DNA from: Perna viridis
Taxonomy: Eukaryota
Direction: 5' to 3'
Assembly: GCA_037379345.1 (NCBI GenBank)
Contig: CM074512.1
Location: forward strand, 36,890,001-36,954,000
Length of the DNA stretch: 64,000 bases
Positions 1 to 64,000 of the stretch are shown here, one piece after another; positions within the stretch are counted from its first letter, which is position 1; each line of letters begins with the position of its first letter. The notes under the pieces are model-generated. The model made no database searches and was not told the origin of the DNA. It was given only the letters and a program-made list of their open reading frames with translations. Both the position numbers and the translations under genes were made by a program.

Positions 1-242
1 GCCTTTGGATTAGGATGAGACAAATGACTACTAAAGCACTGTCATACCATAATACATATCTACAATAATTAATTTTGTTTTGGTCATAAAATGACTGTAG
101 TAAAAAATAAAAGATATAAGACATAAGAAACTTTTTTGCAACAGATATTTTTTTCAATATGGCCTTAATCAACCAAAATACATGTATGAGTTCAATCTGC
201 CCTACAAAACAAAGGAAGTTAAAACTTATTGTTAACACTTAC

Positions 243-283
243 AATGATTTTGGTTAAAACCGCAGCCATATGGGTATCATGTC
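243..283 (-). CDS. RPAP1: RPAP1 coding exon 3
   Basis: 41 nt, encodes (R)HDTHMAAVLTKII, gtaagt donor. Confidence 0.88.
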
Positions 284-1398
284 CTTTAAAAAAAGCATAA
301 AAAGACAATAACATACATGTAGAAATTGTAGAGTTAGACTATAGAAAATAACTTATGTCTTGCTTTTTTATATTTGGCTTATTTCTTTCTAAAACAGATA
401 ATAACATTTTTGAATAACAAATAATTGTACATAAAGTAGTGAAATTTTCTACTTAATGCATGAAAAACTGATCTCTATACACATGTAGATATTTTTTGAC
501 TGGATAGGCAACTTACCATCTATAGCTCCTATATGTACTATAGAAATTTCATTATTTAATGAAAAAAAAAACTTGTTTCTTCATTGGAAAACTTATATTT
601 ACTGTCTATTTCCTCTTCTGGATCAAAATCAGTATTGTGTTTCACTGTCTTTTCCTGAGACTGTTTAAATCTGGATTTTTTTACTGTTTGACCCTCTGGC
701 TGCTCATTAGATGGAAACACTAAAAATTGACATCACAAAAATAGACAATGCCTTAAATAAAAGTACATGTAAATGTGTAATAAGAAATTATACATGTACA
801 TGTAATACATAATGAAGTATGTTTCTTGTATCTTTGCCAGAGAATATTTCCTGTAAATTTATTCTTGGATTAAAGCAATTTTTGCTTTTAATTTTGTCTT
901 TGTGAAATAAAGTTTTGTTTTGATACTAAATTTTGGAAAGACATTATACAAACATCTGTATCAAGATGCATTTTGCTCGTGACCTCTACAATCTTTTTTT
1001 TTCAAAACTGTTCACCAACATGGAATAGATATTCCCAATCTAGTTAAAAATCAGCTGTTAGGATTTGTACACTGCCGAGGGCTCTCTTATGTATAGAGAC
1101 TATATGGAATCTTATAGCTAATGTCAATAAAACTGAAAAAAAATACTACAATATTCTTGAATAAAGTCAACAACATGTACATACATATAATGATTGAACT
1201 ATACATATGTGTATATATGTATGTACCTTCCATCTTAACAACATCTCTCTTTGTTTCAGTTTGATTTCCATCTTCAGATTTCCTTTTATCACCTCTTTTC
1301 ACAATAGTTGCTGACGATTGTGTTTGGTTTGCCAGAAATTCCCTTTGGAATTTCAGTAGGTCATCCTCTGTTTCTCCTGGTTTGGGTCTAGGAAACAT
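243..1398 (-). CDS. RPAP1: RNA polymerase II-associated protein 1, 5' part (coding exons 1398-1227, 719-603, 283-243; continues off the left edge)
   Basis: Spliced translation MFPRPKPGETEDDLLKFQREFL...RDVVKMEVFPSNEQ...DPEEEIDRHDTHMAAVLTKII matches the RPAP1 N-terminus as I recall it (RPKPGE.E.DLL.FQ..FL; RDVV; DPEE...HD.H..AVLTKII). All junctions are GT-AG and phases join (1,1,0). Acceptor at 1427-1426 implies an upstream non-coding exon. Confidence 0.92.
603..719 (-). CDS. RPAP1: RPAP1 coding exon 2
   Basis: tttttag acceptor, gtaaat donor, 117 nt phase 1/1, open frame ending FDPEEEID. Confidence 0.85.
1227..1398 (-). CDS. RPAP1: RPAP1 first coding exon
   Basis: ATG at 1398; donor GAAG|gtacat; 172 nt, ends in phase 1. 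Confidence 0.92.
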
Positions 1399-1855
1399 CT
1401 TCTCACAAATTAAGCTGATCAATGTCTACAATAAAAACAATTCAGTTAAAAGACTTTTCTCCTATTTGTATACACAGTCCAGCTTTTTTATTTGGATATC
1501 AATATGTCGGGTTGGGGTCAGAACAAAGTGTCATACAAAAAATTGGAGATTCAGTGGTAACGCAGAGTAACTGCTTCTAACTACTTTCAAGATAAAACTG
1601 TACACGTCAAACCTACCTAGTTCACATTTCGAATCATTTTCATGTATGCTGATCCCACATTTGCTATAAAAATTACCAATTAATGTACCAGGTTAGAATG
1701 AAAGCTGGGAACATATGCAGTCAGGATTTTCCTGTGATCATTAACTGCCTTTGCATTACTGTCCAGCTTGATTAATCAACTGGTAATAAGTACTGAAATT
1801 TCTACTCATCAATAAATGATATGCTCTGGAAGGGATTGGCATGGTAGTACAAATA

Positions 1856-1900
1856 TTGTTTGTTGGGGTTTAACGTCCGAACAGCAATATTTCAGCTATA
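1856..1900 (-). mobile_element. 5'-truncated SINE/LINE 3' tail insertion
   Basis: Minus strand reads TATAGCTGAAATATTGCTGTTCGGACGTTAAACCCCAACAAAC; related copies at 24966-25020 and 50404-50545; flanked by direct repeat tagtacaaata (1845-1855, 1899-1909). Confidence 0.75.
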
Positions 1901-2509
1901 GTACAAATAAAATTAAATTGAAAAATACTGTGTGCCCTTAAAAAGTTCTGGAAGATGGCATTACACTGTACAATTTCTCGATCCCACTCCCGCAATATCT
2001 TTAAGTCACAAGTTGGACTCAGATTTGATCGGACCAAGCAGCCGGCAACCTGATACACACATGTAAATGCCTAAATTGGGGTTTGGAACTGTTTCTCTGC
2101 ATCGGTTAGGAGCGGTTCAAGTTTCAGCTGCCTCATATCATGTTCCAACTTAAAAAAAATCTTGCACTAGCTTTTTTGTTTCATATGATACCTTAACGTA
2201 TCACAATTTTCAATATGCAGCTGACATCTATAGTTCTTTATGACACAATTGTAAGATTTAAGATTCATTATAACCTTTTGACATACATTTTGACATATCA
2301 TCATACATGAAAATGATTCCGGAATCAAACTAGATAGGTGTGACTTGCACGACTTTAAATTGGAAGTCTTTAGAAGCAGTTGAAAGGTAGTACTCTGCAG
2401 CACTGCTGAATCTCCAACTTTTTGTATAGCACATTGTACTGACTCCAACCCGTCATATCAATATCCAAATAAAAAAGAAGAGGGTTGCATGGTCACAGGA
2501 AATTCGGAC

Positions 2510-2665
2510 TATTGTGAAAATACTATTGTTTGTTGGGTACCAATTTTTGTGGATTTCATGAGTAGGCCAAACCACGAATTTTGGTTCCCAATGAAAAGGA
2601 GATTTTCATTGATGTGTATACTGAAAACCTTCAAACCATGAATGCAAGAATCCATGAACTTGTGT
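2510..2665. repeat. Degraded MITE-like interspersed repeat
   Basis: gggtaccaatttttgtggatttc...aaccacgaatt...aatccatgaa motif set with internal inverted symmetry; related relic near 12440-12650. Confidence 0.45.
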
Positions 2666-3974
2666 TTCTTCCCTAATCAAATTAATCAATCTACTGACCA
2701 GCATGTCGATCTGAATGAAGTTAATATGATGTGTTTTTAAAAAGTTTGGCAAAAAACATGGATGTACATACATGTATCTCTGCTGTCCACTGTTGCTGTT
2801 GTCAAGATCCAAACCTGCCTTGGAAAAAAATATAACTCTAATTGTATTATTCAAAATCAAAGCATAGCTTTACTAAGATAGGAAAGACAATCATTTTCTG
2901 TTGGGAATTAGCAGCTCTCAGTTGTGTCTGAATTTTGTTTACGTCAAATGATAAGTGTAAAATATTCCCATCATCTGTGGAGAACTGCAATATTTCCAGT
3001 ATCTGTACAAATTAATCTGATCCGCCAAAACTGAAAAGGATGTTGCTAGATATGCAAAGAAGGGTTAAAAATTGTAAAGTATGGTGAAGTGCTACAAAGT
3101 TATTGATCATTTTGAAAGCAAGGGGAAAAGGGGGGATGTGGGTGGGATTTTGGAAAAAACATTTTTTTTTCATTCATAGAAAAAAAAATTCCCCACATTA
3201 TTTAACAAGGCAGATTTACACATATATAATATTTTGATTTCTTTTGCTGCTGAAATATAAATAAAAATACTGCACTTGCAGAACAAAAATCTCATCAGAC
3301 TCCCACCCCTTTACACAAAAAGGGTTTTTAATGTCCATTACTATATTTACGAGTTACGTACAGATGGTACAAGCATGTTAAAGTTCATGTTGCTCGATGA
3401 TATAGGCAATGCCTTCTCCATATTAAATAGGGAATATCTCAAAACATTATACCAAATTAGTTCATTTCCGCACTCTCTGCAGAGAGTAATCAAGGGAACC
3501 AAGGTTATAGCTGTAATCAAAAGAATGTAATCCAGGGACAAAGACCAGACATGGAAAACAGACACACAACAAAGAACATAAAGTAACTAAAATCATACAG
3601 AAACAGCATAAGTCAGGCCAGTTTTTGATATAAATTTACATATAAATAATGCAACACACATCTAAGGGATGCTATGCCTTAAAATTCTTAAATATACACA
3701 GGTCTGCCTGTAGTCTAACGGAAAATTGAGCTTTTACTGAGGCCATATTTGTCGAAAGGCAATGATGAACCTTAGAAAATAAAAATAAAATAAAATAAAA
3801 TAAGAACTGTCACTGAATATAATTTGCTCTTCCTTTATTTCAAATGATTGAACCTTTTCATTTTCACATGGTACAATTTTTTAATGGGACACATGTCCCT
3901 TAAATTCATTTTTGTGCTTACGCATCAATGAATATGTTAACTGAGGTTCATTTCTCTATATTGTGAATTTTCAT

Positions 3975-4070
3975 AGGCGCAGACATATTACCGGAAGCGG
4001 AACTTCTGATAGAGTAATTCTACTTCCGACTCGCGTGTCTTAGCAACTAAGAAGCCGAAGGAGGGTAAAA
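3975..4070. promoter_or_regulatory. Candidate bidirectional RPAP1/TCTE1 promoter with ETS sites and RFX X-box
   Basis: Conspicuous local CpG-dense patch between two divergent genes. CCGGAAG at 3991-3997, ACTTCCG at 4022-4028, X-box-like GTGTCTTAGCAAC at 4035-4047. Outward-facing donor-like sites on each side (minus CCG|gtaata near 3991; plus GG|gtaaaa near 4065). Confidence 0.6.
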
Positions 4071-5375
4071 TTTCAAACAGCAAATCGATTTATACATTTA
4101 GTAAGACAATGATAACATTTATTCGAAAAAGGGCACTTCTTAACAAAATCACTGTTAATACTCACAACAAAAGTCTGCCTCTTTTATGTCTCTTTTCGAC
4201 TTTTGAAATGCTCTACAGCCAGACTACAAGTCTGATTGAGTCTGAGGTCAGTGAGGACCATACGTGTATTTGTCTGCATACATTTACTTCAGTCAGTGTC
4301 TTGTTTCGATTTTTATTTTGTTGTGTCTAATGTGTTAATTTTAATCATTTGATGAATTAAAATGTCCTTAATTGTGTAAAATGGGATGCCAGTTATTAAA
4401 GTTTGTTATTTACACAAGGTTTGGAATGCTTTGGGTTCAGTTCCACAAGTGTCCATGTTCCTTGACACCAAATGTAGCCAAATAGGGTAATTTACTGTAA
4501 TTGAACAAAAATGTAAGACTTGTTTTGGGTCCAAGCTATCTGCCCTTTTTGCAGCAGCATTATATGAATTTATGGACAAATCCTGAAGATAAATAGGAAT
4601 AGACTATACTTACAGCTACTCAGACACTATTCTTGTGTATATATTTTTGTTTCTATGCTTAAATTTAAAAAGATTTTGATGTAATATTACAAAAAGTCTC
4701 TAATATTAGAAAGGTGTGTAACATGTGGCCTATTGCATATGTTGTTTATACTCGCAAGCGTTTCAAGTGAAACCTTAAACTCTCCTATAAAAGAAACAAA
4801 AGTTCATATCCTAAAAATTAGTCTCAGATTGTTTGGATCAATTTAGTAAGAAATTACACAGGGTTCGTTGTAGTGTCATTATATCTTGGAAGTTGGAAAG
4901 AATTCATGAGCTAGAACCCACTTTTCAGCCACTGTGCGGAATTTTTTTGAACCCAGACATACATGAAGTATACATTGTATCTGCTTCTTAATTTTCACAT
5001 TACCATTTAGGGGCTTAAATTAGGCATTTTAAAACTATCTTGCAATAATTTCTGAACTTGCAAAGTCACAATTCAAATATGTTCAACAATATTACCATAC
5101 ATCATGAATTCTAAACTCTGAAACATCTTATCTGCCCTGGGATGTAAATGTACAATCAATCTATCAATAAATGGATACATATTGGATATGCATATTATAT
5201 GATGTTGGCTCATTCCTTAAATTCATTAGGGAATTTTTTAGTCCAAGCTAATTATTTGCAATGGTAACACATTACTGTTCAGTTTATATTGTATTTTAGA
5301 AGTTAAAAGTATTTAGAATGTGGCCTCTAGAAATGAATTTCTCAAATATTGTTTTTCTTTTCTATAGTTTGAAAA

Positions 5376-5691
5376 ATGTCTGAACCAGCCGTTGATGCAC
5401 CTGGAGATGATAAGACCGAAGATGATGCAAAGAGTACAAAAAGTGGCCAGAAAAGTCAGGCTGGTTCAAAACAGCCCTCCAGAGCTGGTTCTGCCCAGTC
5501 TGGTAAGAGTGGAAAAAGTAGTGGAAAACCTGCAATGGCAGCTACACCTGCTGGATCAGTAATGGGAGATAATCCTGCTGCTGATTGGAGACAGATGAGA
5601 AGAATTATTGCTGAGGATCCAGCATACTCTCTCGCTACTGTGCCTTTGATGGTAGACCTTTGTATCAAACATATTGTGAAAAATTTTGAAA
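5376..5691 (+). CDS. TCTE1: TCTE1 coding exon 1
   Basis: Acceptor at 5366-5367, ATG 5376, donor A|gtaagt at 5692. Confidence 0.93.
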
Positions 5692-8507
5692 GTAAGTTTT
5701 CTATAATGAAACATCATTGACCAATTATTTTGTATGGTAACAGTTCATGCATTATATTTTTGGATTCAGAAAGACAGAATAAAAGTTGAAATGGTAGAAA
5801 CCAATAGAAAATTACTTCATAATATCAGTACTTATTTATGTACTTTAGGATTTTTAGTGATATGAGGTTACAGTAGAGAATGTAGGATAGTTGTCACCAC
5901 AAATTTAAAAACTCATACTGTAAAAGTTTTAAATTTTGGGGCAGCAAATTTTCAGGTTTCTGAAAAGTCAACATGCTTGCGGATATTAATTTTCGCGGTT
6001 CTCAACGTTGAAGAAATAAAGTTTTTGAATAGTCTCAGCAGTGTGTAATCTCTCTTTTGATCAGTAATTTTACCATTAATATTTTAATAGAATTAATGAT
6101 AGCCGTTAATACAACGTTAACAAATTGACAGGTCCACATAGTTTCCTACGGCCATTTTAATCTAACAATGTATTCTTAATTAAAATTCAAAAGAACTCAC
6201 TTAATTGCCCAAGCCGTAGCTCATTGTAGGGATTAAATTTTGACACTTTAATTGCATGTTTACAGATTAACTTTTTATTGACAGTTCTAAGCGTGTGTAT
6301 TTAACAGAAGTTTTTTATCTGTGATTACCTGTAGTGTGTGTTTAACACTTACATTTTGTTCTTTTTGTGAATAAAATGTCTGAACAATATTTATTTCTTT
6401 TCTTTAATGTGACAGGTACTCTTTGGCCATTGATATAAATATGTAACCGTGTGCTTTTACCGCTTACATTTTTATAATAAATTTAGTATAAATTCATACT
6501 TGATTGCATCGAATGATATGACCTTTACAAAAAAGGACTTTTCTATTCAAAATTGTGGAAACCATGATCAAACGACTTGGTAATATGAATATATTTTCGC
6601 AGGTACTAATTTTCACAATTTTGAGGCAACTGTGAAAGTATAAAAAATTAGTACACAGCGAAAATTAATACGTTTACAGTATTTAAGAAATTCAGCACAA
6701 TTTTTTTGATGTCTGAGTATTTAAAGTTACATTTTGTCAATTGATGAATTTGCAAAATTGATTGTGTGCAATAATTATTGAAGTTACAGTTGATTATATA
6801 TTTTTATGTTTAATTTATGTTTAATACATGTATTATCTGTCATCTTTAATGAATACTTCATGGTTGTATTGAATATTTCAGACAATTCCAGCATTTTGAA
6901 TGACCTACCACTGAAGTACAAAGCCAGTGTACTGGAGAAGATATCAACAGATATTCCACTGAAAATCACTGCCAACCTAGTCCAAGAGCAGGACTACTGG
7001 CAGAGGTGCTGCAGAGCTCGTTGGGAAATCTGTGATGTTTCTCAGTATGGGAATGACTGGAAAAGAATGTACTTTGAAAGAAATCTTCAACAAATAATTG
7101 AACACTTTGTGCCGGAGACTACAGACCCAACTCAACTTAATGAAACACTACCTTTATCTGCTAATTATGTCAAAAAGATGGATATTCAACAGTTACTTCC
7201 TCCTGTTCGTGAAGCACCTAAAGGTCCTGATTTTGATGATGCCTCAGATGCTGGTAGTGATGCTGGGGATGAGCCTGAATGTGATCACTTCAACTTTGCA
7301 CCAGTTTTGAAGCAACTTACAAATTTAGAAGAATTACATTTGACATATGGTGTGAGTGATTGTGGAATGAACTTTGAATGGAACTTGTTTAAATTTACAG
7401 CCAGAGACTGCTTACAACTGGCTCAATGTGTTGCTGCTTGTAAACACTTGAAAGTTTTCCACCTCCATCGTAGTACTCTTGATGATGACAAGACCAGAGT
7501 CCTTATTAGTCACATTCTGGACCACCCAAGCCTCACAACATTAGATCTCTCTCACAATACAATCAGTGACAGAGGGGCAAGAGCAATTGGAAAGTTCTTA
7601 AACAACCGTAGCCAGCTGGTCAATTTAAATTTATGTGACAATGACATTAAAGTGCTAGGAGCTCAAGCTATCGCCCATGCGCTGACAAAAAATACAACCT
7701 TACAAAGTTTGAATCTAAGATTAAACAGACTAGGAGATGAGGGAGCATCTGCCATTTCTAGGGCCTTGCAGAGGAACTCAACATTACAAAAAATCAACCT
7801 TGGAAGTAATGAGTTTGGTGAAGCTACTGCTCCATTCCTACAAGAAGTGATCATGCAGAATACTACACTGAAGTCAATGGATTTGTCATGCAATAAACTA
7901 GGACCAGTAAGTAACCCATCTTATTTCTCCTTATCAATAAAGGTAGTTTCATTTTGTATTTGATGGCAAAACATATGTTCTCTTCAAATTGTTATTACCT
8001 AATACTTGTACTTTTTTTATATATGCAATTTTAAAATATACATAAATGCATATAAATACAGTACTTGTGAAACATGGTGCAAGGTCACTTGAATCATAAT
8101 GAATCAAGAAATTGAATTTGACTTGTTGTTGATAGACCTCACATCATGCAATCATAAAGAAAACAACATCAGTAAAAGATCAAAATTCTGATTCCTATGA
8201 ATGAGTCATTTCCCATTATCAGGTAGTGTTTGAAAAAAGTTTTGATTAACAATTTCTTGTTTTTTAGGAGGGTGGAAAGCAGATTCAAGAAGGAATGGAA
8301 GTAAATACCACCATTACACAGATGGATCTGCGTATTACAGAATGTGGCCAAGAGGCAGAATACTGTATCCAACAGATACTTCATCGTAACAAAGAGACTG
8401 AGAGACAGAGTAAAATCCAGGACAATACACCATCAGTTTGGAAACGACTTCCACCACAAGCTGCCCATAGATTTAAGCACCAAAACCCTACTATTGTTGT
8501 ATCCTAA
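5376..8507 (+). CDS. TCTE1: T-complex-associated testis-expressed protein 1 / dynein regulatory complex subunit 5 (exons 5376-5691, 6882-7906, 8268-8507; 526 aa)
   Basis: Hallmark MRRIIAEDP.YSL..VP...LCI.HIV.NF, YWQRCC..RW..CDVS.YG..WKRMYFE, CGMNFEWNLF.FT..DC, followed by RI-like LRRs and MDLRITECGQE. GT-AG junctions in phase 1 and 0; total 1581 nt ending in TAA. Confidence 0.95.
5918..6679. mobile_element. Non-autonomous DNA transposon (TA-flanked, Tc1/mariner-like) in TCTE1 intron
   Basis: Imperfect TIRs ctgtaaaagttttaaatttt / reverse complement ctgtaaacgtattaattttc; TA on both sides (5916-5917, 6680-6681); no ORF. Confidence 0.7.
6882..7906 (+). CDS. TCTE1: TCTE1 coding exon 2 (LRR region)
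   Basis: tttcag acceptor, donor CCA|gtaagt at 7907; lies inside the 385-aa ORF. Confidence 0.95.
8268..8507 (+). CDS. TCTE1: TCTE1 coding exon 3
   Basis: ttttag acceptor, phase 0, EGGKQIQEGMEVNTT... to TAA; ATTAAA at 8600-8605 with U-rich downstream tract is a candidate polyA signal. Confidence 0.92.
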   Translation, partial: EGGKQIQEGMEVNTTITQMDLRITECGQEAEYCIQQILHRNKETERQSKIQDNTPSVWKRLPPQAAHRFKHQNPTIVVS

Positions 8508-9187
8508 TGGATGTTATGAAGAACAATTGCTGACATCAATTGATTTATTTAAATGGTTGTAAATAGAAGAAAATAATGTTGTATTGTTGAAACACAAATA
8601 TTAAAAACATGTATTGATTCCTTTTTTCTCATTTTACATTGTGGCTTCTTTTAACTGGTAAATTTAACAGACTTTTTTAGCATGATGGAATGAAAAATTA
8701 CTGTTCGGTATATCTTACAGGAAACATTAACATGAAACCTGTCAACTACAATTCAGCAATTAAGTGTCAGTCCCTGTAAGAATCAGGCAGTAAAACATGG
8801 TATAATAAAAGTCCATCATTTTGATAGTGTAATTTGACTATTTGCACCATCAGAATCAAGGTAAACAGAAAAGATTTTCCATATCATGAGAAAAATGGGT
8901 AAATAAAAAAAAATCCTGACCTACCAACCCATTTTTTTTCCTAACATGTAGGTTAAAGTACAGGTACATTGTAAGTATGAACATCAAAAATGTTCAAAAT
9001 TTGTCCCAAATGTTAGCAATAAGAAAATATTCCAAAGCAAAGTGATTAGTAGTTTCACAATAGGGTGCATTAATACATGTATAAATTGTTGAACAGATGT
9101 CAGTATTTAGTACAGGAAGACTTATTTGAAAGTTCAATTGTTGGCATCTTCTTTCTCCAACCTTGGAAGGTAGAAACTGTGCTCACT

Positions 9188-9327
9188 AGTATAAAGTGAC
9201 AGAAGTCATTGTCAGTGTAAAAGTGACAGGAGTCATTGTCAGAGTATAAAGTGACATAAATCATTGTCAGAGTAAAAGTGACAGAAGTCATTGTCAGAGA
9301 ATAAAATGACAGAAGTCATTGTCAGAG
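9188..9327. repeat. Minisatellite, about 5 copies of a 27-28 bp unit
   Basis: Unit agtataaagtgacagaagtcattgtcag repeated with small variants. Confidence 0.9.
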
Positions 9328-12300
9328 ATCATTTGGGCTTTGTGTTTAGATAATGCAGTTGTTGCTGTACAGAGATTCAGCATTTTGGTTCAAGGTTTGA
9401 AATCAATTTTCTCTTACAAAACATCACTAATTCCCCAAAATCATGAAATTAAGATCATATTTGGATGGACAACATAAATACAACTTAAACTTTATTCTTT
9501 TAACCAAGGAAGAAAAAAATAGTTGTTATTATAGACAGGGGTAATTTTTTAGAAATGCACTTATTTTTTATTTTTGTAATATATTTTAAAATTAGCTTTT
9601 TTCTATGGTTTTTAAAATTGTCAATAATACAAATAAAATTTAAATGATTTATATCATAGGAATCAACAAACAATACTGCATCAAACTAGGCCAGTTAAGT
9701 ACTTTAAGGTATCGTTTTTCACAGAGGAGGAAAATATTTGAACAAAAAAAAATTAACAAAAAACTTGTTTGAACAACAGTTTCCTCCCTTTTTCAATAGA
9801 AAATCAAATGAGAAACAAAATGGTGCATGCAAACTTCATACTAAGAAAACCCCCACTCAACCATTTATGTCAAGTTGTACGGTAAACTGAAATAAAAAAG
9901 GGAGGAATGTGGAAAGAAGGAACATGATACAGGTCATCAAGAAAAAATCTTATCTACAATAGAACCTGAGAATTCCTAAACAAAAGTTTCCATAAAGCAT
10001 CACCTATTAAAAAAATGTTAAGTCGTATGGTGAACAGGAAGTAGATCAATGAGGAACCTGGAAATGGGGTTGCTGTACAAATCATTATGCAAAAAGCAAT
10101 ATCTAAGCATTCCTTCAAATAGATGCTGCAAATTCAGTTTAAGAAAATTGAAAGGAATAGTTCATGGACGGACAGACGCAATATAGCTCATTAGCGTGCA
10201 AGTATAATTATGTCTTCCTATGAAGTTTCCAATTGATTTAGGATATTAGGATACATTCCAGCAAATAAGTTAGGAATTTTTCCACTTATTGATTTCAGTT
10301 TAATTACGATCTTTTTTTCTTCTAGAAAAGAAAAGGTATATTTATATATGAGTTCTGTAAATTTGTTATAATCTTTATTTTCAACATATTTGTTAAAATT
10401 TGTTAAAGGTGATAATTCATCTTTAGTTATTGCCAAACATAGAAAATAAATGACTCACATTACAATAAAATATTTACTATGTTCACTGACACAGTTCTGA
10501 ATTTGGATTGTAATTAAATGATTGACAAAGTATAGGTTTCTGATATTGATCCTTTAGAACTTCTGCTATCTTATAATATAAATAAGTTCTTGTCCTTTGC
10601 AAGAAGATTCAGGTCTGAGAGTTTCTAGATTCTGCTTCTACTTCTTAACTCACTGATGTGACTTTTATCCCATGTAGTTACATAGTTTAGTCCCTAAATG
10701 GGTACTCCAGACAGATGTTAACAAGGCCTAAATATTCTGGATATTTGGTCTATACATCAAAGTTTTTTGTGAAGTTGTGGATGTTCATTGACACTGAAAC
10801 TCATCTGTGTGTTTGTTTTTCTTTCCTCTTGGCAATTATTATGGTTGTTATAATAGTATTTGTCCTTGTGCAATTAAATTGGATCTATTTTTTTTATTTC
10901 ACTAGATCCCATTAAGAGGATGTTCATGTAAAAATCAGGCAGATCCTATGATATGGTTGGCCTAGGATAAATTTTATCCCACTGAATTTTTTGTTCCAGT
11001 AAAATGTTTACATCATATGTGTGCCAAATGTCAAAAAGATTTTTTTAAAGCCACAATGAATGAATCGGAAAACAATTTTAAAGTTCGCTAACAAAGCAAC
11101 CAAAGTTCATACAAAAAATAAAGAATTATCTCCCTTACAATGAATGTCAATGCCTTCTATGTATTTGTTTCACTTTACTTGTTGCAATTTATCAAAAACC
11201 AATATTCAACTTTGAGAAAAGATGCATTTGTAATATGAAATGGATGATATTTTTTTTAAACAAACTCTGTCATGCGCAACCCACTGCCTGGTTTTTGCAT
11301 GGACACCATCTTCAATAGTAGAATGATTTTAGTATGAAAGTTTTTAAAAGCTATGGTTCAATCAACATTTACCAACACTAGTGATTTCAAAATGACAACA
11401 CATGATATTTTCTAGACATATTTATTATAATCATTGCAAAGACAGCCCAAAATGACTATGGGATGGATATCTGGTTTGAGCAAGCACAAATAATACATCT
11501 ACATAGTGTTAAACTCCTAACAAGAATGTGAACAGAAAGCTACAACCTAAAAATCCTGGACCAACAAAACCAGGACAACCTGTCTCTACAGTCAAGACAA
11601 ATTTATAGCATGGATATGATTTTTAGATGAAATAAAAACACATCTTTATAAAAGTACCTGTTATATAAAAGTTGAAATTAACTGAACTTCTACTCTATAA
11701 AAAAAACTAACTTTATACTTGGTGGTCCATGTAATACTGTAATTCTTTTTAAAAATATACTTAAAATTCCAAAAATTGAATTCTAAAACACTCTATAAGT
11801 ATTCAAGTGGTACAAATTTAAGAACCACAATCCATTGATTAAATGCAGGTCTGTTTTCCATTTTACAACATAATAAAGGGGAAGTTTTGATAAAATGAAA
11901 TTACATAGAATAAATTATAAATTACCAAATTCTCTAACATGAAACTATGCCAGGACACATAGGAATGACAGTTAAAGGTTTCATAATTTTAAGAATGCCA
12001 GGTAAAGTAAAGGAATATATGCATCATGCACATTATTGTTTCTCTCTGTCATATCTTAAGAAACTTTAAACATATAAATATAGGTAACAATGAAAGAACT
12101 AAAACTAGCCTATTTATTTGTCCTTTGTTCTTCTCAAAAAATACATTTTACAGATAAAAAGGTGAAATAATAAATCATTATAAAACTATTTTTTCTCCAA
12201 AAACTAAAAATTGTCTTTCAAACTGTTTAAGTATAATGTTTTTTTGGGACACTAGTTTCATCTTAAAATTTTAAGAATTTTTTTTCCCCATGTGATTCTG

Positions 12301-15300
12301 TTAAAAAAATGTATTAGATTTCCAATTAAAATATTAATTCGTCATTGACTGATACAATGAATTCAAAGGCCAGTCAAACCAAGAGTTGTGCAAATTCACA
12401 ATAAAGGTTTTGCACTGACCTTAAAAAATTTCCATAGTTTGATGTAACAAACAATTTCTTTGGGTACCAATTTTCATGTTGTGGTGAAATGAAAAATTTA
12501 TTGGGGTTCTGATCCAATGGAAACAATTTCTTTGGGTACTGATCCAATGGTTTGGTCAAATGAATAATTTTTTTAGGTCCCAATCAACGATTTGGTCAAA
12601 CAAACCTTTTCTCAGAATAAAAAGATAAGTGGTTTATTCCCACAAATTCAATTTCCAAATGAAATGTAAAATTTCATATGCAGCTTTACAAGTTCATATG
12701 AAATAAAAGAATTTAAAATTTCAGGAATTATCAAGATTTTGACAAAAACTAATATCAACAAATAAAGTACCTTCACAGTATCCAGTTTGAACAAAAGAAA
12801 TTTGCATGTTAGAAAATTCCGGACGGATTTCAAATCAAAGGCACTCTTACAAATTACCTGACAAGCATGAACAGAATCGATTCAAATTAAAATGGATCAC
12901 ATGACTGATTCAAAATGGAAATCTACAAAAGATGAATGAATATGCATATCATGTACTTGTATAAATGTACACATAAAAATGTAATTACTACATAGTACAC
13001 TGAAGAAAATAAGAATAGGTTATGTATAAACACAAGCGGTTTTGAACTGATATTACATAATATTAAATTTTTAATGAAAACATTGAAAATATTTTTTTAT
13101 GAAAGACAGAAAATTTTTTTTTTTATTATAAATCAGAGAAAACCTCAGACCAAAGACAATTTTCAGTGTTACAATTCTTTTTTTAATCGCTGTAAAGAGC
13201 CAAAATGTTTTGTTAAAAAAGAGCAGTTTTCATTGTTTAAATAAAGAACATGAAAATGCAGATGAAATAATTTTTGAGTGCTTCATCATTTTGTAACATT
13301 TAAGAAAAGTTTAAAAAGTATAAATTCTGAGATTATAACAATCTATGAATATGCATTTCATGTACTAAATGAAATCATAATTAGGGCGTCATTTCAGCAT
13401 CATATTATAAGGATCTTTTGAGCAATTAATGTCAAACAGACCTTTAACATATTATTAATCCTCCACTAACCAATGATAAATACACCTTTTATTTACAATT
13501 CCACACATTTCTATTTACATTATCTTATTTTAACAAGACCAGCACATAAAAAATACTGTACATTAGAGAAAACAAAACAAAGATAAACTTGGACGGAATA
13601 GATGAATAAATTCTATAATAAATAATAAATTAAATGAATTAAACCTTCCATATCAAAACGACCACTAAAATACTTCAAACTAATTAAAAACAAAAACTGT
13701 TAAGTACATTCATGAAAATGGTAAAAACAGGATCACATTTCATAAAATCAAAAGCACTTTAATTACAATTAAGTTTTTTTTCTGATAAAAAATCAGAATA
13801 TAACAAATTATGCTACAGTTTGGAATAGAATGTCTTCTTAGTATACATAAAAACTAACTAATCTTGATTATTAATATTATTTTTTATGCTTGAATTAGAT
13901 CACTTTTAAAAAAAAAACATAAAAAAGCCTAAACCAGGAAGTATAATCCTCTATCTATATTCACATTTCTATTTATCAAGTCTTGAATACTGAATGATTT
14001 GTTTCTATACTTGTTCAACTTGTTCTGAAACATCTACAAAAAAATGTCAACAGAACTAGACTAGCATTACATTTATACTTTTTCAATCATTAAAAACTTC
14101 ATAATTACAGCCAATTTTGCTAAAATCTTAGTAGATCAATTGTCTTTGACTTAAATAATATGTCAATAATTGAGCTTATCATGAAAAAGTGCTGCAGCAG
14201 GAATTAACTATTTTATACAACTCATGTTGTATTGTTCAATTGATCTGAAACTTGTATAAAGTTAAAATTTTGCACAACTTAAAAGTGGTGTGTTGTTCTA
14301 TGAATTCTTAAAAATCTTGTACAACTTGTCTTTAAATGAGACTAAAAATTCTTTTATAAAATTGTAAGCTACAGTATTTCATTCCTAGCAAATACTACAA
14401 GAAAAGCTGGTGATGGTATAAGCTACATTTTATTCCGTGAGACTTACCCTCACTTAGTCTTGTAAGATATATGGTTTCGATGAATATCATTATTTATTAA
14501 TTACAATTTTTGGCTTTACATCAAGCAACCATCCAATGATTAAGGGCTGTCATAGAATTAAATCTGCTGGGGTTGATATTTATTTTTTACGTACACTAGA
14601 TTGTTTGCAGAAAAAGAATAAGGTCGACATCTTTCGTTGAAAATTAAGTATCAGGATTGAAATTAAGTGGAACCAAAATAAGAATCTTATCTTACATTTG
14701 TTAATAATTATTGAAGGTCTATCAGATGAATAGATGTATACAATTGAACTAACCGTCTAAAAATATGAAATATAATCAGTAAGTTTTCATATTTATGATC
14801 AATGATTTCACAAAATGGAATGACATCAGAGCTTCTTTTCCGTAAATGCATAAAAAGATAAACTAATCCTTACATATATTCATAGATTAACCCACTGGAC
14901 TTAATGATACATGCAATGATTTGTTGTAGCCACTGAACTTAATGATATATGAAATGATATGTTGGTAATATAATTTGAACTACCACTATATATATATTAA
15001 CTGATATTTTCAGCTAATAAGAATTATCTTAACTGATTAATACTGTTCATTTTGTGAGATTTTTTCTAGATGTAGTCCATCCAACAGTATGTATGTAAAA
15101 TACTGTCAATTACACAGACCAGAATTCATTTGCATACCTAATAAATTGTTAGCCCAGCTATAGCAAACTTAGCAATGGGTTATAAGTATTTTGCAATTGA
15201 GATATTGGATTGTAAGTCTAAATATAGGAAAATGACATCATTATTAGTCCTTTAATTTTGCAATAAAATACAAAAAGCTCAAACAGTGTTATCCCTGCAA

Positions 15301-16464
15301 TAACTTCTAAAATATCTTATTTTACACATATTATATTTATCACAGCCAATGCTTCAGCAATGCCCCCTTCTTTTGTGGTCTTTCCGCCAATCTTTTATTT
15401 ACAACAATAATATGGGCAGCAAATCTTATAAAATCAGTTGTTACCACTTCTGATTCGTAAATATTGACAGTTCACTGCTTTCACTATTTGTACAAATTTT
15501 AATATAGAGATTAAACAATGGTAAAATGTAAATATGTGCATGGCAATGTTAAAGAATTATCACAAAGTTTCGTAGCACTTAACAAACACTCTCACACTCA
15601 TATAACATGTTTCTTTTTCACAGCAAATGCCACAACTCCTTTAGACTATATACATGTGTACTTGGTAAAAACAAGTTTATTCATTCACTAATTATTTTCT
15701 TTATTATAAAATACTGGTAATCTTCAAATTTCTTTATATACTGGAAATATATCCCTTCTTTCATTTTCTTGTGCTATAAAAGTAGCATTCTCAAGGTGGG
15801 TTAATATAAGCTTCAATTTGTTAATACATAATGTTCCCACTTAAGTTATTCTTTTAGAAACCAAGCCTAATTGAGAAACCCACTCAATAAATGTGTGAAT
15901 ACATTAAATATTTCATGCTGTTACACACTAAATTATTTTGTCTTCAGCATTATATAGCATGTATTTTAATGTATTTGTAACACACCACTATGCTAGTATG
16001 AGCAGCAAGTTTTGCTTTCTATAGTATTATTCATGATATTTCCAATATACTGTATTTTGATAAGTAAATAATAATCCTACATAGTATGATAACTGAACTA
16101 CGCATGTTGTTAATATTTAAACATATGTATGTAAACCTAGACTTATCTAAATTCTTCTTAATTCATCACATTACAATAAATATGTTTACATGTTTTAGTA
16201 ACTTGTTTTAGTTTTATTACTTAGAGAGGTAGAAAAGTAACTATACTTCAGTTTGAGGTCACAACATTAACTCTATATACATATATTCTAAGACGTATTT
16301 GTATGATCGCCAGGTGTTTTGCATTCCACAAACTAGAAAATTCTCACAACATTCCTTTTCCTTCCATAACTGACTAATTTTAACCAAGCACACACAACAA
16401 CAAAAGGCAATATCGCCCATAACAAATGACCAGTGGTCTAATATAATTTATCACAGACAGAAAT

Positions 16465-16721
16465 TCATCTTTCCAACAATTCATGTAACAAATCTAGATG
16501 CCGAGGTGTGACATTTGGGTCACCTTGGGCCTTGTCCATTAAAGTAGAACCCATCTCTCCATACAGGGCATGAACTAGCGTGTGTGTGGCAGACCTGATA
16601 CTAGAGCTCCCGCCCTGAACTGCCCCACTACTGTTTGTGGCTCCCAGTAAATGCCACAGAAGCGGCAACACATGTAGCACCACTTGTTTCTGTTTCCGTG
16701 AGTATACAGTTCTCACCAAAT
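16465..16721 (-). CDS. TOGARAM1: TOGARAM1 last coding exon (TOG4 end)
   Basis: tttgcag acceptor, phase 1, DLVRTVYSRKQKQVVLHVLPLLWHLL... to TGA. Confidence 0.92.
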
Positions 16722-19700
16722 CTGCAAAAGTAATTACATCTTTTACTTGGCAATCTAAAACATTTTTTTAGTTATTTTATGCAATAAAGTTTGATACATA
16801 CTAAGGAAATGTAAAAAGAAAAGAGGTAAAGGGACCAAAAATGACAGTGTAGTTCAGCTCATTTTAACAACAAACCACAATGATGGAGATCTTCTTACTA
16901 ATTCTGATAGGGTATTTTTCCCAAAAATGCCTAACTTTTTATCCAATATGGATGACATCAACTCCAGACATACCTGCAACTTTGACAACCAAATCAGGTT
17001 TACTCCTGGCATTAGCTGACTGGGCTTGGTTAGCCAAAGGCTGTAACAATAATCCTCCATCTACAAGTAAATGTTTTAATATTTTATTTATATAATAAGA
17101 TGAAATTACAGTGGTGAATTTACATAGAGTGATTAATGTAAAACTAATAGTAAATGATGACATTACAGTAATGATAGTTTTGTTTTTGAGAAATGAACCA
17201 ATGATTCAGTTGTAGTGGAAAGTTCAACATAAAAACTTTGATAAACCTATGAAAAAGACCCAGTCATTGTCAAATATTGGCATAAAAGGCAAATGTTTTA
17301 TTACCTGACCATAGGTTACTTAACTTTCCAGACAGATTCTTTTGGGGAAATCAAAATTTCCTGCTAAAGCCTTTCCTCATAATCTGAAATCTTTATACTT
17401 GAAATTTGACAAACATTTATTTAATGTGTACATTAGAGAAATTTTAATCAAACTTCTGTTTTACTTAAGGCTAAAAAAATGTCTATTTCCTGCTACCCTT
17501 CATATTTGTTTTTCTTGCTGGTTGCTTGAAACAAGACTATTATTTTTTGGGGCCTAACATTGATAATTTTTAGTCACTGATTTATGGGGTCACATGTGAA
17601 ATAATAACTATTTATTACTTTACATCAATAAGTATTTCCTATTATCCCACCATATATACTTAAGTATAAGTTGATCTGCCTATAAGTCAGACCCCAATTT
17701 TCAGTCCAGAATTTCTTGAGCCTAGCCTTTACCCACTCTAAGTCAGATTGTTTTCTGACAGCTGCATAGCTAACATTCCTTAATTACAATGAGTATACCT
17801 GTTTGTTTTGATAACTTCATAAATGTTGAAATAAATAATCACAAGGCAGAGTTGTTCTTTCAGTAGTAAGTACTATTAAATTCTTGACAAGCCATTTGAA
17901 TCGTTTTGAAGTGGCCATTTTTTTCATTCATTTTAATTTTGGTACAACCAAAAACAAAAATTGAAATCATAAATATATGGAACAACAAAGTTTATGATAC
18001 TCTAAAAACTCATTTTTTGAAGATATTTCGGTAAGTTAAGATGTTTTATGTAAGGAAAAAGAAATTTATAAAAAGAAATGTTATAAATAACGAAAATAAT
18101 GGTTACTTTAGTCATTAGACCTTTAAGTTTTTGGCTATGCCAGTGTACACAAGTAAAAATCAATTCACAAAATGGATGAGTGGGAAATATGAATAAAATC
18201 ATAGAAGGCCAGTATTAAGGCAAAATAAAGAGTAAACAGTAAATATCCTTTTTACTGTATCATATTTCAGCTGTAAATGGTAGATGAAGAAAGTCTTCCT
18301 AAAAATGACGTTTACAATTCAAACATTGGGGTACTAGTAAACGGCACCGGCCTGGCTATTAAATACTAGTGTTAGGCTCATGTCAATTACCAAGCTTTTG
18401 ACAATTTCAAGCTAAAAATTTTAATTCATATCCTAGTTCTTGTCTATAAGTCGAAGCCCTTTCTAGCAATTAAAAATTTGGTTCCCAAAATCCAAGTTTT
18501 AGGCGAATATACACGATAAGTTAGAAATACAGGGACTTCAGGTAGGTGTGTAATATAAACCAAATTACGTACCAATATTTTGCATGAGAGCAGAAATTAT
18601 ATCCATAGCTGTGTGGTAAATTTCTTTATTCTTGGACGAAAGGTTTGGAGCCACATTGCCAACAGCCATGTTTAATACTGCCGCTAAAGAGTCTGTTAAT
18701 AATGGTATGATTTGTTGGAATACTTGTAAAGCATACAGGTTGACCTTACTGTTTGGGTCTTGTAAACGAGGTAAAAACTTATCAAATATCTGAAAAGAAA
18801 ATGCTAACATGTATAAATTCATTTCAAGTTAAAAGTAAAAAAAAAACTTCACAATCGCAACAATGACATAATTGATACATGTGTTTTACACAATCTTTCT
18901 CCTTTATAACTAATCTTATGTTGTGATGGTACAAATTTTCTAAGGTTTCACAGTTTGATTTGTTCATTAAGGTCATGTGAAAACTTTTAAACCATTCAAA
19001 TGATCATAAATCTGTTTAACCAAACACATGATTGTAATAAGGCTACTAAATATAGTTAATTTTCTCTGGTATTTCATACGTGTATGCACAAAAATAAGGA
19101 CAAAATGTATGCAGATTTTCTATCACACCTTTGAAAAAAATACAGTAGGTAGGAAATTTTTTTCTCCTTTTTTTTTTTACAATGGCTATATGGGAGAAAC
19201 ATACCGGCTTTAGCAGTATTTATCATAATATGAAAAAAAAAATTATGGTACACTAAGCTGAAAAAAAAGGATGTAAGGTAATAGGAAACTCACATTTTTT
19301 TAATTTGGCCTAATGCAATAAACTTCAATGTATCATGTTTCATGTACATGTATTAATTTTATATATTCTCTAATGTGAGGATAGCATTCTCTTTTTTATA
19401 TTGTGAGTAAAGACAAATTTGTACATATTGATCTTCAGCATGTGAATTTGTCATATAGAAATAGAAGATGTGGTATGTTCATCAACCAATTTCCATCTTT
19501 TATTGTCATTATTTTCATCTATATTTGCAAAATCTTATTACCTTGATAACATTTGCAGATACAACTTGAGGACTTTGTTCACAGAATTCCAGAAGCTGTG
19601 TTATACCCTTATGTCGATCTTTCCAATCATTGGAGGAGATTAGACTTGTCATCCTCTTTATTTCATCCTGTGTATTCTCATCCATTCTTACAAACTTTTT

Positions 19701-22700
19701 GGGTGATGAACTGGTATTTTCACTACAATGAGAAAAGATGAAATTTATTTTTACAGTAAATCAACTAAGCGGTTGAAACCTAGAGCTCATTTTTAAAATG
19801 AAATTGTGGGGGGAGGGGGGGGGGAACCAAATTAATCAACTTTTCTTTACATTAACTACTAAACAACATTTTTTAGTAAAGGTAAATATTGCTCACAACT
19901 CAACCTTATGGTTAATACATTTTACCATGTAAATGAATAAAATATCAACACAAGTGATAAAATTAACAAAAACATACCTGCTTGCCGATCCACCCCTCAC
20001 AATAGAGCCAGCTCTACTTGTGGGACCAGACCGCAACCCTCTTGCAGAGGAGGATTCACTAGGCATTTCACCAAGACCCTGAAATGTAAAAAAAACATGA
20101 ATTATATAATTAGCAGTATTAAGGTGTCAATCAATATTTGTTTTGATATTTACAATATTTATATTAATATTTAATTTCTGTTGTTATTAATATAATTCAT
20201 CATGAGCTAGTATTGATTAAAATACTATGCATAACACTCAATTATAAAATTTTGTTCTGCAAAAAATAAGTATACTAAGTATACAAGAAATAGCGACTTA
20301 GTTATCAGTTGTCTAAATATATGGAATAATGGTTTTCTCAACTGATATCACATATTTGTATAAAAGTTGAAACAGAACATTTTCAATCACAGCCAACAAC
20401 AGCCCCTCAACCCATATAAACCCCCATGCTATCTCTCAGGTTTTATACTCTAAGTTGTTAACCAAAGTGAAAAAAAACCAATTTGATACTCTATAAATAA
20501 ACCTGAACTTACCTTGACCTTGATATTTTCGACAACGTCCTTAATATTTCTCAGAGTATTTGATGGCAAGTGTTTTTCCAACATCTTGTTGAAATCAGGA
20601 TGACCCATCAGGAGATTTAATATCTTCCTTCCATTGTACCTTAAAAGATGACATCCAGATACTTAATAACACATATTTATAACTTACTCAAACATGACTC
20701 AAGGTTAATAACTTTTCTAGTAAGTAAAAGACTTATAAGTTTTATGAAGTTAAGAAAAAGGAAACATCCCTTTGCTTAGTTGACTAGAAGAAATCATACC
20801 AACACCCTGAAAATTACAAAAAAAAATGAAGAAGAAATATAGCAATTTTTTTTCATTAGTATATATGTTACTAATTAGGATTAGTGTAGATCTAAATTCA
20901 TAGAGATCATTTTGTCCTCTTTAGTGGCAACCTTCAAAATCTCTATAATTACATATAAGTGCATTAACATCGATATCACTTGGAAAGCCTGATATACTTT
21001 AAAAAAAAATATGCAAGGGCTATTTGTGACATGATAAAACTGTATTCATATCTTTGTTTGTGTTCTTACTGTTTCTTGTTAATTATCAACAATTGAAATT
21101 CTGATTGCAAATCTTCAGTTTTAAGTGAATAATAGTAATGAAGAATGTTTGTCATGTTGACCTTGCACTGTTGTACTACAGTCGCATTCAAGAAATATAG
21201 AATCTTACACTAAATGTGATGTTAGACACCATTTCTGTACTCCAAGAAGTTAAATTTTCAAGTTATAAACATGAGGCTTGTCAAGCCTTTTCAAGTTGAA
21301 ATTTTAACTATCAAGAGAGTAGAAATGCAGTTTTACACACAATGTGGTGTAATATTCAGTTTCTGTAATGATTTTAAAGAAAATCCACATTCCAAAGTTC
21401 AAAGGGGTATAACCCGACAAAATGCAGCAAATCAGTGTCCTCACTACTTGCAAAGTTTCAGGAAACTTTCAAAAGTTTGGGACAAACAGGGCAAAAACAA
21501 TGTCTCCTCACTAAAGTTGAAAAGATGATCAATTGTTTTGACAGTTACTATGGAATTCCAACCAACTAACTGCTGAAAATTTACCTGGTTTCTGGTGAAC
21601 TATCAAGACAAAAATGAGCTGCAGTTGGTAAAATGCGATCAGTGATATCTTTGATTCCACTCAGTACCTTCCCTGGACCCAACTTCTCTACAACTTGTAC
21701 CACATAATGAGAAGTGGTCCGACGTACATTGACATTTTTATGACTGAAATAGAATAAATTTACTTCATGAAATATTTTGAAAGATCATTATACATGTTAT
21801 ACATATGAACTTATGAAAGCAAAAAAATACAAAAGCCAAACAGAAATACACAACAAATTTTGATACAACATTTTAACAATTACAAAGCCATAAAAATCAA
21901 TTTCCAATTACTACTGAGCAATATTCCTCAATTTTTCTTCTAAAAAATTCAAGAAATATTAATATAATGCATACTGTATATTAAATGTTTAACAGTTTAG
22001 GTAAAAGAGAATTAATGATATATTGTGCATCTACTTATAGATCATGCTGAGGTATCAGTTCAATCATTTCAATACTGTAAATCCACTATATAAACAATGT
22101 AATAATCATTGTATGTAGATAATTATATTGTTTAGCTGCTAGTGCTACAACAGTTATTGCTTTTTCGCATTTTTTACACTTTATATCAATACAGCTGGAG
22201 AGCAACTTAGCAACCAACCTATTAAAGAGCTAAATTTCAATAATTAAACTGGGACCTTAGCTACAATGTTTTATACGTATTGACTTTCAAGATCACCTCC
22301 ATCTTTTTGTGTACATGTCATAATTAGAACATAAGTGTGAAAGAAGGCTTTTTATTTATTTGACTTCATCTCATATGCTAGTACCAAAACGAAAAATGCA
22401 GGAATTAATTCATGAACTTCAAATAAGATTCAATTACCACACCCAAAATTACAAATTTTCAGAACACTGACATTTAACACAAAAAATGTCAATTTAAAAT
22501 GTATTTCTTTGTGCTATGTGACAGATACTTACGTAGCACCACCCGAGATAAGGGCTAAAAGTGAGCGTTGAGGGGTCACATTTGTAACCATAGCAGCTAA
22601 AACTTTATCGACATCTTCACGAATAAATCCATTACTTTCACCATTCTTTGCCAGCAAGGTCTTGGCAGTTAAATCAACATCCTGAAACATAACACTATGT

Positions 22701-25700
22701 ACCATAATACATCCTTTTTTATGATGGTTTTGTTTTATTGGTCCTGATTCCCCATATATAGCATAAATGGAAGTGAGTACATGTATAGCAACCTAACTTT
22801 CAATAAAAATATGCATACTCGGTTATGATCTAAATATAAGTGATGGCTTAATATTGTTGGCAAATCATTTAACATAGTGCTGATCATTGTTGAATTGAAT
22901 TACTGTCAATATTTTATTTAGGTTGCATAATCATGTACACACAAACAAGTAGGTGGCAAGCCTCAACTTTGTCACCTCTTTTATAGCTTGATTAATAAAT
23001 CCATACTGTAAGATTGATAAATTCCAATAATAACATAGTTCACCTAGTTAAAGATAATTTACCAATGCTATTTTCTCATTAGGCTGATTGATTGTTAAAA
23101 ACCCTGCCCTATATTTTTTTTCTTATAAGGTTACAGTATGTTACGAATAAGGTCCTACTCCCTTTCTTCCCCGAGTTCTACTTACTGCATCCATCCTTTT
23201 CTGAAGATGCACAAATAAATCACCAATACAGACAATAGCTGATCTGGAAACTTGCGATCTCAAATTCTTCACCTAAAACATCAGAACATTTATTGATTTA
23301 ATAAAATTCTACTTTAACATCAAATGTCAGAACTAGAAAAAACAATGAAAAATTACAGGACACATGAGACAAATAAATGAAATAAAGTACGACCAATTTT
23401 TTATTGTTATGCATTTCCCTTAAAAATTTACAAAAATTACAACAAAAAACATTAAACTTTCTTCATAACATATTCATTTTATCGAAAGAGTTATGTCAAT
23501 TTAAGACAAACTTCTTCATAACATATTCATTTTATCGAAAGAGTTATGTCAATTTAAGACAAACTGGCCAAACTACAATTGTATTCACATAATTACGTAC
23601 CTCTTTTAAGATTGCCAATAATACATTATGTAGCTGATTTGAAAGCGTGTCTGGGTGAAACAAAGCCAGCCGACGAATACTGTTCAGACCATTACACTTG
23701 ACTTCCCTAAAAATTAATAGAAGTCAAATCAAACAAAAAGATAAACACAAAAAAAAAACCAATTAATACAACCTAATCAGTGCAGCTTTTGTTTTTTTCT
23801 ATTACAATGTTTAGTATTTTTTTTCAGTTTTTCGTTTGTCTATAAAGTTATACCAACAGAGACATTGATATTCCTAATTTTTACTTTTCTTCTGATTGAG
23901 TTATTATTAATTTTCCAACACCCAGACTGCACTCTACAACCTCCAATACCAAACTTACCATTCTTCATTTGAAACACAATTCATTGCATCACGGAGAGCG
24001 TGATCTGGGTCCCTGTAAGGCTGCCAGTCATCTGGGTTATCTGATTCTAACACAGATTTTGACGTTTCTGACGTTTGACTAGGACTGCAAAATTTACAAA
24101 CATGACTGATTAGTATCTTCAAAGTTTTCATTTTTATTTATAGAGGAACAGAACTGGCAACAACCTCAGCAACTAAAAACTATACTTTGAACTACTATGG
24201 GATATCCATATCAGTTCAAATACATAAAACATTGCAAAACTTACTAGCACTATGTTCTCGAAATCACAAATATCAATGCCAATTGAACCAGATAAAACCT
24301 GTTTCATTTAAAAGCTATTTTGCCTGTATTTCCTCATTATATATTTCATATCAGTAAAGTACTAACAGGATTACATGTATAAAGTTGAATGAAAACACTA
24401 AAAATTGATAATGTTTAGCAAACTTAAGTTTGTATCTTTTCAGTAATAAATGTGATAAGAATTACAAACTATGAATCACTAATGAATTAAAATATCCAGA
24501 CTTAGAGAAATTTACACAATTAGCCGAAGAATGAAAGCCATTCAACACATCAATATTATTTCATATTGTCACAAATCAATATGAAATATTACAAAAGGAT
24601 TCATTCAATAGTAAAAAAAACACAAAGCACTGAAATACTCACGATGTAACTATCATAGCAACGATGTTGCATAATAATTCATAAAAAATGTCATTGTTTC
24701 AGATGCAAATAATCCACTTACGTTTTCTTCATTGGTTTCCTTGGAGACAACGAAGGTGAGGCTCTGGTTTTCGGTGTACTAGAACCAGATGATGGGTTTG
24801 ATATTGATATTGCTGTAAATACAAAGAATAAACATTAATTTTCTCTCCAGCATAGACACCAAGCACAGATACCTGATCATTATGTATCATTAATGTACAT
24901 GGAAATGCTGCAGCTGCACTAATTTATCTCTTCTATTTCAGAAAAAAAACCCAAGAACTAATGAGTTTGTTTGTTTGTTGGGGTTTAACGCCCGATCAGC
25001 AATATTTCAGCTATATTCAGAACTAACGAGAAAACTCCATATAATTGAATAAGGCCATGGAAAACAGCTACTTTCATTAGATGTTCAAAAATGCAGGTTC
25101 CTGTGGATTGTTTGTAGGATAGAAATACAGATACAGATAAATCTTGCTTAAAATTAAAGAGAAAAAACAAAATTAACATATTTGCAAAAACACACTATAT
25201 CCCTGACCCACTAGGGCTAAAACTTGAAGTAAAGTTAGAAATACAATATGTAGTTCCAAAGAACCAACCAAGCTTTGGAAATACCATGAATTACGAAACT
25301 TCTAATAAAGCAAGAAATGATTTTTTTCTTTCTTTTTAACTTAGCCTATCAATAACTTTTATGTGAGACTTAAAAAGGGATTTCATCAAAAGATGGAATG
25401 TCCCTATGACACAAATGTTTCTACTATGCAACACCTTTTCCTATCTTAATTATAATCACATCATGAAAGTCTAAAAGAAATTGACATTTCAGCAGATTGG
25501 TGATGATGAAGGCTGATAATTTGTCAAACTGACAACTATACTACCTAAAAACTACAATATGATAATACGACTTTAATCAATACAACTAATGAACAGCTCA
25601 TATTTGAAAAAAAAACCTATTAAAACATCATTTAGTCAAAGAAGCACAATTACCACAAATACAAGCTGTATCTAATGTTACGTGCGAATCTCAAAATCAT

Positions 25701-28700
25701 ATCAAACTTGCCGTTTAGATTAAATACTCAAAGTTGTGACTCAAGACATTAATTACACTTTAAAAGGAAGTACTTCAAAGAAATTTTTTGATACACTTTA
25801 AGTGTCATGATTTGGAGCAGTCAATTGTATCAAACAACCTTAATGACCTTAAAAGCACGACGAAAAATGTAAAAAGCAAATGACCATTAAAATATTCTGT
25901 ACTCAGCCAAAACAAGAATCACCAAATATCCTTAAAACAATTTATTCTCTCCAATGAATCACAGGATCCCAATCCACAATAATCTTATGCAATCATATTA
26001 CATCCTAACACTGGAGAAAATGTCTATCAATCAGCATATAGAGAAACAAGCTATGTCTGCCTTGTAATACAGATTAATTAGTTCATTCACTTTCCATATG
26101 TCTAATTAATGACTCTAGACATCCAATCATTCTTGTGGAAGCCTGATAAATCCACTGACTGAAACGTCCACTAATTTACTTAGCTTTTTCAGTTGCTTTA
26201 ATTTAATTAGTATGGAAAGGAATCTAATCGTGGAAGACTGCTATTGCCACTGACTAATAATTCACACAGAAAACGAAATTATCCTGATAATAAATCCTGA
26301 TGGAAATCATAGCATCATGCATAACGGATGAAGATTGAGATGCTCTATTAAGAACTGTGCAGGACCATGACATCAAGTAACCTCCAGCACAGACTGGAGT
26401 CATAAAAATCTGTTGTCAAGCTGGATGACAAAACATGAAGCAAACTAGGTTATCCTGATACAAGTACATAGATGTCAATAACAGCATAAAGAACCAACTC
26501 CATATTAAGTCTAGAACCCACTCTCTTGTTGTAATTTCATTAGTTAATCTTACAATTGGGGGTTATTCACTTCATGACACTTTCAGCATACAGCCAAACC
26601 TATCATAGTGACCATCTGTACTCAGCAATATCCTGTCTTAACGGACTATGATTATAATATCCCTATGTAGTACATTCTATGTAAAATTTGCCTGTTTATA
26701 AAGATCACCTGTCTAATGTAATTATGATTTTAGTCTCCTTTGGAATGTAACTTAGTTTTCCTTCATCTCTTTAATTTCACTTTTGGAAATCATTTGCTCA
26801 ATGAAGCACTTAGCATTTTTTTTATTCACCATCTATCATTTAATTTTACTTTTTAGGAGTCAATCACTTATTGGCACTTTCAGCATACTTTTCTTCAATA
26901 ACTAAGAAATAGACTACCCTACATCAGTCTGAAATAGAAGTCTCCTGGAGACCCTTCACATAAATGAACAAAATATTAACTGAGAAAACAGTAAAACAAG
27001 CCTTACAAAGCAAATAGAAATCTACATCCAACCAAATGAATTTGTTAGTTGGCAGCATAAATGCCAACATAAAGTGCATATAGAGAGTTGCATGAAATCC
27101 ATACCACAGAAATTAGAAAACTTTAATATACATGTTCCTTACCCAATATTAAAGACATAGCCAGGGTCTCATAAATTATATAAATAATAAAATTTCAGCT
27201 TTGATAGTAAATGTGACAAATTGAAACAAAGGTAAGAAAATATCTCTGACAATATAGAGTAATCTAAAGCATGTTTTATGAGATCCAGGCCTGAAGTCGT
27301 AGTTAATGACAGTAAAGAGTGTAAGGCCATTTAAATATTTCGGTTCTCAAGCCATTTTTCATAAAAATCAACCAGAGCAGAAGACATTTCTTAACCATAA
27401 AGTAGTAAAGACATTGCTTTTACATTATTCACAGCAAAAAACAAAAAAAATGATGAAGGTCATTTTCTTTTTTCATTGATATAATGATAAAAAATTGGTA
27501 AGGAGACAATGGGGCCTGAGAACCAAAAAAATTGCTTATAGGTGGCCTACGGTAAAATTTAAACATTGCAGTGCAGTAAAAACTTACACTCAATACCTAT
27601 GCTTTCATTAGTATTCAGCCGACGTAGCTTCTCTTGTTGACGCTCCCGTTCCTTTCGAAGCTTTTCGTCATGTTCTTGTTTCTTCTTTTCTCTTTCTATT
27701 CTTTGCAACTCAGCTTTTTCTTCCTTCTCCTTTTGTACTCTCTCCAATCTTTCCTTCATGGTTTTGCTCATGGGTTTATTATTCAACTGTAACAGATAGG
27801 TTGATATCATACTCTAACATTAAAATACATGATCTGTAAAAATCAAACACTACAGTACTGGGTTGCAATATTGATTGTAGCAACATAGAATGTGCCATAT
27901 AGTGGCAGATTTTCATTCATTTAACCAACATCAGAAGTGGAAATAATTTCCAGTCAAAACTTCACTATACGGTTGTAGTCATCTAAATACTTTAGAACAG
28001 TAGTCAAATATTTAACTCACACTTTGCCCTATGCATATTAAGTGTGCTTTCCATTTATTCATTCAAGCTGAACCTCAGATTTGTTTTCTACTATTTGCCC
28101 ACATCACACAGAGCTTAGAAAAGTTCTAGGAATAGCTCTCCATAAATCAAAAAGTTGATAGCTACCTCTATACATCAAAAACGTGTTTCAATATAAAGCT
28201 TTCTAAAGCAGACAGCAAAAATTCAGATGTAGCAGGTGGAAATTGCTACCTACAGCTACTTTTAAAAATATTGATCAAAGAGGCTTGTTAAAGATGAGGT
28301 ATCATATGTATAGAAAGTGGAACATGTTTAAATTCAGTTTGTATTTGATATTGGAAAGCAATAAAAGTCCAATGTCATCAATGTCTTATATATATATGCA
28401 TTACAAATACTTTGTAAATTTACCAATCAGACCATGTTTGTTACATCTTAATGAAGAAGACTGTAGTTATATTCTGTACACAACAAACTACAAACCTTAT
28501 CTAACATTCCAGCACATTCTATGTTCATTTTAACACAGTTTATACTTTTTAAATCTTGTTTATCTTGATTAATACCAAAACACAAAACAACATAGCTACT
28601 CATTTTGGTCACATTTATTCATTCCAAAGGCCTCCAAAATGGCAAGCTCTAACACTTATAAAAAACTGAATCAATTTCTTATACTTAATGCATCAGAGTA

Positions 28701-31700
28701 CATTTTGTATTTGTTTTTTCCATATTTTTCAATCACAGAGGTCTTACTTTCACATTCTTGCATTTAGAAACATTTCAAATCAATTGGAATACAATTTATC
28801 TAAGTGCAAAGTAATCCATGATCAAATAACTCTAAACCTCATGATTTTTAGTTGTAATTGATTTTTACAGACAAACAAAATTTGACGACTTATCAAAACC
28901 AAAACAAATTCTTCATAAAACAGTATTTTTTGACATTATGACATTTCTACTAGATTTTAACCACTTTCAATTTCTTAAAGGGCTTTTTGAAGTTGGCTTC
29001 ATTGTCTAGACAAAGAGACTAAACAGATAACTTTTCTTGTTGGGTATACAACCCACATATCACCTGAATTATTTCAATGCATTGATATACATGTACTATT
29101 AACCTCAACATTTTTGCAGGGTGTTATTTAGGCAGTTTGCTGGGTTAAACACTTGACCTGGAAGTAAATTTTGCAGAAAGTTTCTGCAAATATATTCCAA
29201 TGGAGTTTTAGCGTGAGGATTATTTTATGTAAATTTCTCAAACCTGAATTCAACAAAATAATCCACCCATACAAAAATGACCTTATTTACAGAATTTATT
29301 TGTAACATGGAACACAAGAATATATCTGAATGCTTACATCCTCTTCATCAGCATAATCATTATACAATTCATCATTGGTACGATTGTTAACACCTACACC
29401 AACAACACCACTGGAGAAATCTTTACCATCATTTTTCTGAGGTTTGCGATCAGAGTCTTTAGACTGGGAATTTCCAGCAGATGAATGCTCAAACCCATTG
29501 CTGGAATCAAACATTCCTGGGAAAAAAAAAAATCATAAGCATCAATAAAATGAGTCAGTGACCACAAGTCGAGTCTTCAACATTTTTATTGTAAAATACT
29601 GCATAGCAAAATTGGTTAATACACAACAGGAGGGACATTGTACTTTTAGACAATTATTTAACACTTACAAACAAAATCTTATAACATGCAGTCTTGGATC
29701 TATTAAAATCTATATCAGAAACATTACTGTTGAAGTAACTGTATTAAACTTAAATTAAGTAAACAAAAAAACCAGAATAGGTTCAAAAACCTATAATTTC
29801 CATTTATTATGAAAATTATTGTAATCATTTTTTAAGAATCAAAACCCATATTTGGCATTAATTTACATATTTGCCTTCATAAATGTATTACCCCCTCTGC
29901 TTCAGTTAACACAGTTATGCAACCTCTCAAAACAAATTTTTTTTAAAGTTTATATTCGCCATAAAAAGGTCTCTTGACATTAGCCTACTATCAAATTGAA
30001 TAAGATGTTTACCATAATCATTAATAGTAAATTTTTACCCTTTGCAAATGGCTATTTACCTTGTTCACAGTAGATCCACATGACAACTTTTCAATATCAA
30101 ATTATTTCAAGTTTCACACTTGGACTTCTTTAAAGCAAATAATTTCATGCATGTATTAAAATGCACATAACCTTCATATAAAAAATAGTTCAATTATGTC
30201 AAGTAAATTGAATTTAAAGCACCACTTCTTGAAAAGATTAAAAATGTTTGCGACTCATCATATTGTGTATAAACATGATAAATTTCCAATTGACTAGCCC
30301 ATTAATGAATTTTGTTCAGAAAGATGTATTCAGTTTGTCATTGGAGTAGAATCAATCTCCGTTTATTTACCTATCAAATTTGATAAGAGAGCAAAATGCA
30401 TTTTCTTTCATAGACTAACATACATTTGGAAGGCCATTGTATGTTTTATCCCCTGCTTCATTGTAAGTCTTAAAATAGAGGCTATCAAATAACACTAGAA
30501 GGTAGAGCAACTACAATGTCTCCTATAAGGATTTTATCACAGAACTGAAAGCCAGATATTCCCACAACAAATTCTTAAAATAGAGGCAATAAATGGACAT
30601 TGGAATAGCAATTGGCATCTATATCTAAAGAAGAGCAGTTAAAATTTAGCAGGAGGTACATGATGTAGGAGATATTCATTTATAGCTAGTACTATCAGAT
30701 CATGCAATAGTCTACAAAAAAGTTATTAACAAACAGCATGTCAGTTGACAGTTAGTGCAGGTGTTCCTTTGATATGTGATGCAAAATAAAAGCCTTATTG
30801 TGTTTTTGTGGTCGTCATTTCACAATTGATGTAGTTTTGCAATATATTATGAGAAAACAACAAAAGCCTCCATCTGTATCAATTCACCATTAGTGACTTA
30901 ATATTAAATCGCCTCCCTTTTTTTTGCTTCTTAAAATGCCAGACTTCATTGTGCAAATAAAATTTAGATGCAATAATGCCGAGTAATAGTACAAGTATAC
31001 TCCATTAATACAATACATGAACCTTTTGATATTAACACATTATACACAGCCTACTTTAATATTAACTTGAAGAAAATGCAACTAAACTACACTTAATATA
31101 AACTCAGAAATGGTACATTTTTAACTATTTTGTCATATGTCCACATAAAAGTAATTTCTCCAGAAGTTTGAATAATTAATTGACAAAAAAAGATCCCTTC
31201 AGACAGTAACAGCTAAAATTTCCTCAAAAAGAAAACACTATCAGCCATAAGTTTTGGTTGTCATTAAATTGAACCTGACAAGAAAATCTTAATTCAATTG
31301 ATCTTCATTAAAGTATTAAGTGATACATTAAAAACAAAATGTTGTATACTAGATCGAAATAAGAACTAATACCCCCACTCAACCATTTGTCAAACATGAA
31401 AAAGAGAGACACAGTACAAATCAACATGCAAAAGCAATATACCAAATATCTAAGCATTCCCTTAAATAAAGATGAGAAATTTGTTACAGAAAAGTTTAAT
31501 GGACAAAGGTGATTGCAATATAGCACCCACTCAAAATAAACAGCCTAAGCACATGATACACTCTTTCTTTCTTTTATTTTTAAATTATCACATGTGAAGT
31601 CCCATAACTCTAAAACATATAAAAAAAAAGTTTAGTTAATGTACAGCATGCCACCAGACAGACAAGAGTATCTCATACATGTGTATCCATCGAAAAATGG

Positions 31701-34700
31701 GCATATTATAAAAATTAGCTAGCATTAAAATAGAAACTTACAGAGCAGTGTTGAGAAATAGCTCCTTTTGTGTATGTTTTGCAGTCTAATTTATTGCTAG
31801 GGCTCTTGACTATGGGAGATCATTAAAAACAACATTCTTACAAAATCAACACGGATTTGTGAAAAAAGCATGAGTAACTTTGATTATGTAATACCCTATG
31901 AAAGCACTCAAATAACCCTGAAGGAGTTACTTATCAAAATATCAATTCTATACAAGGATAGAAGCATAACACCTTGAAATGCATACATCTTAATTAATAT
32001 AAGGAGATAGGGCGATGAAAGGTCTTACTGGTCTAAGATACAACTGAAAATTAATAATAAAGTGTTGAATGATTTAATCATGAATTTGCAGACTTGAATC
32101 CATCACAAATGAGAAAACATAAAGACTTCTGATAATTCCTGCATTAAAAGAACAGAAAAATTGCTTGAAGTTAACCAATATTCAGATATTCTGTCAAATT
32201 TTGTACTTTTTGGTCACTCTCTGGTCATAGTTTTGGCAAGGAAATAAATTGGTGTCCACATCCAAGAAACAACTTCACAGTTAGTAAATACATTATTTCA
32301 TAGTTTATTATATGTGAAAATATAAAGTTGTTTCTTGGGTTGTGAGCATAGTTTTCTAAGTGTAAATATGTCAGGAAAAAAAAACAAAAAAAAAACAAAA
32401 AAATTTACAATTCGCAGAAGTTTTTGTTTAATGACGAAAAATTGTGGCACCATTATGACATCATAACAATGAATTAATGCCACAAAATATTATTTTTCCT
32501 TAAACTTATATCTTTTACTATGTTATAAACATTTTTATACTATTTCAACAAAGTTGATATTTTTAGGCAATATCCATAGCTTAATGTCCCTACACCTTTG
32601 GTTAAAATCTTTGATTACTTCAGGAAAATATTGTGAATTACATCAATGACAGTATTATACTAAAATTATACCACAGGATGTGTACTATTGTGTAGACCCT
32701 ATTCCAGCCCTGATTTCATGAAATTTTGTTAGTATTTCAGAATGTATACCCAAGTGAAAGCAAAGATCATGAAAAGTGTTTTTTACACCAATACCCAAAA
32801 GAGAAAAATGGTAATGAATAATGTTTAAAGATGTTAATTCTAGTATTTCCTGTCAGTATAGAATACTAGGAAATCAAATTCTGTTGAAATATTGTCATCA
32901 AATTAAGTCTCCCTTTCAAACTTGTCCACTCTGAGAAGTCCAAATAAAGTGGAGTTCAAAGGTCAATATGAATAAATTTCAGGTCCTTTTGAATTTCCTC
33001 TTCAAAATATATACATATGCCCACAATATTCCAGATCACTCTGTTATTGATCAAAGTGGACATTGTTAGTTTATCCAGCAAGAAGATAAGAAAAAGGTAT
33101 GCCACATAGAACATAAATTTTCAAAAAAGATCAACAAAAAAAAATATTGTTCTAAAACTACTAAAAAAAGCAAAAGAAATGAGGACAACAGACAAAACCT
33201 ACCCTTGCCAATTACACCAATCCCATCAGAGGTGGGGATTTTATCATCATCCCAGTCCACTGCACCGTGGCTGTTTACTGAGGCCACACCTAAAGGTGAC
33301 AAAAGGGGGCCTGCAAACACAACAACAAATGGCATGGGTGAGTGCTGATTGGTCAGTGGATTAACCAATCAAAAGGATTTGAAGTGAACAGTAACATGCA
33401 GTGATGTTCAACCATGTTAGAGCAGAAAAAAGGGTTTTGATAAAGGGGAGTGCAGAATAAGCTTCTAATAATTTAGGTCCTATTTTTTGTGATGATATAC
33501 TGGTGCTCTTTATTATTTTGTTCTACCCTAAGAGATAGAAATACTTCTAAGTCTACAGTTTATTTTCCACTCCAAGATAAAAAAAAACAAAAAAAAACAG
33601 AAAAACAGAAAAAAAAAGAAACAATGAAATTTTCTTTTTTCAATTGGGAATTAATAAAATTTTTTAAAAAAAAGTATTAAAATGGGAATTTTCAGATTTT
33701 AGATTTATTTTTGCTGATTCTCTGGATGTTACTATTCACGTCTTTCAACGCCTTTTGAGTTCCCATTATACAGCATTTAGTGAGTAAACATTCTATGCCT
33801 CCATAACTTTCTGTAAAAGGATGACTTCAACATATTAGATATTTCAAAGACCTTTATCATGCAAAGTGAAGAATAATACATTTTACAGAAACTGAAAACA
33901 TTATTTTAAATATATATTCAATATGTATGCATTTTATTTAAGTATTTTCATTTTCGTAGTTTTACTTAATGTTTAAAATATATAGCATATTGCTCTATAC
34001 ATAATCAAATTGATATTCTTTCTACATATAAGAAATTTTTTTGAAAATTTTAAGTTTCAAAACTGAATTCAAGATCTGGTAAAGTAAACAGTGAAAAGCT
34101 TAGTTAGTCAAAAGTGACATAACATATTGCAGCAAATCTAATAAAAAACTTGAAAAAGTGAAGAACACTTCTAGTGCTTCAAACTGTGTTTCATTTTCAA
34201 TACAGAACAATATTTCAATTAATCGTCCTACCAAAATGCCATTTTTAATCAATGCACAAAATTCATTACCTTATCTCAAAATGAAACATTTTGAATATCG
34301 TTTCTTTAACAGGAGCAATATGATAAATGACATTGATCACAGAATAAAATAATTGAAACTGGGCCTAGAAAAATACATTGTCCACAATAAACAGATGTAC
34401 AAAAATATAGTTATTTTAGAATAAAATCTGGTAATTTAGGATTTAAAGCCAGTCCATACAAATCAAAGAAAATATCAGGAAAAATGAAAATCCACAATAA
34501 ATAAAAGAACTCCCAGAAGCTTTATCATCATCCTTTACAAAGAGATATAGAGGCAAATGGATTGATATTATACCACACATCATTAATTAACAAAGTAACA
34601 CTGATAATTGTTCAAGCAGTGACTCTTTTTTTTTACTGCAGTGTCACACATATTTATCAATGGTTATTACAAACTTAGTGAGGTGCTCAAAAGATTTGAA

Positions 34701-37700
34701 TGAATGAATATCTTCCTAATACTTTGGTGCATATCAGAGCCAAAAAAAAACAGAAATAACTTTATTTTAATGGCAAAAAAATCAATTATAAACTAACAAA
34801 AATTAAGTTTTTCAGTCTTTATAGTCATCAAACCTAACCCATTTACTTGTTTTGCTAATTCACTTATCATTATAGTATTATTAAATCCCCTGGTTTTATA
34901 CAAGTATGCATAGTCAAAATTTGTAGACTCCCAAAAATTAAAATAGACAACATTTTTTCTCAGTAACAACCACTGTCTTATAAACTAAACTTCATTTTAG
35001 TAATGTTGGAATTTTTTTTCAACTTCAAATATAGCTTTCATTCATACAAACAATCTCTAATTGAGCACATGGTTAAAATGGTTTAAAAATTAAAAACAGT
35101 GCTTCAGGGTCAAATCATACACAAAAATACATGTGAAAACCAAAAAAAACAAAAAAACAAAAAAAAAACAAAAAAAAACCCAGACCGACCTGCTGGCCTA
35201 CCTTTTGATTGAACACGTCTTCGCCTTCCATTGAATCCCATAATAATTGGTTTTGTCTCGTTAGGCTCATCATTATATCCTTTGCCAACAACTTGAACGT
35301 CTGACGTTTTATTTTCCCGGAAAGTCACACCACTGGCTGGATTGTAATCAACACGAACCATTGTTTTGCCAGTTTCATTTTTGTTACTATCCAAATGGTG
35401 ATTTTCAGGTAGTTTTCTTTCAACAGAATTGTTTCTTGCTAATTTTGGTTTTGATTCAAAAGGTGAGTCTGTTTTTTTCCTGAAATATCAAACATTAGTT
35501 ATAGAATTGGAACAAGATTATTACATGTAGGTGCTTGTGAATGTCAAATGCGTGGAAATACTGAACGTCTTGTAACTCCTTCAAAATTCATTTAGGTACT
35601 CAAAATGGCAGTATAGTATGTATTTCTAAAAAAAGAATACATGAAGAGATGTAGTGACTTTAGAGACATAGCCTCAACCAAGTTCTGTAGACAGACAGAC
35701 CAATAAACATACAATTGTATTTAAAGACTACCAGTAACCACTTGGAAAATATTGTAAAAAACATTTTTATATTTGTAGAATACCTCTTAGATTAAATAGC
35801 AATATGATTCATATACAGTCATTGGAAATTACTTGATTTATTTCAGGACAGGAAAATTCAATATGTTCTGCAAGTATTCAGACATTTTAAACATTGACTT
35901 ACAACACGCTAACTCACATTAGACATCTGAAGGTGAACGAGTGCAATTACAAATGGAAATCATGACATGAAGGAAAGCATTTTAAGTTTTTTGAAATACA
36001 ACTCCTAAATATTTTTTCATTAAATATAAGTTGATTCTAAAGGGTGACTTTTTAGTGATGCACAGAGAAGTGCATGTACAAACATTGTAATATACATATA
36101 AACAAATATCTTTGCCAAATTATCATGCACTTAAATCTGTTTTGAAGGAGTTTATTGATGTGTGAATTGGGATAAACTTTAAAAAGAACAAATATTTTCA
36201 TGTTATGTTTGAAAGTTATTTTTCAAATCTAATATGAAGTTTTTATAACATTTATTTCAAACTAGAAATACTGTGAGCAAGCTCACATAGAGATTCTGAG
36301 AATACCCCCTGCTTCAAAAATGTAAAATTTAAAACCCATATCTTGCATTATCTCCCCATGGAGTACTCCTACAACCATTAAACACTTTCATGCACATCTA
36401 CAATAATGCCCAACCTTCCTATAAAATTTCATCAAAAGCCTTTGAGAGGAATCAAAATATAGTTACTTGTGCCAAGAACACTTTGAGATTTCACTCATAC
36501 ACAGAAGTACAAGACACTCTTTTAAATATTAGGATTATTTGGTACTTGTGGTAAAATTTTGGTTATTTACTCTTTCCAATTGGTTATCCTTGTAGTATTC
36601 AGTGAGTTACCTTTCTAACACGGAGTAAGATATACTTAAAAAAAATTATAAGAAAGCTACTCTTCTGTCAAGGAGTAAAATATACTAACCCTTTCCTTCC
36701 TCTACTGGATAGAGAGTTAGAGTCAGATTCTGAGTCTCTGTTTGATGAAGACGTACTGAAGATCCCACTCTCATGTGCGTCTGGTGATGGTGACCTTGAC
36801 AATATGCTTCGCTGGCTACCATGGCGGCTGCTGATTTTTTCTTTCTTTTTACTGGCACTACTTCTAATACTTTTCAAAGAATGCATCATCTACAAGACAG
36901 ATTTTACTATTACAGCATGTAGAACACAGCTAGTGGACTGCTTTTTTTCATTAACTATATATCTTTTTGCAACTCAGGAAAAGACAAGACAAATGGGGTC
37001 CTATATGGCATACCTCCATATAGAAATTTATCATTTCTCAATTCCTTAACAAAATTTCTAGTAATGGTTCAAATAGCCTCTTAATCCCTCCTGAAGTAAA
37101 ATTTGGATATTACTGTTTTATCAAGATAGTCAAAAGGACACCACTGTTTCCATATAAATGACAATGTCACTGGCCTTTTTATTTAATGTGCATGCATGGT
37201 AACTAATGGTCTCTTCAGTAGAAAATCAAAAATGCTTCCTCACTGGTGAATTTACTGACAATAGCTGACCATATATGCCCAATGCCTGGATTTCAAAAGG
37301 CTAATGAAAACTAGGTAAGTTGGATCGCATGTGATAAAATCAAACTTAGTAATGGGATAGAAATAAATAATTTGAAAAAAGATGAAATTATCAAACAATG
37401 ATATAAATTTTTATTGACTGTAAACTAAGAGTCATGCTCAATTATAATGTTCAATAATTATATTGATTTAAGGAACTGACCAGCTAACTAACAAGTCCCA
37501 GATTCGTAAATCAGGTATGGATAACAAGTTAATTAAGTCGAGGTCAATGAAAGTTTATTGGTGATGAGCTGCCACTATGTGTGATTATATTGACTGTATC
37601 TTCAATTATTCCGAGACCAGTAATTCAATTCTAGAGAATGTTTCACAGGAATAAAGGTATGTTACATATGGGTTTTCAAGTAAGTAATAATTGGTCAGGA

Positions 37701-40700
37701 CTATCATATTAGAATGAAATTCACTGGGTAAAGTACATTCAACTAGAAAATCAAATCAGATGAGATATTACAGTGATGCTACTTCATTTTGTGGACATCA
37801 AGTTTCATCGTTTATCAAGTTTTCTTCAGGATAGATAATGAAACTTTAATTTCAGAATAATTTCATATTTCAACTTAAACAATATTCTTATTAGACCAAA
37901 CCATAAAACAAACAAAATTAGTACCCACACACACAGTATATGTATTACTTCTTTTTACAGTATTATAGAAGATACAGATCCATATGAGAGCTTACTGTAA
38001 TTATCAGATGGGTCTAATACAAGAAATTAATCACATCACAACAAATTAATAAGGTATATCATATAAACAAACCTTAGGGCCTCCATGGATACTCTTCAAA
38101 TATTTCATCATCTGTTAAAATAGAATAGGTATGGAGAAATGTATAAAAGGTGCTAGAAACACTACAGTAACAGAGATTCCTAAGTACATCTGTAAATGTT
38201 CAGTGGTAAAATCCACAAAAAATAGTTCAGTAATGAAAAATTTAATGTAGGTTCTGATAGAACATGAGAAAATTCTGTAATACCAAAACCTAGTACAGAT
38301 TTCACAGTTATGGTTCCAGTTTCATTCAGTGTTTTATGCAAACATTTATGACTAACCAATCAGACCACTTTCGGAAAGTTTCAGAGACTTGATTAAAGTT
38401 TTTATTTGCAATGTTCATGAAGTTGGATCTGGTATAGAAATGTCATTAAAAAAAATTCATCAAACTATTTCGTATCTTAGGAATTTCTGTAGCAGAATTA
38501 AAGCAATAGAAATACCAGCAGAAGATGTACAAAGTATTACAAAGACTGCTTCAGTGTTATTGACTATAAACTCTCAACTACTGTGAAAGTACTATGGGCT
38601 AATCAAGATTTCTTTTTCTTTTTTTTTTTTTCCCTTTTTTTTTTGGCCAAAACAATTTCTACAATAACTAAAACCACTAACACTGATTTCTACGTAACAA
38701 GAAATATATTTCAAGTTGACAAGTCACATTCTCAATTGTCAAAGAATCTGTAACTGTGAAACCTGTCTGGAACCAAACCCATGTAGGCTAGAATTTGTTC
38801 AATATATACAAGTTTTGGTTTATTCAGGTCGAGATTATTTAATCTTATAAAAAGAGAATTAAAGTGTCTGGTTTAGACAAGTTTTCATTTTACTAAGGGT
38901 TCAGTTTAGACAGGTTTCACTGTATACTTGGTAAAGTCCTCAAGTAGAATATTCTCAAGAGAATTATAATGTCATGAAATCTGAAATATCAGAAATTTGT
39001 AACTGAGAAGGAACATTCTTAATCTGGTAAATTCCATTTTGTGACAATGTGACCTAATGTTGACATCTTCATAAAGATTAAGAACATTATATAGATTCTC
39101 AATGCTTTTCTAAATCATTAATTCATCATATTCTGTATGCATATAGTCTAATTTGCATCAGCTATTCAATATTGATATTAATACCTTCAGTTTCATAAAA
39201 TCAGATGTTTTCAAACTTCAAAGCAAAAATATTTTGCAGCCAAAAAAGCAAAAAGGAAGTAAAATGAAGTTCTTTGAAACATTAAGAATCCATCAGTATT
39301 GACTTGAACACCAACTATAAATATAGGCAATATTACAATAAACATATTATTTTCATATGTAGTACATCACATTCTAGCCTAGTGTAAGAATGCAAGATTA
39401 CAAATACAGTGAAAACCTATCTCAACCAAACCTGTTGTACTGAATGATTTGTTAAGTTAAGGCGAATGTCCAGATATCACAGAATAAAATGTATTAATTC
39501 TGATACAAAAATACTTTCATAGAATGTCTTGTTTAGATAGATGCTGGTTTATACAGGGTTCAGTTTATACAGGTAGCCCTGTAAGTTAACACCGTTATAT
39601 AAATCAAGTATGACTAGCATACACCGAACTATCTGTGACAAGATCTTAATATACAAAACTATAGATTTAATTACAAATTAAAAAATGTGTCAGAGACAAA
39701 AAAGGACAAATTTAGTTAACAGGAAGTACATGTCCAACTGGCCTGCGGAACCTGTACCTGATGCTACATACCAAATGTCAAGAGACTGGAATTAAGAGTT
39801 GCTAAGGAAAGTGTTACAAAAATAATTTCCCCTCCTGTCTGCCAACTCAACATTCACCATAATATAACCCAATTTTCGCTATGTGAATTTTGGCCAAAAA
39901 TTGTAATGCAAAATACAGTGACTAAGTGCAGCTTTTTTATACTCAGTAAAGTAGGCAAGAATTAACCTTTGTAAGTTTATGAGGCAAACAACAACATGGG
40001 CAAATTAGACTGGCCTACCTTCTTTTCCTGCTATTTGTAAATTGAAGTCTTATGTCATGTGGTAATCAATTTCTGTAATATTTTGTACCTACATGTACAT
40101 TTGATACACACAAAATTCATAAAACATAAAACATTTTTAAAAAAAGCTCTAAATGACTGATTTTTATTCTAGGTATTGAAGTACTTGTGGAAACAGCTAT
40201 AATTTGCTGGTTTATTTTCCAGCTATGGGTAAGTATATTTCACTCTTGAGCACTAGTATTTAAACTTGATAATCCTGAAGCATTCAACGTTAATCTCCAT
40301 TATAATACAAATCAAAAGCTAATAAAACTTCTCGGCTTAATAAAATTGTCCACCTGCCAAAGATTTACAGGTACATGTATTCATAATATTGGGTTATTAG
40401 AGAAGGTTTAGGCCTTGCTTATTTAAAAAGAAAACATTTACATTAAATAGTTATGATTAAACCATAACTTACATGTTAAATGTACTAAATACTCTAGCAA
40501 TACCTAGTGAGGACATGCTTATGAATTACCTGTAATACTATAACTAGTTAAGAAGCATCAAGATCTTGGAAGGCATGCATTTTCAGAATTAGACTAAGAA
40601 ATGTATAAAAGATCATTTTCTGAGATGTGAATTTTCATAACTTTGGAACTTTAACAGAAAAAGTTCAAAAATCAGTTTTTGTCCAAAACATCATGATATA

Positions 40701-43700
40701 ATGGTAAAAAATTGAATAGAATTAACACTCCATTAAATGTTCTTTCATACAGCAACAGTTCTAGCCAGATCAAACCAACCATGCCAGTCTATACAAAAAC
40801 ATGAATACATATCACAAAAATAAAAAAATTCTATAAAAAACTGCCATGAACCAGCATACCTCAAGGTGTGATTCTTCAGCCAGTGTACTCTCAAGAGAGG
40901 TAGCATAGGCACTGTCCCCATCATCCTCTCGCTGGTGACCGCTGAGTCTATCAGATGATTGTGCTGTGGTTATTGGTGGAACTTTCTTCGGTGTACTGCG
41001 CTTTGTTGCTGATCTTGCCAAGGCAGCTTTAGTGGGAATAGGGGATTCATCATCTTTACCTGTCAAGAAAAAAAGAATTCAGATGAAAATCATTTTTTAA
41101 TCTTTCCTTTCTCAAATCATGATAACAAAATGTACATGACCAATCTTTCAATTTTTTTTCATTCCAGTTTTAGATGAAAGAATAAGAATTAAAAAAGAGC
41201 ATAAAAAGTCCAAAATGTATGTAGAGATAATAGTAAATATGGTAAAGTCTTGGAAAATCTGGCCTTATTATTAGTTAAAATAATTACTGAAACTCAAATT
41301 ATAGTATCATAGTTCTGATCCTGTGAAAAAAAGTGAAAAACATACTGTTGTGGACAATTTTTCTCATTTCTCAAAAGTTAAAAAAAAACAAAAAAAAAAA
41401 AAAAAAACATGAAAATATTCAATGAATCATTCAGGACAACTCAGTAGTGAATTGTTTTTTTTTTAATGAGCCTGTAAGATAAGTAGGAGTACTACACATT
41501 TCAAGCACACAATCCAACTTCAGAATTAAATTCTATAAGCATATTTGTAATTCATTCAAAACAACTACAAAAGATTTAAATCTGCATGTTGTTTGATTTG
41601 CACTTTAAACAAAAAAAAGTTCCAAGTTTAATAAACTACAAAACATGAACTGTAAATTCTTCTAACTCCTGAATAATATGACCCTGGTTCACCAAGGTTT
41701 CCTATTTATTACTAAGAGGCATGCTTCTACCAGGTTATTCTTAAGTGTAGATCTATTATCACAATGAAACAAAATAAAATGCATAAGACATGTTTACATA
41801 ACACAGCCAATATACTTGGCAGGTTAAAGAAATATTATAAACAGTTCTATAGTAACTGGTGACTTTAATTACATCAAAAAAGTCATAAAGGAAAATGTGA
41901 ATAGTTCTACTTTAAAATTTACGAATGTACTTGAAGCCAAAACATTTAAATACTTTCTTAGAAGAAAGACGATTCATCGTGACTTACAAATTTTTCATAA
42001 TGAAGACAACATGAGAAAAATTTTGAACCATAGTAACTCTTGCAGCATTTGAGAAATAAGTCTGTAAATGACATCAGCAGGAAATCTGATAATCCAAGCT
42101 ATGAAAAGTAGTTTTAGACTGTTGACTTTTTTGTTAATCTATGTTTGCTTCTTCAAAAAAAAAAACAAAAAAAAATAGCTCCAGGTCAACAGGGAAAATA
42201 GTTTTTGGCAAGACTGTTGTGATGTTAACCTTCTATAGGAAGTGATTTTTAAGGGTTTTTCTGTTGACATTGGGAGTGTAACCAGCCTTACCTCTCCAAT
42301 AATCTTCATTGTATGTGTTAGGAGGGGTAACATCAGCTACAACAAAGTTAGTACAAGAGTTAATTCTACAAACACAGTTAGTGACTAAAAAATAAATAGC
42401 TAGAGTGGACATGATATATCCTAAAGGTAACATTAAGTCTGGCAAAATCACTTGGGTGAACTGTAACAAGGGTAATTCAAATTTTCTTTTTTATTCATTT
42501 CATGAAAATGTTTTAGTTATTTTATCAGTTCCGTCTACAAAATAATTTGATTGTTGGCATTATTGTTTTGATGTGTTACATCTAATAAGGAAGTGTCTAA
42601 AAATAAAGTAATTTTTACAAAAAATTACCCATATTACAGTTTTCATTAAGCAACAGATATCCTAATAATACCATAGAGTTTTAACAAAGATTATGAAGAG
42701 GCAACTAAACACTAACAAGGTAAAATCATCAATAATTAATCAGCACAAAATTCACTAGGGTATGAAAAAAAAGGGGGAGATTAAGTACCAAGAGGTCATT
42801 TACTAAAGCCATTGCAAGTATCTACTGTACATGATTATAACAAAGGTTATTTGTACTAATCATGTTTGTGTAAGTCCATAGACATGAAGACTACAATTAA
42901 ACTTCTGGATTTTTTTGTCTAAGCTAACTACACTCTATAACAACTGTTTGCTAGCATATCAAAACTAATCTTACACACTCTATTCTAAGGCTGGGGCTAT
43001 TAATGGGTATTTGGTATAACCCTCTGATAATCACTATTCAAAATATTAATAATGATATTTCAATAAAAAAAAAAATATCAAATTTAAGTGATGAAAAGCC
43101 AGCAATGAAAAAAAAAACATGCTAAAGAAGTATGCATAAAGCTATTCATAGTGTTGTCAAGAAGCAAGCCATCATTATTTCAAAAAATATATATCACAAT
43201 GATGGTAAATGACAAGATGGCTACCTTTCCTATCAGTTCATCAAATTTCCCATAAAAGTTTAATCAAAGGAATAGATGAAACAAGAGGGAAAAAATATAA
43301 GAATGAGAAAATTCGTTTTTCCAAACAATTTTGACAATCTACCAGTCCATCAGTTATTCAAGTCAAAGACCCACCTATATTTACAATCCAGGTGGAGTCT
43401 CACTACGTCTGCTTGTACTAAGTACGAAAGCAGTGAATTTAGCAGTACCACATAGAAACACCATTCTGTCAAGAGTGTTCCATTATTTTTAGAGCAAAAT
43501 CTACAAACTGTCTAGATTAGGATCATAATCACTCGTAACAACAATGGAAAACCATGAAATTAACTCTGTCATGTTGTTTTTTAATTAATGTTTGACATAC
43601 AATACAAGATTATGAACTTATCAATTAAAAGTAAAATGGACTAATATAAGGAGCTAAATTTAAAATATAAAATTGGGCTAATGATTACACATTATGTCAG

Positions 43701-46700
43701 TCATAGTTGTTGTATCTGATTCTAGGGGATTAATCAAATATCAGTATCAGAGATCACAATGGCACAGCATTGCACCAGATTCAGATTGGCAAAAGTGATT
43801 GATCACAACTTAGTGTAAAACACTCGAAGAAAAAGAATAACTCAGTAAGAAAAACACCTTATATCAACTGGCTTACTAAAATAAATGACATTTTGAATGA
43901 GTTTCAGACAATCACTTAGAAAGTGTACTAGTTACACAATGCAACTCAACTTTTAATTATTAGGAACTCATGCTATCAATTCATAAACACACTAACATAC
44001 TGATAGACCGACATTCAGAACTGCATTACAAACATCTTATTAGATTATTTTTTTCTCCAAAAATGTACACTAATCAAATGTAGTCTGCATTTGCATCGCT
44101 TCTAATGAAAGTTTAGTACAAAATCTTAAAAAAAAAATAAATAGAAATTTGCCTATAATGATCAAATTAATCCTGAATAACATATTTTGTCTACTGTCTT
44201 TGATCGAATCCATACTTTGGGACAACTATAAACATGGAGGAAAGATAAGTCATAAATTTATATGGAATTATTTCTTAAGAAATCCTATACACAGCTGGCA
44301 GCATGGTCTTAAACATAATTATTCAGTAGTCTTTCCTCAAATTCCTATTTTTAGACATTCTACTTGGGCATTATTTGAATGAGTAACAGGCACTGTGATA
44401 GTTAATATCAATTTGAACAATAAATTGAATACAAATAGGAACCAAAGTTCAGATTAAACAGTATAGTCATTCTAATTACAGATTTTAATTTATTTAGTAT
44501 TTGTAAAATGGAAATTCTTCAAATATTACAAGACATGGTTCACCCAGTTGCCAAGTTTCTTTGAACAACTTCTATTACTGAGTGTCACCTGCACAATGAG
44601 GGGCATGATAAAATGCACATCCAATTATGGCCATATCAACCTGTATTTGTTTCTAACAAATCATAACATATACAAATATAATTTCTCCTTATTGAAGATG
44701 TCTACTCAAGATGCAGTCATGGTGAATGGGAAATTTAAACAAAAATCAACAATATCAACTACTCAATTGACACAAAGAATGCTATAAATAACAAGTTATG
44801 TACCTATAATAGGCTAGGGGAAATGAAACAATATTAGGTCATAGAAGTTCAATGGGTTCAACCATTTAAAAATCTGTCTTTCTTCTTTCTTAATAAAAAT
44901 CTAAGCCAGTTATCTTGTGAACTTAGTTAACTACAAGAAAGCAAAATTATGACTCAACATAGCATAAGCAAAATAGCTCATTAAACAATTAAATGGAACT
45001 AAAAACTGAAGTGCAAGACTGGTCAACCATGTGTTAAGACAAAATAGTTCCAATACCAAAATAATAAAGTACCTTTACCCCATACAAGTCAAAGCAAGAT
45101 AAGAAATTCATCTACAAATTATTATTCACCAATTGAATTACTAAAAAAGCACTTATTGCTAAATGAATAAAGACCAGAACAAGAATTTACAAGCTAAGAT
45201 GACATTCCAGTTTACTGTGAAATGCACCCAATTCACTGCTTATTAAATTTCACTTAAACATCAAATTTATTAACTTCAAAATTAACTGTTTTTCTAGGTC
45301 TACTTAATATAGAATTTATGAGTATAGTTTCCCATTATAATAAGTTCCTTGACAGTTGGTGTCTTTCATCTGAAGTTATAAAATTTGTAAAATTGTAGAA
45401 ATGGAAATCCTACATCCTTTAAAGTAATCTACAGATAAAGAAATAATTTATTTTCTGCATGGGGGAAAATTAAGTGTTTTTACTTGTAGCAGGATCCTAT
45501 TAAGAGTTGTTATTATATGTTGTTGCGAATATACCGAAGTTCTGAAAATGTCGAATGTATATGTATGGGTCAAATGTCATTAATGGATTATGCAAATTAA
45601 GCTAAAATTTATTTTAAAACTTGCATTAAAAAGCTACATGTTCAGAGAGATGTGTTCAAAGTTAAATTTTCCATCAAATAAATGTGCATCAAGATTTTTT
45701 TTTCATATTTGCATTTACATTATTTCCCAAACCATTTTGAACACATCTCTTAACCATACTAACTCAAGCAAAAACCACACAGAGTACAATATAACACACA
45801 GCACAAAAATGTCTGTAAATCAAGACATAAAAAAAGACCATATGGTATCTCCAGACCTTATACTTATATTTACATATATATGTATATATGCATCAATTCG
45901 TAGCTTGCTTGGTCTGGCAAATTAAGCGCTGGTTTAAATCACATGCTATACACACTTAAAAAGTTCTAATGTAATACATCATTTTCAATTTTTTTTTTCA
46001 AGTGCTTCATTAAAAAAACATTATCATGTAACAGTACAAATTTTGACAACCATAATTTTAAAGACTTATCAACATCATTACAGTTTTTAAAATTTTTCAT
46101 TTGTGGCTTCATTTACTTAGAAATGACCCAGAAAATGAAGCTTTAACTTTGATAGCTGTAAAAAAATAAATGCCAAAATGTTCATATTATGGATTTTAAG
46201 TAGATTTCAATTCTTATAAGAAGTACAAAGTAATCTATCAAAATTTAACAAGAATGAAATTGATGCATAAAAGTGAACTTTAAAATAAGTAAAAATCGCA
46301 CACCTATAATATTGTGCATGCAATTTATACTTACGATTTCCCGAGACTTCGAGAAATGGTCGAACATGTGGTTTAAAATGACTGCTATGGTTGGATTTGA
46401 CTTTTGATTCTGATAAGAGAAAAGTGATGAAATACAACAATCCTGACCAAAGCTTCTGTATACCAGTAGTTACATATATTTATACAGAGAAAACCTTGAC
46501 AGATTTTGTACTGAACTTTCCCAATAACTATGCAGCAAGGAAAGTCATACAAACAAAAGACAAATTTTTAATACTTTACCCTAACCTTATCTTATCTACA
46601 ATGTACATATAAGACTACTGCACATGTATAACAAAACCTACATCAGTCTGTAAAACAATAAAAAATATCATAAGAAACTTAATATAATGATAAAGAGCAC

Positions 46701-49700
46701 TGTTTTATTTAGACTTCACCAGTACACTCCCTGTCTACTGGTAATTTACCAGTAACTGATTTTCTTAAATCATAATTTATGACCTCTTACATATAAGGCA
46801 AACAGCTCAATGCTACCTTTTCATTTAAATATTCATCAAATATTTTAAAATTAAAATCCTACTCTCAGTTTCCAAGACTAAAATACTTGGTCAAGAGAGA
46901 ACAATCCAATACTGGTGTACCCAACCAGATCTCTATCACTAAATCTCTTCCAGTTATTCTTTTCATTACAGATTCCAATTATAAACTCACAGTATTTAAT
47001 AGCCTTCAAAGAGATAATGCACCATAAGAATTGAATGACTTGTTACAAAAAGACAAGTAGGAAACAACAGGACAACCTCGTGGACTTTTTATATTATGTC
47101 TAAAGGAGCAGAAATTAAGAGGAGTTTCTATTTTCAATCTCATTGAATTACTGTTAAGAAATGTTACAAAATCCATCAAGGCCTTTAAAACCAAAAATAA
47201 ATTTGCACTGTCAGATTGTATTAATACTTCTACATATTCACCAAATTAAAAAAGTTTCAAAATAAGATTTTAAAATACAAATACATCGCTGAGGTAAGTA
47301 TCAGAGCAAGATATCAGAACAAAACAAGTGCTTTCAAGATCTTAATCTCCTTTCTTTAACACAGAAAATCACTTTGAATGTTTGTGTCATGACACAAAAT
47401 TTTGACTCTACCAGCAAATAGTCTTGTGTACCCCAGAAATAAGAAATCTTAAAACTCCAACACTTTAGAAAGATGTAAATTTTCAATATTTTTTCCTTTA
47501 AATCAACCAAACACAAGAATTAAAGAGACAAATTTAGAGCTTTTACAGAGCAAAGGTTCCCTACCCCACTTGGGAATATCAAAACTGCTTGGTTTTTGTG
47601 TAAACTTAGGGCTAAGAACTAAGACTATTAAAGAGGGAAATATAGACTACAAAAACAGATATACTTGTTACTGAGTTCTGTGGACTTAACACAGAACTTT
47701 CAAATGACGGTGTATCTTATTCACACGGAATACTTTAAGATTATAATTCAATTAAAGAATTCCAAAATTACTTAGATCATGTTGGTCTTTTTATTAGGAA
47801 TTTTAATATTTCATTTAACCTGAGTGTATAACATATTAGGAAAAATTTTCTCAATATAAAAAAACACCCACATTTTAATGTCTTGCTAAAATTCCATTCT
47901 GTCAAATTGTGTTTGTCATAATTGTTTTACTTACTACTACTTAACAAATTAAATAATTTACTTAAAACAGTTAACCTACTCATTTAGGGCTTAAATTTAA
48001 AATATTGGTAAAAAAAACATGTAATGTATTATCAAAACAGAGATGAAATGCAAGTGGCAAGGAAGAAGCAGATATGGACAAAATCTGAAGTGAAAATATA
48101 CAGTACAATAAAATATGAATTGGGACAGTAAAATTAGGATTAGGGGCAAATTCCCTTTAATATCACATCAACATAATTCTTTAAACATTAAAAACTTCTT
48201 GATTAATAAAAAGAATTTTAAAACCAATTACCCCAAATATTGAAGACATAAATAGACAATACTGGACAAGTGAATTAGTTTTAACAGTACATTATTGTTG
48301 ACTTAGTAAATCTATAATCTTAACTTAAAGTCTTGTTAAGGTGGTCAGTAAAATTTCTAGATAAACACTCAGATACCACTTCAAATGACAATATGGACAT
48401 GACTTTATTCCTTTCTAATCCACCCCCAGTTCAAACATGAAAAACCCCCCAATAAAAATTCAAACTGTAATGGTCAAATATAATGCAATCTGTTTTGTTT
48501 GTAGTTATTGAGTTGTTATCAATCGCATAATATCCTAAAATTATGACAGCTACCTACCCCACTTTTTATAAAAATAATTTTATGCATGAATACCACATCT
48601 CTTAAAAAAAATCACATTTAAAATATCAATTATGATTAAGTATTTTTAATTGAAAGCGTAATCAAGTCTCTATTCAACAGTTGTCTTGTTAAATATAAAT
48701 CAAGAAGAAAAGTCTATTGCTGAAATTTTGAATCACTACATTGACGTGATTTCTTCTTTTTAATCCTTTCTTTGTAGTGAGTTCTTCAGTAATCTGAATT
48801 GCTGTAGCTATGGATCTATACAAAAGGTAAGGTAACCAAAAATGTGTATTCAAATTAATTCTACCCTTACTGACTAATTAGCATTTGACATTGTTGGAAT
48901 GCTAAAATTAAACAGGTTTTGCACCAAGTGAAGATGAGAATTTTTAATCTTTGCTAAAACAGTTTATATATCAACTGACATACATGTATATTTGACCTTT
49001 TCAGTGATATATCTTAGAGTATGAAGCATCAAAGAAATGGCATCCTACATAAATGTTATCTTACTAGTTTTACAATTAATAAAATGGGATTTTGTGCTAA
49101 AATTGCTACCCAATAGACTTCGTGGGTTCCGATATTGAATCAGACTGTATGAAATTCTTCATTTTACAAGATACATTTTTGTATCAATAACATGTCCATA
49201 TTTATTTGTAAAATTAAGGTAAAACCATTATTTCTATAGTTTCATTTAGCTTTTTTTTTCATATAAATAAGTGCATTAAATTATTCACAATTAGTGCACA
49301 ATCAATTTATCTATTACAACATATACAAATAAATGGATAATTACCTTTCGAGACTGAACAAACTAGTCCCATCCCATAACCAAAAGTCATAATTACTCCA
49401 CAAGGTACATTCTACAAAATCTCAGATTCACAAGTTCATGAGAATCTGCAAGTTCTTATCACTTTTCTGCAATTATGTGATTTTTGTATTACTCAAAAAC
49501 TATGTTCCCAATCCTGTAACTATATTTCTTATTGTATTGTACTTTCTGTATCCAAGAATTACAAACGGAAAATAAACAGACAATTAAGTAATTTTCATTA
49601 ATCTTGTTTCGATCCAGCTAACCGTGTTACCAAATGGAGTCAATGAATGCAAATTATCCGTATAGTTAGAATTGTAATTTTCCTCCCTCTTCTGAACCAA

Positions 49701-52700
49701 TCAAGCATGAATTATTACAGTAGAACCAATTAGAAATCAATATCATCCCATATAGAACTCTTTTCTCTAGAGGTAAGGAAAGTCCCTCTTACACTGATCA
49801 CCTTCAATACAAAAAGAACTGTTGATATTGTTAACATTTACTTTTATCTTCGTAAATAACATGTTTAAATCCCAGGATCCACCTGAAAACCGTGATTTAA
49901 ATATACACCTAATCAAACACTACAATGGTCAATTTTTATATTAAGCACAGAAACTACCACAACAGACTGCCATACAAATAGCAGAACTAAGTAAAGCATA
50001 ATTCCTATCTTTTTGGTAACATTACAGGCAGATTCAGTTCCAATCAAATCTTCAACCAGAAAAAAATTCCTATGATTCCTGGAGATCAATTTACCATATT
50101 TGACTTCCACAGAATCTACACAATAGGCTTAGAGACATGAGACAATGAATTTCAATATAATGAAACTTAACAGTGTAACATATGAAGTTATTAAATTTCT
50201 GAAAACAGTGTTAAATGTAACAAAGAAGCATAAAAATATAACACCAGTTCATATTTCCTACTCATTTGAATATACTCTGGAATTTCAGGGGAAGGTCTTA
50301 AGCTGAATTTTATCGTATTTCATATATTAATTCTGTAACCAGAATATTTACCTCACTTTAAAAATTGTAAATAAGGATTAATTCTTTCAATCACAAATTA
50401 AATATCGCCTGAATATAGCTGAAATATTGTTGTTCGGGTGTTAAACCCCAACAATCAATCAATCAATCAATCACAAATTAAATATCGCCTGAATAGAGCT
50501 GAAATATTGCTGCTCGGACATTAAACCCCAACAATCAATCAATCAATCACAAATTAAATCTGACCTTTGCAAAAAAGCTATGGTTTGACTTATTTATTGC
50601 ATTACTTAAAGAAAATGGATCTCATGCTGGAATAGAACCAAGTTAAGGATACAATGACTGAAGAAACTTCATTATGACCAAATACAAAAAAGGGGCACAC
50701 ACGCACACACAAAATAATGTAGGACACAACAAAGTGACAAGCTCCTTCTGATCAAGATTAAAAAAAAATAATATAAAACATCAAAATAAGTAATAATAAC
50801 TTGTTGACTTTGATAGTATAACAGCAGAGATCTTAGTCAGGACTTGAACCCATCACCTTTTGTCATTAACCATATTTAATTCTTAAACCCACATTGAGAA
50901 AATATCAAATTTGTAGTTAATCTGGTATTTGATCCAGTACCAATTATCTCTCTCCTCTGAGATTTCTACACAGCTAGGATACCTCATACAAAAGTTTGAA
51001 ATTTGTCTACAATTTACAACCCAACATTCCAACAGGTAACAAGCTTAACTTTCAAATAACAATACCAAATAGTGAAATATTAAATGTAAAATGTTTCCAT
51101 CACTTGGTTGAAAATGATCCAGATAAAGTAGTGGCAACATAATTGAGTCCTTATTCAAACAGCAAATAACCTCCAGCAATGTGAACCTTACTAGTAATAC
51201 AGCTTTAAAATCTGAGGCATATTCTAGATTATTTTGATTGTTTTTTAACAGTTAAAATTGCATTTAGAGCTTTTAACTCAAACACAGAAATTTACCATTT
51301 CTTGTCACAATATCACTTCATTCTGTAACACAAGGCTAAAGTTAAAAATAAAATATATGCCAGTATATGAATACTAATACTGACCAATCTGATACATGTA
51401 GCTGAAAGTAATAAAGGACAAATGCTTTATAAGGCTACTCTATGCAAAATTTATATAAATAACACACTCTTTAGATTTTGAGGAAAATATATAGTGTTTA
51501 TACACTATCCCTTTATCATTAGGGAAATGAAATATGCCAAGCCGAGGAAAGCCAATGGCTTGTTAGGTCAGAAGTTAGTGACCAACATAAATTTGACCAT
51601 CTTCAAATAAAAGCTGTCTGGAGGTACTTCCTGGTTGTAATAATGAGATATCATCTTGGCAACCTTTTATCTAGTTGTAACCTATGTTTGAAATCCTACC
51701 AATATTCACCACAATGATGAAAAGAGACAACACAAATGGAGGGATTGGTAACCTATTAAAACACAGTAACCCTAGTTATAAGTGGACAGCTGAAATGAGA
51801 AATAAGATCTACTCATACCTATAAGAGCAATTTTAATAAGTTAAACAGTGCCAAATAAACAATATGTCAAGATTGAATAGCATTTTTTCAATGTCCAAAA
51901 CAGACCCCCTTCCACCATAATGGTCTCTGATAATGATTTAATAAACAGTTCATTACATGTTATTAGCAAGCTAAATAAACTCTAAGGTGGTACAAATGAA
52001 ACCCTTCATTGATCAAATTTCTTTTCACATGACATTAATGAAATTTCTCAGTCCATTTATCAATCTGAAGACCTAACACCCGAAAAAGAAGCATTCATTA
52101 AAGATGTCATTACTGGCATTCAAATATCAATAAAAAAAATCCTTACTAAATTAACAATATTGCGGGGTTCACAGTGAACACACCTAATATTGTGTCAACA
52201 TCACAGCTGTTGTGATAAATATAGATACAAAAGATGAAGAATGATGTAAGAGTACTCTATATATCTCTAATTTAATTGTCTTAAAGCCAGAATTCTGATT
52301 AAATATTCAATGACTATTACAGTACTGAATAGCCATACAAATAGGAAAAAATCAAAGGCAGATAACTCCTTAAAATTTGAAAATTATCAAGAATAAAAAA
52401 AATGCAATCATTCAATAATTAAAGTAATAATTGTTTTTTATGTAGATTTTAGTTCTGACTTTTCTTTTCATCATATACATGTACTATAATATTGAGTCAC
52501 TTGTATCTAAGTAATTGCACCATTTGAAATATCATGTAACTACATGTATGTAATCACATGCTTTTAAAATTTATTACTTTTTTTTAAAGTTTTTTGCTGC
52601 CATAATCTTGTATTATACTACATAACTGATGAACTGACAAGTTTGATGTCAATTAATCCATAAAATGAGAAAAAAATAACATAAGAAAAGATATAGTAAC

Positions 52701-55700
52701 ATAATGACATTGTGATTTTACATGATTCTGGTTTAAATAACTATTAAAAATTGAGAATTATCTAATTAATGTCAAAAATGAATAGCTATCATTTGTTGTA
52801 CTGTAACTGACACAAATATGACACAACTTGCATATGATCAAACTTTCCTATTTACAGTGAAAATTACATAGTAATACTTTTTAATGCTTTGTCCTCAAAA
52901 TTTAAATGACGATCTATTGTCAAAGCACAGAAAAGATTATAGGGTGTTGCTTAAGACTCACTTTGTTACACCTAAATGTTTCTTGTATCTAATGTCTCAA
53001 GTAATATTTCTTTCAGACATAATTTTATTGAACGAATTGTGATTGAATTTACTTCAAGGTTATTTTCTCCCACGTCAATCTATGCTGCTATGTGCATGTG
53101 AGCCCAAGTTTGACTTCCCAATAGAAAATTCTCAAAATAAAGTTTCAATGCTGTCTTTAAAAGAATATAAGGAAAATGAATATGGTGAACATGTCAAAGA
53201 GACAATAACACCATCAGGAAGAAAATGTCAGTTCAAGGCCACAATATTAGGTGACCATGAGGCAGCATTGTTTGTTGCTTCAATACAACAGCAAACTCAA
53301 ACCTTGGCTTTGATTACTTTGTTGAAGAATACATGTCTAGGCTTAAAAACACCAGAGGTTTTTCATAATTCTGCCTAAAGTGAAAATTGTCTTTCAGTTT
53401 AAGGGTTCTTTTATCATTACTTTTTGAAAGACTGACTTTTTACTGGAATTCTATACATGAAGTATGATAATAGTTCAGCCCAATCTGATAAAGTCAAAAA
53501 AATGTTGCAATTGAATGATGGAATGAATGCTCATATAAAATCTGTATGGGAGGAGTATACAAATAAGTTCCAGCCAGCCTATGTGCACTTACATGGCTAA
53601 ATTTACCATATAACAGGACATACATGTATTGGCTGATGATCAATTCGATAGCCGGTAAATAAGATGCTAGATACTTCAGAATAATTAACAAGGAATTATC
53701 ACTGACAAAAACAGTAGACAACAGAAGTGACACAATCTGATGGATTCCTATATACATGTTACTAACACAAACTCCCAATACACCAATTCAAAATGCCTAA
53801 ATCTGTCAGTTCAAAGACTTGTATACTTCATGGTTGATCAGCGTTTTACTTCATTCAATCTACTGATAAAACTAACACAGAACCTATCAAATATTTATAA
53901 TGGCTGGTCAATTAACGTAATTGCAGTGCTAGAATTTTAATGGCCGACTCAATTCCCCCTTGCGAATAGTGCTTGCCTGCAACAAACTCATAAATAGTGT
54001 TGTTTTCAAGCCAAGTTCTTAATCAATCCAATAACATGAAAAATTGAGTAAGGTAAATTATTTATTCTAGTCCCTAAGCAGTGTGACATTAAATGATTCT
54101 ACTTCAACCCAGGACAATCTGAGACAATGCCTTCCTGTTCTAAGCTTAATATAGATAAAGACAATAAGACTACAGAACACAAAGTGACATTAACCTCCAA
54201 TCACTGCCTCATAAATATTTTCATTAATATCAACACACATCAATATCGTCAAAAGAGATGTCAACTATCATAATACTACAATATCACAATCCTGGCAGAA
54301 TGCTTAACCAATTAACATCCGCTCCCAGCACCCTATAGAAACCCATATCTGAAATCAATCACTAATTGAGCAAGACTCTGCAAAAATGAATGAAATTTAC
54401 CAACAAAAATCGAACATTCACTGGAGCAAGGAGAAGAATTCATCTATGAATTGAATTTAGAGCATTTAAACAAATTGAAGGTTACAGCAGTCACGTCACC
54501 GTCATACCTTGTTTTCTGATGATCTGTCGATGGTAAGGTAAACTGTGTTGGAAGTAAACAGTACAGAATGTCTTAGAGCAATATTTGTCATCAAATTTAA
54601 AATCTAATCAATTTTCAAGTGCTACTTGTTCAATCAATTTAGTCACATGCTTTCAAAATCTCAGCTGGAAATGTCCAAAAGTGGAAAATAAATTGGCTCA
54701 CTGCATTATGATTTTCTTCCTCACCCCATGTTCATATCATTTTTTTTGTTAACTGACTCTCCACAATGTTTACTATATTTATGGCTTACAAACAAATTAT
54801 TATGTGAAAGCTGCAAGGTCATCTGTTTGCAAATACATTTGAATTAATTAAAAGCAATGTAAGTAAATATTTAGTTTATAAAGAAATGTTTAGTAACAAT
54901 GTGTGAATTACAACTGTAAAAAGCAGTTAGTGCTTAATGAATCAACATATGAGCAACTGGTACAAACATACATGTATAAATTGGGAGTTATATAAGTAAG
55001 AAAATTAAAGGGATAGTTTTAATGGATTAAAAAATTATTAAAAAATATGAAACATAGCAAAAGGAGGTCAAAAGGACAATTCAGAGAACTGAAGGGTACA
55101 AAACATAACAGCTACAAGGAAATCTAAATAACTGTAGAAAACAAGAAAAATGAAAGCTGTATTAGGATGTCTACAGGTGAACAAAGGTATGGGCCACCAC
55201 CTCTAACATCAAAGCAGCCTGCATTACCTCTTTCTGTTTCTGCTAAATCTAAACTTCCCAGTACACTGGAGCTAATTTTCGTACTTTGAATCTTCTTTCT
55301 ATTAAGGTAGTTCTGTGTGTATGAGCCTATGAGACAATAGCAAAGCATTGTGAATTAGTTAAGTGCAAAAGTGTTCAAAGCATTCATTAACATGTGAAAA
55401 CAATAGAAAATCAGCAAGAAAGTGCCTGCTTATGGTAATTTCCAGCAGAGTTAACTATTAAGTAAGTTAAGCAAGATTAATTTCACAGAAAATAATATTT
55501 GAACTCATGAAAGCAGATCAGTCTTTTAACTTGCAACTAGCTTTTATATTCAACTGGAAATGTGCAAAATAATCTGTTTTTATTATATTTTTATCTTAAT
55601 AAGCTTTTGCTAAAAGCAGACAAAACAGAAATCCAGCCGTAACTTTTCACAGGGGTATGACAATGGAAGGTTTCTAGTCATATAAGAACCATAAGAATGT

Positions 55701-58700
55701 TCTGAACTATTACAAAATGTATTTATGAACTGTAAGGTCTTATTAGCCTATTTAACCATTTCGTTAAATTGTTAAAATACTATCACAATTCGATCTGCAC
55801 ATTCATCAAAGCTACTTAGAAGGTGAAAGCTTTAAATGAATTTTAAACATGCTGGGTAAAAAACATGTCTTAATTAAAATACAAACCTGGAAAGGGAAGT
55901 GAGCTTTGTTACATAATTTTTCAGCCATAAAATTACAAAATTGCCTAAAAAACTGCCTGGAATTCTTATCATAAACTTCCAGTTGTTCAAATGCAAGTCA
56001 ATATCCTGTCTTTAATTACTTTCCATATAATTGAAAACGTCATAATTGCATAGACCAAAGTTCACTTAATGGCTGACTAAGAAGATCAAAGCCAGAACAA
56101 GTCAAGTGAATGGATTAATTTCATGCCAAACATGCAGATAATTGTAAATTAAAGTGAAACTCCTTTTTAAATATTTTGATTATGTTTTTGTGAGATACTT
56201 GATATTACTTGTACAATACAATTTCAATGTTTGTTATTTTTCTTTTAGTGGACATCAAAACATCAGTCATTGGCCAGATAACATTTTAAATACCTGAACT
56301 TCAAGATCTTAAATGATGTTAGGATTGGTTCTCCTCGATTCATTTCAAAAGGGGTACATACTTCATTACTTTAGTTGGGGGAGAGCAGGAGGATTTTACT
56401 GCTCTATTTTATCTTATTGAATATCAAAATAATTAAAGTTTCTTTCAACTAAAATGTTTGTATTAAAAGAATCTTAAATATAAACATCAACTACACTGCA
56501 ATACAGAAGCCACATGTGTACAAATGTATTCAAATCCATGTACAGTACAGTTAAATGCCCTGAAGTGAATAGCAGTATTATCATGGCATATGAAAATGGT
56601 TAGAAAAAAAGCCAGCTACAGATCTTTATGTCTGAATTACAACTTGCATTAGGAGCATTAAGAAGTTGGTTAATGTGCAGGCTGTGCATAAAATCAATGA
56701 AAATTCAAAAATTTTCTTAAAAGAAATTTTATTAGTTTATTGTATTTTTAGCAATTGCATACACGTAGGTGAACTCTGACAGAAACCAAATCATCTTAGA
56801 ATATATCCCTCATGAAATAAAATCCTTAGATCTTTCAGTTTAAAAGTTTTCATCATAATTATTTTATCAGTCCTTTTTCTTCAAATTTTTGTCTATAAAC
56901 CCACATCTGTTAGTGCTTGTCAGAAAGATCATTGTTTAAGAGAATCTTAAATACCATGTAAGGTTAACAACCTCATTTTTTGTGTTTGTTATGGGAACTC
57001 AATAAATAGTACAAGATAACCAATAATGAATAAATTATTACTTCCTGATTCTGACTAGAGGGTATAGTAATCTGATTAATGATTCTAACAAATGACCACA
57101 GTAATCTAATTAATGATTCTGACACATGACCACAGTAATCTGAGTAGCTAAGAATCAAAACAGAGTAAAAGCCTCACATGGTAACAAAAGGTAACATATA
57201 TCCTTAACTTAGTTTATGTCTAGGGTCTCTAACTTTTCCCTGCATCAATTACATGTAAAACACCTTTAATTTTCAAATAACTTCAGTGTCCTAAGTTTTA
57301 CAACAATTTCAGCACTTCCACAGGAAAGTTCCACATAAAAAAATATCTATATCTGTAACTTGAAAAATTCTCTTAGATATTTTAAGTTTCACGTGTGCAA
57401 AATGAACATGGAACAAAATGAACATCTTTCCCTCTGATACAATATTTTACTTGTATCAGGAGAAAGGAAATGAGAATCCAAGAACACCGAACTTGATGTT
57501 GGTCAGGATAATTTAAATCCCATATTTTTGTGTGTACGTGTAAAATGTGCACATATTTACATAGAAATCATTTTCAGAGTATGGAGGTGCATACTATGCA
57601 TCATGCATGAGAATTGACAATGAAATGAAAAACTTTCTTATGAGAAAAATGAGGTCGCCAACTCTAAACACAACCTGGAAGTGAAATGTTACTGAACGAA
57701 AGTTTATTCATCAAATACCTCTTGAAGTATTGAATTTAAATGATATTTTTTTCAAATCATCTTTTAATGTCTTAAATATATATTTCAGACGAAGGTTGTA
57801 AAATATTTCTTTCTTATAAAACAAGATTAGAGATTAAAATGAAACAACTAAAAACCGAAAAGTAACAAAGTCCCTTTTTTTGTCAAACCCTCCTTATTAT
57901 ATGCTTTTGCAGCTGATAATGAGTATCTTGAAACTTATTTGGATTATTTCTATCAATTTTCTACCTTAACAGTATGTTTTAAAATAAAAAAAAAATAAAA
58001 AAACACGAAATTTAAGTTCCAACCGAAACTGGAAATGTCTGATTTCCTGACTTTTGAGAATATAAGTTTCTTTCCTTCACATTTTTGTTGGATTTACAGC
58101 ATCAAGGTAAATTAATTAACCAATCAATTGCAAAATACTGATCTTTTGTCTAACAAAATTCTATAGCAATCTAAGTCTAAAAAACTTTTTTTCTCACATT
58201 TTGACCTTCAAAATTGCACTGCATACAATACATAAATGTATATATTTTACACAACAAAATACAGTATGTACAAAAATGTACAAATAATTGAACACAAAAT
58301 GTACATTTATGCCCAATAATACCAATAATAACATGAATCTCAGACAACAAGTAAATGGTCATACATGTACCAGTATGTTCACAAAGGCAAGCTAGGCAAA
58401 CTATTTCTGATCTAAAGCAATAAACAGCTACCCATGACACTAATCCCAGTAAGATAATGCATGCAAGCATTTTGGGCATTACTGATCATGCAGGTTATAA
58501 CTTGGTCATGCTACCCAACAAATGTAACTCCAGGTACAAAATCGTTTCTTTTATACAATCAGGAAAATAGAAGTCAATTTATTCAATGCCAAACCCCTGC
58601 TCAATATTATATTTAAGTATGTCAACCAAACAAGGAGTGCAAATGTGTAAAAATAATTTCTACAAAATACTGCATTCATCTTAAATGTTAAAATAATAAT

Positions 58701-59256
58701 GTAGTTGAGAGTTTGGGTTTAGGTTTATCAAGCATTACATAATTCTATCATCTGGACTGAATTCAATTTTAGTTTACTTTGAGAGTAATTATAAAAATGT
58801 GTAAAACTGGCATCTTTGATATCAACCCATGATACTAAGCACAGGTCTGACAGGCAAGTGGAGGAAAAAATTAAGAAAAATGCTGACTTCTTTTATTTAG
58901 ATCTTTCCTAAACAGAAGATAATTAAATATTTTTTTCTAATTCAACAGTTAATCCTAATCATCCTACATCTACACAGAATGATAGATTCCCAGCTTCATT
59001 TTTATATCTCCTATGTACATGTAAGTGAAAAATTATTGTAATCAAAATTCACTGAATGCAGTATTTATGGAAACACAGGTGCAAGAGGTTTTGAGTTTGA
59101 ACACTTTGTACCTGGTTCTTGCTGGGACTCCTCAACAGCATTTATCCCAACTACAGTAATTCTACGTTTAGGAACTCGTTTACCATTGTTTATACTGTCT
59201 TGGCCACCGTCTTCACCCCAAGTGTTTCTTGCCTTTGGGGGACCTTCATTAAAAGA
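16465..59256 (-). CDS. TOGARAM1: TOG array regulator of axonemal microtubules 1 (crescerin-1/FAM179B), 3' part: linker + TOG3 + TOG4; 5' end beyond the window
   Basis: In-phase GT-AG chain: 59256-59112, 55326-55228, 46409-46335, 42336-42292, 41059-40860, 36889-36690, 35479-35202, 33310-33203, 29516-29338, 27786-27588, 24812-24722, 24084-23959, 23706-23601, 23272-23186, 22681-22533, 21743-21585, 20639-20513, 20078-19978, 19722-19542, 18789-18573, 17060-16974, 16721-16465. TOG signatures: W-E-x-K..GL..IRRLA.FH, EVKNLRSQVSRSA, GESNGFIREDVDK, LDSSPETRY.GRK, DW.DR..GI, IFDKFLPRLQDPNSKVNLYALQ. Confidence 0.92.
16974..17060 (-). CDS. TOGARAM1: TOGARAM1 exon (TOG4)
   Basis: 87 nt phase 1/1, DGGLLLQPLANQAQ. 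Confidence 0.9.
17649..18518. mobile_element. Degraded pogo/Tc2-like non-autonomous DNA transposon
   Basis: Left end accatatatacttaagtataag...tataagtc; right end tataagtcga...gcgaatatacacgata; resembles the TACCGTATATACTCGAGTATAAG TIR class. Confidence 0.5.
18573..18789 (-). CDS. TOGARAM1: TOGARAM1 exon (TOG4)
   Basis: 217 nt phase 0/1, IFDKFLPRLQDPNSKVN. Confidence 0.93.
19040..19311. mobile_element. AGGC...GCCT-ended MITE (Kolobok-like by termini)
   Basis: ta|aggct... and ...tttggcct|aa ends; similar ends at 17468-17555, 27324-27548, 62118-62366. Confidence 0.45.
19542..19722 (-). CDS. TOGARAM1: TOGARAM1 exon (TOG4 start)
   Basis: 181 nt phase 2/0, SNDWKDRHKGITQLL. Confidence 0.92.
19978..20078 (-). 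CDS. TOGARAM1: TOGARAM1 exon (TOG3-4 linker)
   Basis: 101 nt phase 0/2, GLGEMPSESSSARG. Confidence 0.9.
20513..20639 (-). CDS. TOGARAM1: TOGARAM1 exon (TOG3 end)
   Basis: 127 nt phase 2/0, YNGRKILNLLMGHPDFNKMLEKHLP. Confidence 0.92.
21585..21743 (-). CDS. TOGARAM1: TOGARAM1 exon (TOG3)
   Basis: 159 nt phase 2/2, HKNVNVRRTTS...DRILP...DSSPETR. Confidence 0.93.
22533..22681 (-). CDS. TOGARAM1: TOGARAM1 exon (TOG3)
   Basis: 149 nt phase 0/2, GESNGFIREDVDKVL. Confidence 0.93.
23186..23272 (-). CDS. TOGARAM1: TOGARAM1 exon (TOG3)
   Basis: 87 nt phase 0/0, VKNLRSQVSRSAIVCIGDLF. Confidence 0.93.
23459..23565. repeat. Perfect 53-bp tandem duplication
   Basis: cttcataacatattcattttatcgaaagagttatgtcaatttaagacaaact starts at 23461 and again at 23514. 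Confidence 0.92.
23601..23706 (-). CDS. TOGARAM1: TOGARAM1 exon (TOG3)
   Basis: 106 nt phase 2/0, (W)EVKCNGLNSIRRLALFH. Confidence 0.93.
23959..24084 (-). CDS. TOGARAM1: TOGARAM1 exon (TOG3 start)
   Basis: 126 nt phase 2/2, DWQPYRDPDHALRDAM. Confidence 0.9.
24722..24812 (-). CDS. TOGARAM1: TOGARAM1 linker exon
   Basis: 91 nt phase 1/2, S/P/K-rich, gtaagt donor. Confidence 0.85.
24966..25020 (-). mobile_element. 5'-truncated SINE/LINE 3' tail insertion
   Basis: CTGAATATAGCTGAAATATTGCTGATCGGGCGTTAAACCCC(AAAC)n; TSD agaactaatgag (24954-24965) / agaactaacgag (25019-25030). Confidence 0.8.
27324..27548. mobile_element. AGGC...GCCT-ended MITE
   Basis: aggccattta...ggttctca at left, tgagaacc...ggtggcct at right (inverted). 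Confidence 0.55.
27588..27786 (-). CDS. TOGARAM1: TOGARAM1 linker exon (E/K/R-rich coiled coil)
   Basis: Phase 0/1; alternative in-frame donor ending at 27597. Confidence 0.88.
29338..29516 (-). CDS. TOGARAM1: TOGARAM1 linker exon
   Basis: 179 nt phase 1/0, poly-T acceptor, gtaagc donor. Confidence 0.85.
33203..33310 (-). CDS. TOGARAM1: TOGARAM1 linker exon (symmetric, probable cassette)
   Basis: 108 nt phase 1/1, ends GIGVIGK(G), gtaggt donor. Confidence 0.78.
35202..35479 (-). CDS. TOGARAM1: TOGARAM1 linker exon
   Basis: Phase 2/1, SPFESKPKLAR...DVQVVGKGY; alternative in-frame donor ending at 35190. Confidence 0.85.
36690..36889 (-). CDS. TOGARAM1: TOGARAM1 linker exon
   Basis: 200 nt phase 0/2, MMHSLKSIRSSASKKK, Ser-rich. 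Confidence 0.87.
38073..38111 (-). CDS. TOGARAM1: Candidate 39-nt TOGARAM1 exon (MMKYLKSIHGGPK), duplicate of the start of the next exon
   Basis: ttttaacag acceptor, AAG|gtttgt donor, phase 0/0, 19/24 nt identical to the first 24 nt of exon 36889. Confidence 0.55.
38754..38922. mobile_element. Short Tc1/mariner(pogo)-type MITE
   Basis: TIRs ctgtgaaacctgtct / agacaggtttcactg followed by TA; sibling at 39407-39581. Confidence 0.7.
39407..39581. mobile_element. Short Tc1/mariner(pogo)-type MITE, sibling copy
   Basis: ta|cagtgaaaacctatct ... gggttcagtttatacaggtagccctg|ta. Confidence 0.62.
40860..41059 (-). CDS. TOGARAM1: TOGARAM1 linker exon
   Basis: 200 nt phase 1/0, ESPIPTKAALARSA. Confidence 0.87.
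42292..42336 (-). CDS. TOGARAM1: TOGARAM1 45-nt symmetric exon (DVTPPNTYNEDYWR)
   Basis: tttgttgtag acceptor, GAG|gtaagg donor, phase 1/1. Confidence 0.72.
46335..46409 (-). CDS. TOGARAM1: TOGARAM1 75-nt symmetric exon (SKVKSNHSSHFKPHVRPFLEVSGN)
   Basis: Strong pyrimidine tract ttttctcttatcag, gtaagt donor, phase 1/1, open. Confidence 0.7.
49345..49411 (-). CDS. TOGARAM1: Candidate TOGARAM1 alternative exon or internal start exon (..MTFGYGMGLVCSVSK)
   Basis: Donor AAG|gtaatt in phase 1 with downstream exons; in-frame ATGs at 49390 and 49372; acceptor ttttgtag at 49413-49412. Confidence 0.5.
49690..49735. promoter_or_regulatory. Paired CCAAT boxes upstream of the candidate internal start exon
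   Basis: gaaCCAATca (49697) and gaaCCAATta (49726), 29 bp apart, about 300 bp upstream (minus orientation) of exon 49411-49345. Confidence 0.35.
50388..50559 (+). mobile_element. Head-to-tail dimer of a truncated retroposon tail with triplicated target site
   Basis: Two copies of atcgcctgaat..agctgaaatattg...ttaaaccccaa(caat)n; caatcacaaattaaat occurs at 50388, 50468, 50544. Confidence 0.82.
54508..54542 (-). CDS. TOGARAM1: Candidate 35-nt TOGARAM1 exon (asymmetric)
   Basis: tttacttccaacacag acceptor, AAG|gtatga donor, open in all three frames. Confidence 0.45.
55228..55326 (-). CDS. TOGARAM1: TOGARAM1 99-nt symmetric exon
   Basis: tgctttgctattgtctcatag acceptor, GAG|gtaatg donor, phase 1/1, SYTQNYLNRKKIQS...AETER. 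Confidence 0.72.
57079..57142. repeat. Short imperfect tandem duplication
   Basis: atgattct.aca.atgaccacagtaatct present twice. Confidence 0.75.
59112..59256 (-). CDS. TOGARAM1: TOGARAM1 linker exon
   Basis: cttttctttttcag acceptor, CAG|gtacaa donor, phase 0/1, SFNEGPPKARNTWGEDG...RRITVVGI. Confidence 0.82.
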
Positions 59257-60932
59257 CTGAAAAAGAAAAGGTAAGTCAATAAAATTGTTGTTGTTCACTT
59301 GCTGTTGTTATAAACTGAAAAAAAAGTCAAGTATTTCCCATTTCTAAGGGCATAACTCAGCTCTGGTAAACCCATCTGGAGTATTTTGAACAATACATTT
59401 ACTTCACCAACCCTGCCTGGCAAGTGTGAATCAATATGTACAAGTATAATAAAATGTATAACTACAATAAAACTTCTGTTTTTCCTGATTCATGACATAC
59501 AAAGGTACTGAACATTGATGATAGAAAGTAGCAAAATGATACATGTACAATTGTATAAAAATGTAAGTACATGTATCAATTTACAAGTATAAATTCAACA
59601 TTCTGCATCTTCTGTACTACTGGCATTTAGTATGAAAAATTATAAATTGCACTGTACACACAAATACATCATAGAGTGACTTGTTAAGTGGACTTGAGGT
59701 TTGTTGTACCATTTACTGTTTCAAAGTTTAGGGAATGACGATGAAAAAATAACTCTTTATTTAAATGCAGAAGAATTAACTTGAAAACACATGAAAAATA
59801 GAATTTGTGATATAATTTTTAGATGTTAAAAAAAATACAAATGGCATAAGTATACATTAAAACCCAATTAAATTAAGACCAAAACTGTCAGTACCAACAT
59901 GCCTATAAAAAAGATCACAGATTCAAAATTTTGAGGACAAAGAATGCCCAAAAAATGGACCAAATTTCCAAGACATTATTCAGTAGTTATATAGTTTAAA
60001 TCAAATTTCTATAGTAAATAAAAAGACATACAACCAACAATACAAGAAGAAAAACTCAGTGAAGGTCATTAAAATGCTTGTTTTATACCATTACAAATCA
60101 CTGACAAAATATACTTTTGTTAAAACAAAAATGTATGTTTTACAAGTAAAATATAAAAAAAATGACAAACTTTTTTAAAAAGTTGTAGTGACACATTAGC
60201 CCTTCATATTGTTTGTTCACGATGACATTCAAAAACGTGAAATACCATTTTGAAAGCAGTATTTCCATTGGAAAGGACCACAGTCATTTAATAACAAGTA
60301 TAAATATTGTCGATTTTTCTAACAAGAACTCATGTTTATGATGACAGCCGAACAATGGGTTTTAATGTTATAACAAAGCAAGTCCTACACGTTCCTTTTA
60401 AAATATACAACTGTAAAAATGTTTGGCTATATTTGGTATACATTGTAAATTGTCATGGCCATGGTTGAACTGATCTGATTCAAATGATTTCAGTTTGATC
60501 TTTGAATGGATTACTGCGAAACCATAATATCTGTCAAAGTGGAAAAAAAATACATTTGTGTTAACTTGACAGACAAAAACAAATCATTTGGAGTTTTTTT
60601 TAATTCATAGTACACTTCATTTACACAAGTCTTTGAAATTAGAACCAGTCCACATGCCAATGCTGGTAATAATAGAGATGGACTTGAAGAATTTTTGCTT
60701 CCAAGCCAATGTATCTTATATAAAATTCTTTTCAGAGTGTACCTGTTCATACAGTATACATGCATGTGTACCAGACACCTTCACAATACGAAATGATTGC
60801 AAAAGTCAGAATGTCTGACTTTTGATTGAATGATTGACTGGATTGTTGTTTTCCAGGTTTCCCAACATTTACATATACAATAACACACAAATCACCAACA
60901 TGTATTGATTTATTTCAAGTAATATTTATTAC

Positions 60933-61007
60933 CTCAAACAAGTCCTCTGCATAAGGGTGTACTCTTCCAACTTTACAAAGGGCAGGAATACAAGCCCACA
61001 CACACAT
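60933..61007 (-). CDS. TOGARAM1: Candidate alternative first coding exon of TOGARAM1 (MCVWACIPALCKVGRVHPYAEDLFE)
   Basis: ATG at 61007 with A at -3 and an in-frame TAA 6 codons upstream; exactly 25 codons to donor GAG|gtaata; phase 0 matches exon 59256; more GC-rich than flanks. Confidence 0.62.
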
Positions 61008-62117
61008 TATATACAAGAGATTTTAAAATCCAGAAGATATAACTATATTCCAGTTAGAGATGTCTCATCAGCATGAACATTACGTTCCTACATACTGTAC
61101 TGGAATTTGATAAGTACATATGTACATGTACATTCCTCAGTTATTTTATTCCAATCTCCTATTTAGTTTAACAGATTTACAATATACTTATACAAATCAT
61201 GACATTAATTTGAAATATGAAATCAAACAAATCAGCGTTTAGTTCCTTTACTGACAATTTTGTCCAGACAAGTTTTGAATACCAGTGGGTTGTTAGACCA
61301 CAGTTCACTGGTGCAAGGGGTGTTATTTTACAAGCATTAGATATCACATGTATAAAATATACACAATTATAACTTTACAGTTATTATAACTACAGTATCA
61401 ATATCTCTTTCTTGAAATTTTATGCTTTGCCAATACACAATACACCTTCCAAAATGAATTCAATGATCGAAAACTCTTCATGGAAGAAAAGATTTGAGAA
61501 GATATTTATATAAATTTAACAAGTCGAAAGTCAGAATTGTCAGTTCTGATTTGTACTCAGAATCATTGTATACCTCATTTGGGCATAATAATAGCATTTT
61601 ATATCTACCGCTACCATTCCAAACAGAAATTGAATATATAAAATCTACGGTATAGAATTTTGTATTTGTTTGAACAGAAAGTCAGTCAATGCCTCCTCAA
61701 AAGATTGATTAGAATGTGTCTGAGACTTCTTACATTTAAACTCATCAATACAAGCGTTCAAAGAAAAATACAAATCAATTTAAGGTCTACTTTTTCTTTG
61801 GATTTTCAATCTAAATTTATTTACTTCCACCCAACCATGACTTCCAACCTTTTAAACAAATTTTGCATCCAAGAACTTTTTTTCAGTTCAATAAATTTTT
61901 AAGTTTGTGTAAATAAAAATCTGGCTGTCGAAACACATAAAAGTAATTTAAGTTCATTACTAACGCATCAAAAATCATTAAAGGTTAATATTGTTCTTGT
62001 ATCCCCAGCATCAGAACTATATTAATACTTCGTTCCTACAGAAAACTTAACTTAGAACTAGTAAAATAATTTTCCTACCCACCAATGGCAACTTCTTGTA
62101 CGTGTAAGCTTACATGT

Positions 62118-62366
62118 AGGCCCAAAAAAAAATAGGGTGGGTTGATTTTTTTTTTAATTTGTACAGTTCTGTTTCGTTTATACAGAAATGTAATTAAACA
62201 TTTCCATTGCAGATACCAGATTCTTACAATAATACATGTTACAAGCTGGGATGTAATTCCCAGATTTTTTTCCCCAAGAATCTGCCAATGTCTTGAATGA
62301 AAAAGTTTAGGGTCAGGCAGGAAAAAATAGTCAGGGTACAGTAAACACACATATTTTTTTTTGCCT
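62118..62366. mobile_element. AGGC...GCCT-ended MITE
   Basis: aggcccaaaaaaaaata / tatttttttttgcct ends; internal gggtcaggcagg motif related to cctgacctacc near 8914. Confidence 0.55.
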
Positions 62367-62611
62367 TCATGATTTCACAAAAAGCAGAAGCCGCTTATTA
62401 CAAGTATAGAAGAAACAGTGATAAATCATAAATTGTCTGTGTATATCATACACATGTATCTGTACATTTTTGTATACATTTACCAATAGGTGTGTTTGCA
62501 CTTATTGAAGATCTTTAGGTAATCACTATTTTTATAAAGGTTATACAATGGTGCATTAGTTGTGTTTCACCATATCTGTTCCTTTTTCTATATTGAAATA
62601 CATGTATTATG

Positions 62612-63185
62612 GTTTTCCAGTCGTTCCGGCCTAAGTCGTTCCAGCCCCAAGTCGATCTGGCCTCATTTTAAAAGTCGTTCCGTCCCCAAAATAAAAATAT
62701 TTAATTTTACCAATTAGTCAATGAATTTAGATAAACTATTTGAGATTTTACCGCAGTCGCATATTTTTTATAAAGATTAGTCAACATCGTTGATACTTAT
62801 TACTTAAAATTGCACATCAATCATATCCGTCATTGTCCATCATAGATCTACAGACATTTGGTTATTTTTTTATTTATAAATGAAGATGCATCAAATGAAA
62901 TGATGAATAAATATGGTTTCCTTTTAATTTTATCATATCTTGCCTTGTTTATTAATCATGGAGTTTCCAATGCTGGTAAAATACATTGAAATTTATGTGG
63001 TAGTATGGGTTCATATTCAAAGGCTTTAAGTTTTCCTTGGTGTCAGTTTTTCTGTTGTTGTATTCAGTTCTTTCATGATAATTCAACATCGTCTTGTTTC
63101 CAAATGATACATATATATACAATAAAAAACTGGGGCCGGAATGACTTTGGGCCGGACAGGTTTGGGGCCGGAACGATTTGCATCC
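62612..63185. mobile_element. Non-autonomous DNA transposon with repeated subterminal arrays and 8-bp TSD
   Basis: Left array of agtcgttccggcc units, right inverted array of ggccggaacga units; direct repeat gtattatg at 62604-62611 and 63186-63193. Confidence 0.8.
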
Positions 63186-63604
63186 GTATTATGTACATGC
63201 AGTATGTAATGGAATTCCAAACACAGCTTGAATCTGGAGAATGTTACAATATTTAATATGTGCTACATGCAATAGTGAATACAAAATTTATTTTACACAT
63301 AAATCCAGACAGTTACCATTTACATGTACTTTTTTATCCCTAAAATGTCTATATCATTTTCTTCCTCTTGTCATCACAACAAAATTCTTTAACTGCTAGC
63401 CATTAGCAAAAAGTGACAATACATAACTTTCAGGCTTCTGAACCACATTTGATGTGTCAACCAAGAATTTAAAAAAAAGTACTTGTCTCTAAAAGAACTA
63501 GTCATTTTATTGACATACAAAATGTACAATGTACCAATGTATTGACAATGATGGAATTTTGCAGGTCTCTGTCTACAATCTAGTGGCCAGTTAATTCCTT
63601 CTAC

Positions 63605-63637
63605 CTGTACTGTTGTCGGAATTACTGAACCTTTTAT
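63605..63637 (-). CDS. TOGARAM1: Candidate 33-nt TOGARAM1 microexon (IKGSVIPTTVQ)
   Basis: tgctctgcatattttag acceptor, CAG|gtagaa donor, symmetric, open in phase 0 which matches exon 59256. Confidence 0.55.
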
Positions 63638-64000
63638 CTAAAATATGCAGAGCACTAAATAGCTAAATAAAATTTACTGTTTTAAAAGGCCAGGTTTATT
63701 GGTTAAATATTAATTATGGTCATAGGTATTATACCTTATTCTGGGCAATGTTCCAAATCTTCTTGTATAAATAGCTCAAGACTCATATAAAGCTTCATAA
63801 GTTTCTTTATATTATTCACAATGAATTATAAGGCATTAATACATGTATATGTACTGTACATTTGTATATGGTTTTAAAATTCTATTTATTAATATGAAAT
63901 TTTCTTTTCATTTATATAGCTCCCATCAGTGCACAAGAACTTCTACAGTAGCATCACACAATCAAAGAGACTGGTAGTGTACATGTAAGGGACATGTAAC

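What the first reader, a model, noticed from the sequence alone, without database searches (positions are those of the whole stretch)
24643..61007. Possible nested-promoter system producing a graded series of N-truncated, differently anchored TOG3-4 isoforms
Seen: at least three phase-correct ATG-to-donor segments (61007, 49372, 24656) lie along about 36 kb of linker introns, which are much longer than the compact TOG3-4 introns. Two encode acylation-like leaders and one overlaps an X-box-like motif. Established: vertebrates have a shorter paralogue, TOGARAM2/FAM179A, with fewer TOG domains. Inference: this single locus may use internal promoters to make full-length, membrane-anchored and minimal TOG3-4 proteins for different cilium types.
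Basis: inference. Interest (0 to 1): 0.75.

Follow-up and report, generated by a model that had tools for sequence, protein, structure and literature searches.

The report
Conserved alternative start exons in mussel TOGARAM1

Summary
The window holds most of a minus-strand TOGARAM1/crescerin gene of a mytilid mussel. Its start codon and TOG1-2 lie in one 1.9-kb exon just beyond the window end.

All three ATG-to-donor segments exist and are in phase. Their number means nothing: 115 such segments in sense introns, 105 in antisense, 106±13 in shuffles.

Homology rescues two.
- The 61007 leader matches the N-terminus of Mytilus californianus RefSeq isoforms X16/X17 (19 of 24 residues), and more distantly an oyster leader.
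- The 49372 leader, extended to an in-frame ATG at 49390, matches M. californianus X18 and Crassostrea angulata X6.
- All these models lack TOG1-2.
- The 24656 segment has no support, and its X-box fails the consensus.

RNA contigs from four runs showed no coverage of the 49.3-kb leader. They did reveal cassette exons at 55.3, 46.4 and 42.3 kb, and a transcribed block just upstream of that leader.

Internal promoters, lipid anchoring and cilium-type roles remain inference. The scan had noted both leaders on this same window (s1-770087, s1-770110), not on other DNA.

The parts
60933..61007 (-). L1: alternative first coding exon (25 codons), phase-0 donor GAG|GTAATA. It joins the exon at 59256.
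   Evidence: Sequence. An in-frame TAA lies 18 nt upstream, read. tblastn of the first 30 aa of M. californianus isoform X17 gives 19 of 24 identical, E 1.2e-16. Against the Saccostrea X6 leader, 9 of 25 are identical ungapped, reached by 9 of 100000 shuffles.
49345..49390 (-). L2: alternative first coding exon (15 codons plus 1 base), phase-1 donor AAG|GTAATT.
   Evidence: An in-frame TAG lies 24 nt upstream. 11 of 12 identical to M. californianus X18 (E 4e-7) and 10 of 14 to C. angulata X6 (E 8e-5). No RNA contig covers it in 4 of 4 runs.
24643..24656 (-). Candidate 3 (MIVT plus 2 bases): a phase-correct ATG-to-donor segment, best read as chance.
   Evidence: No relative's model starts there. 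No X-box. Not tested with RNA.
59112..59256 (-). Linker exon E59 (phase 0 in, 1 out), with an internal alternative donor after 59184.
   Evidence: The loose end at 55328 in 4 of 4 runs is the reverse complement of its 3' end (read). Homology.
55228..55326 (-).
   Evidence: tblastn. RNA contigs in X1, X2, X3 and X8. Splice sites.
49445..49836 (.). Transcribed, single-copy, non-coding block 55 nt upstream of L2's first ATG. Strand and role unknown.
   Evidence: Colinear contigs: X3, 392 nt at depth 6.2, and X2, 249 nt (49551-49799) at depth 3.6. The only match in the 723-Mb genome is itself. Stops in all six frames.
46335..46409 (-). Cassette exon E46 (75 nt, phase 1/1).
   Evidence: The X8 contig joins E55 directly to it. 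Splice sites. Matches M. californianus X18 residues 16-42.
42292..42336 (-). Cassette exon E42 (45 nt, phase 1/1).
   Evidence: The X2 contig joins E55 directly to it. Splice sites. Homology.
40860..41059 (-). Linker exon E41 (phase 1 in, 0 out).
   Evidence: The X1 contig joins E55 to it (read). Relatives' genomic ORF fragments keep the exon but not its intron flanks.
38073..38111 (-). Micro-exon E38 (39 nt, MMKYLKSIHGGPK).
36690..36889 (-). Linker exon E36, which begins with ATG ATG.
35202..35479 (-). Linker exon E35.
33203..33310 (-). Cassette exon E33 (108 nt, phase 1/1). Present in some relatives' models and absent in others.
   Evidence: I read the end coordinate.
29338..29516 (-). Linker exon E29.
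27588..27786 (-). Linker exon E27 (coiled, Glu/Lys-rich). There are two possible phase-1 donors, after 27597 or after 27588.
24722..24812 (-). Ser/Pro-rich linker exon E24.8 (phase 1 in, 2 out).
16468..24084 (-). TOG3-TOG4 block: 11 small exons ending at the stop codon, with introns of about 0.24-1.5 kb.
   Evidence: tblastn of relatives. First-exon acceptor. A search with one TOG4 exon finds TOGARAM1 proteins.

Best explanation
The finding lies in the disordered-linker part of a single-copy TOGARAM1/crescerin gene of a mytilid mussel, on the minus strand.

FULL-LENGTH FORM. The four-TOG protein starts in a 1.9-kb first exon. That exon lies 3.5-5.4 kb beyond the window end, next to the only CpG-island-like stretch of the locus.

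TWO ALTERNATIVE FIRST CODING EXONS. Two short exons inside the long linker introns are genuine and conserved.
- L1 (61007-60933) joins the exon at 59256.
- L2 (49390-49345) joins the cassette exons at 46409 and 42336 or the exon at 41059.
- Transcripts that begin with either encode proteins without TOG1-2, the half that binds ARMC9 in human TOGARAM1. They keep most of the linker and TOG3-4.
- The mussel therefore makes a TOGARAM2-like architecture from the TOGARAM1 locus.

OTHER CONTENT OF THE LONG INTRONS. They also hold alternatively spliced cassette exons: E46, E42, E38 and E33.

SHOWN. The exons, their phases, their conservation as N-termini of relatives' models, and the cassette splicing in RNA.

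INFERRED. That L1 and L2 are used in this species, that each has its own transcription start, and what the leaders do. The third segment (24656) is a chance ATG-to-donor match.
For: GENE AND ORIENTATION. One TOG4 exon retrieves TOGARAM1 proteins (names). M. californianus isoform X5 (1708 aa) maps colinearly exon by exon onto L001 plus the window, leaving only 2 residues uncovered. Mytilus proteins are about 85% identical.

EXON 1. It lies outside the window.

L1.
- 19 of 24 residues identical to the N-terminus of M. californianus X16/X17, E 1.2e-16, the only strong hit in 74 kb.
- 9 of 25 identical ungapped to the oyster leader, which also joins the E59 equivalent; 9 of 100000 shuffles reach this.
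- An in-frame stop lies 18 nt upstream.

L2.
- MTFG[YD][GV]MG[LI][VL]CS is shared with M. californianus X18 and C. angulata X6.
- An in-frame stop lies 24 nt upstream.

NEUTRAL CONTROL. Relatives' genomic ORF fragments around exon E41 are 81-98% identical inside the exon and unalike in the intron-derived flanks.

BREADTH. N-truncated models with an alternative first exon joined to the E59 equivalent also exist in Saccostrea, Ostrea, Mercenaria, Ruditapes and Mya.

RNA.
- E59 to E55 is joined in 4 of 4 runs.
- E55 is joined to E41 (X1), to E42 (X2) and to E46 (X8).
- A single-copy transcribed block lies at 49445-49836, directly upstream of L2, in 2 of 4 runs.

SINGLE LOCUS. One TOG4-exon match in the genome.

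LITERATURE. TOG2 binds ARMC9, and TOGARAM2 has only TOG3/4-like domains (passages of PMC11541697, and PMC4642858).
Against: - No RNA of this species was seen on L2's coding part: depth 0 at 49335-49444 in 4 of 4 runs.
- L1 and candidate 3 were not tested with RNA at all. There was one read-laying run, on 5,996 bases, using 4 of the 24 runs listed.
- The runs are Logan contigs labelled 'RNA?' by guess. They cannot show starts or strand.
- The relatives' isoforms are automated RefSeq models.
- CpG observed/expected around L1 (0.13-0.63) and L2 (0.24-0.45) shows no island like the one at 69.2-74 kb (0.8-1.16).
- By count alone the segments are at chance level.
Confidence: 0.7

Rival explanations
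1. All three segments are chance ATG-to-donor matches in AT-rich introns, and no N-truncated isoform exists.
For: 115 sense against 105 antisense against 106±12.7 shuffled phase-matched segments. No RNA contig on L2 in 4 of 4 runs. No CpG-island signature at either leader.
Against: L1 and L2 match the N-termini of relatives' annotated isoforms at 79-92% identity, with E 1e-16 and 4e-7. L2 is kept between mussels and oysters. Intron flanks of E41 are not conserved at the same divergence. This rival still holds for candidate 3.
Confidence: 0.05
2. L1 and L2 are real alternative first CODING exons, but they have no promoters of their own. Transcripts start at the one CpG-rich promoter upstream of exon 1, with a short non-coding exon that skips exon 1 and splices to L1 or L2.
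For: The only island-like CpG region is at 69.2-74 kb. A CAG|GTAAAT donor-like site and a pyrimidine-rich acceptor-like site lie between the promoter-like region and the exon-1 ATG (read). Several AG dinucleotides lie within 80 nt upstream of L2.
Against: The 60 nt upstream of L1 has one AG without a pyrimidine tract. A colinear, unspliced, single-copy RNA block of at least 392 nt lies directly upstream of L2. That fits a local start or divergent promoter transcription better than an internal exon. Tissue-specific promoters are often CpG-poor (general knowledge).
Confidence: 0.2
3. The leaders are conserved for a non-coding reason, such as a regulatory element or a small upstream ORF, and gene-prediction pipelines have merely turned them into protein starts in several species.
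For: All supporting proteins are automated models. L2 is only 15 codons and sits among small upstream ORFs (ATG at 49410 and 49377).
Against: Both keep an open frame, a start codon, a donor in the right phase, and amino-acid-level similarity across species. L1's homologue in oysters has diverged at 16 of 25 residues yet keeps its length and the junction to the same exon.
Confidence: 0.05

Closest known systems
Vertebrate TOGARAM2 (FAM179A, Crescerin2)
   Same: The protein has only the TOG3/TOG4-like pair and no TOG1-2 (passages of PMC4642858, and PMC11541697). The L1 and L2 isoforms would have the same domain content.
   Different: TOGARAM2 is a separate gene. Here the architecture would come from alternative first exons of the single TOGARAM1 locus. 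The N-terminal ~490 residues of four ~1000-aa vertebrate relatives that match only TOG3-4 (I take them for TOGARAM2, but did not look up their names) do not align with the mussel linker or leaders.
RefSeq predicted isoforms of bivalve TOGARAM1-like genes: M. californianus X16-X18 (XP_052097641-3), C. angulata X6 (XP_052701993), Saccostrea X6, Mercenaria X7, Ruditapes X8, Mya X8
   Same: The same exon order, and the same leaders (L1 in X16/X17, L2 in X18 and C. angulata X6) joined to the same downstream exons.
   Different: They are automated models in other species. Nothing is annotated for this genome in the collections searched (best identity about 86%). M. californianus L1 is five residues longer at its 3' end.
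Alternative-promoter genes that give N-truncated isoforms with their own short leaders (a general class; the ADGRB1 intron-17 promoter paper PMC11711277 was seen only as title and abstract in the listing)
   Same: Short ATG-bearing first exons inside long introns replace the N-terminal domains.
   Different: Promoter activity is not shown here.
Dual-acylated SH4-type N-termini and the N-myristoylation consensus (recalled, not tested)
   Same: L2 contains MG[LI][VL]CS. This fits the recalled pattern of Gly, small or uncharged residues, then Ser at the fifth place after Gly, with a neighbouring Cys. The pattern is kept in three species.
   Different: The motif is preceded by six conserved in-frame codons starting with ATG. 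The annotated protein therefore has Thr, not Gly, at position 2.

Membership tests
TOGARAM1 / Crescerin1 | C-terminal TOG3-TOG4 pair homologous to named TOGARAM1 proteins | tested here: met
   One TOG4 exon gives 231 hits at E<=0.001. Hits are named TOGARAM1-like. 11 exons are colinear with M. californianus X5. Pfam on single exon ORFs gave nothing above cut-off, as expected for pieces of 59-100 aa.
TOGARAM1 / Crescerin1 | N-terminal TOG1-TOG2 pair in the same gene | tested here: met
   A 692-codon ORF in L001 is 92.8% identical to residues 1-636 of M. californianus X5 and 63.5% identical to residues 1-658 of Sinanodonta P0002. It lies on the same strand, 3.5 kb beyond the window end, with a phase-0 donor matching E59. 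The exon 1 to E59 junction was not seen in RNA.
Alternative first exon / internal promoter isoform system | ATG exon with an in-frame stop upstream and a donor in phase with the next exon | tested here: met
   L1. L2. Also met by candidate 3, and by about 100 chance segments, so it does not discriminate.
Alternative first exon / internal promoter isoform system | The leader is conserved as the N-terminus of transcripts or models in relatives | tested here: met
   L1 and L2 yes. Candidate 3 no.
Alternative first exon / internal promoter isoform system | Transcripts of this species that begin at the leader and splice to the next exon | tested here: inconclusive
   L2: depth 0 on the exon in 4 of 4 contig sets, but a transcribed block 55 nt upstream in 2 of 4. 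Contigs cannot show starts.
Alternative first exon / internal promoter isoform system | Promoter signature at the leader | tested here: not met
   CpG observed/expected is 0.13-0.63 at L1 and 0.24-0.45 at L2, against 0.8-1.16 upstream of exon 1. This is a weak test, because CpG-poor promoters exist.
N-myristoylated proteins | Gly at position 2 of the translated protein, small residue at position 6 (recalled rule) | tested here: inconclusive
   Met only if the second ATG (49372) starts translation. The first in-frame ATG (49390) and its six codons are conserved in three species.
S-palmitoylated N-termini | Conserved N-terminal cysteines (there is no strict consensus) | tested here: inconclusive
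   L1's Cys2, Cys6 and Cys11 are kept in M. californianus but replaced by Gly, Tyr and Thr in oysters. L2's Cys is kept in all three species. Modification itself is not testable with these tools.
RFX X-box promoter element | Two half-sites GTNRCC and RGYAAC with a 0-3 nt spacer (recalled consensus) | tested here: not met
   13 matches at <=1 mismatch in 84 kb. None lies at 24656 or within 1 kb of L1 or L2. At 24656 the two half-site-like hexamers are 5 nt apart (read).

The most novel reading that the evidence does not exclude
Bivalves, which have one TOGARAM locus, make their 'TOGARAM2' by alternative first exons. One of those exons (L2, MTFG..MG[LI][VL]CS, kept from mussels to oysters) would be translated at least partly from its second AUG. 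That would give a myristoylated and palmitoylated TOG3-4 array tethered to the ciliary or plasma membrane. A membrane-anchored tubulin-binding TOG array has not been described in the searches made here. The split into full-length and TOG3-4-only products would then predate the vertebrate gene duplication.
Probability: 0.12. Interest if true: 0.75.

Novelty: new member of a known kind. Interest (0 to 1): 0.45.

Why it matters
TOGARAM1 is a Joubert-syndrome gene. Its TOG2 domain binds ARMC9, and its paralogue TOGARAM2 carries only the TOG3-4 pair (passages).

If one invertebrate locus makes both architectures through conserved alternative first exons, three things follow.
- It offers a natural system for separating the roles of the two TOG pairs.
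- It suggests that the isoform split may be older than the vertebrate duplication.
- It gives two short, conserved leader peptides whose function (targeting, lipidation, turnover) can be tested directly.

There is also a methodological lesson. A chance-rate test alone would have dismissed two real exons.

Tried and rejected
TRIED, WITH LITTLE OR NO YIELD.
- Pfam on 10 single-exon ORFs: nothing above cut-off.
- Rfam on the whole window at gathering thresholds: 0 matches.
- The search for homologous proteins with the E41 ORF, hoping for transcript-derived fragments that show what precedes E41: 6 hits, all genomic ORF fragments. They served only as a neutral control.
- The search for homologous proteins with a 544-aa C. 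gigas TOG3-4 model (P0208), looking for 'minimal' isoforms: 28 hits, none from a bivalve starting just before TOG3. P0208 itself looks like a frame-shifted model, as I read it.
- Four ~1000-aa vertebrate relatives that match only TOG3-4 (taken for TOGARAM2; names not looked up) against the mussel protein: only TOG3-4 aligns, and the N-terminal motifs are unlike L1 and L2.
- X-box scans and the CpG profile gave no support for internal promoters.
- Three loose-end consensus strings (at 52085, 50770 and 50589) are not in the window. I take them for repeats or other loci.

READINGS REJECTED.
- O. edulis models that start MGHLDQAGRF as evidence for an internal start. They begin inside the exon-1 equivalent, and all 15 isoforms of that gene model lack TOG1-2, so the model is probably truncated.
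- My own first reading, given: '80% chance'. I rejected it.

LITERATURE. Searches, and passages of PMC4642858, PMC11541697, 10.1101/817213 and PMC13104979, showed no description of N-truncated or acylated TOGARAM1 isoforms. No supplement was opened. Supplemental Table S1 of PMC4642858, which lists the Crescerin homologues, could bear on which taxa have a separate Crescerin2 gene.

Full report
WHAT THE WINDOW HOLDS

The window is AT-rich (about 31% G+C). It is G000:C2:36890001-36954000 of a 723-Mb assembly.

Stop-to-stop ORFs on the minus strand show a run of coding pieces from 16.4 to 59.3 kb. One of them, a TOG4 exon at 18568-18828, retrieves 231 proteins at E<=0.001. [quoted passage not shown]

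Mytilus proteins are the closest, at about 85% identity over about 1,650 aligned residues. The organism is therefore a mytilid mussel that is not in the protein collections. Only one place in the genome matches the TOG4 exon.

GENE MODEL

I searched exon by exon.

- M. californianus isoform X5 (1708 aa) maps colinearly.
- Residues 1-636 fall in one exon of L001. This is a 692-codon ORF with its ATG at L001:5442 and its donor CAG|GTGAGT after L001:3538, which correspond to window-equivalent 69,442 and 67,538.
- Then come these exons:
  - E59 (59256-59112, with an internal donor after 59184)
  - E55 (55326-55228)
  - E46 (46409-46335)
  - E42 (42336-42292)
  - E41 (41059-40860)
  - E38 (38111-38073)
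  - E36, E35, E33 (33310-33203), E29, E27 and E24.8
  - 11 TOG3-4 exons down to the stop at about 16468
  These rest.
- The start codon and TOG1-2 are therefore outside the window.

THE OBSERVATION

The three segments are there and their phases fit.

As a count they mean nothing. Segments that run from an ATG through an open frame to a donor at least as good as the weakest of the three, in the phase the next exon needs, number:
- 115 in the sense introns
- 105 in their reverse complements
- 106±12.7 in 100 dinucleotide shuffles

At stricter donor thresholds the figures are 30/26/24 and 3/7/2.6 (an earlier version with a cruder model is).

At I put 80% on chance.

WHAT CHANGED THAT

A search with the 1044-aa Ostrea isoform returned 44 relatives among 8000 scored candidates. 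Their N-termini include the following.

- M. californianus X16/X17 begin MCVWACLPKLCKIGRVEPYAEDVF and continue into the E59 equivalent.
- M. californianus X18 begins MTFGDGMGLVCSSSN and continues into the E46, E42 and E41 equivalents.
- C. angulata X6 begins MTFGDVMGILCSVSA and continues into the E42 and E41 equivalents.

- 61007-60936: 19 of 24 identical, E 1.2e-16.
- 49390-49355: 11 of 12 identical, E 4e-7.
- 49390-49349, for the oyster: 10 of 14 identical, E 8e-5.

For comparison, genomic ORF fragments of relatives around E41 are 81-98% identical within the exon and unrelated in the intron-derived flanks. Intron sequence is thus not conserved at these distances.

Both leaders have an in-frame stop just upstream: 18 nt for L1 and 24 nt for L2.

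HOW WIDESPREAD IT IS

The last cluster look-up showed N-truncated RefSeq models with an alternative first exon joined to the E59 equivalent in more bivalves:
- Saccostrea X6
- O. edulis: five models, for example X5
- Mercenaria X7
- Ruditapes X8
- Mya X8

The oyster leader (MGVIDYVPVLTKFVNLGPPVGHLFEG) shares 9 of 25 ungapped positions with L1. Only 9 of 100000 shuffles reach this. It joins the same exon at the same point, so L1 is at least as old as the mussel-oyster split. The venerid and Mya leaders align only loosely, at 2 of 20 ungapped.

RNA OF THIS SPECIES

The look-up of sequencing runs listed 24 runs. Of these, 17 are guessed to be RNA and hold 15-46% of the words of the TOG3-4 stretch.

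The one read-laying run covered 49335-55330, which holds L2 with E55 as a positive control. It used X1, X2, X3 and X8, from four studies, all as Logan contigs.

- E55 is covered in 4 of 4 runs.
- Its upstream loose end is the reverse complement of the end of E59 in 4 of 4 runs.
- Its downstream loose end is:
  - the start of E41 in X1 (both this and the E59 end were read)
  - a sequence at 42336-42307 in X2
  - a sequence at 46409-46380 in X8
- The linker therefore undergoes cassette splicing.
- L2's coding part (49335-49444) has depth 0 in 4 of 4 runs.
- Directly upstream there is a colinear contig at 49445-49836 in X3 (392 nt, depth 6.2, against 30 for E55) and at 49551-49799 in X2 (depth 3.6, against 9). 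The rest of the 8.8-kb intron is silent apart from a repeat at 50335-50734 and short pieces.
- That block is single-copy in the genome and closed in all six frames.
- It could be a long 5' leader of L2 transcripts broken by low coverage, divergent promoter RNA, or an unrelated intronic RNA. I cannot tell which.

PROMOTERS

CpG observed/expected has a median of 0.24 over 84 kb and rises to 0.8-1.16 only at 69.2-74 kb, upstream of exon 1. It is 0.13-0.63 around L1 and 0.24-0.45 around L2. One isolated window at 62601-63200 reaches 0.96.

This fits a main promoter outside the window. It neither shows nor excludes CpG-poor internal promoters.

No X-box by two recalled consensus forms lies at 24656 or near L1 or L2.

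THE ANCHORS

L1:
- Cys2, Cys6 and Cys11, and the R-V-x-P that the scan's note s1-770087 pointed out, are kept in M. californianus.
- In oysters they are replaced by Gly, Tyr, Thr and N-L-G-P.
- If they matter, they are a mytilid feature.
- At least 2 Cys in the first 12 residues occurs in 3 of 115 sense and 5 of 105 antisense chance segments.

L2:
- The MG[LI][VL]CS motif fits the recalled myristoylation rule and is kept in three species.
- It is rare by chance: 1 of 115 in sense, 0 of 105 in antisense.
- Six conserved codons beginning with ATG, with an A at -3, precede it. The models, and the scanning rule, put Thr at position 2.
- Lipidation of either leader is therefore an open hypothesis, not a finding.

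CANDIDATE 3

None of the 28 hits of 294-952 aa starts just upstream of TOG3 with a similar leader. It is the single such segment in its 637-nt intron, against one in the antisense. I read it as chance. It was not tested with RNA.

COMPARISON WITH WHAT IS KNOWN

Vertebrate TOGARAM2 has only the TOG3/4-like pair, and human TOGARAM1 binds ARMC9 through TOG2 (passages). The L1 and L2 products would be TOGARAM2-like in domain content, but they come from the TOGARAM1 locus.

The isoforms already stand in RefSeq for relatives as automated predictions. Four literature searches and passages of four papers showed no description of them.

I class this as a new member of a known kind: alternative first exons that give N-truncated isoforms.

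LIMITS

- Only one 6-kb stretch could be laid.
- The runs are contigs of guessed kind.
- No supplements were opened.

Noticed in passing
L001:3538-5442 (window-equivalent 67,538-69,442), minus strand: The whole TOG1-TOG2 half (about 635 codons) is one intron-less exon, while TOG3-4 is split into 11 small exons. The donor is CAG|GTGAGT, phase 0.
   Followed up: partly
window 36889 (E36 start): E36 begins with ATG ATG right after its acceptor. Protein models or contig ORFs in C. gigas (P0213, 881 aa, 14 Logan contigs), Mya (P0325, 895 aa) and Lymnaea (P0236, 942 aa) start at the equivalent Met. This may be a further, shorter tier, or they may simply be truncated models.
   Followed up: no
window 50335-50734: Short pieces of very many RNA contigs (summed word depth 8,000-25,000) match here at 95-99% identity. 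This is a repeat shared with highly expressed sequence elsewhere.
   Followed up: no
window 52085-52134: In 4 of 4 runs a contig piece ends at 52085 and continues into the same 30 letters, which are not in the window. It is a repeat, or an exon of something else.
   Followed up: partly
window-equivalent 69,200-74,000 (L001) and window 62601-63200: A CpG observed/expected island (0.8-1.16) lies upstream of exon 1. It holds two GCCATCTTG motifs and a CACGTG within 250 nt of the ATG; their meaning as factor sites is recalled, not tested. One isolated window 1.6-2.2 kb upstream of L1 reaches 0.96.
   Followed up: partly
window 55262: All four RNA contig sets read G where the assembly has T inside E55. 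X1 also reads G>A at 55281. These are probably polymorphisms.
   Followed up: no
window 5376-7963, plus strand; 1090-1425, minus strand: Other genes flank the TOGARAM1 3' end. On the plus strand a 114-aa and a 385-aa ORF lie together, the latter rich in leucine-rich-repeat-like sequence. On the minus strand there is a further coding-looking ORF. Neither was examined.
   Followed up: no
window 49700-49725, minus strand: Two ATTGG (inverted CCAAT) motifs 20 nt apart lie inside the transcribed block upstream of L2. I read them by eye and made no chance estimate.
   Followed up: no

What the first reader, a model, noticed from the sequence alone, without database searches (positions are those of the whole stretch)
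49345..49411. Second candidate start exon encoding a myristoylation/palmitoylation-type N-terminus (MGLVCSVSK)
Seen: GGG ATG G (49372) opens MGLVCSVSK and meets an AAG|gtaatt donor in phase 1, joining exon 46409 to give MGLVCSVSKESKVKS.... Two CCAAT boxes 29 bp apart lie about 300 bp upstream. Established: MGxxxS is the N-myristoyltransferase consensus; a nearby Cys plus basic residues gives dual acylation, and myristoylated ciliary cargo is delivered by UNC119/ARL3. Caveat seen: an in-frame ATG 6 codons upstream (49390, MTFGYG) would mask Gly2, so start-codon choice could act as a lipidation switch. The exon could instead be internal (see the 35+67 nt finding).
Basis: partly seen in the sequence, partly recalled or inferred. 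Interest (0 to 1): 0.72.

Follow-up and report, generated by a model that had tools for sequence, protein, structure and literature searches.

The report
Lipid-anchor start exon of mollusc crescerin
In this mussel, the gene for the cilia microtubule regulator TOGARAM1 (crescerin) splices in a small inner start exon, also found in oyster, abalone and snail gene models, that drops the front half of the protein and adds a conserved motif predicted to carry two fatty acids, so the short form would likely tie microtubules to a membrane.

Summary
The exon is real. It lies in a linker intron of the TOGARAM1/crescerin gene (minus strand) of a mytilid mussel. Putative RNA contigs of two studies splice its donor (49345) to 46409 or to 41059 and run on unspliced 530-680 bases upstream. 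It behaves as an alternative first exon that gives a TOG1/TOG2-less, linker+TOG3+TOG4 isoform. Models of Mytilus, Crassostrea, Haliotis and Biomphalaria carry the same start, M-G-[LIV]-x-C-S-x-S, and 0 of 118 long isoforms contain it. A second inner start exon (61007, Cys-rich) and Cys-rich starts of arthropod and unnamed crescerins suggest a recurrent membrane-anchored form. Acylation, start choice, location and UNC119 cargo status are untested. The CCAAT pair is unremarkable and lies inside the transcribed stretch. Verdict: new variant of a known kind.

The parts
49345..50028 (-). Alternative first exon as far as contigs cover it (5' end not fixed; contigs cannot show a start site). Long leader with 11 upstream ATGs, then 46 coding bases
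   Evidence: X1 record 7 (49345-50028 then joined to 46409), X3 record 20 (49341-49874 then joined to 41059), X10 records 10-11 (49398-49824); ATG list
49388..49390 (-). Upstream in-frame ATG (M1, MTFGYG; A at -3). A start here buries the Gly
   Evidence: MTFG also in M. californianus X18 and C. angulata X6; a Met 7-8 codons up in two gastropods
49346..49372 (-). M2 ATG and codons for MGLVCSVSK: predicted N-myristoylation (Gly2, Ser6) and S-palmitoylation (Cys5) motif
   Evidence: M-G-[LIV]-x-C-S-x-S in 5 of 5 species that show the exon; lipidation inferred
49339..49344 (-). Phase-1 splice donor GTAATT
   Evidence: joints 46409-49345 (X1) and 41059-49345 (X3), both GT-AG
49393..49410 (-). Five-codon upstream ORF whose stop ends 2 bases before M1
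   Evidence: a role in start choice is inference
49363..49377 (-). Out-of-frame ATG and four-codon ORF between M1 and M2, overlapping M2
49697..49730 (+). Two CCAAT words 29 bases apart; inside the transcribed stretch, not shown to be promoter elements
46335..46409 (-). 75-base phase 1-1 cassette exon, first acceptor used by the start exon
42292..42336 (-). 45-base phase 1-1 cassette exon
40860..41059 (-). 200-base linker exon, second acceptor used by the start exon
55228..55326 (-). 99-base linker exon of the longer isoforms; spliced past the start exon
59112..59256 (-). Linker exon (alternative donor at 59184) of the longer isoforms; the long form comes from the TOG1-TOG2 exon whose ATG lies 5.4 kb beyond the window end (G000:C2:36959442)
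60933..61007 (-). Second inner start exon, Cys-rich (MCVWAC... with RVHP), phase-0 donor
   Evidence: 19 of 24 residues identical to the start of M. californianus X16/X17; not covered by my RNA call
16465..24080 (-). Exons of TOG3 and TOG4, shared by all isoforms

Best explanation
The 49345 exon is spliced as an alternative first exon of the mussel TOGARAM1/crescerin gene and gives an isoform without TOG1-TOG2, whose conserved M-G-[LIV]-x-C-S-x-S start is predicted to be myristoylated and palmitoylated and would likely tether the TOG3-TOG4 half to a membrane. Steps. (1) Shown: the donor is spliced to the linker exons at 46409 or 41059, and the sequence above it is transcribed unspliced. Inferred: an internal promoter near or above 50.0 kb. 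(2) Shown by exon mapping: the product keeps most of the linker plus TOG3 and TOG4 (about 1,030 aa by the Mytilus model) and lacks TOG1-TOG2. From papers on the mammalian protein: TOG1-2 bind ARMC9 and help polymerise tubulin; linker+TOG3-4 bind the microtubule lattice. (3) Inferred: ribosomes that leak past M1 start at M2, Met is removed, NMT adds myristate to Gly2 and a DHHC enzyme adds palmitate to Cys5. Those that start at M1 make a six-residue-longer form that cannot be myristoylated. (4) Inferred: the acylated form holds microtubules against a membrane, most likely in cilia or sperm tails, outside ARMC9 control.
For: Splicing in putative RNA contigs of 2 of 4 runs laid (X1, X3; studies P1, P2), cover without the joint in a third (X10). 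Motif in RefSeq models of four other molluscs, M, G, C, S6 and S8 invariant and position 3 aliphatic; it always sits at the start of a TOG1/2-less model and in 0 of 118 long forms. The residues above M2 do not align between bivalves and gastropods (spacing 6, 6, 6, 7, 8), while the motif stays in register, as expected if M2 is a true start. An in-frame Met within 8 codons has a chance of 0.135 per site in this gene's introns and is seen in 5 of 5 species (about three independent lineages). A second Cys-rich start exon at 61007, millipede MGCCLSS (GAB6029733.1) and 18 of 27 unnamed TOG3 proteins with Cys-rich starts point the same way. Precedents: HK1S MGQICQ, Gly2 myristoylated and Cys5 putatively palmitoylated (PMC4736023); HCK start-codon choice changes acylation (PMC4599235). 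Domain roles: PMC4642858, 10.1101/817213.
Against: No lipid, start-site or localisation data. All four database models start upstream of M2 (three at the nearby Met, Haliotis 41 residues up), none at MG; M1 has A at -3 and MTFG is conserved between mussel and oyster, so M1 may be the main start. An out-of-frame ATG in good context lies 5 bases before M2 and would compete with it; the leader has 11 more ATGs. The runs are only guessed to be RNA, are contigs, and no DNA run was laid as control; 6 joints were not shown. The motif was seen in models of only 4 species; other short models start differently (Ostrea, Saccostrea, Ruditapes, Mercenaria, Mya, Elysia), and none was seen in scallops, unionids or octopus among the cluster members listed (large clusters were listed only in part). 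Ciliary location is assumed from the family.
Confidence: 0.6

Rival explanations
1. The exon is a real first exon, but translation starts only at M1. The product begins with a short hydrophobic stretch and is at most palmitoylated on the Cys, without myristate; the inner Met-Gly is kept for another reason.
For: M1 comes first, has A at -3, and a nearby upstream Met is present in 5 of 5 species; MTFG is shared by mussel and oyster; the gastropod stretches above M2 are Leu-rich. The sister start exon at 61007 has cysteines but no Gly2.
Against: An inner Met and Gly, with Ser exactly at position 6, invariant across two classes is hard to explain without initiation at M2; the upstream stretch varies in length and sequence.
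Confidence: 0.2
2. Only M2 makes a working protein. The upstream AUG is a conserved brake on translation or lies above the start sites used in the relevant tissue, so there is no two-form switch.
For: The motif is better conserved than the extension; the leader is full of short ORFs, one of which stops 2 bases before M1.
Against: M1 is in frame in 5 of 5 species, and four residues after it are identical in three bivalves, which suggests selection on the extension itself. No DNA of relatives was available to look for synonymous changes.
Confidence: 0.14
3. The exon is an internal cassette (acceptor at 49411 or 49395) of the long isoform, and the contigs that run upstream are unspliced precursor.
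For: AG at 49413-49412 follows a T-rich stretch; an AG before 49395 would give a 51-base in-frame exon. Runs X1 and X3 do hold much intronic sequence, and 6 joints were not shown.
Against: No listed joint enters the exon; contigs of three studies cross 49411 unspliced; upstream donors (59184, 59112, 55228) splice past it; the 67-base form shifts the frame; 0 of 118 long mollusc proteins hold the motif or its other frame.
Confidence: 0.05
4. Chance intronic sequence with a cryptic donor.
For: The donor is of modest quality (GTAATT) and MGxxxS/T is at chance level in the window.
Against: Spliced in two studies and conserved in four other species.
Confidence: 0.01

Closest known systems
TOGARAM1 / FAM179B / Crescerin1 (CHE-12) family
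   Same: The host gene: TOG1-TOG2 in one large first exon, linker, TOG3-TOG4; best PDB match 5dn7 FAM179B, E 2.9e-78; TOG4 exon 92-93% identical to Mytilus TOGARAM1-like proteins.
   Different: The papers read describe the four-TOG protein and no lipid-anchored isoform; palmitoyl/myristoyl appear in 10.1101/817213 only as an artificial PalmMyr tag.
Crescerin2 / TOGARAM2 / FAM179A subfamily (TOG3-TOG4 only; PMC4642858)
   Same: Same domain content as the short isoform.
   Different: In mammals a separate gene; here made from the one locus by inner start exons (a TOG3 exon search found one match in this genome), and it carries an acylation-type start.
RefSeq models XP_052097643.1 (M. californianus X18), XP_052701993.1 (C. 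angulata X6), XP_046334282.1 (H. rufescens X5), XP_055878834.1 (B. glabrata X5)
   Same: The same exon and isoform, already predicted by annotation.
   Different: All begin upstream of the Met-Gly, so the motif is hidden at positions 7, 7, 42 and 8; their names say nothing of it.
Sperm hexokinase HK1S (PMC4736023)
   Same: An isoform-specific N-terminus with Gly2 and Cys5 that moves an otherwise differently placed protein to the plasma membrane.
   Different: Unrelated enzyme; lacks Ser6; shown by experiment, whereas here it is predicted.
HCK p61/p59 (PMC4599235)
   Same: Two in-frame starts on one mRNA give different acylation and location.
   Different: Both HCK forms are myristoylated and differ in palmitate; here the longer form would lack myristate altogether, and the starts are only 6-8 codons apart.
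CLASP2 beta/gamma isoforms (PMC6035287)
   Same: A TOG-array protein with natural isoforms that lack the first TOG domain.
   Different: Only TOG1 is lost. That CLASP2 beta has a palmitoylated N-terminus is my recall; no call confirmed it.

Membership tests
TOGARAM1/Crescerin1 gene | TOG1 and TOG2 like those of FAM179B at the N-terminus | tested here: met
   692-codon frame at G000:C2:36957367-36959442 matches 5dn7 and TOG profiles; 93% to Mytilus over 636 aa
TOGARAM1/Crescerin1 gene | C-terminal TOG3 and TOG4 | tested here: met
   exons 24080-16465 match Mytilus TOGARAM1-like models exon by exon; single exons were too short for Pfam (0 of 4)
Alternative first exon | Donor spliced to downstream exons | tested here: met
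   2 of 4 runs, two different acceptors
Alternative first exon | No upstream exon spliced in | tested here: inconclusive
   none among listed joints, contigs unspliced for 530-680 bases, 0 of 118 long proteins hold it; but 6 joints not shown and contigs drop rare forms
Alternative first exon | Capped start sites and a promoter | not testable with these tools
   only contigs available; no full X-box found by pattern, two half-sites only
Crescerin2 subfamily (by domain content) | TOG3 and TOG4 only | tested here: met
   short isoform lacks the TOG1-TOG2 exon
Crescerin2 subfamily (as a gene) | Separate locus from Crescerin1 | tested here: not met
   same locus; one match for the TOG3 exon in the genome (the first look is loose)
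N-myristoyltransferase substrate | MGxxxS/T sequence | tested here: met
   5 of 5 species at M2; consensus as given in PMC4736023
N-myristoyltransferase substrate | The Met before the Gly is the initiator | tested here: inconclusive
   in-frame Met 6-8 codons upstream in 5 of 5; no ribosome data
Dually acylated (myristate + palmitate) proteins | Cys within the first residues, kept by selection | tested here: met
   Cys5 in 5 of 5
Dually acylated (myristate + palmitate) proteins | Fatty acids actually attached | not testable with these tools
   needs labelling or mass spectrometry
UNC119/ARL3 ciliary cargo | Myristoylated N-terminus binds UNC119 and is released by ARL3 in the cilium | not testable with these tools
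   no test run; the paper I sought on residue preferences is not held

The most novel reading that the evidence does not exclude
Molluscs keep, across bivalves and gastropods, a pair of AUGs 6-8 codons apart that lets one mRNA make both a free and a myristoylated-palmitoylated TOG3-TOG4 crescerin. The acylated form is one of the unidentified links between axonemal microtubules and the ciliary membrane, and the Cys-rich starts of the second mussel exon and of arthropod crescerins show that a membrane-anchored crescerin is an old, overlooked branch of this Joubert-syndrome protein family.
Probability: 0.3. Interest if true: 0.78.

Novelty: new variant of a known kind. Interest (0 to 1): 0.56.

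Why it matters
TOGARAM1 is a Joubert-syndrome protein known as a soluble four-TOG regulator of ciliary microtubules. A conserved isoform that drops the ARMC9-binding half and gains a lipid anchor would turn it into a membrane-to-microtubule tether. Ciliary caps and microtubule-membrane connections are described as poorly understood (PMC6406257, passages), and this gives a concrete candidate with simple tests (G2A, C5S, M1 and M2 mutants). The hidden second AUG also shows how automatic annotation can mask lipidation motifs. The general devices (lipidation by first exon or start codon) are known, which caps the score.

Tried and rejected
No run was on record as RNA; the runs laid are guessed RNA contigs. 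X9 gave no cover of the exon: no inference drawn. No DNA-run control and no full joint list around 49411 were obtained, so rare upstream splicing stays open. Two metagenome scans for relatives' DNA found nothing (0 matches to a degenerate motif pattern; 600 pattern hits, 0 confirmed), so synonymous change in the six upstream codons could not be tested. A homolog search with the first 120 residues of the oyster isoform gave 11 proteins and no new short isoform. Among 147 new family representatives none had MGxxCS, 9 had another Cys-rich start. CCAAT pair as promoter evidence: rejected. RFX X-box: only half-sites at 50020 and 49631. Internal 67-base or 51-base exon: no support. CLASP2 beta palmitoylation as a precedent: not found in searches or in passages of PMC2171674 and PMC6035287; PMC4200515 lists CLASP2 only as a post-translationally myristoylated substrate, a different thing. 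Two papers sought by id are not held. The Atlas gave no taxon for the unnamed MCC proteins (nearest clusters arthropod or chordate). No structure or complex was predicted: the question is lipid attachment, which these tools do not model. Earlier notes of the scan: nothing near this place or by sequence.

Full report
1. What the region is. The window is AT-rich animal DNA. The minus strand holds a TOGARAM1/FAM179B/crescerin gene: TOG3-TOG4 exons at 16.5-24.1 kb, a chain of linker exons, and a 692-codon frame for TOG1-TOG2 that starts 5.4 kb beyond the window. That frame matches solved FAM179B TOG2 (5dn7, E 2.9e-78) and TOG profiles. One TOG4 exon is 92-93% identical to Mytilus proteins, so the animal is a mytilid mussel. 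A TOG3 exon search found one match in the genome.

2. The observation. ATG 49372, MGLVCSVSK, the phase-1 donor AAG|GTAATT at 49345 and the in-frame ATG at 49390 are as described. Joined to 46409 or 41059 the frame stays open. An in-frame stop lies 8 codons above 49390. MGxxCS occurs once in the window (0.13 expected), while MGxxxS/T alone is at chance (7 against 5.8). The CCAAT words are on the + strand, are common (149 sites, 14 close pairs) and fall inside the transcribed stretch.

3. RNA. One search listed 24 runs, none on record as RNA; four guessed-RNA contig sets from four studies were laid on 40500-60400. X1 has a 712-base contig that runs 50028 to 49345 and joins 46409. X3 has a 558-base contig from 49874 that joins 41059. 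X10 covers 49398-49824 without the joint; X9 gives no cover. Donors at 59184, 59112 and 55228 splice straight to 55326, 46409, 42336 or 41059, past the exon, and an X10 contig goes on for about 2 kb beyond 59259, as the long form would. No listed joint enters the exon, but 6 joints were not shown, contigs drop rare forms, and no DNA run was laid. GT-AG joints at the predicted places make RNA the likely source.

4. Conservation. Of 50 hits to the TOG4 exon and 30 clusters looked up (large clusters listed only in part), four short models carry the exon: M. californianus X18 (MTFGDG MGLVCSSSN), C. angulata X6 (MTFGDV MGILCSVSA), B. glabrata X5 (MTVTLLL MGVSCSKSE) and H. rufescens X5 (...MILLLQPL MGVGCSNSA). 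With the window this gives M-G-[LIV]-x-C-S-x-S in 5 of 5. In the Mytilus, Haliotis and Biomphalaria models it is followed by the equivalent of the 46409 exon. Among 192 proteins of the mollusc set it occurs only in these four short models and in 0 of 118 proteins of 1,300 aa or more. Other short models start differently: Ostrea and Saccostrea (MGHLDQ, MGVIDY), Ruditapes and Mercenaria (MGFLEN), Mya, Elysia; several begin Met-Gly but lack Ser/Thr6 and Cys, and I draw nothing from them. Bivalves and gastropods split more than 500 million years ago (recalled).

5. Two starts. Every one of the five species has an in-frame Met 6, 6, 6, 7 or 8 codons above the Met-Gly. The chance per site is 0.135 in this gene's introns, so three independent lineages give about 0.002; this is rough, since relatives share ancestry. 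The stretch between the two Mets is conserved within bivalves (MTFG) but not with gastropods; the motif after M2 is conserved in all. I read this as both AUGs being kept. In this species M1 has A at -3, M2 has G at -3 and +4, a five-codon ORF stops 2 bases before M1, and an out-of-frame ATG lies 5 bases before M2. Which start wins cannot be told from sequence. That closely spaced AUGs share initiation, and that re-initiation just after a short ORF is poor, is recalled knowledge.

6. A recurrent theme. A second inner start exon at 61007-60933 encodes a Cys-rich start with RVHP, 19 of 24 residues identical to M. californianus X16/X17, with a phase-0 donor that fits the acceptor at 59256. A profile search of 1.84 billion representatives (best 150 of 2,758 listed, 147 new) gave 9 with Cys-rich starts, all 511-737 aa: a millipede protein starting MGCCLSS (GAB6029733.1) and unnamed proteins starting MCC or MGC. 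Of 27 relatives of one of these, 18 start that way; it has TOG3 only, 37% identical to the mussel domain. Their taxa are unknown, and homology of these starts to the mussel exons was not shown (one search did not align them).

7. How it likely works. In mouse crescerin, linker+TOG3-4 binds the microtubule lattice and TOG1-2 add little to this (PMC4642858, section 12 and passages). Human ARMC9 binds the TOG1-TOG2 fragment (10.1101/817213, passages). The short isoform is thus a natural linker+TOG3-4 protein that would not bind ARMC9. Gly2/Cys5 is the arrangement shown to place HK1S at the plasma membrane (PMC4736023, passages), and start-codon choice sets acylation in HCK (PMC4599235, passages). 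I therefore put 0.6 on an acylated, membrane-tethered lattice binder made from M2 beside an unmyristoylated M1 form; 0.2 on M1 only; 0.14 on M2 only with M1 as a brake; 0.05 on an internal exon; 0.01 on noise. Shown: exon, splicing, domain loss, conservation. Inferred: promoter, start use, lipids, location.

8. Known or new. The exon is already in RefSeq models of four relatives, but these start upstream and hide the motif. Searches for TOGARAM1+isoform+myristoyl (3 papers), crescerin+palmitoyl (5), togaram+palmitoylation terms (20 of 1,196 listed) and FAM179B+first exon/acylation terms (15 of 169 listed) showed no lipidated crescerin isoform; I saw listings and abstract starts, and read passages of 10.1101/817213, PMC6406257 and PMC13406575. 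Subscription journals are mostly missing, and I read no supplements; Table S1 of PMC4642858, which lists crescerin homologues, may include such short forms. CLASP2 beta/gamma lack TOG1 (PMC6035287, passages); a palmitoylated CLASP2 beta is recalled and unconfirmed. The label RVxP as a ciliary targeting motif is recalled. Verdict: a new variant of a known kind, interest 0.56.

Noticed in passing
window 60933-61007 (-): A second inner start exon with three Cys in the first 11 residues and RVHP; matches the start of M. californianus X16/X17. A candidate palmitoylated isoform. RVxP as a ciliary signal is recalled.
   Followed up: partly
P0165, P0227, P0233, P0241, P0242, P0248, P0249, P0251, P0258, P0344-P0356: Short TOG3-only crescerins with MCC/MGC starts: one millipede (GAB6029733.1), the rest unnamed. 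P0248's start loosely resembles the 61007 exon.
   Followed up: partly
window 40860-59256 (-): The linker is built from phase-1 cassette exons (99, 75, 45 bases, and a donor shifted by 72 bases) that are mixed freely in the contigs; M. edulis has 44 or more annotated isoforms.
   Followed up: partly
window 50405-50590: A short high-copy repeat (AATC runs and a repeated unit) with very deep cover in all four runs; a related unit lies near 24950-25020. It sits about 400 bases above the longest contig end of the exon.
   Followed up: no
window 5368-8507 (+): A leucine-rich-repeat gene with a 389-codon frame (Pfam LRR_6); it looks like the ciliary protein TCTE1/DRC5 (recalled, untested). It lies tail to tail with the crescerin gene across about 8 kb.
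   Followed up: no
L006-L008 (G000:C2:36995000-37023000, +): Exons of a TPR-containing gene that resembles the ciliary CFAP70/TTC18 (recalled, untested), about 35 kb above the crescerin start: possibly a small cluster of ciliary genes.
   Followed up: no
L009 (G000:C2:37027900-37029800, -): Broken reverse-transcriptase frames of a retroelement, Penelope-like by look.
   Followed up: no
window 1087-1425 (-): Start of another gene (MFPRPKPGETEDDLL...), resembling the RPAP1 N-terminus (recalled, untested).
   Followed up: no

What the first reader, a model, noticed from the sequence alone, without database searches (positions are those of the whole stretch)
60933..61007. Hidden internal start exon giving TOGARAM1 a Cys-rich N-terminus with an RVxP motif
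Seen: a 75-nt minus-strand segment, too short for the ORF track, runs from ATG (in-frame stop 6 codons upstream) to a GAG|gtaata donor in the phase needed by exon 59256. It encodes MCVWACIPALCKVGRVHPYAEDLFE. Established: N-terminal Cys clusters in a hydrophobic context are typical S-palmitoylation anchors; RVxP is the N-terminal ciliary targeting signal described for polycystin-2; TOGARAM1/crescerin is known as a TOG-array axonemal microtubule regulator. Inference: an isoform lacking TOG1-2 but carrying linker+TOG3+TOG4 is tethered to the ciliary membrane, acting as a membrane-to-axoneme linker. I do not know of this being described.
Basis: partly seen in the sequence, partly recalled or inferred. 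Interest (0 to 1): 0.85.

Follow-up and report, generated by a model that had tools for sequence, protein, structure and literature searches.

The report
Conserved alternative first exon of mussel TOGARAM1
A 25-codon stretch inside the first intron of a mussel cilia gene (TOGARAM1) is a real, selection-maintained alternative first coding exon that gives a shorter protein a cysteine-rich head, but whether that head anchors the protein to the ciliary membrane is still untested.

Summary
The ATG at 61007, the in-frame TAA six codons upstream, the GAG|gtaata donor at 60933 and phase 0 into exon 59256 are all present.

The open frame alone is at chance level: intron 1 holds 28 ATG-to-GT phase-0 segments of at least 25 codons. 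Two independent lines make it a real exon:
- **RNA:** one contig in run X2 joins 60933 to 59256 exactly, at about 8% of the depth of the canonical exon1-exon2 junction. Three other runs show nothing.
- **Conservation:** the same N-terminus heads RefSeq isoforms X16 and X17 of Mytilus californianus and lies in intron 1 of M. galloprovincialis. Over 72 nt, differences fall 5:1:11 by codon position and dN/dS is 0.10. The 200-nt flanks align no better than shuffled sequence.

I found no counterpart in the Pinctada or Pecten gene, so the exon looks restricted to mytilid mussels.

The isoform drops TOG1-TOG2 and keeps the linker, TOG3 and TOG4, like vertebrate TOGARAM2. Cys2, Cys6, Cys11 and RVxP are kept in all three mussels, but no better than the rest of the peptide. 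Palmitoylation and ciliary-membrane targeting remain plausible hypotheses.

The scan had noted this stretch itself and a sister start exon (49345-49411) on this window, not on other DNA.

The parts
61023..61025 (-). In-frame TAA stop six codons upstream of the start codon. It closes the frame, so the ATG at 61007 is the first in-frame start.
   Evidence: read directly. Mytilus also has an in-frame TAA five codons upstream (alignment A1).
61008..61150 (-). Transcribed leader of the alternative exon. It is colinear with the genome in the X2 RNA contig, which has 92 more letters beyond 61150, so the exon probably reaches about 61242. The seen part holds 7 upstream ATGs, and about 2 more lie in the inferred part. 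All of their short frames end by 61054.
   Evidence: record 11: 60933-61150 = record letters 93-310 of 338. (upstream ATGs). The 200 nt upstream are not conserved with Mytilus (z = -0.5).
60933..61007 (-). Coding part of the alternative first exon: 25 codons, MCVWACIPALCKVGRVHPYAEDLFE. Cys2, Cys6, Cys11 and R15-V16-H17-P18.
   Evidence: Spliced in RNA. Orthologous to the M. californianus X16/X17 N-terminus: 19 of 24 identical, tblastn E = 6e-9 at genome scale. dN/dS 0.10. Single copy in the genome.
60927..60932 (-). 5' splice site gtaata after GAG, phase 0.
   Evidence: Used in the X2 contig (joint 59256/60933, ends CT..AC on the + strand = GT..AG on the minus strand). Mytilus has GAG|gtaatt 15 or 12 nt further on, in frame.
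59257..60932 (-). Intron removed in the alternative transcript (1,676 nt). It is the 3' part of canonical intron 1.
   Evidence: "skips 1676".
59112..59256 (-). Exon 2 (linker, SFNEGPPKAR...). It is the shared acceptor for exon 1 and for the alternative exon. It starts in phase 0 and ends in phase 1.
   Evidence: The canonical exon1-exon2 junction is read in X11 (3 reads), X2 (depth 39) and X3 (depth 24) as a loose end at 59259 that equals the reverse complement of the end of exon 1.
55228..55326 (-). Exon 3 (linker). It served as the internal positive control for splice detection.
   Evidence: The exon2-exon3 joint is seen in X1 (depth 834), X2 (45.6) and X3 (9.3).

Best explanation
The segment is the coding part of a genuine alternative first exon of the single-copy TOGARAM1 (crescerin) orthologue of a mytilid mussel. 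It lies in intron 1, 6.5 kb downstream of the large exon 1 that encodes TOG1 and TOG2. Exon 1 is outside the window, at G000:C2:36957538-36959442.

A transcript that starts upstream of 61150 splices 60933 to the normal acceptor of exon 2 at 59256. Translation from the ATG at 61007 then puts a 25-residue peptide in place of the first ~635 residues. The product has linker, TOG3 and TOG4 only. By analogy with Mytilus isoforms X16 and X17 (1,127 and 1,103 aa) it should be about 1,100 aa. This is the architecture of vertebrate TOGARAM2, reached here through a second promoter rather than a second gene.

Because ARMC9 binds the TOG1-TOG2 part in vertebrates, the short form should be uncoupled from ARMC9. 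It keeps the microtubule-lattice-binding TOG3 and TOG4.

**Shown:** the splice, the frame, purifying selection on the peptide, and restriction to mytilids among the genomes tested.

**Inferred, with my odds:**
- The ATG at 61007 is the start used: about 0.75.
- The conserved Cys2, Cys6, Cys11 in a hydrophobic and then basic context are S-acylated and hold the isoform on a membrane, as in MAP6 and MAP6d1: about 0.4.
- RVxP adds ciliary delivery: about 0.2.
For: **RNA.**: X2 contig (338 nt, depth 3.47) runs 61150 to 60933 and then directly 59256 to 59229, with GT..AG ends. The same run carries exon1-exon2 (depth 39) and exon2-exon3 (45.6) joints, so it is RNA.

**Orthologues.**: RefSeq M. californianus isoforms X16 and X17 begin MCVWACLPKLCKIGRVEPYAEDVF... 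and continue into exon 2; full-length Mytilus proteins show exon 2 starting at (L/S)FNDGPPKAR, so the peptide is a separate exon there too.

**Codon-level conservation.**: the exon lies in intron 1 of M. californianus (L015:27486) and M. galloprovincialis (L016:15982). Nucleotide identity to the window is 76%. Differences fall 5:1:11 by codon position (P = 0.008). dN is 0.145, dS is 1.40 and dN/dS is 0.10. The length differences at the 3' end are in frame (15 and 12 nt). Both 200-nt flanks score like shuffles (z = -0.5 and -0.9) against z = 18.7 for the exon.

**Composition and copy number.**: exon-like GC (0.45) with the same codon-position gradient as exon 1; the exon and the gene are single copy.

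**Literature.**
- TOGARAM2 has only the TOG3/TOG4-like pair (PMC11541697).
- ARMC9 binds the TOG1-TOG2 fragment, RPGRIP1L binds the linker, and TOG3 and TOG4 give lattice binding (10.1101/817213).
- MAP6d1 and MAP6-N are palmitoylated on N-terminal Cys5, 10 and 11 (PMC4272302).
Against: - **Expression is weak and patchy.** It was seen in 1 of 4 runs, at about 8% of the canonical junction. It is absent from X1, where exons 2-3 reach depth 834. One contig carries it, with only 28 letters on the exon 2 side.
- **No start site was seen.** The leader implied by the contig carries about 9 upstream ATGs, which is poor for scanning. Either the real start site is nearer the ATG or translation is inefficient.
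- **No protein evidence.**
- **Composition is not a signal.** Cys-rich hydrophobic peptides are what this TG-rich intron encodes by chance, so the composition alone is not evidence of lipidation.
- **The motifs carry no extra weight.** Cys and RVxP are conserved no better than the whole peptide.
- **Limited range.** No counterpart was found in Pinctada or Pecten, so any function is lineage-specific.
Confidence: 0.85

Rival explanations
1. The peptide is both S-palmitoylated and recognised through RVxP. The TOG3-TOG4 isoform is therefore delivered to and held on the ciliary membrane, and it bridges membrane and axoneme.
For: - Cys2, Cys6, Cys11 and R-V-x-P are identical in three mussels, with x varying (H or E).
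- An N-terminal RVxP targets polycystin-2 to cilia (PMC3044124 citing Geng 2006).
- ARL13B, another Joubert-syndrome protein, combines palmitoylation with an RVxP motif for full ciliary enrichment (PMC10011728).
- TOG3 and TOG4 bind the microtubule lattice.
Against: - Nothing here measures lipidation or localisation.
- By my own rough estimate from typical residue frequencies (not computed here), RVxP is expected by chance in about 6% of 400-aa proteins.
- Its conservation here equals that of the neighbouring residues.
- In ARL13B the motif's role is unclear and an amphipathic helix does much of the work.
- Full-length TOGARAM1 reaches cilia without such a signal.
- The exon is absent outside mytilids.
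Confidence: 0.15
2. The exon is coding and selected, but the peptide works without lipid. It could be a docking site for a partner protein, or a Met-Cys N-terminus that tunes stability through the Cys branch of the N-degron pathway. That second idea is recalled knowledge and was not tested here.
For: - dN/dS of 0.10 shows selection on the residues but not which property is selected.
- The invariant residues W4, P8, G14, Y19 and the acidic AED tail are not needed for acylation.
- Mytilus extends the exon with an acidic LSD(D)EE tail.
Against: - No partner or degron evidence.
- Three invariant cysteines within 11 residues, followed by K12 and R15, fit known N-terminal acylation sites at least as well.
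Confidence: 0.3
3. The junction is low-level splicing noise, or an untranslated or decay-targeted transcript, and no protein is made from the ATG at 61007.
For: - One low-depth contig in one of four runs.
- About 9 upstream ATGs in the leader.
- If the exon were included after exon 1, the in-frame TAA at 61023-61025 would end the reading frame.
Against: - Noise does not explain a third-position-biased substitution pattern, dN/dS of 0.10, in-frame length changes, and a kept ATG and phase-0 donor across a divergence at which the flanks are unalignable.
- The same exon is modelled as a start exon in M. californianus RefSeq.
Confidence: 0.05
4. Chance open frame in an AT-rich intron, with no exon at all. 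This was my starting view.
For: Twenty-eight comparable ATG-to-GT phase-0 segments of at least 25 codons lie in the same intron.
Against: The exact junction is present in RNA, and the frame is conserved in two Mytilus genomes at the syntenic place.
Confidence: 0.01

Closest known systems
RefSeq models XP_052097641.1 and XP_052097642.1 (TOGARAM1-like isoforms X16 and X17, Mytilus californianus)
   Same: Orthologous start exon in intron 1. The same first 24 residues at 79% identity. The same splice into exon 2. The same loss of TOG1-TOG2.
   Different: These are automatic gene models with no study behind them. The Mytilus exon is 5 codons longer at its 3' end (4 codons in M. galloprovincialis). 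The window species is another mytilid, 87% identical over the whole protein.
Vertebrate TOGARAM2 (FAM179A, crescerin-2)
   Same: Only the C-terminal TOG pair, similar to TOG3 and TOG4 of TOGARAM1 (PMC11541697). It lacks the ARMC9-binding TOG1-TOG2 part.
   Different: It is a separate paralogous gene. Here one gene makes the short form from an internal start exon.
MAP6 (STOP) and MAP6d1 N-terminal palmitoylation domain
   Same: Microtubule-binding proteins whose first ~12 residues carry three cysteines (5, 10, 11) that are palmitoylated and place the protein on Golgi and plasma membrane (PMC4272302). Here the cysteines are at 2, 6 and 11 in a hydrophobic and then basic context.
   Different: No homology was tested or claimed. 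Acylation is not shown here. MAP6 binds microtubules through Mn/Mc modules, not TOG domains.
ARL13B (palmitoylated, RVxP-bearing ciliary membrane GTPase)
   Same: Joubert-syndrome ciliary protein that combines N-terminal palmitoylation with an RVxP motif for full ciliary enrichment (PMC10011728).
   Different: In ARL13B the RVxP motif is C-terminal, and an N-terminal amphipathic helix that binds TULP3 does much of the targeting. Here both motifs sit within 18 residues and nothing has been tested.
Polycystin-2 N-terminal RVxP ciliary signal
   Same: RVxP close to the N-terminus. It is necessary for ciliary delivery of truncated polycystin-2 and sufficient to send the transferrin receptor to cilia (PMC3044124).
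   Different: Polycystin-2 is an integral membrane protein sorted on vesicles. The mussel isoform is a soluble protein unless it is lipidated.

Membership tests
TOGARAM1 / crescerin TOG-array gene | Orthology over the whole length, with an N-terminal TOG pair, a long linker and a C-terminal TOG pair | tested here: met
   tblastn of M. californianus X9 covers 1,679 of 1,689 residues in about 20 colinear exons at 87% identity. Relatives are named TOGARAM1-like and carry CLASP_N and XMAP215_CLASP_TOG Pfam hits.
TOGARAM1 / crescerin TOG-array gene | Single gene in this genome, with no TOGARAM2-like paralogue | tested here: met
   The TOG4 exon finds only its own place in G000 at E <= 0.01.
Genuine alternative first coding exon | Exact exon-exon junction in RNA | tested here: met
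   X2 contig joins 60933 to 59256 with GT..AG ends. It was seen in only one of four runs, at low depth.
Genuine alternative first coding exon | Reading frame, start codon and splice phase kept in related species, with a coding substitution pattern | tested here: met
   Differences of 5:1:11 by codon position, dN/dS 0.10, in-frame length changes, and flanks that cannot be aligned.
Genuine alternative first coding exon | Own transcription start (capped 5' ends upstream) | not testable with these tools
Contigs cannot show starts. The X11 raw reads gave no cover here.
Genuine alternative first coding exon | Translation from the proposed ATG | not testable with these tools
   No ribosome profiling or proteome data were available. 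A at -3 is present in all three species, but there are about 9 upstream ATGs.
N-terminal S-palmitoylation anchor (MAP6/MAP6d1 type) | Several cysteines within the first ~12 residues, in a hydrophobic context followed by basic residues | tested here: met
   C2, C6, C11, then K12 and R15. They are invariant in three mussels, but chance frames of this intron are also Cys-rich.
N-terminal S-palmitoylation anchor (MAP6/MAP6d1 type) | Measured acyl incorporation and Cys-dependent membrane binding | not testable with these tools
   This needs acyl-biotin exchange, acyl-RAC or metabolic labelling.
RVxP / VxPx ciliary targeting signal | R-V-x-P present and kept, with x free to vary | tested here: met
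   RVHP in the window and RVEP in both Mytilus species. The conservation is no stronger than that of the peptide overall.
RVxP / VxPx ciliary targeting signal | Motif necessary or sufficient for ciliary localisation | not testable with these tools
   This needs localisation of wild-type and RVHP-mutant fusions.
TOGARAM2-like short form | Only the C-terminal TOG pair, encoded by a separate paralogous gene | tested here: not met
   The architecture matches. It is an isoform of the single TOGARAM1 gene, not a paralogue. So it works like TOGARAM2 but is not a member.

The most novel reading that the evidence does not exclude
Mytilid mussels evolved, inside intron 1 of their only TOGARAM gene, a new start exon whose 24 conserved residues are a combined S-acylation and RVxP module. 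It sends a TOG3-TOG4 microtubule-lattice binder to the ciliary membrane. That would be a lipid-anchored TOG-array protein linking membrane and axoneme in the heavily ciliated gill or in sperm, and a kind of TOG protein not described so far.
Probability: 0.15. Interest if true: 0.7.

Novelty: new member of a known kind. Interest (0 to 1): 0.45.

Why it matters
TOGARAM1 is a Joubert-syndrome gene that controls axonemal microtubule growth. How its TOG pairs divide the work, and what the TOG3/TOG4-only paralogue TOGARAM2 does, are both open questions.

Mussels make a TOGARAM2-like product from the same gene through a young start exon that selection maintains. The exon's only content is a 24-residue Cys-rich head. 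That gives a compact, testable handle: a 30-residue tag can be fused to GFP and mutated.

If the head is a lipid or ciliary address, this would be the first membrane-tethered TOG-array regulator. It would also be an example of a targeting module born from intron sequence. If it is not, this remains an ordinary lineage-specific alternative promoter.

For annotation, it shows that a 75-nt start exon invisible to ORF tracks can be recovered from sequence and then verified.

Tried and rejected
- **Chance frame.** This was my first reading. I rejected it.
- **Ostrea short isoforms.** O. edulis X15 and X4 (P0005, P0151) looked like the same kind of isoform, but they start inside the end of exon 1 (MGHLDQAGRFKSAS...), not at this exon.
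- **Exact-protein look-ups of Mytilus DNA.** P0171, P0172, P0156 and P0161 were not on record. Only the longest products, P0208 and P0198, worked. The Sinanodonta gene range was too long to give DNA.
- **Search with residues 1-40 of P0171.** Among proteins of 607-1,930 aa it found only the M. californianus cluster. This says nothing about shorter fragments.
- The 35-aa stop-to-stop frame for the protein search and the 25-aa peptide for the search for related loci. I did not read through stops to lengthen them.
- **Degenerate DNA pattern of the first 12 codons in JGI metagenome contigs.** No match.
- **ESM Atlas search with residues 1-30.** No usable hit.
- **Pfam on single linker exons.** Nothing above cut-off.
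- **Neutral-drift simulation.** 19 of 24 identical residues would not be surprising below about 0.2 substitutions per site. This worry was removed by the unalignable flanks and dS of 1.4.
- **Joined isoform.** Isoform lengths are taken from the Mytilus models.
- **Second reads call.** Not possible, so the contig's 92 letters beyond 61150 and the tissue of run X2 remain unknown.

Full report
**What is in the sequence**

On the minus strand an ATG at 61007 opens 25 codons (MCVWACIPALCKVGRVHPYAEDLFE) that end at 60933 before gtaata. An in-frame TAA lies six codons upstream, at 61025-61023. Exon 2 begins at 59256 after ttttcag, in phase 0.

**The gene**

- The window is G000:C2:36890001-36954000 of a 723-Mb genome.
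- A TOG exon from the window retrieved TOGARAM1-like proteins of bivalves.
- tblastn of these proteins on the window plus 40 kb of upstream flank gives about 20 colinear minus-strand exons.
- Exon 1 is a single 1.9-kb coding exon outside the window (window-equivalent 69442-67538, which is L009:5442-3538). It encodes TOG1, TOG2 and the start of the linker, and ends CAG|GTGAGT in phase 0.
- Exon 2 is 59256-59112 and exon 3 is 55326-55228.
- The candidate therefore sits in the 8,281-nt intron 1.
- The closest proteins are those of Mytilus, at 87% identity over 1,679 of 1,689 residues of M. californianus X9. The genome is therefore a mytilid mussel other than Mytilus.
- The gene is single copy.

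**Is the open frame more than chance? No, taken alone.**

Intron 1 contains 171 ATG-to-GT phase-0 segments. Of these, 28 have at least 25 codons, and several are just as Cys-rich. This TG-rich intron encodes such peptides freely.

Two weak internal hints favour the candidate. It is the only listed segment with AG|GTAA at the donor. Its GC content of 0.45 is in the top 1.3% of 75-nt windows of the intron, with the same codon-position gradient as exon 1.

**RNA evidence**

I laid four runs on 55151-61150 so that exon 3, exon 2 and the candidate were all covered.

Positive controls worked:
- The exon2-exon3 joint appears in X1 (depth 834), X2 (45.6) and X3 (9.3).
- The canonical exon1-exon2 junction appears as a loose end at 59259 in X11 (3 raw reads), X2 (depth 39) and X3 (24). 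That loose end is the reverse complement of the last 30 bases of exon 1.

One X2 contig (338 nt, depth 3.47) lies on 61150-60933 and continues directly at 59256-59229, skipping 1,676 nt with GT..AG ends.

- Its depth is about 8% of the canonical junction in that run.
- It is not seen in X1, X3 or X11.
- The contig has 92 more letters beyond my stretch, so the exon is at least 218 nt and probably about 310 nt.
- That leader holds about 9 upstream ATGs, all closing by 61054. This is a real caveat for translation unless the usual start site is closer to the ATG.
- No start site could be seen.

**Conservation**

- **Protein level.** A search with an oyster relative listed several short RefSeq isoforms. 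One of them, M. californianus X17 (with X16 in the same cluster), starts MCVWACLPKLCKIGRVEPYAEDVFLSDDEE and then runs into exon 2. Full-length Mytilus proteins fix the exon 2 boundary at (L/S)FNDGPPKAR. The match to the window is 19 of 24 residues, 51.6 bits, E = 6e-9 scaled to the whole genome, and it lies at the syntenic place.
- **DNA level.** I obtained the gene DNA of M. californianus (L015) and M. galloprovincialis (L016) through their longest products. The exon lies in intron 1 of both.
- **Substitution pattern.** Over the 72 shared nucleotides the window differs from either Mytilus at 17 positions, split 5:1:11 (4:2:11 for M. galloprovincialis) over codon positions 1, 2 and 3 (P = 0.008 against equal shares). 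Nei-Gojobori dN is 0.145, dS is 1.40 and dN/dS is 0.10.
- **Frame preservation.** The 3' end differs by in-frame 15 or 12 nt. The donor is GAG|gtaat in all three. A stands at -3 and an in-frame TAA lies just upstream in all three.
- **Flanks.** The 200 nt on either side align no better than shuffled sequence (z = -0.5 and -0.9), against z = 18.7 for the exon. The two Mytilus species align throughout.

Neutral sequence is therefore saturated between these genera, and the exon is an island kept by selection on the protein. This answers the doubt raised by my simulation.

**How old is it?**

No counterpart appears anywhere in the Pinctada imbricata or Pecten maximus gene. Best hits are at most 19 bits, with E of at least 0.19, and are scattered, some on the wrong strand. 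No other protein of 607-1,930 aa in the large database shares the N-terminus. As far as tested, the exon is mytilid-specific. Its composition fits birth from intron sequence.

**What the product is**

The short form lacks TOG1-TOG2 and keeps linker, TOG3 and TOG4. The Mytilus models are 1,127 and 1,103 aa.

In vertebrates:
- ARMC9 binds the TOG1-TOG2 fragment, RPGRIP1L binds the linker, and TOG3 and TOG4 give lattice binding (10.1101/817213).
- The paralogue TOGARAM2 has only the TOG3/TOG4-like pair (PMC11541697).

The mussel isoform therefore works like a TOGARAM2 made from the TOGARAM1 gene.

**What the peptide does**

Invariant in three species: M1 C2 V3 W4 C6 P8 L10 C11 K12 G14 R15 V16 P18 Y19 A20 E21 D22 F24. 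Variable: positions 5, 7, 9, 13, 17 and 23.

Three cysteines in 11 residues followed by basic residues resemble the palmitoylated N-termini of MAP6 and MAP6d1 (Cys5, 10, 11; PMC4272302). R-V-x-P with a free x matches the polycystin-2 and ARL13B motif.

These residues are conserved no better than the peptide as a whole, and nothing here measures acylation or localisation.

I found no paper whose subject is a lipidated TOGARAM. Among the papers that mention both words, the one I opened uses palmitoylation only as an artificial PalmMyr tag.

**Verdict**

The membrane-tether mechanism is a reasonable, cheaply testable hypothesis and not a finding.

The orthologous N-terminus already stands in RefSeq models, so the exon is not new to databases, but it is unstudied. 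The scan had noted this same stretch and a sister start exon on this window, not on other DNA.

Noticed in passing
window 49345-49389 (-): This is the second alternative start exon (MTFGYGMGLVCSVSK, donor AAG|gtaatt), the subject of note s1-770110. Its peptide matches the N-termini of M. californianus isoform X18 (MTFGDGMGLVCSSS...) and Crassostrea angulata X6 (MTFGDVMGILCSVS...), so it is older than the exon studied here. The MG...C myristoylation-like motif is preceded by a conserved Met six codons upstream, so the Gly is N-terminal only if the second AUG is used.
   Followed up: partly
window 60700-60736: A 37-nt element just downstream of the alternative exon recurs at 95-97% identity at 22 or more other places in the genome. 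RNA contigs of X1 and X2 cross it and run on into unlike sequence, so it is an expressed dispersed repeat.
   Followed up: no
window 59179-59184, 55224-55228 and about 41040-41051 (-): There is more alternative splicing in the linker. An X3 contig leaves exon 2 early, near 59179-59184 (internal GT after ...AACAATG), and continues in the exon encoding DDESPIPT. Exon 3 shows two 3' ends (55228 and 55224) leading to different downstream exons. Mytilus isoforms X5 and X17 lack the same KRVPKRRITVVGINAVEE... piece.
   Followed up: partly
window 59319-59513: An X1 contig of depth 16 covers intron sequence directly upstream of the exon 2 acceptor, with no joint reported. It could be a retained intron end or another minor exon.
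   Followed up: no
window 55151-59350, run X1: Exons 2-3 reach word depth 834 in a run of only 79 million letters, so this TOGARAM1 gene is very highly expressed in that coded sample. The alternative exon is not detected there.
   Followed up: no
window 5376-5720 and 6806-7963 (+): The neighbouring plus-strand gene has a 385-codon open exon rich in leucine-rich-repeat-like LxLxxN motifs, preceded by a Ser/Gly/Lys-rich start exon. It was not identified.
   Followed up: no
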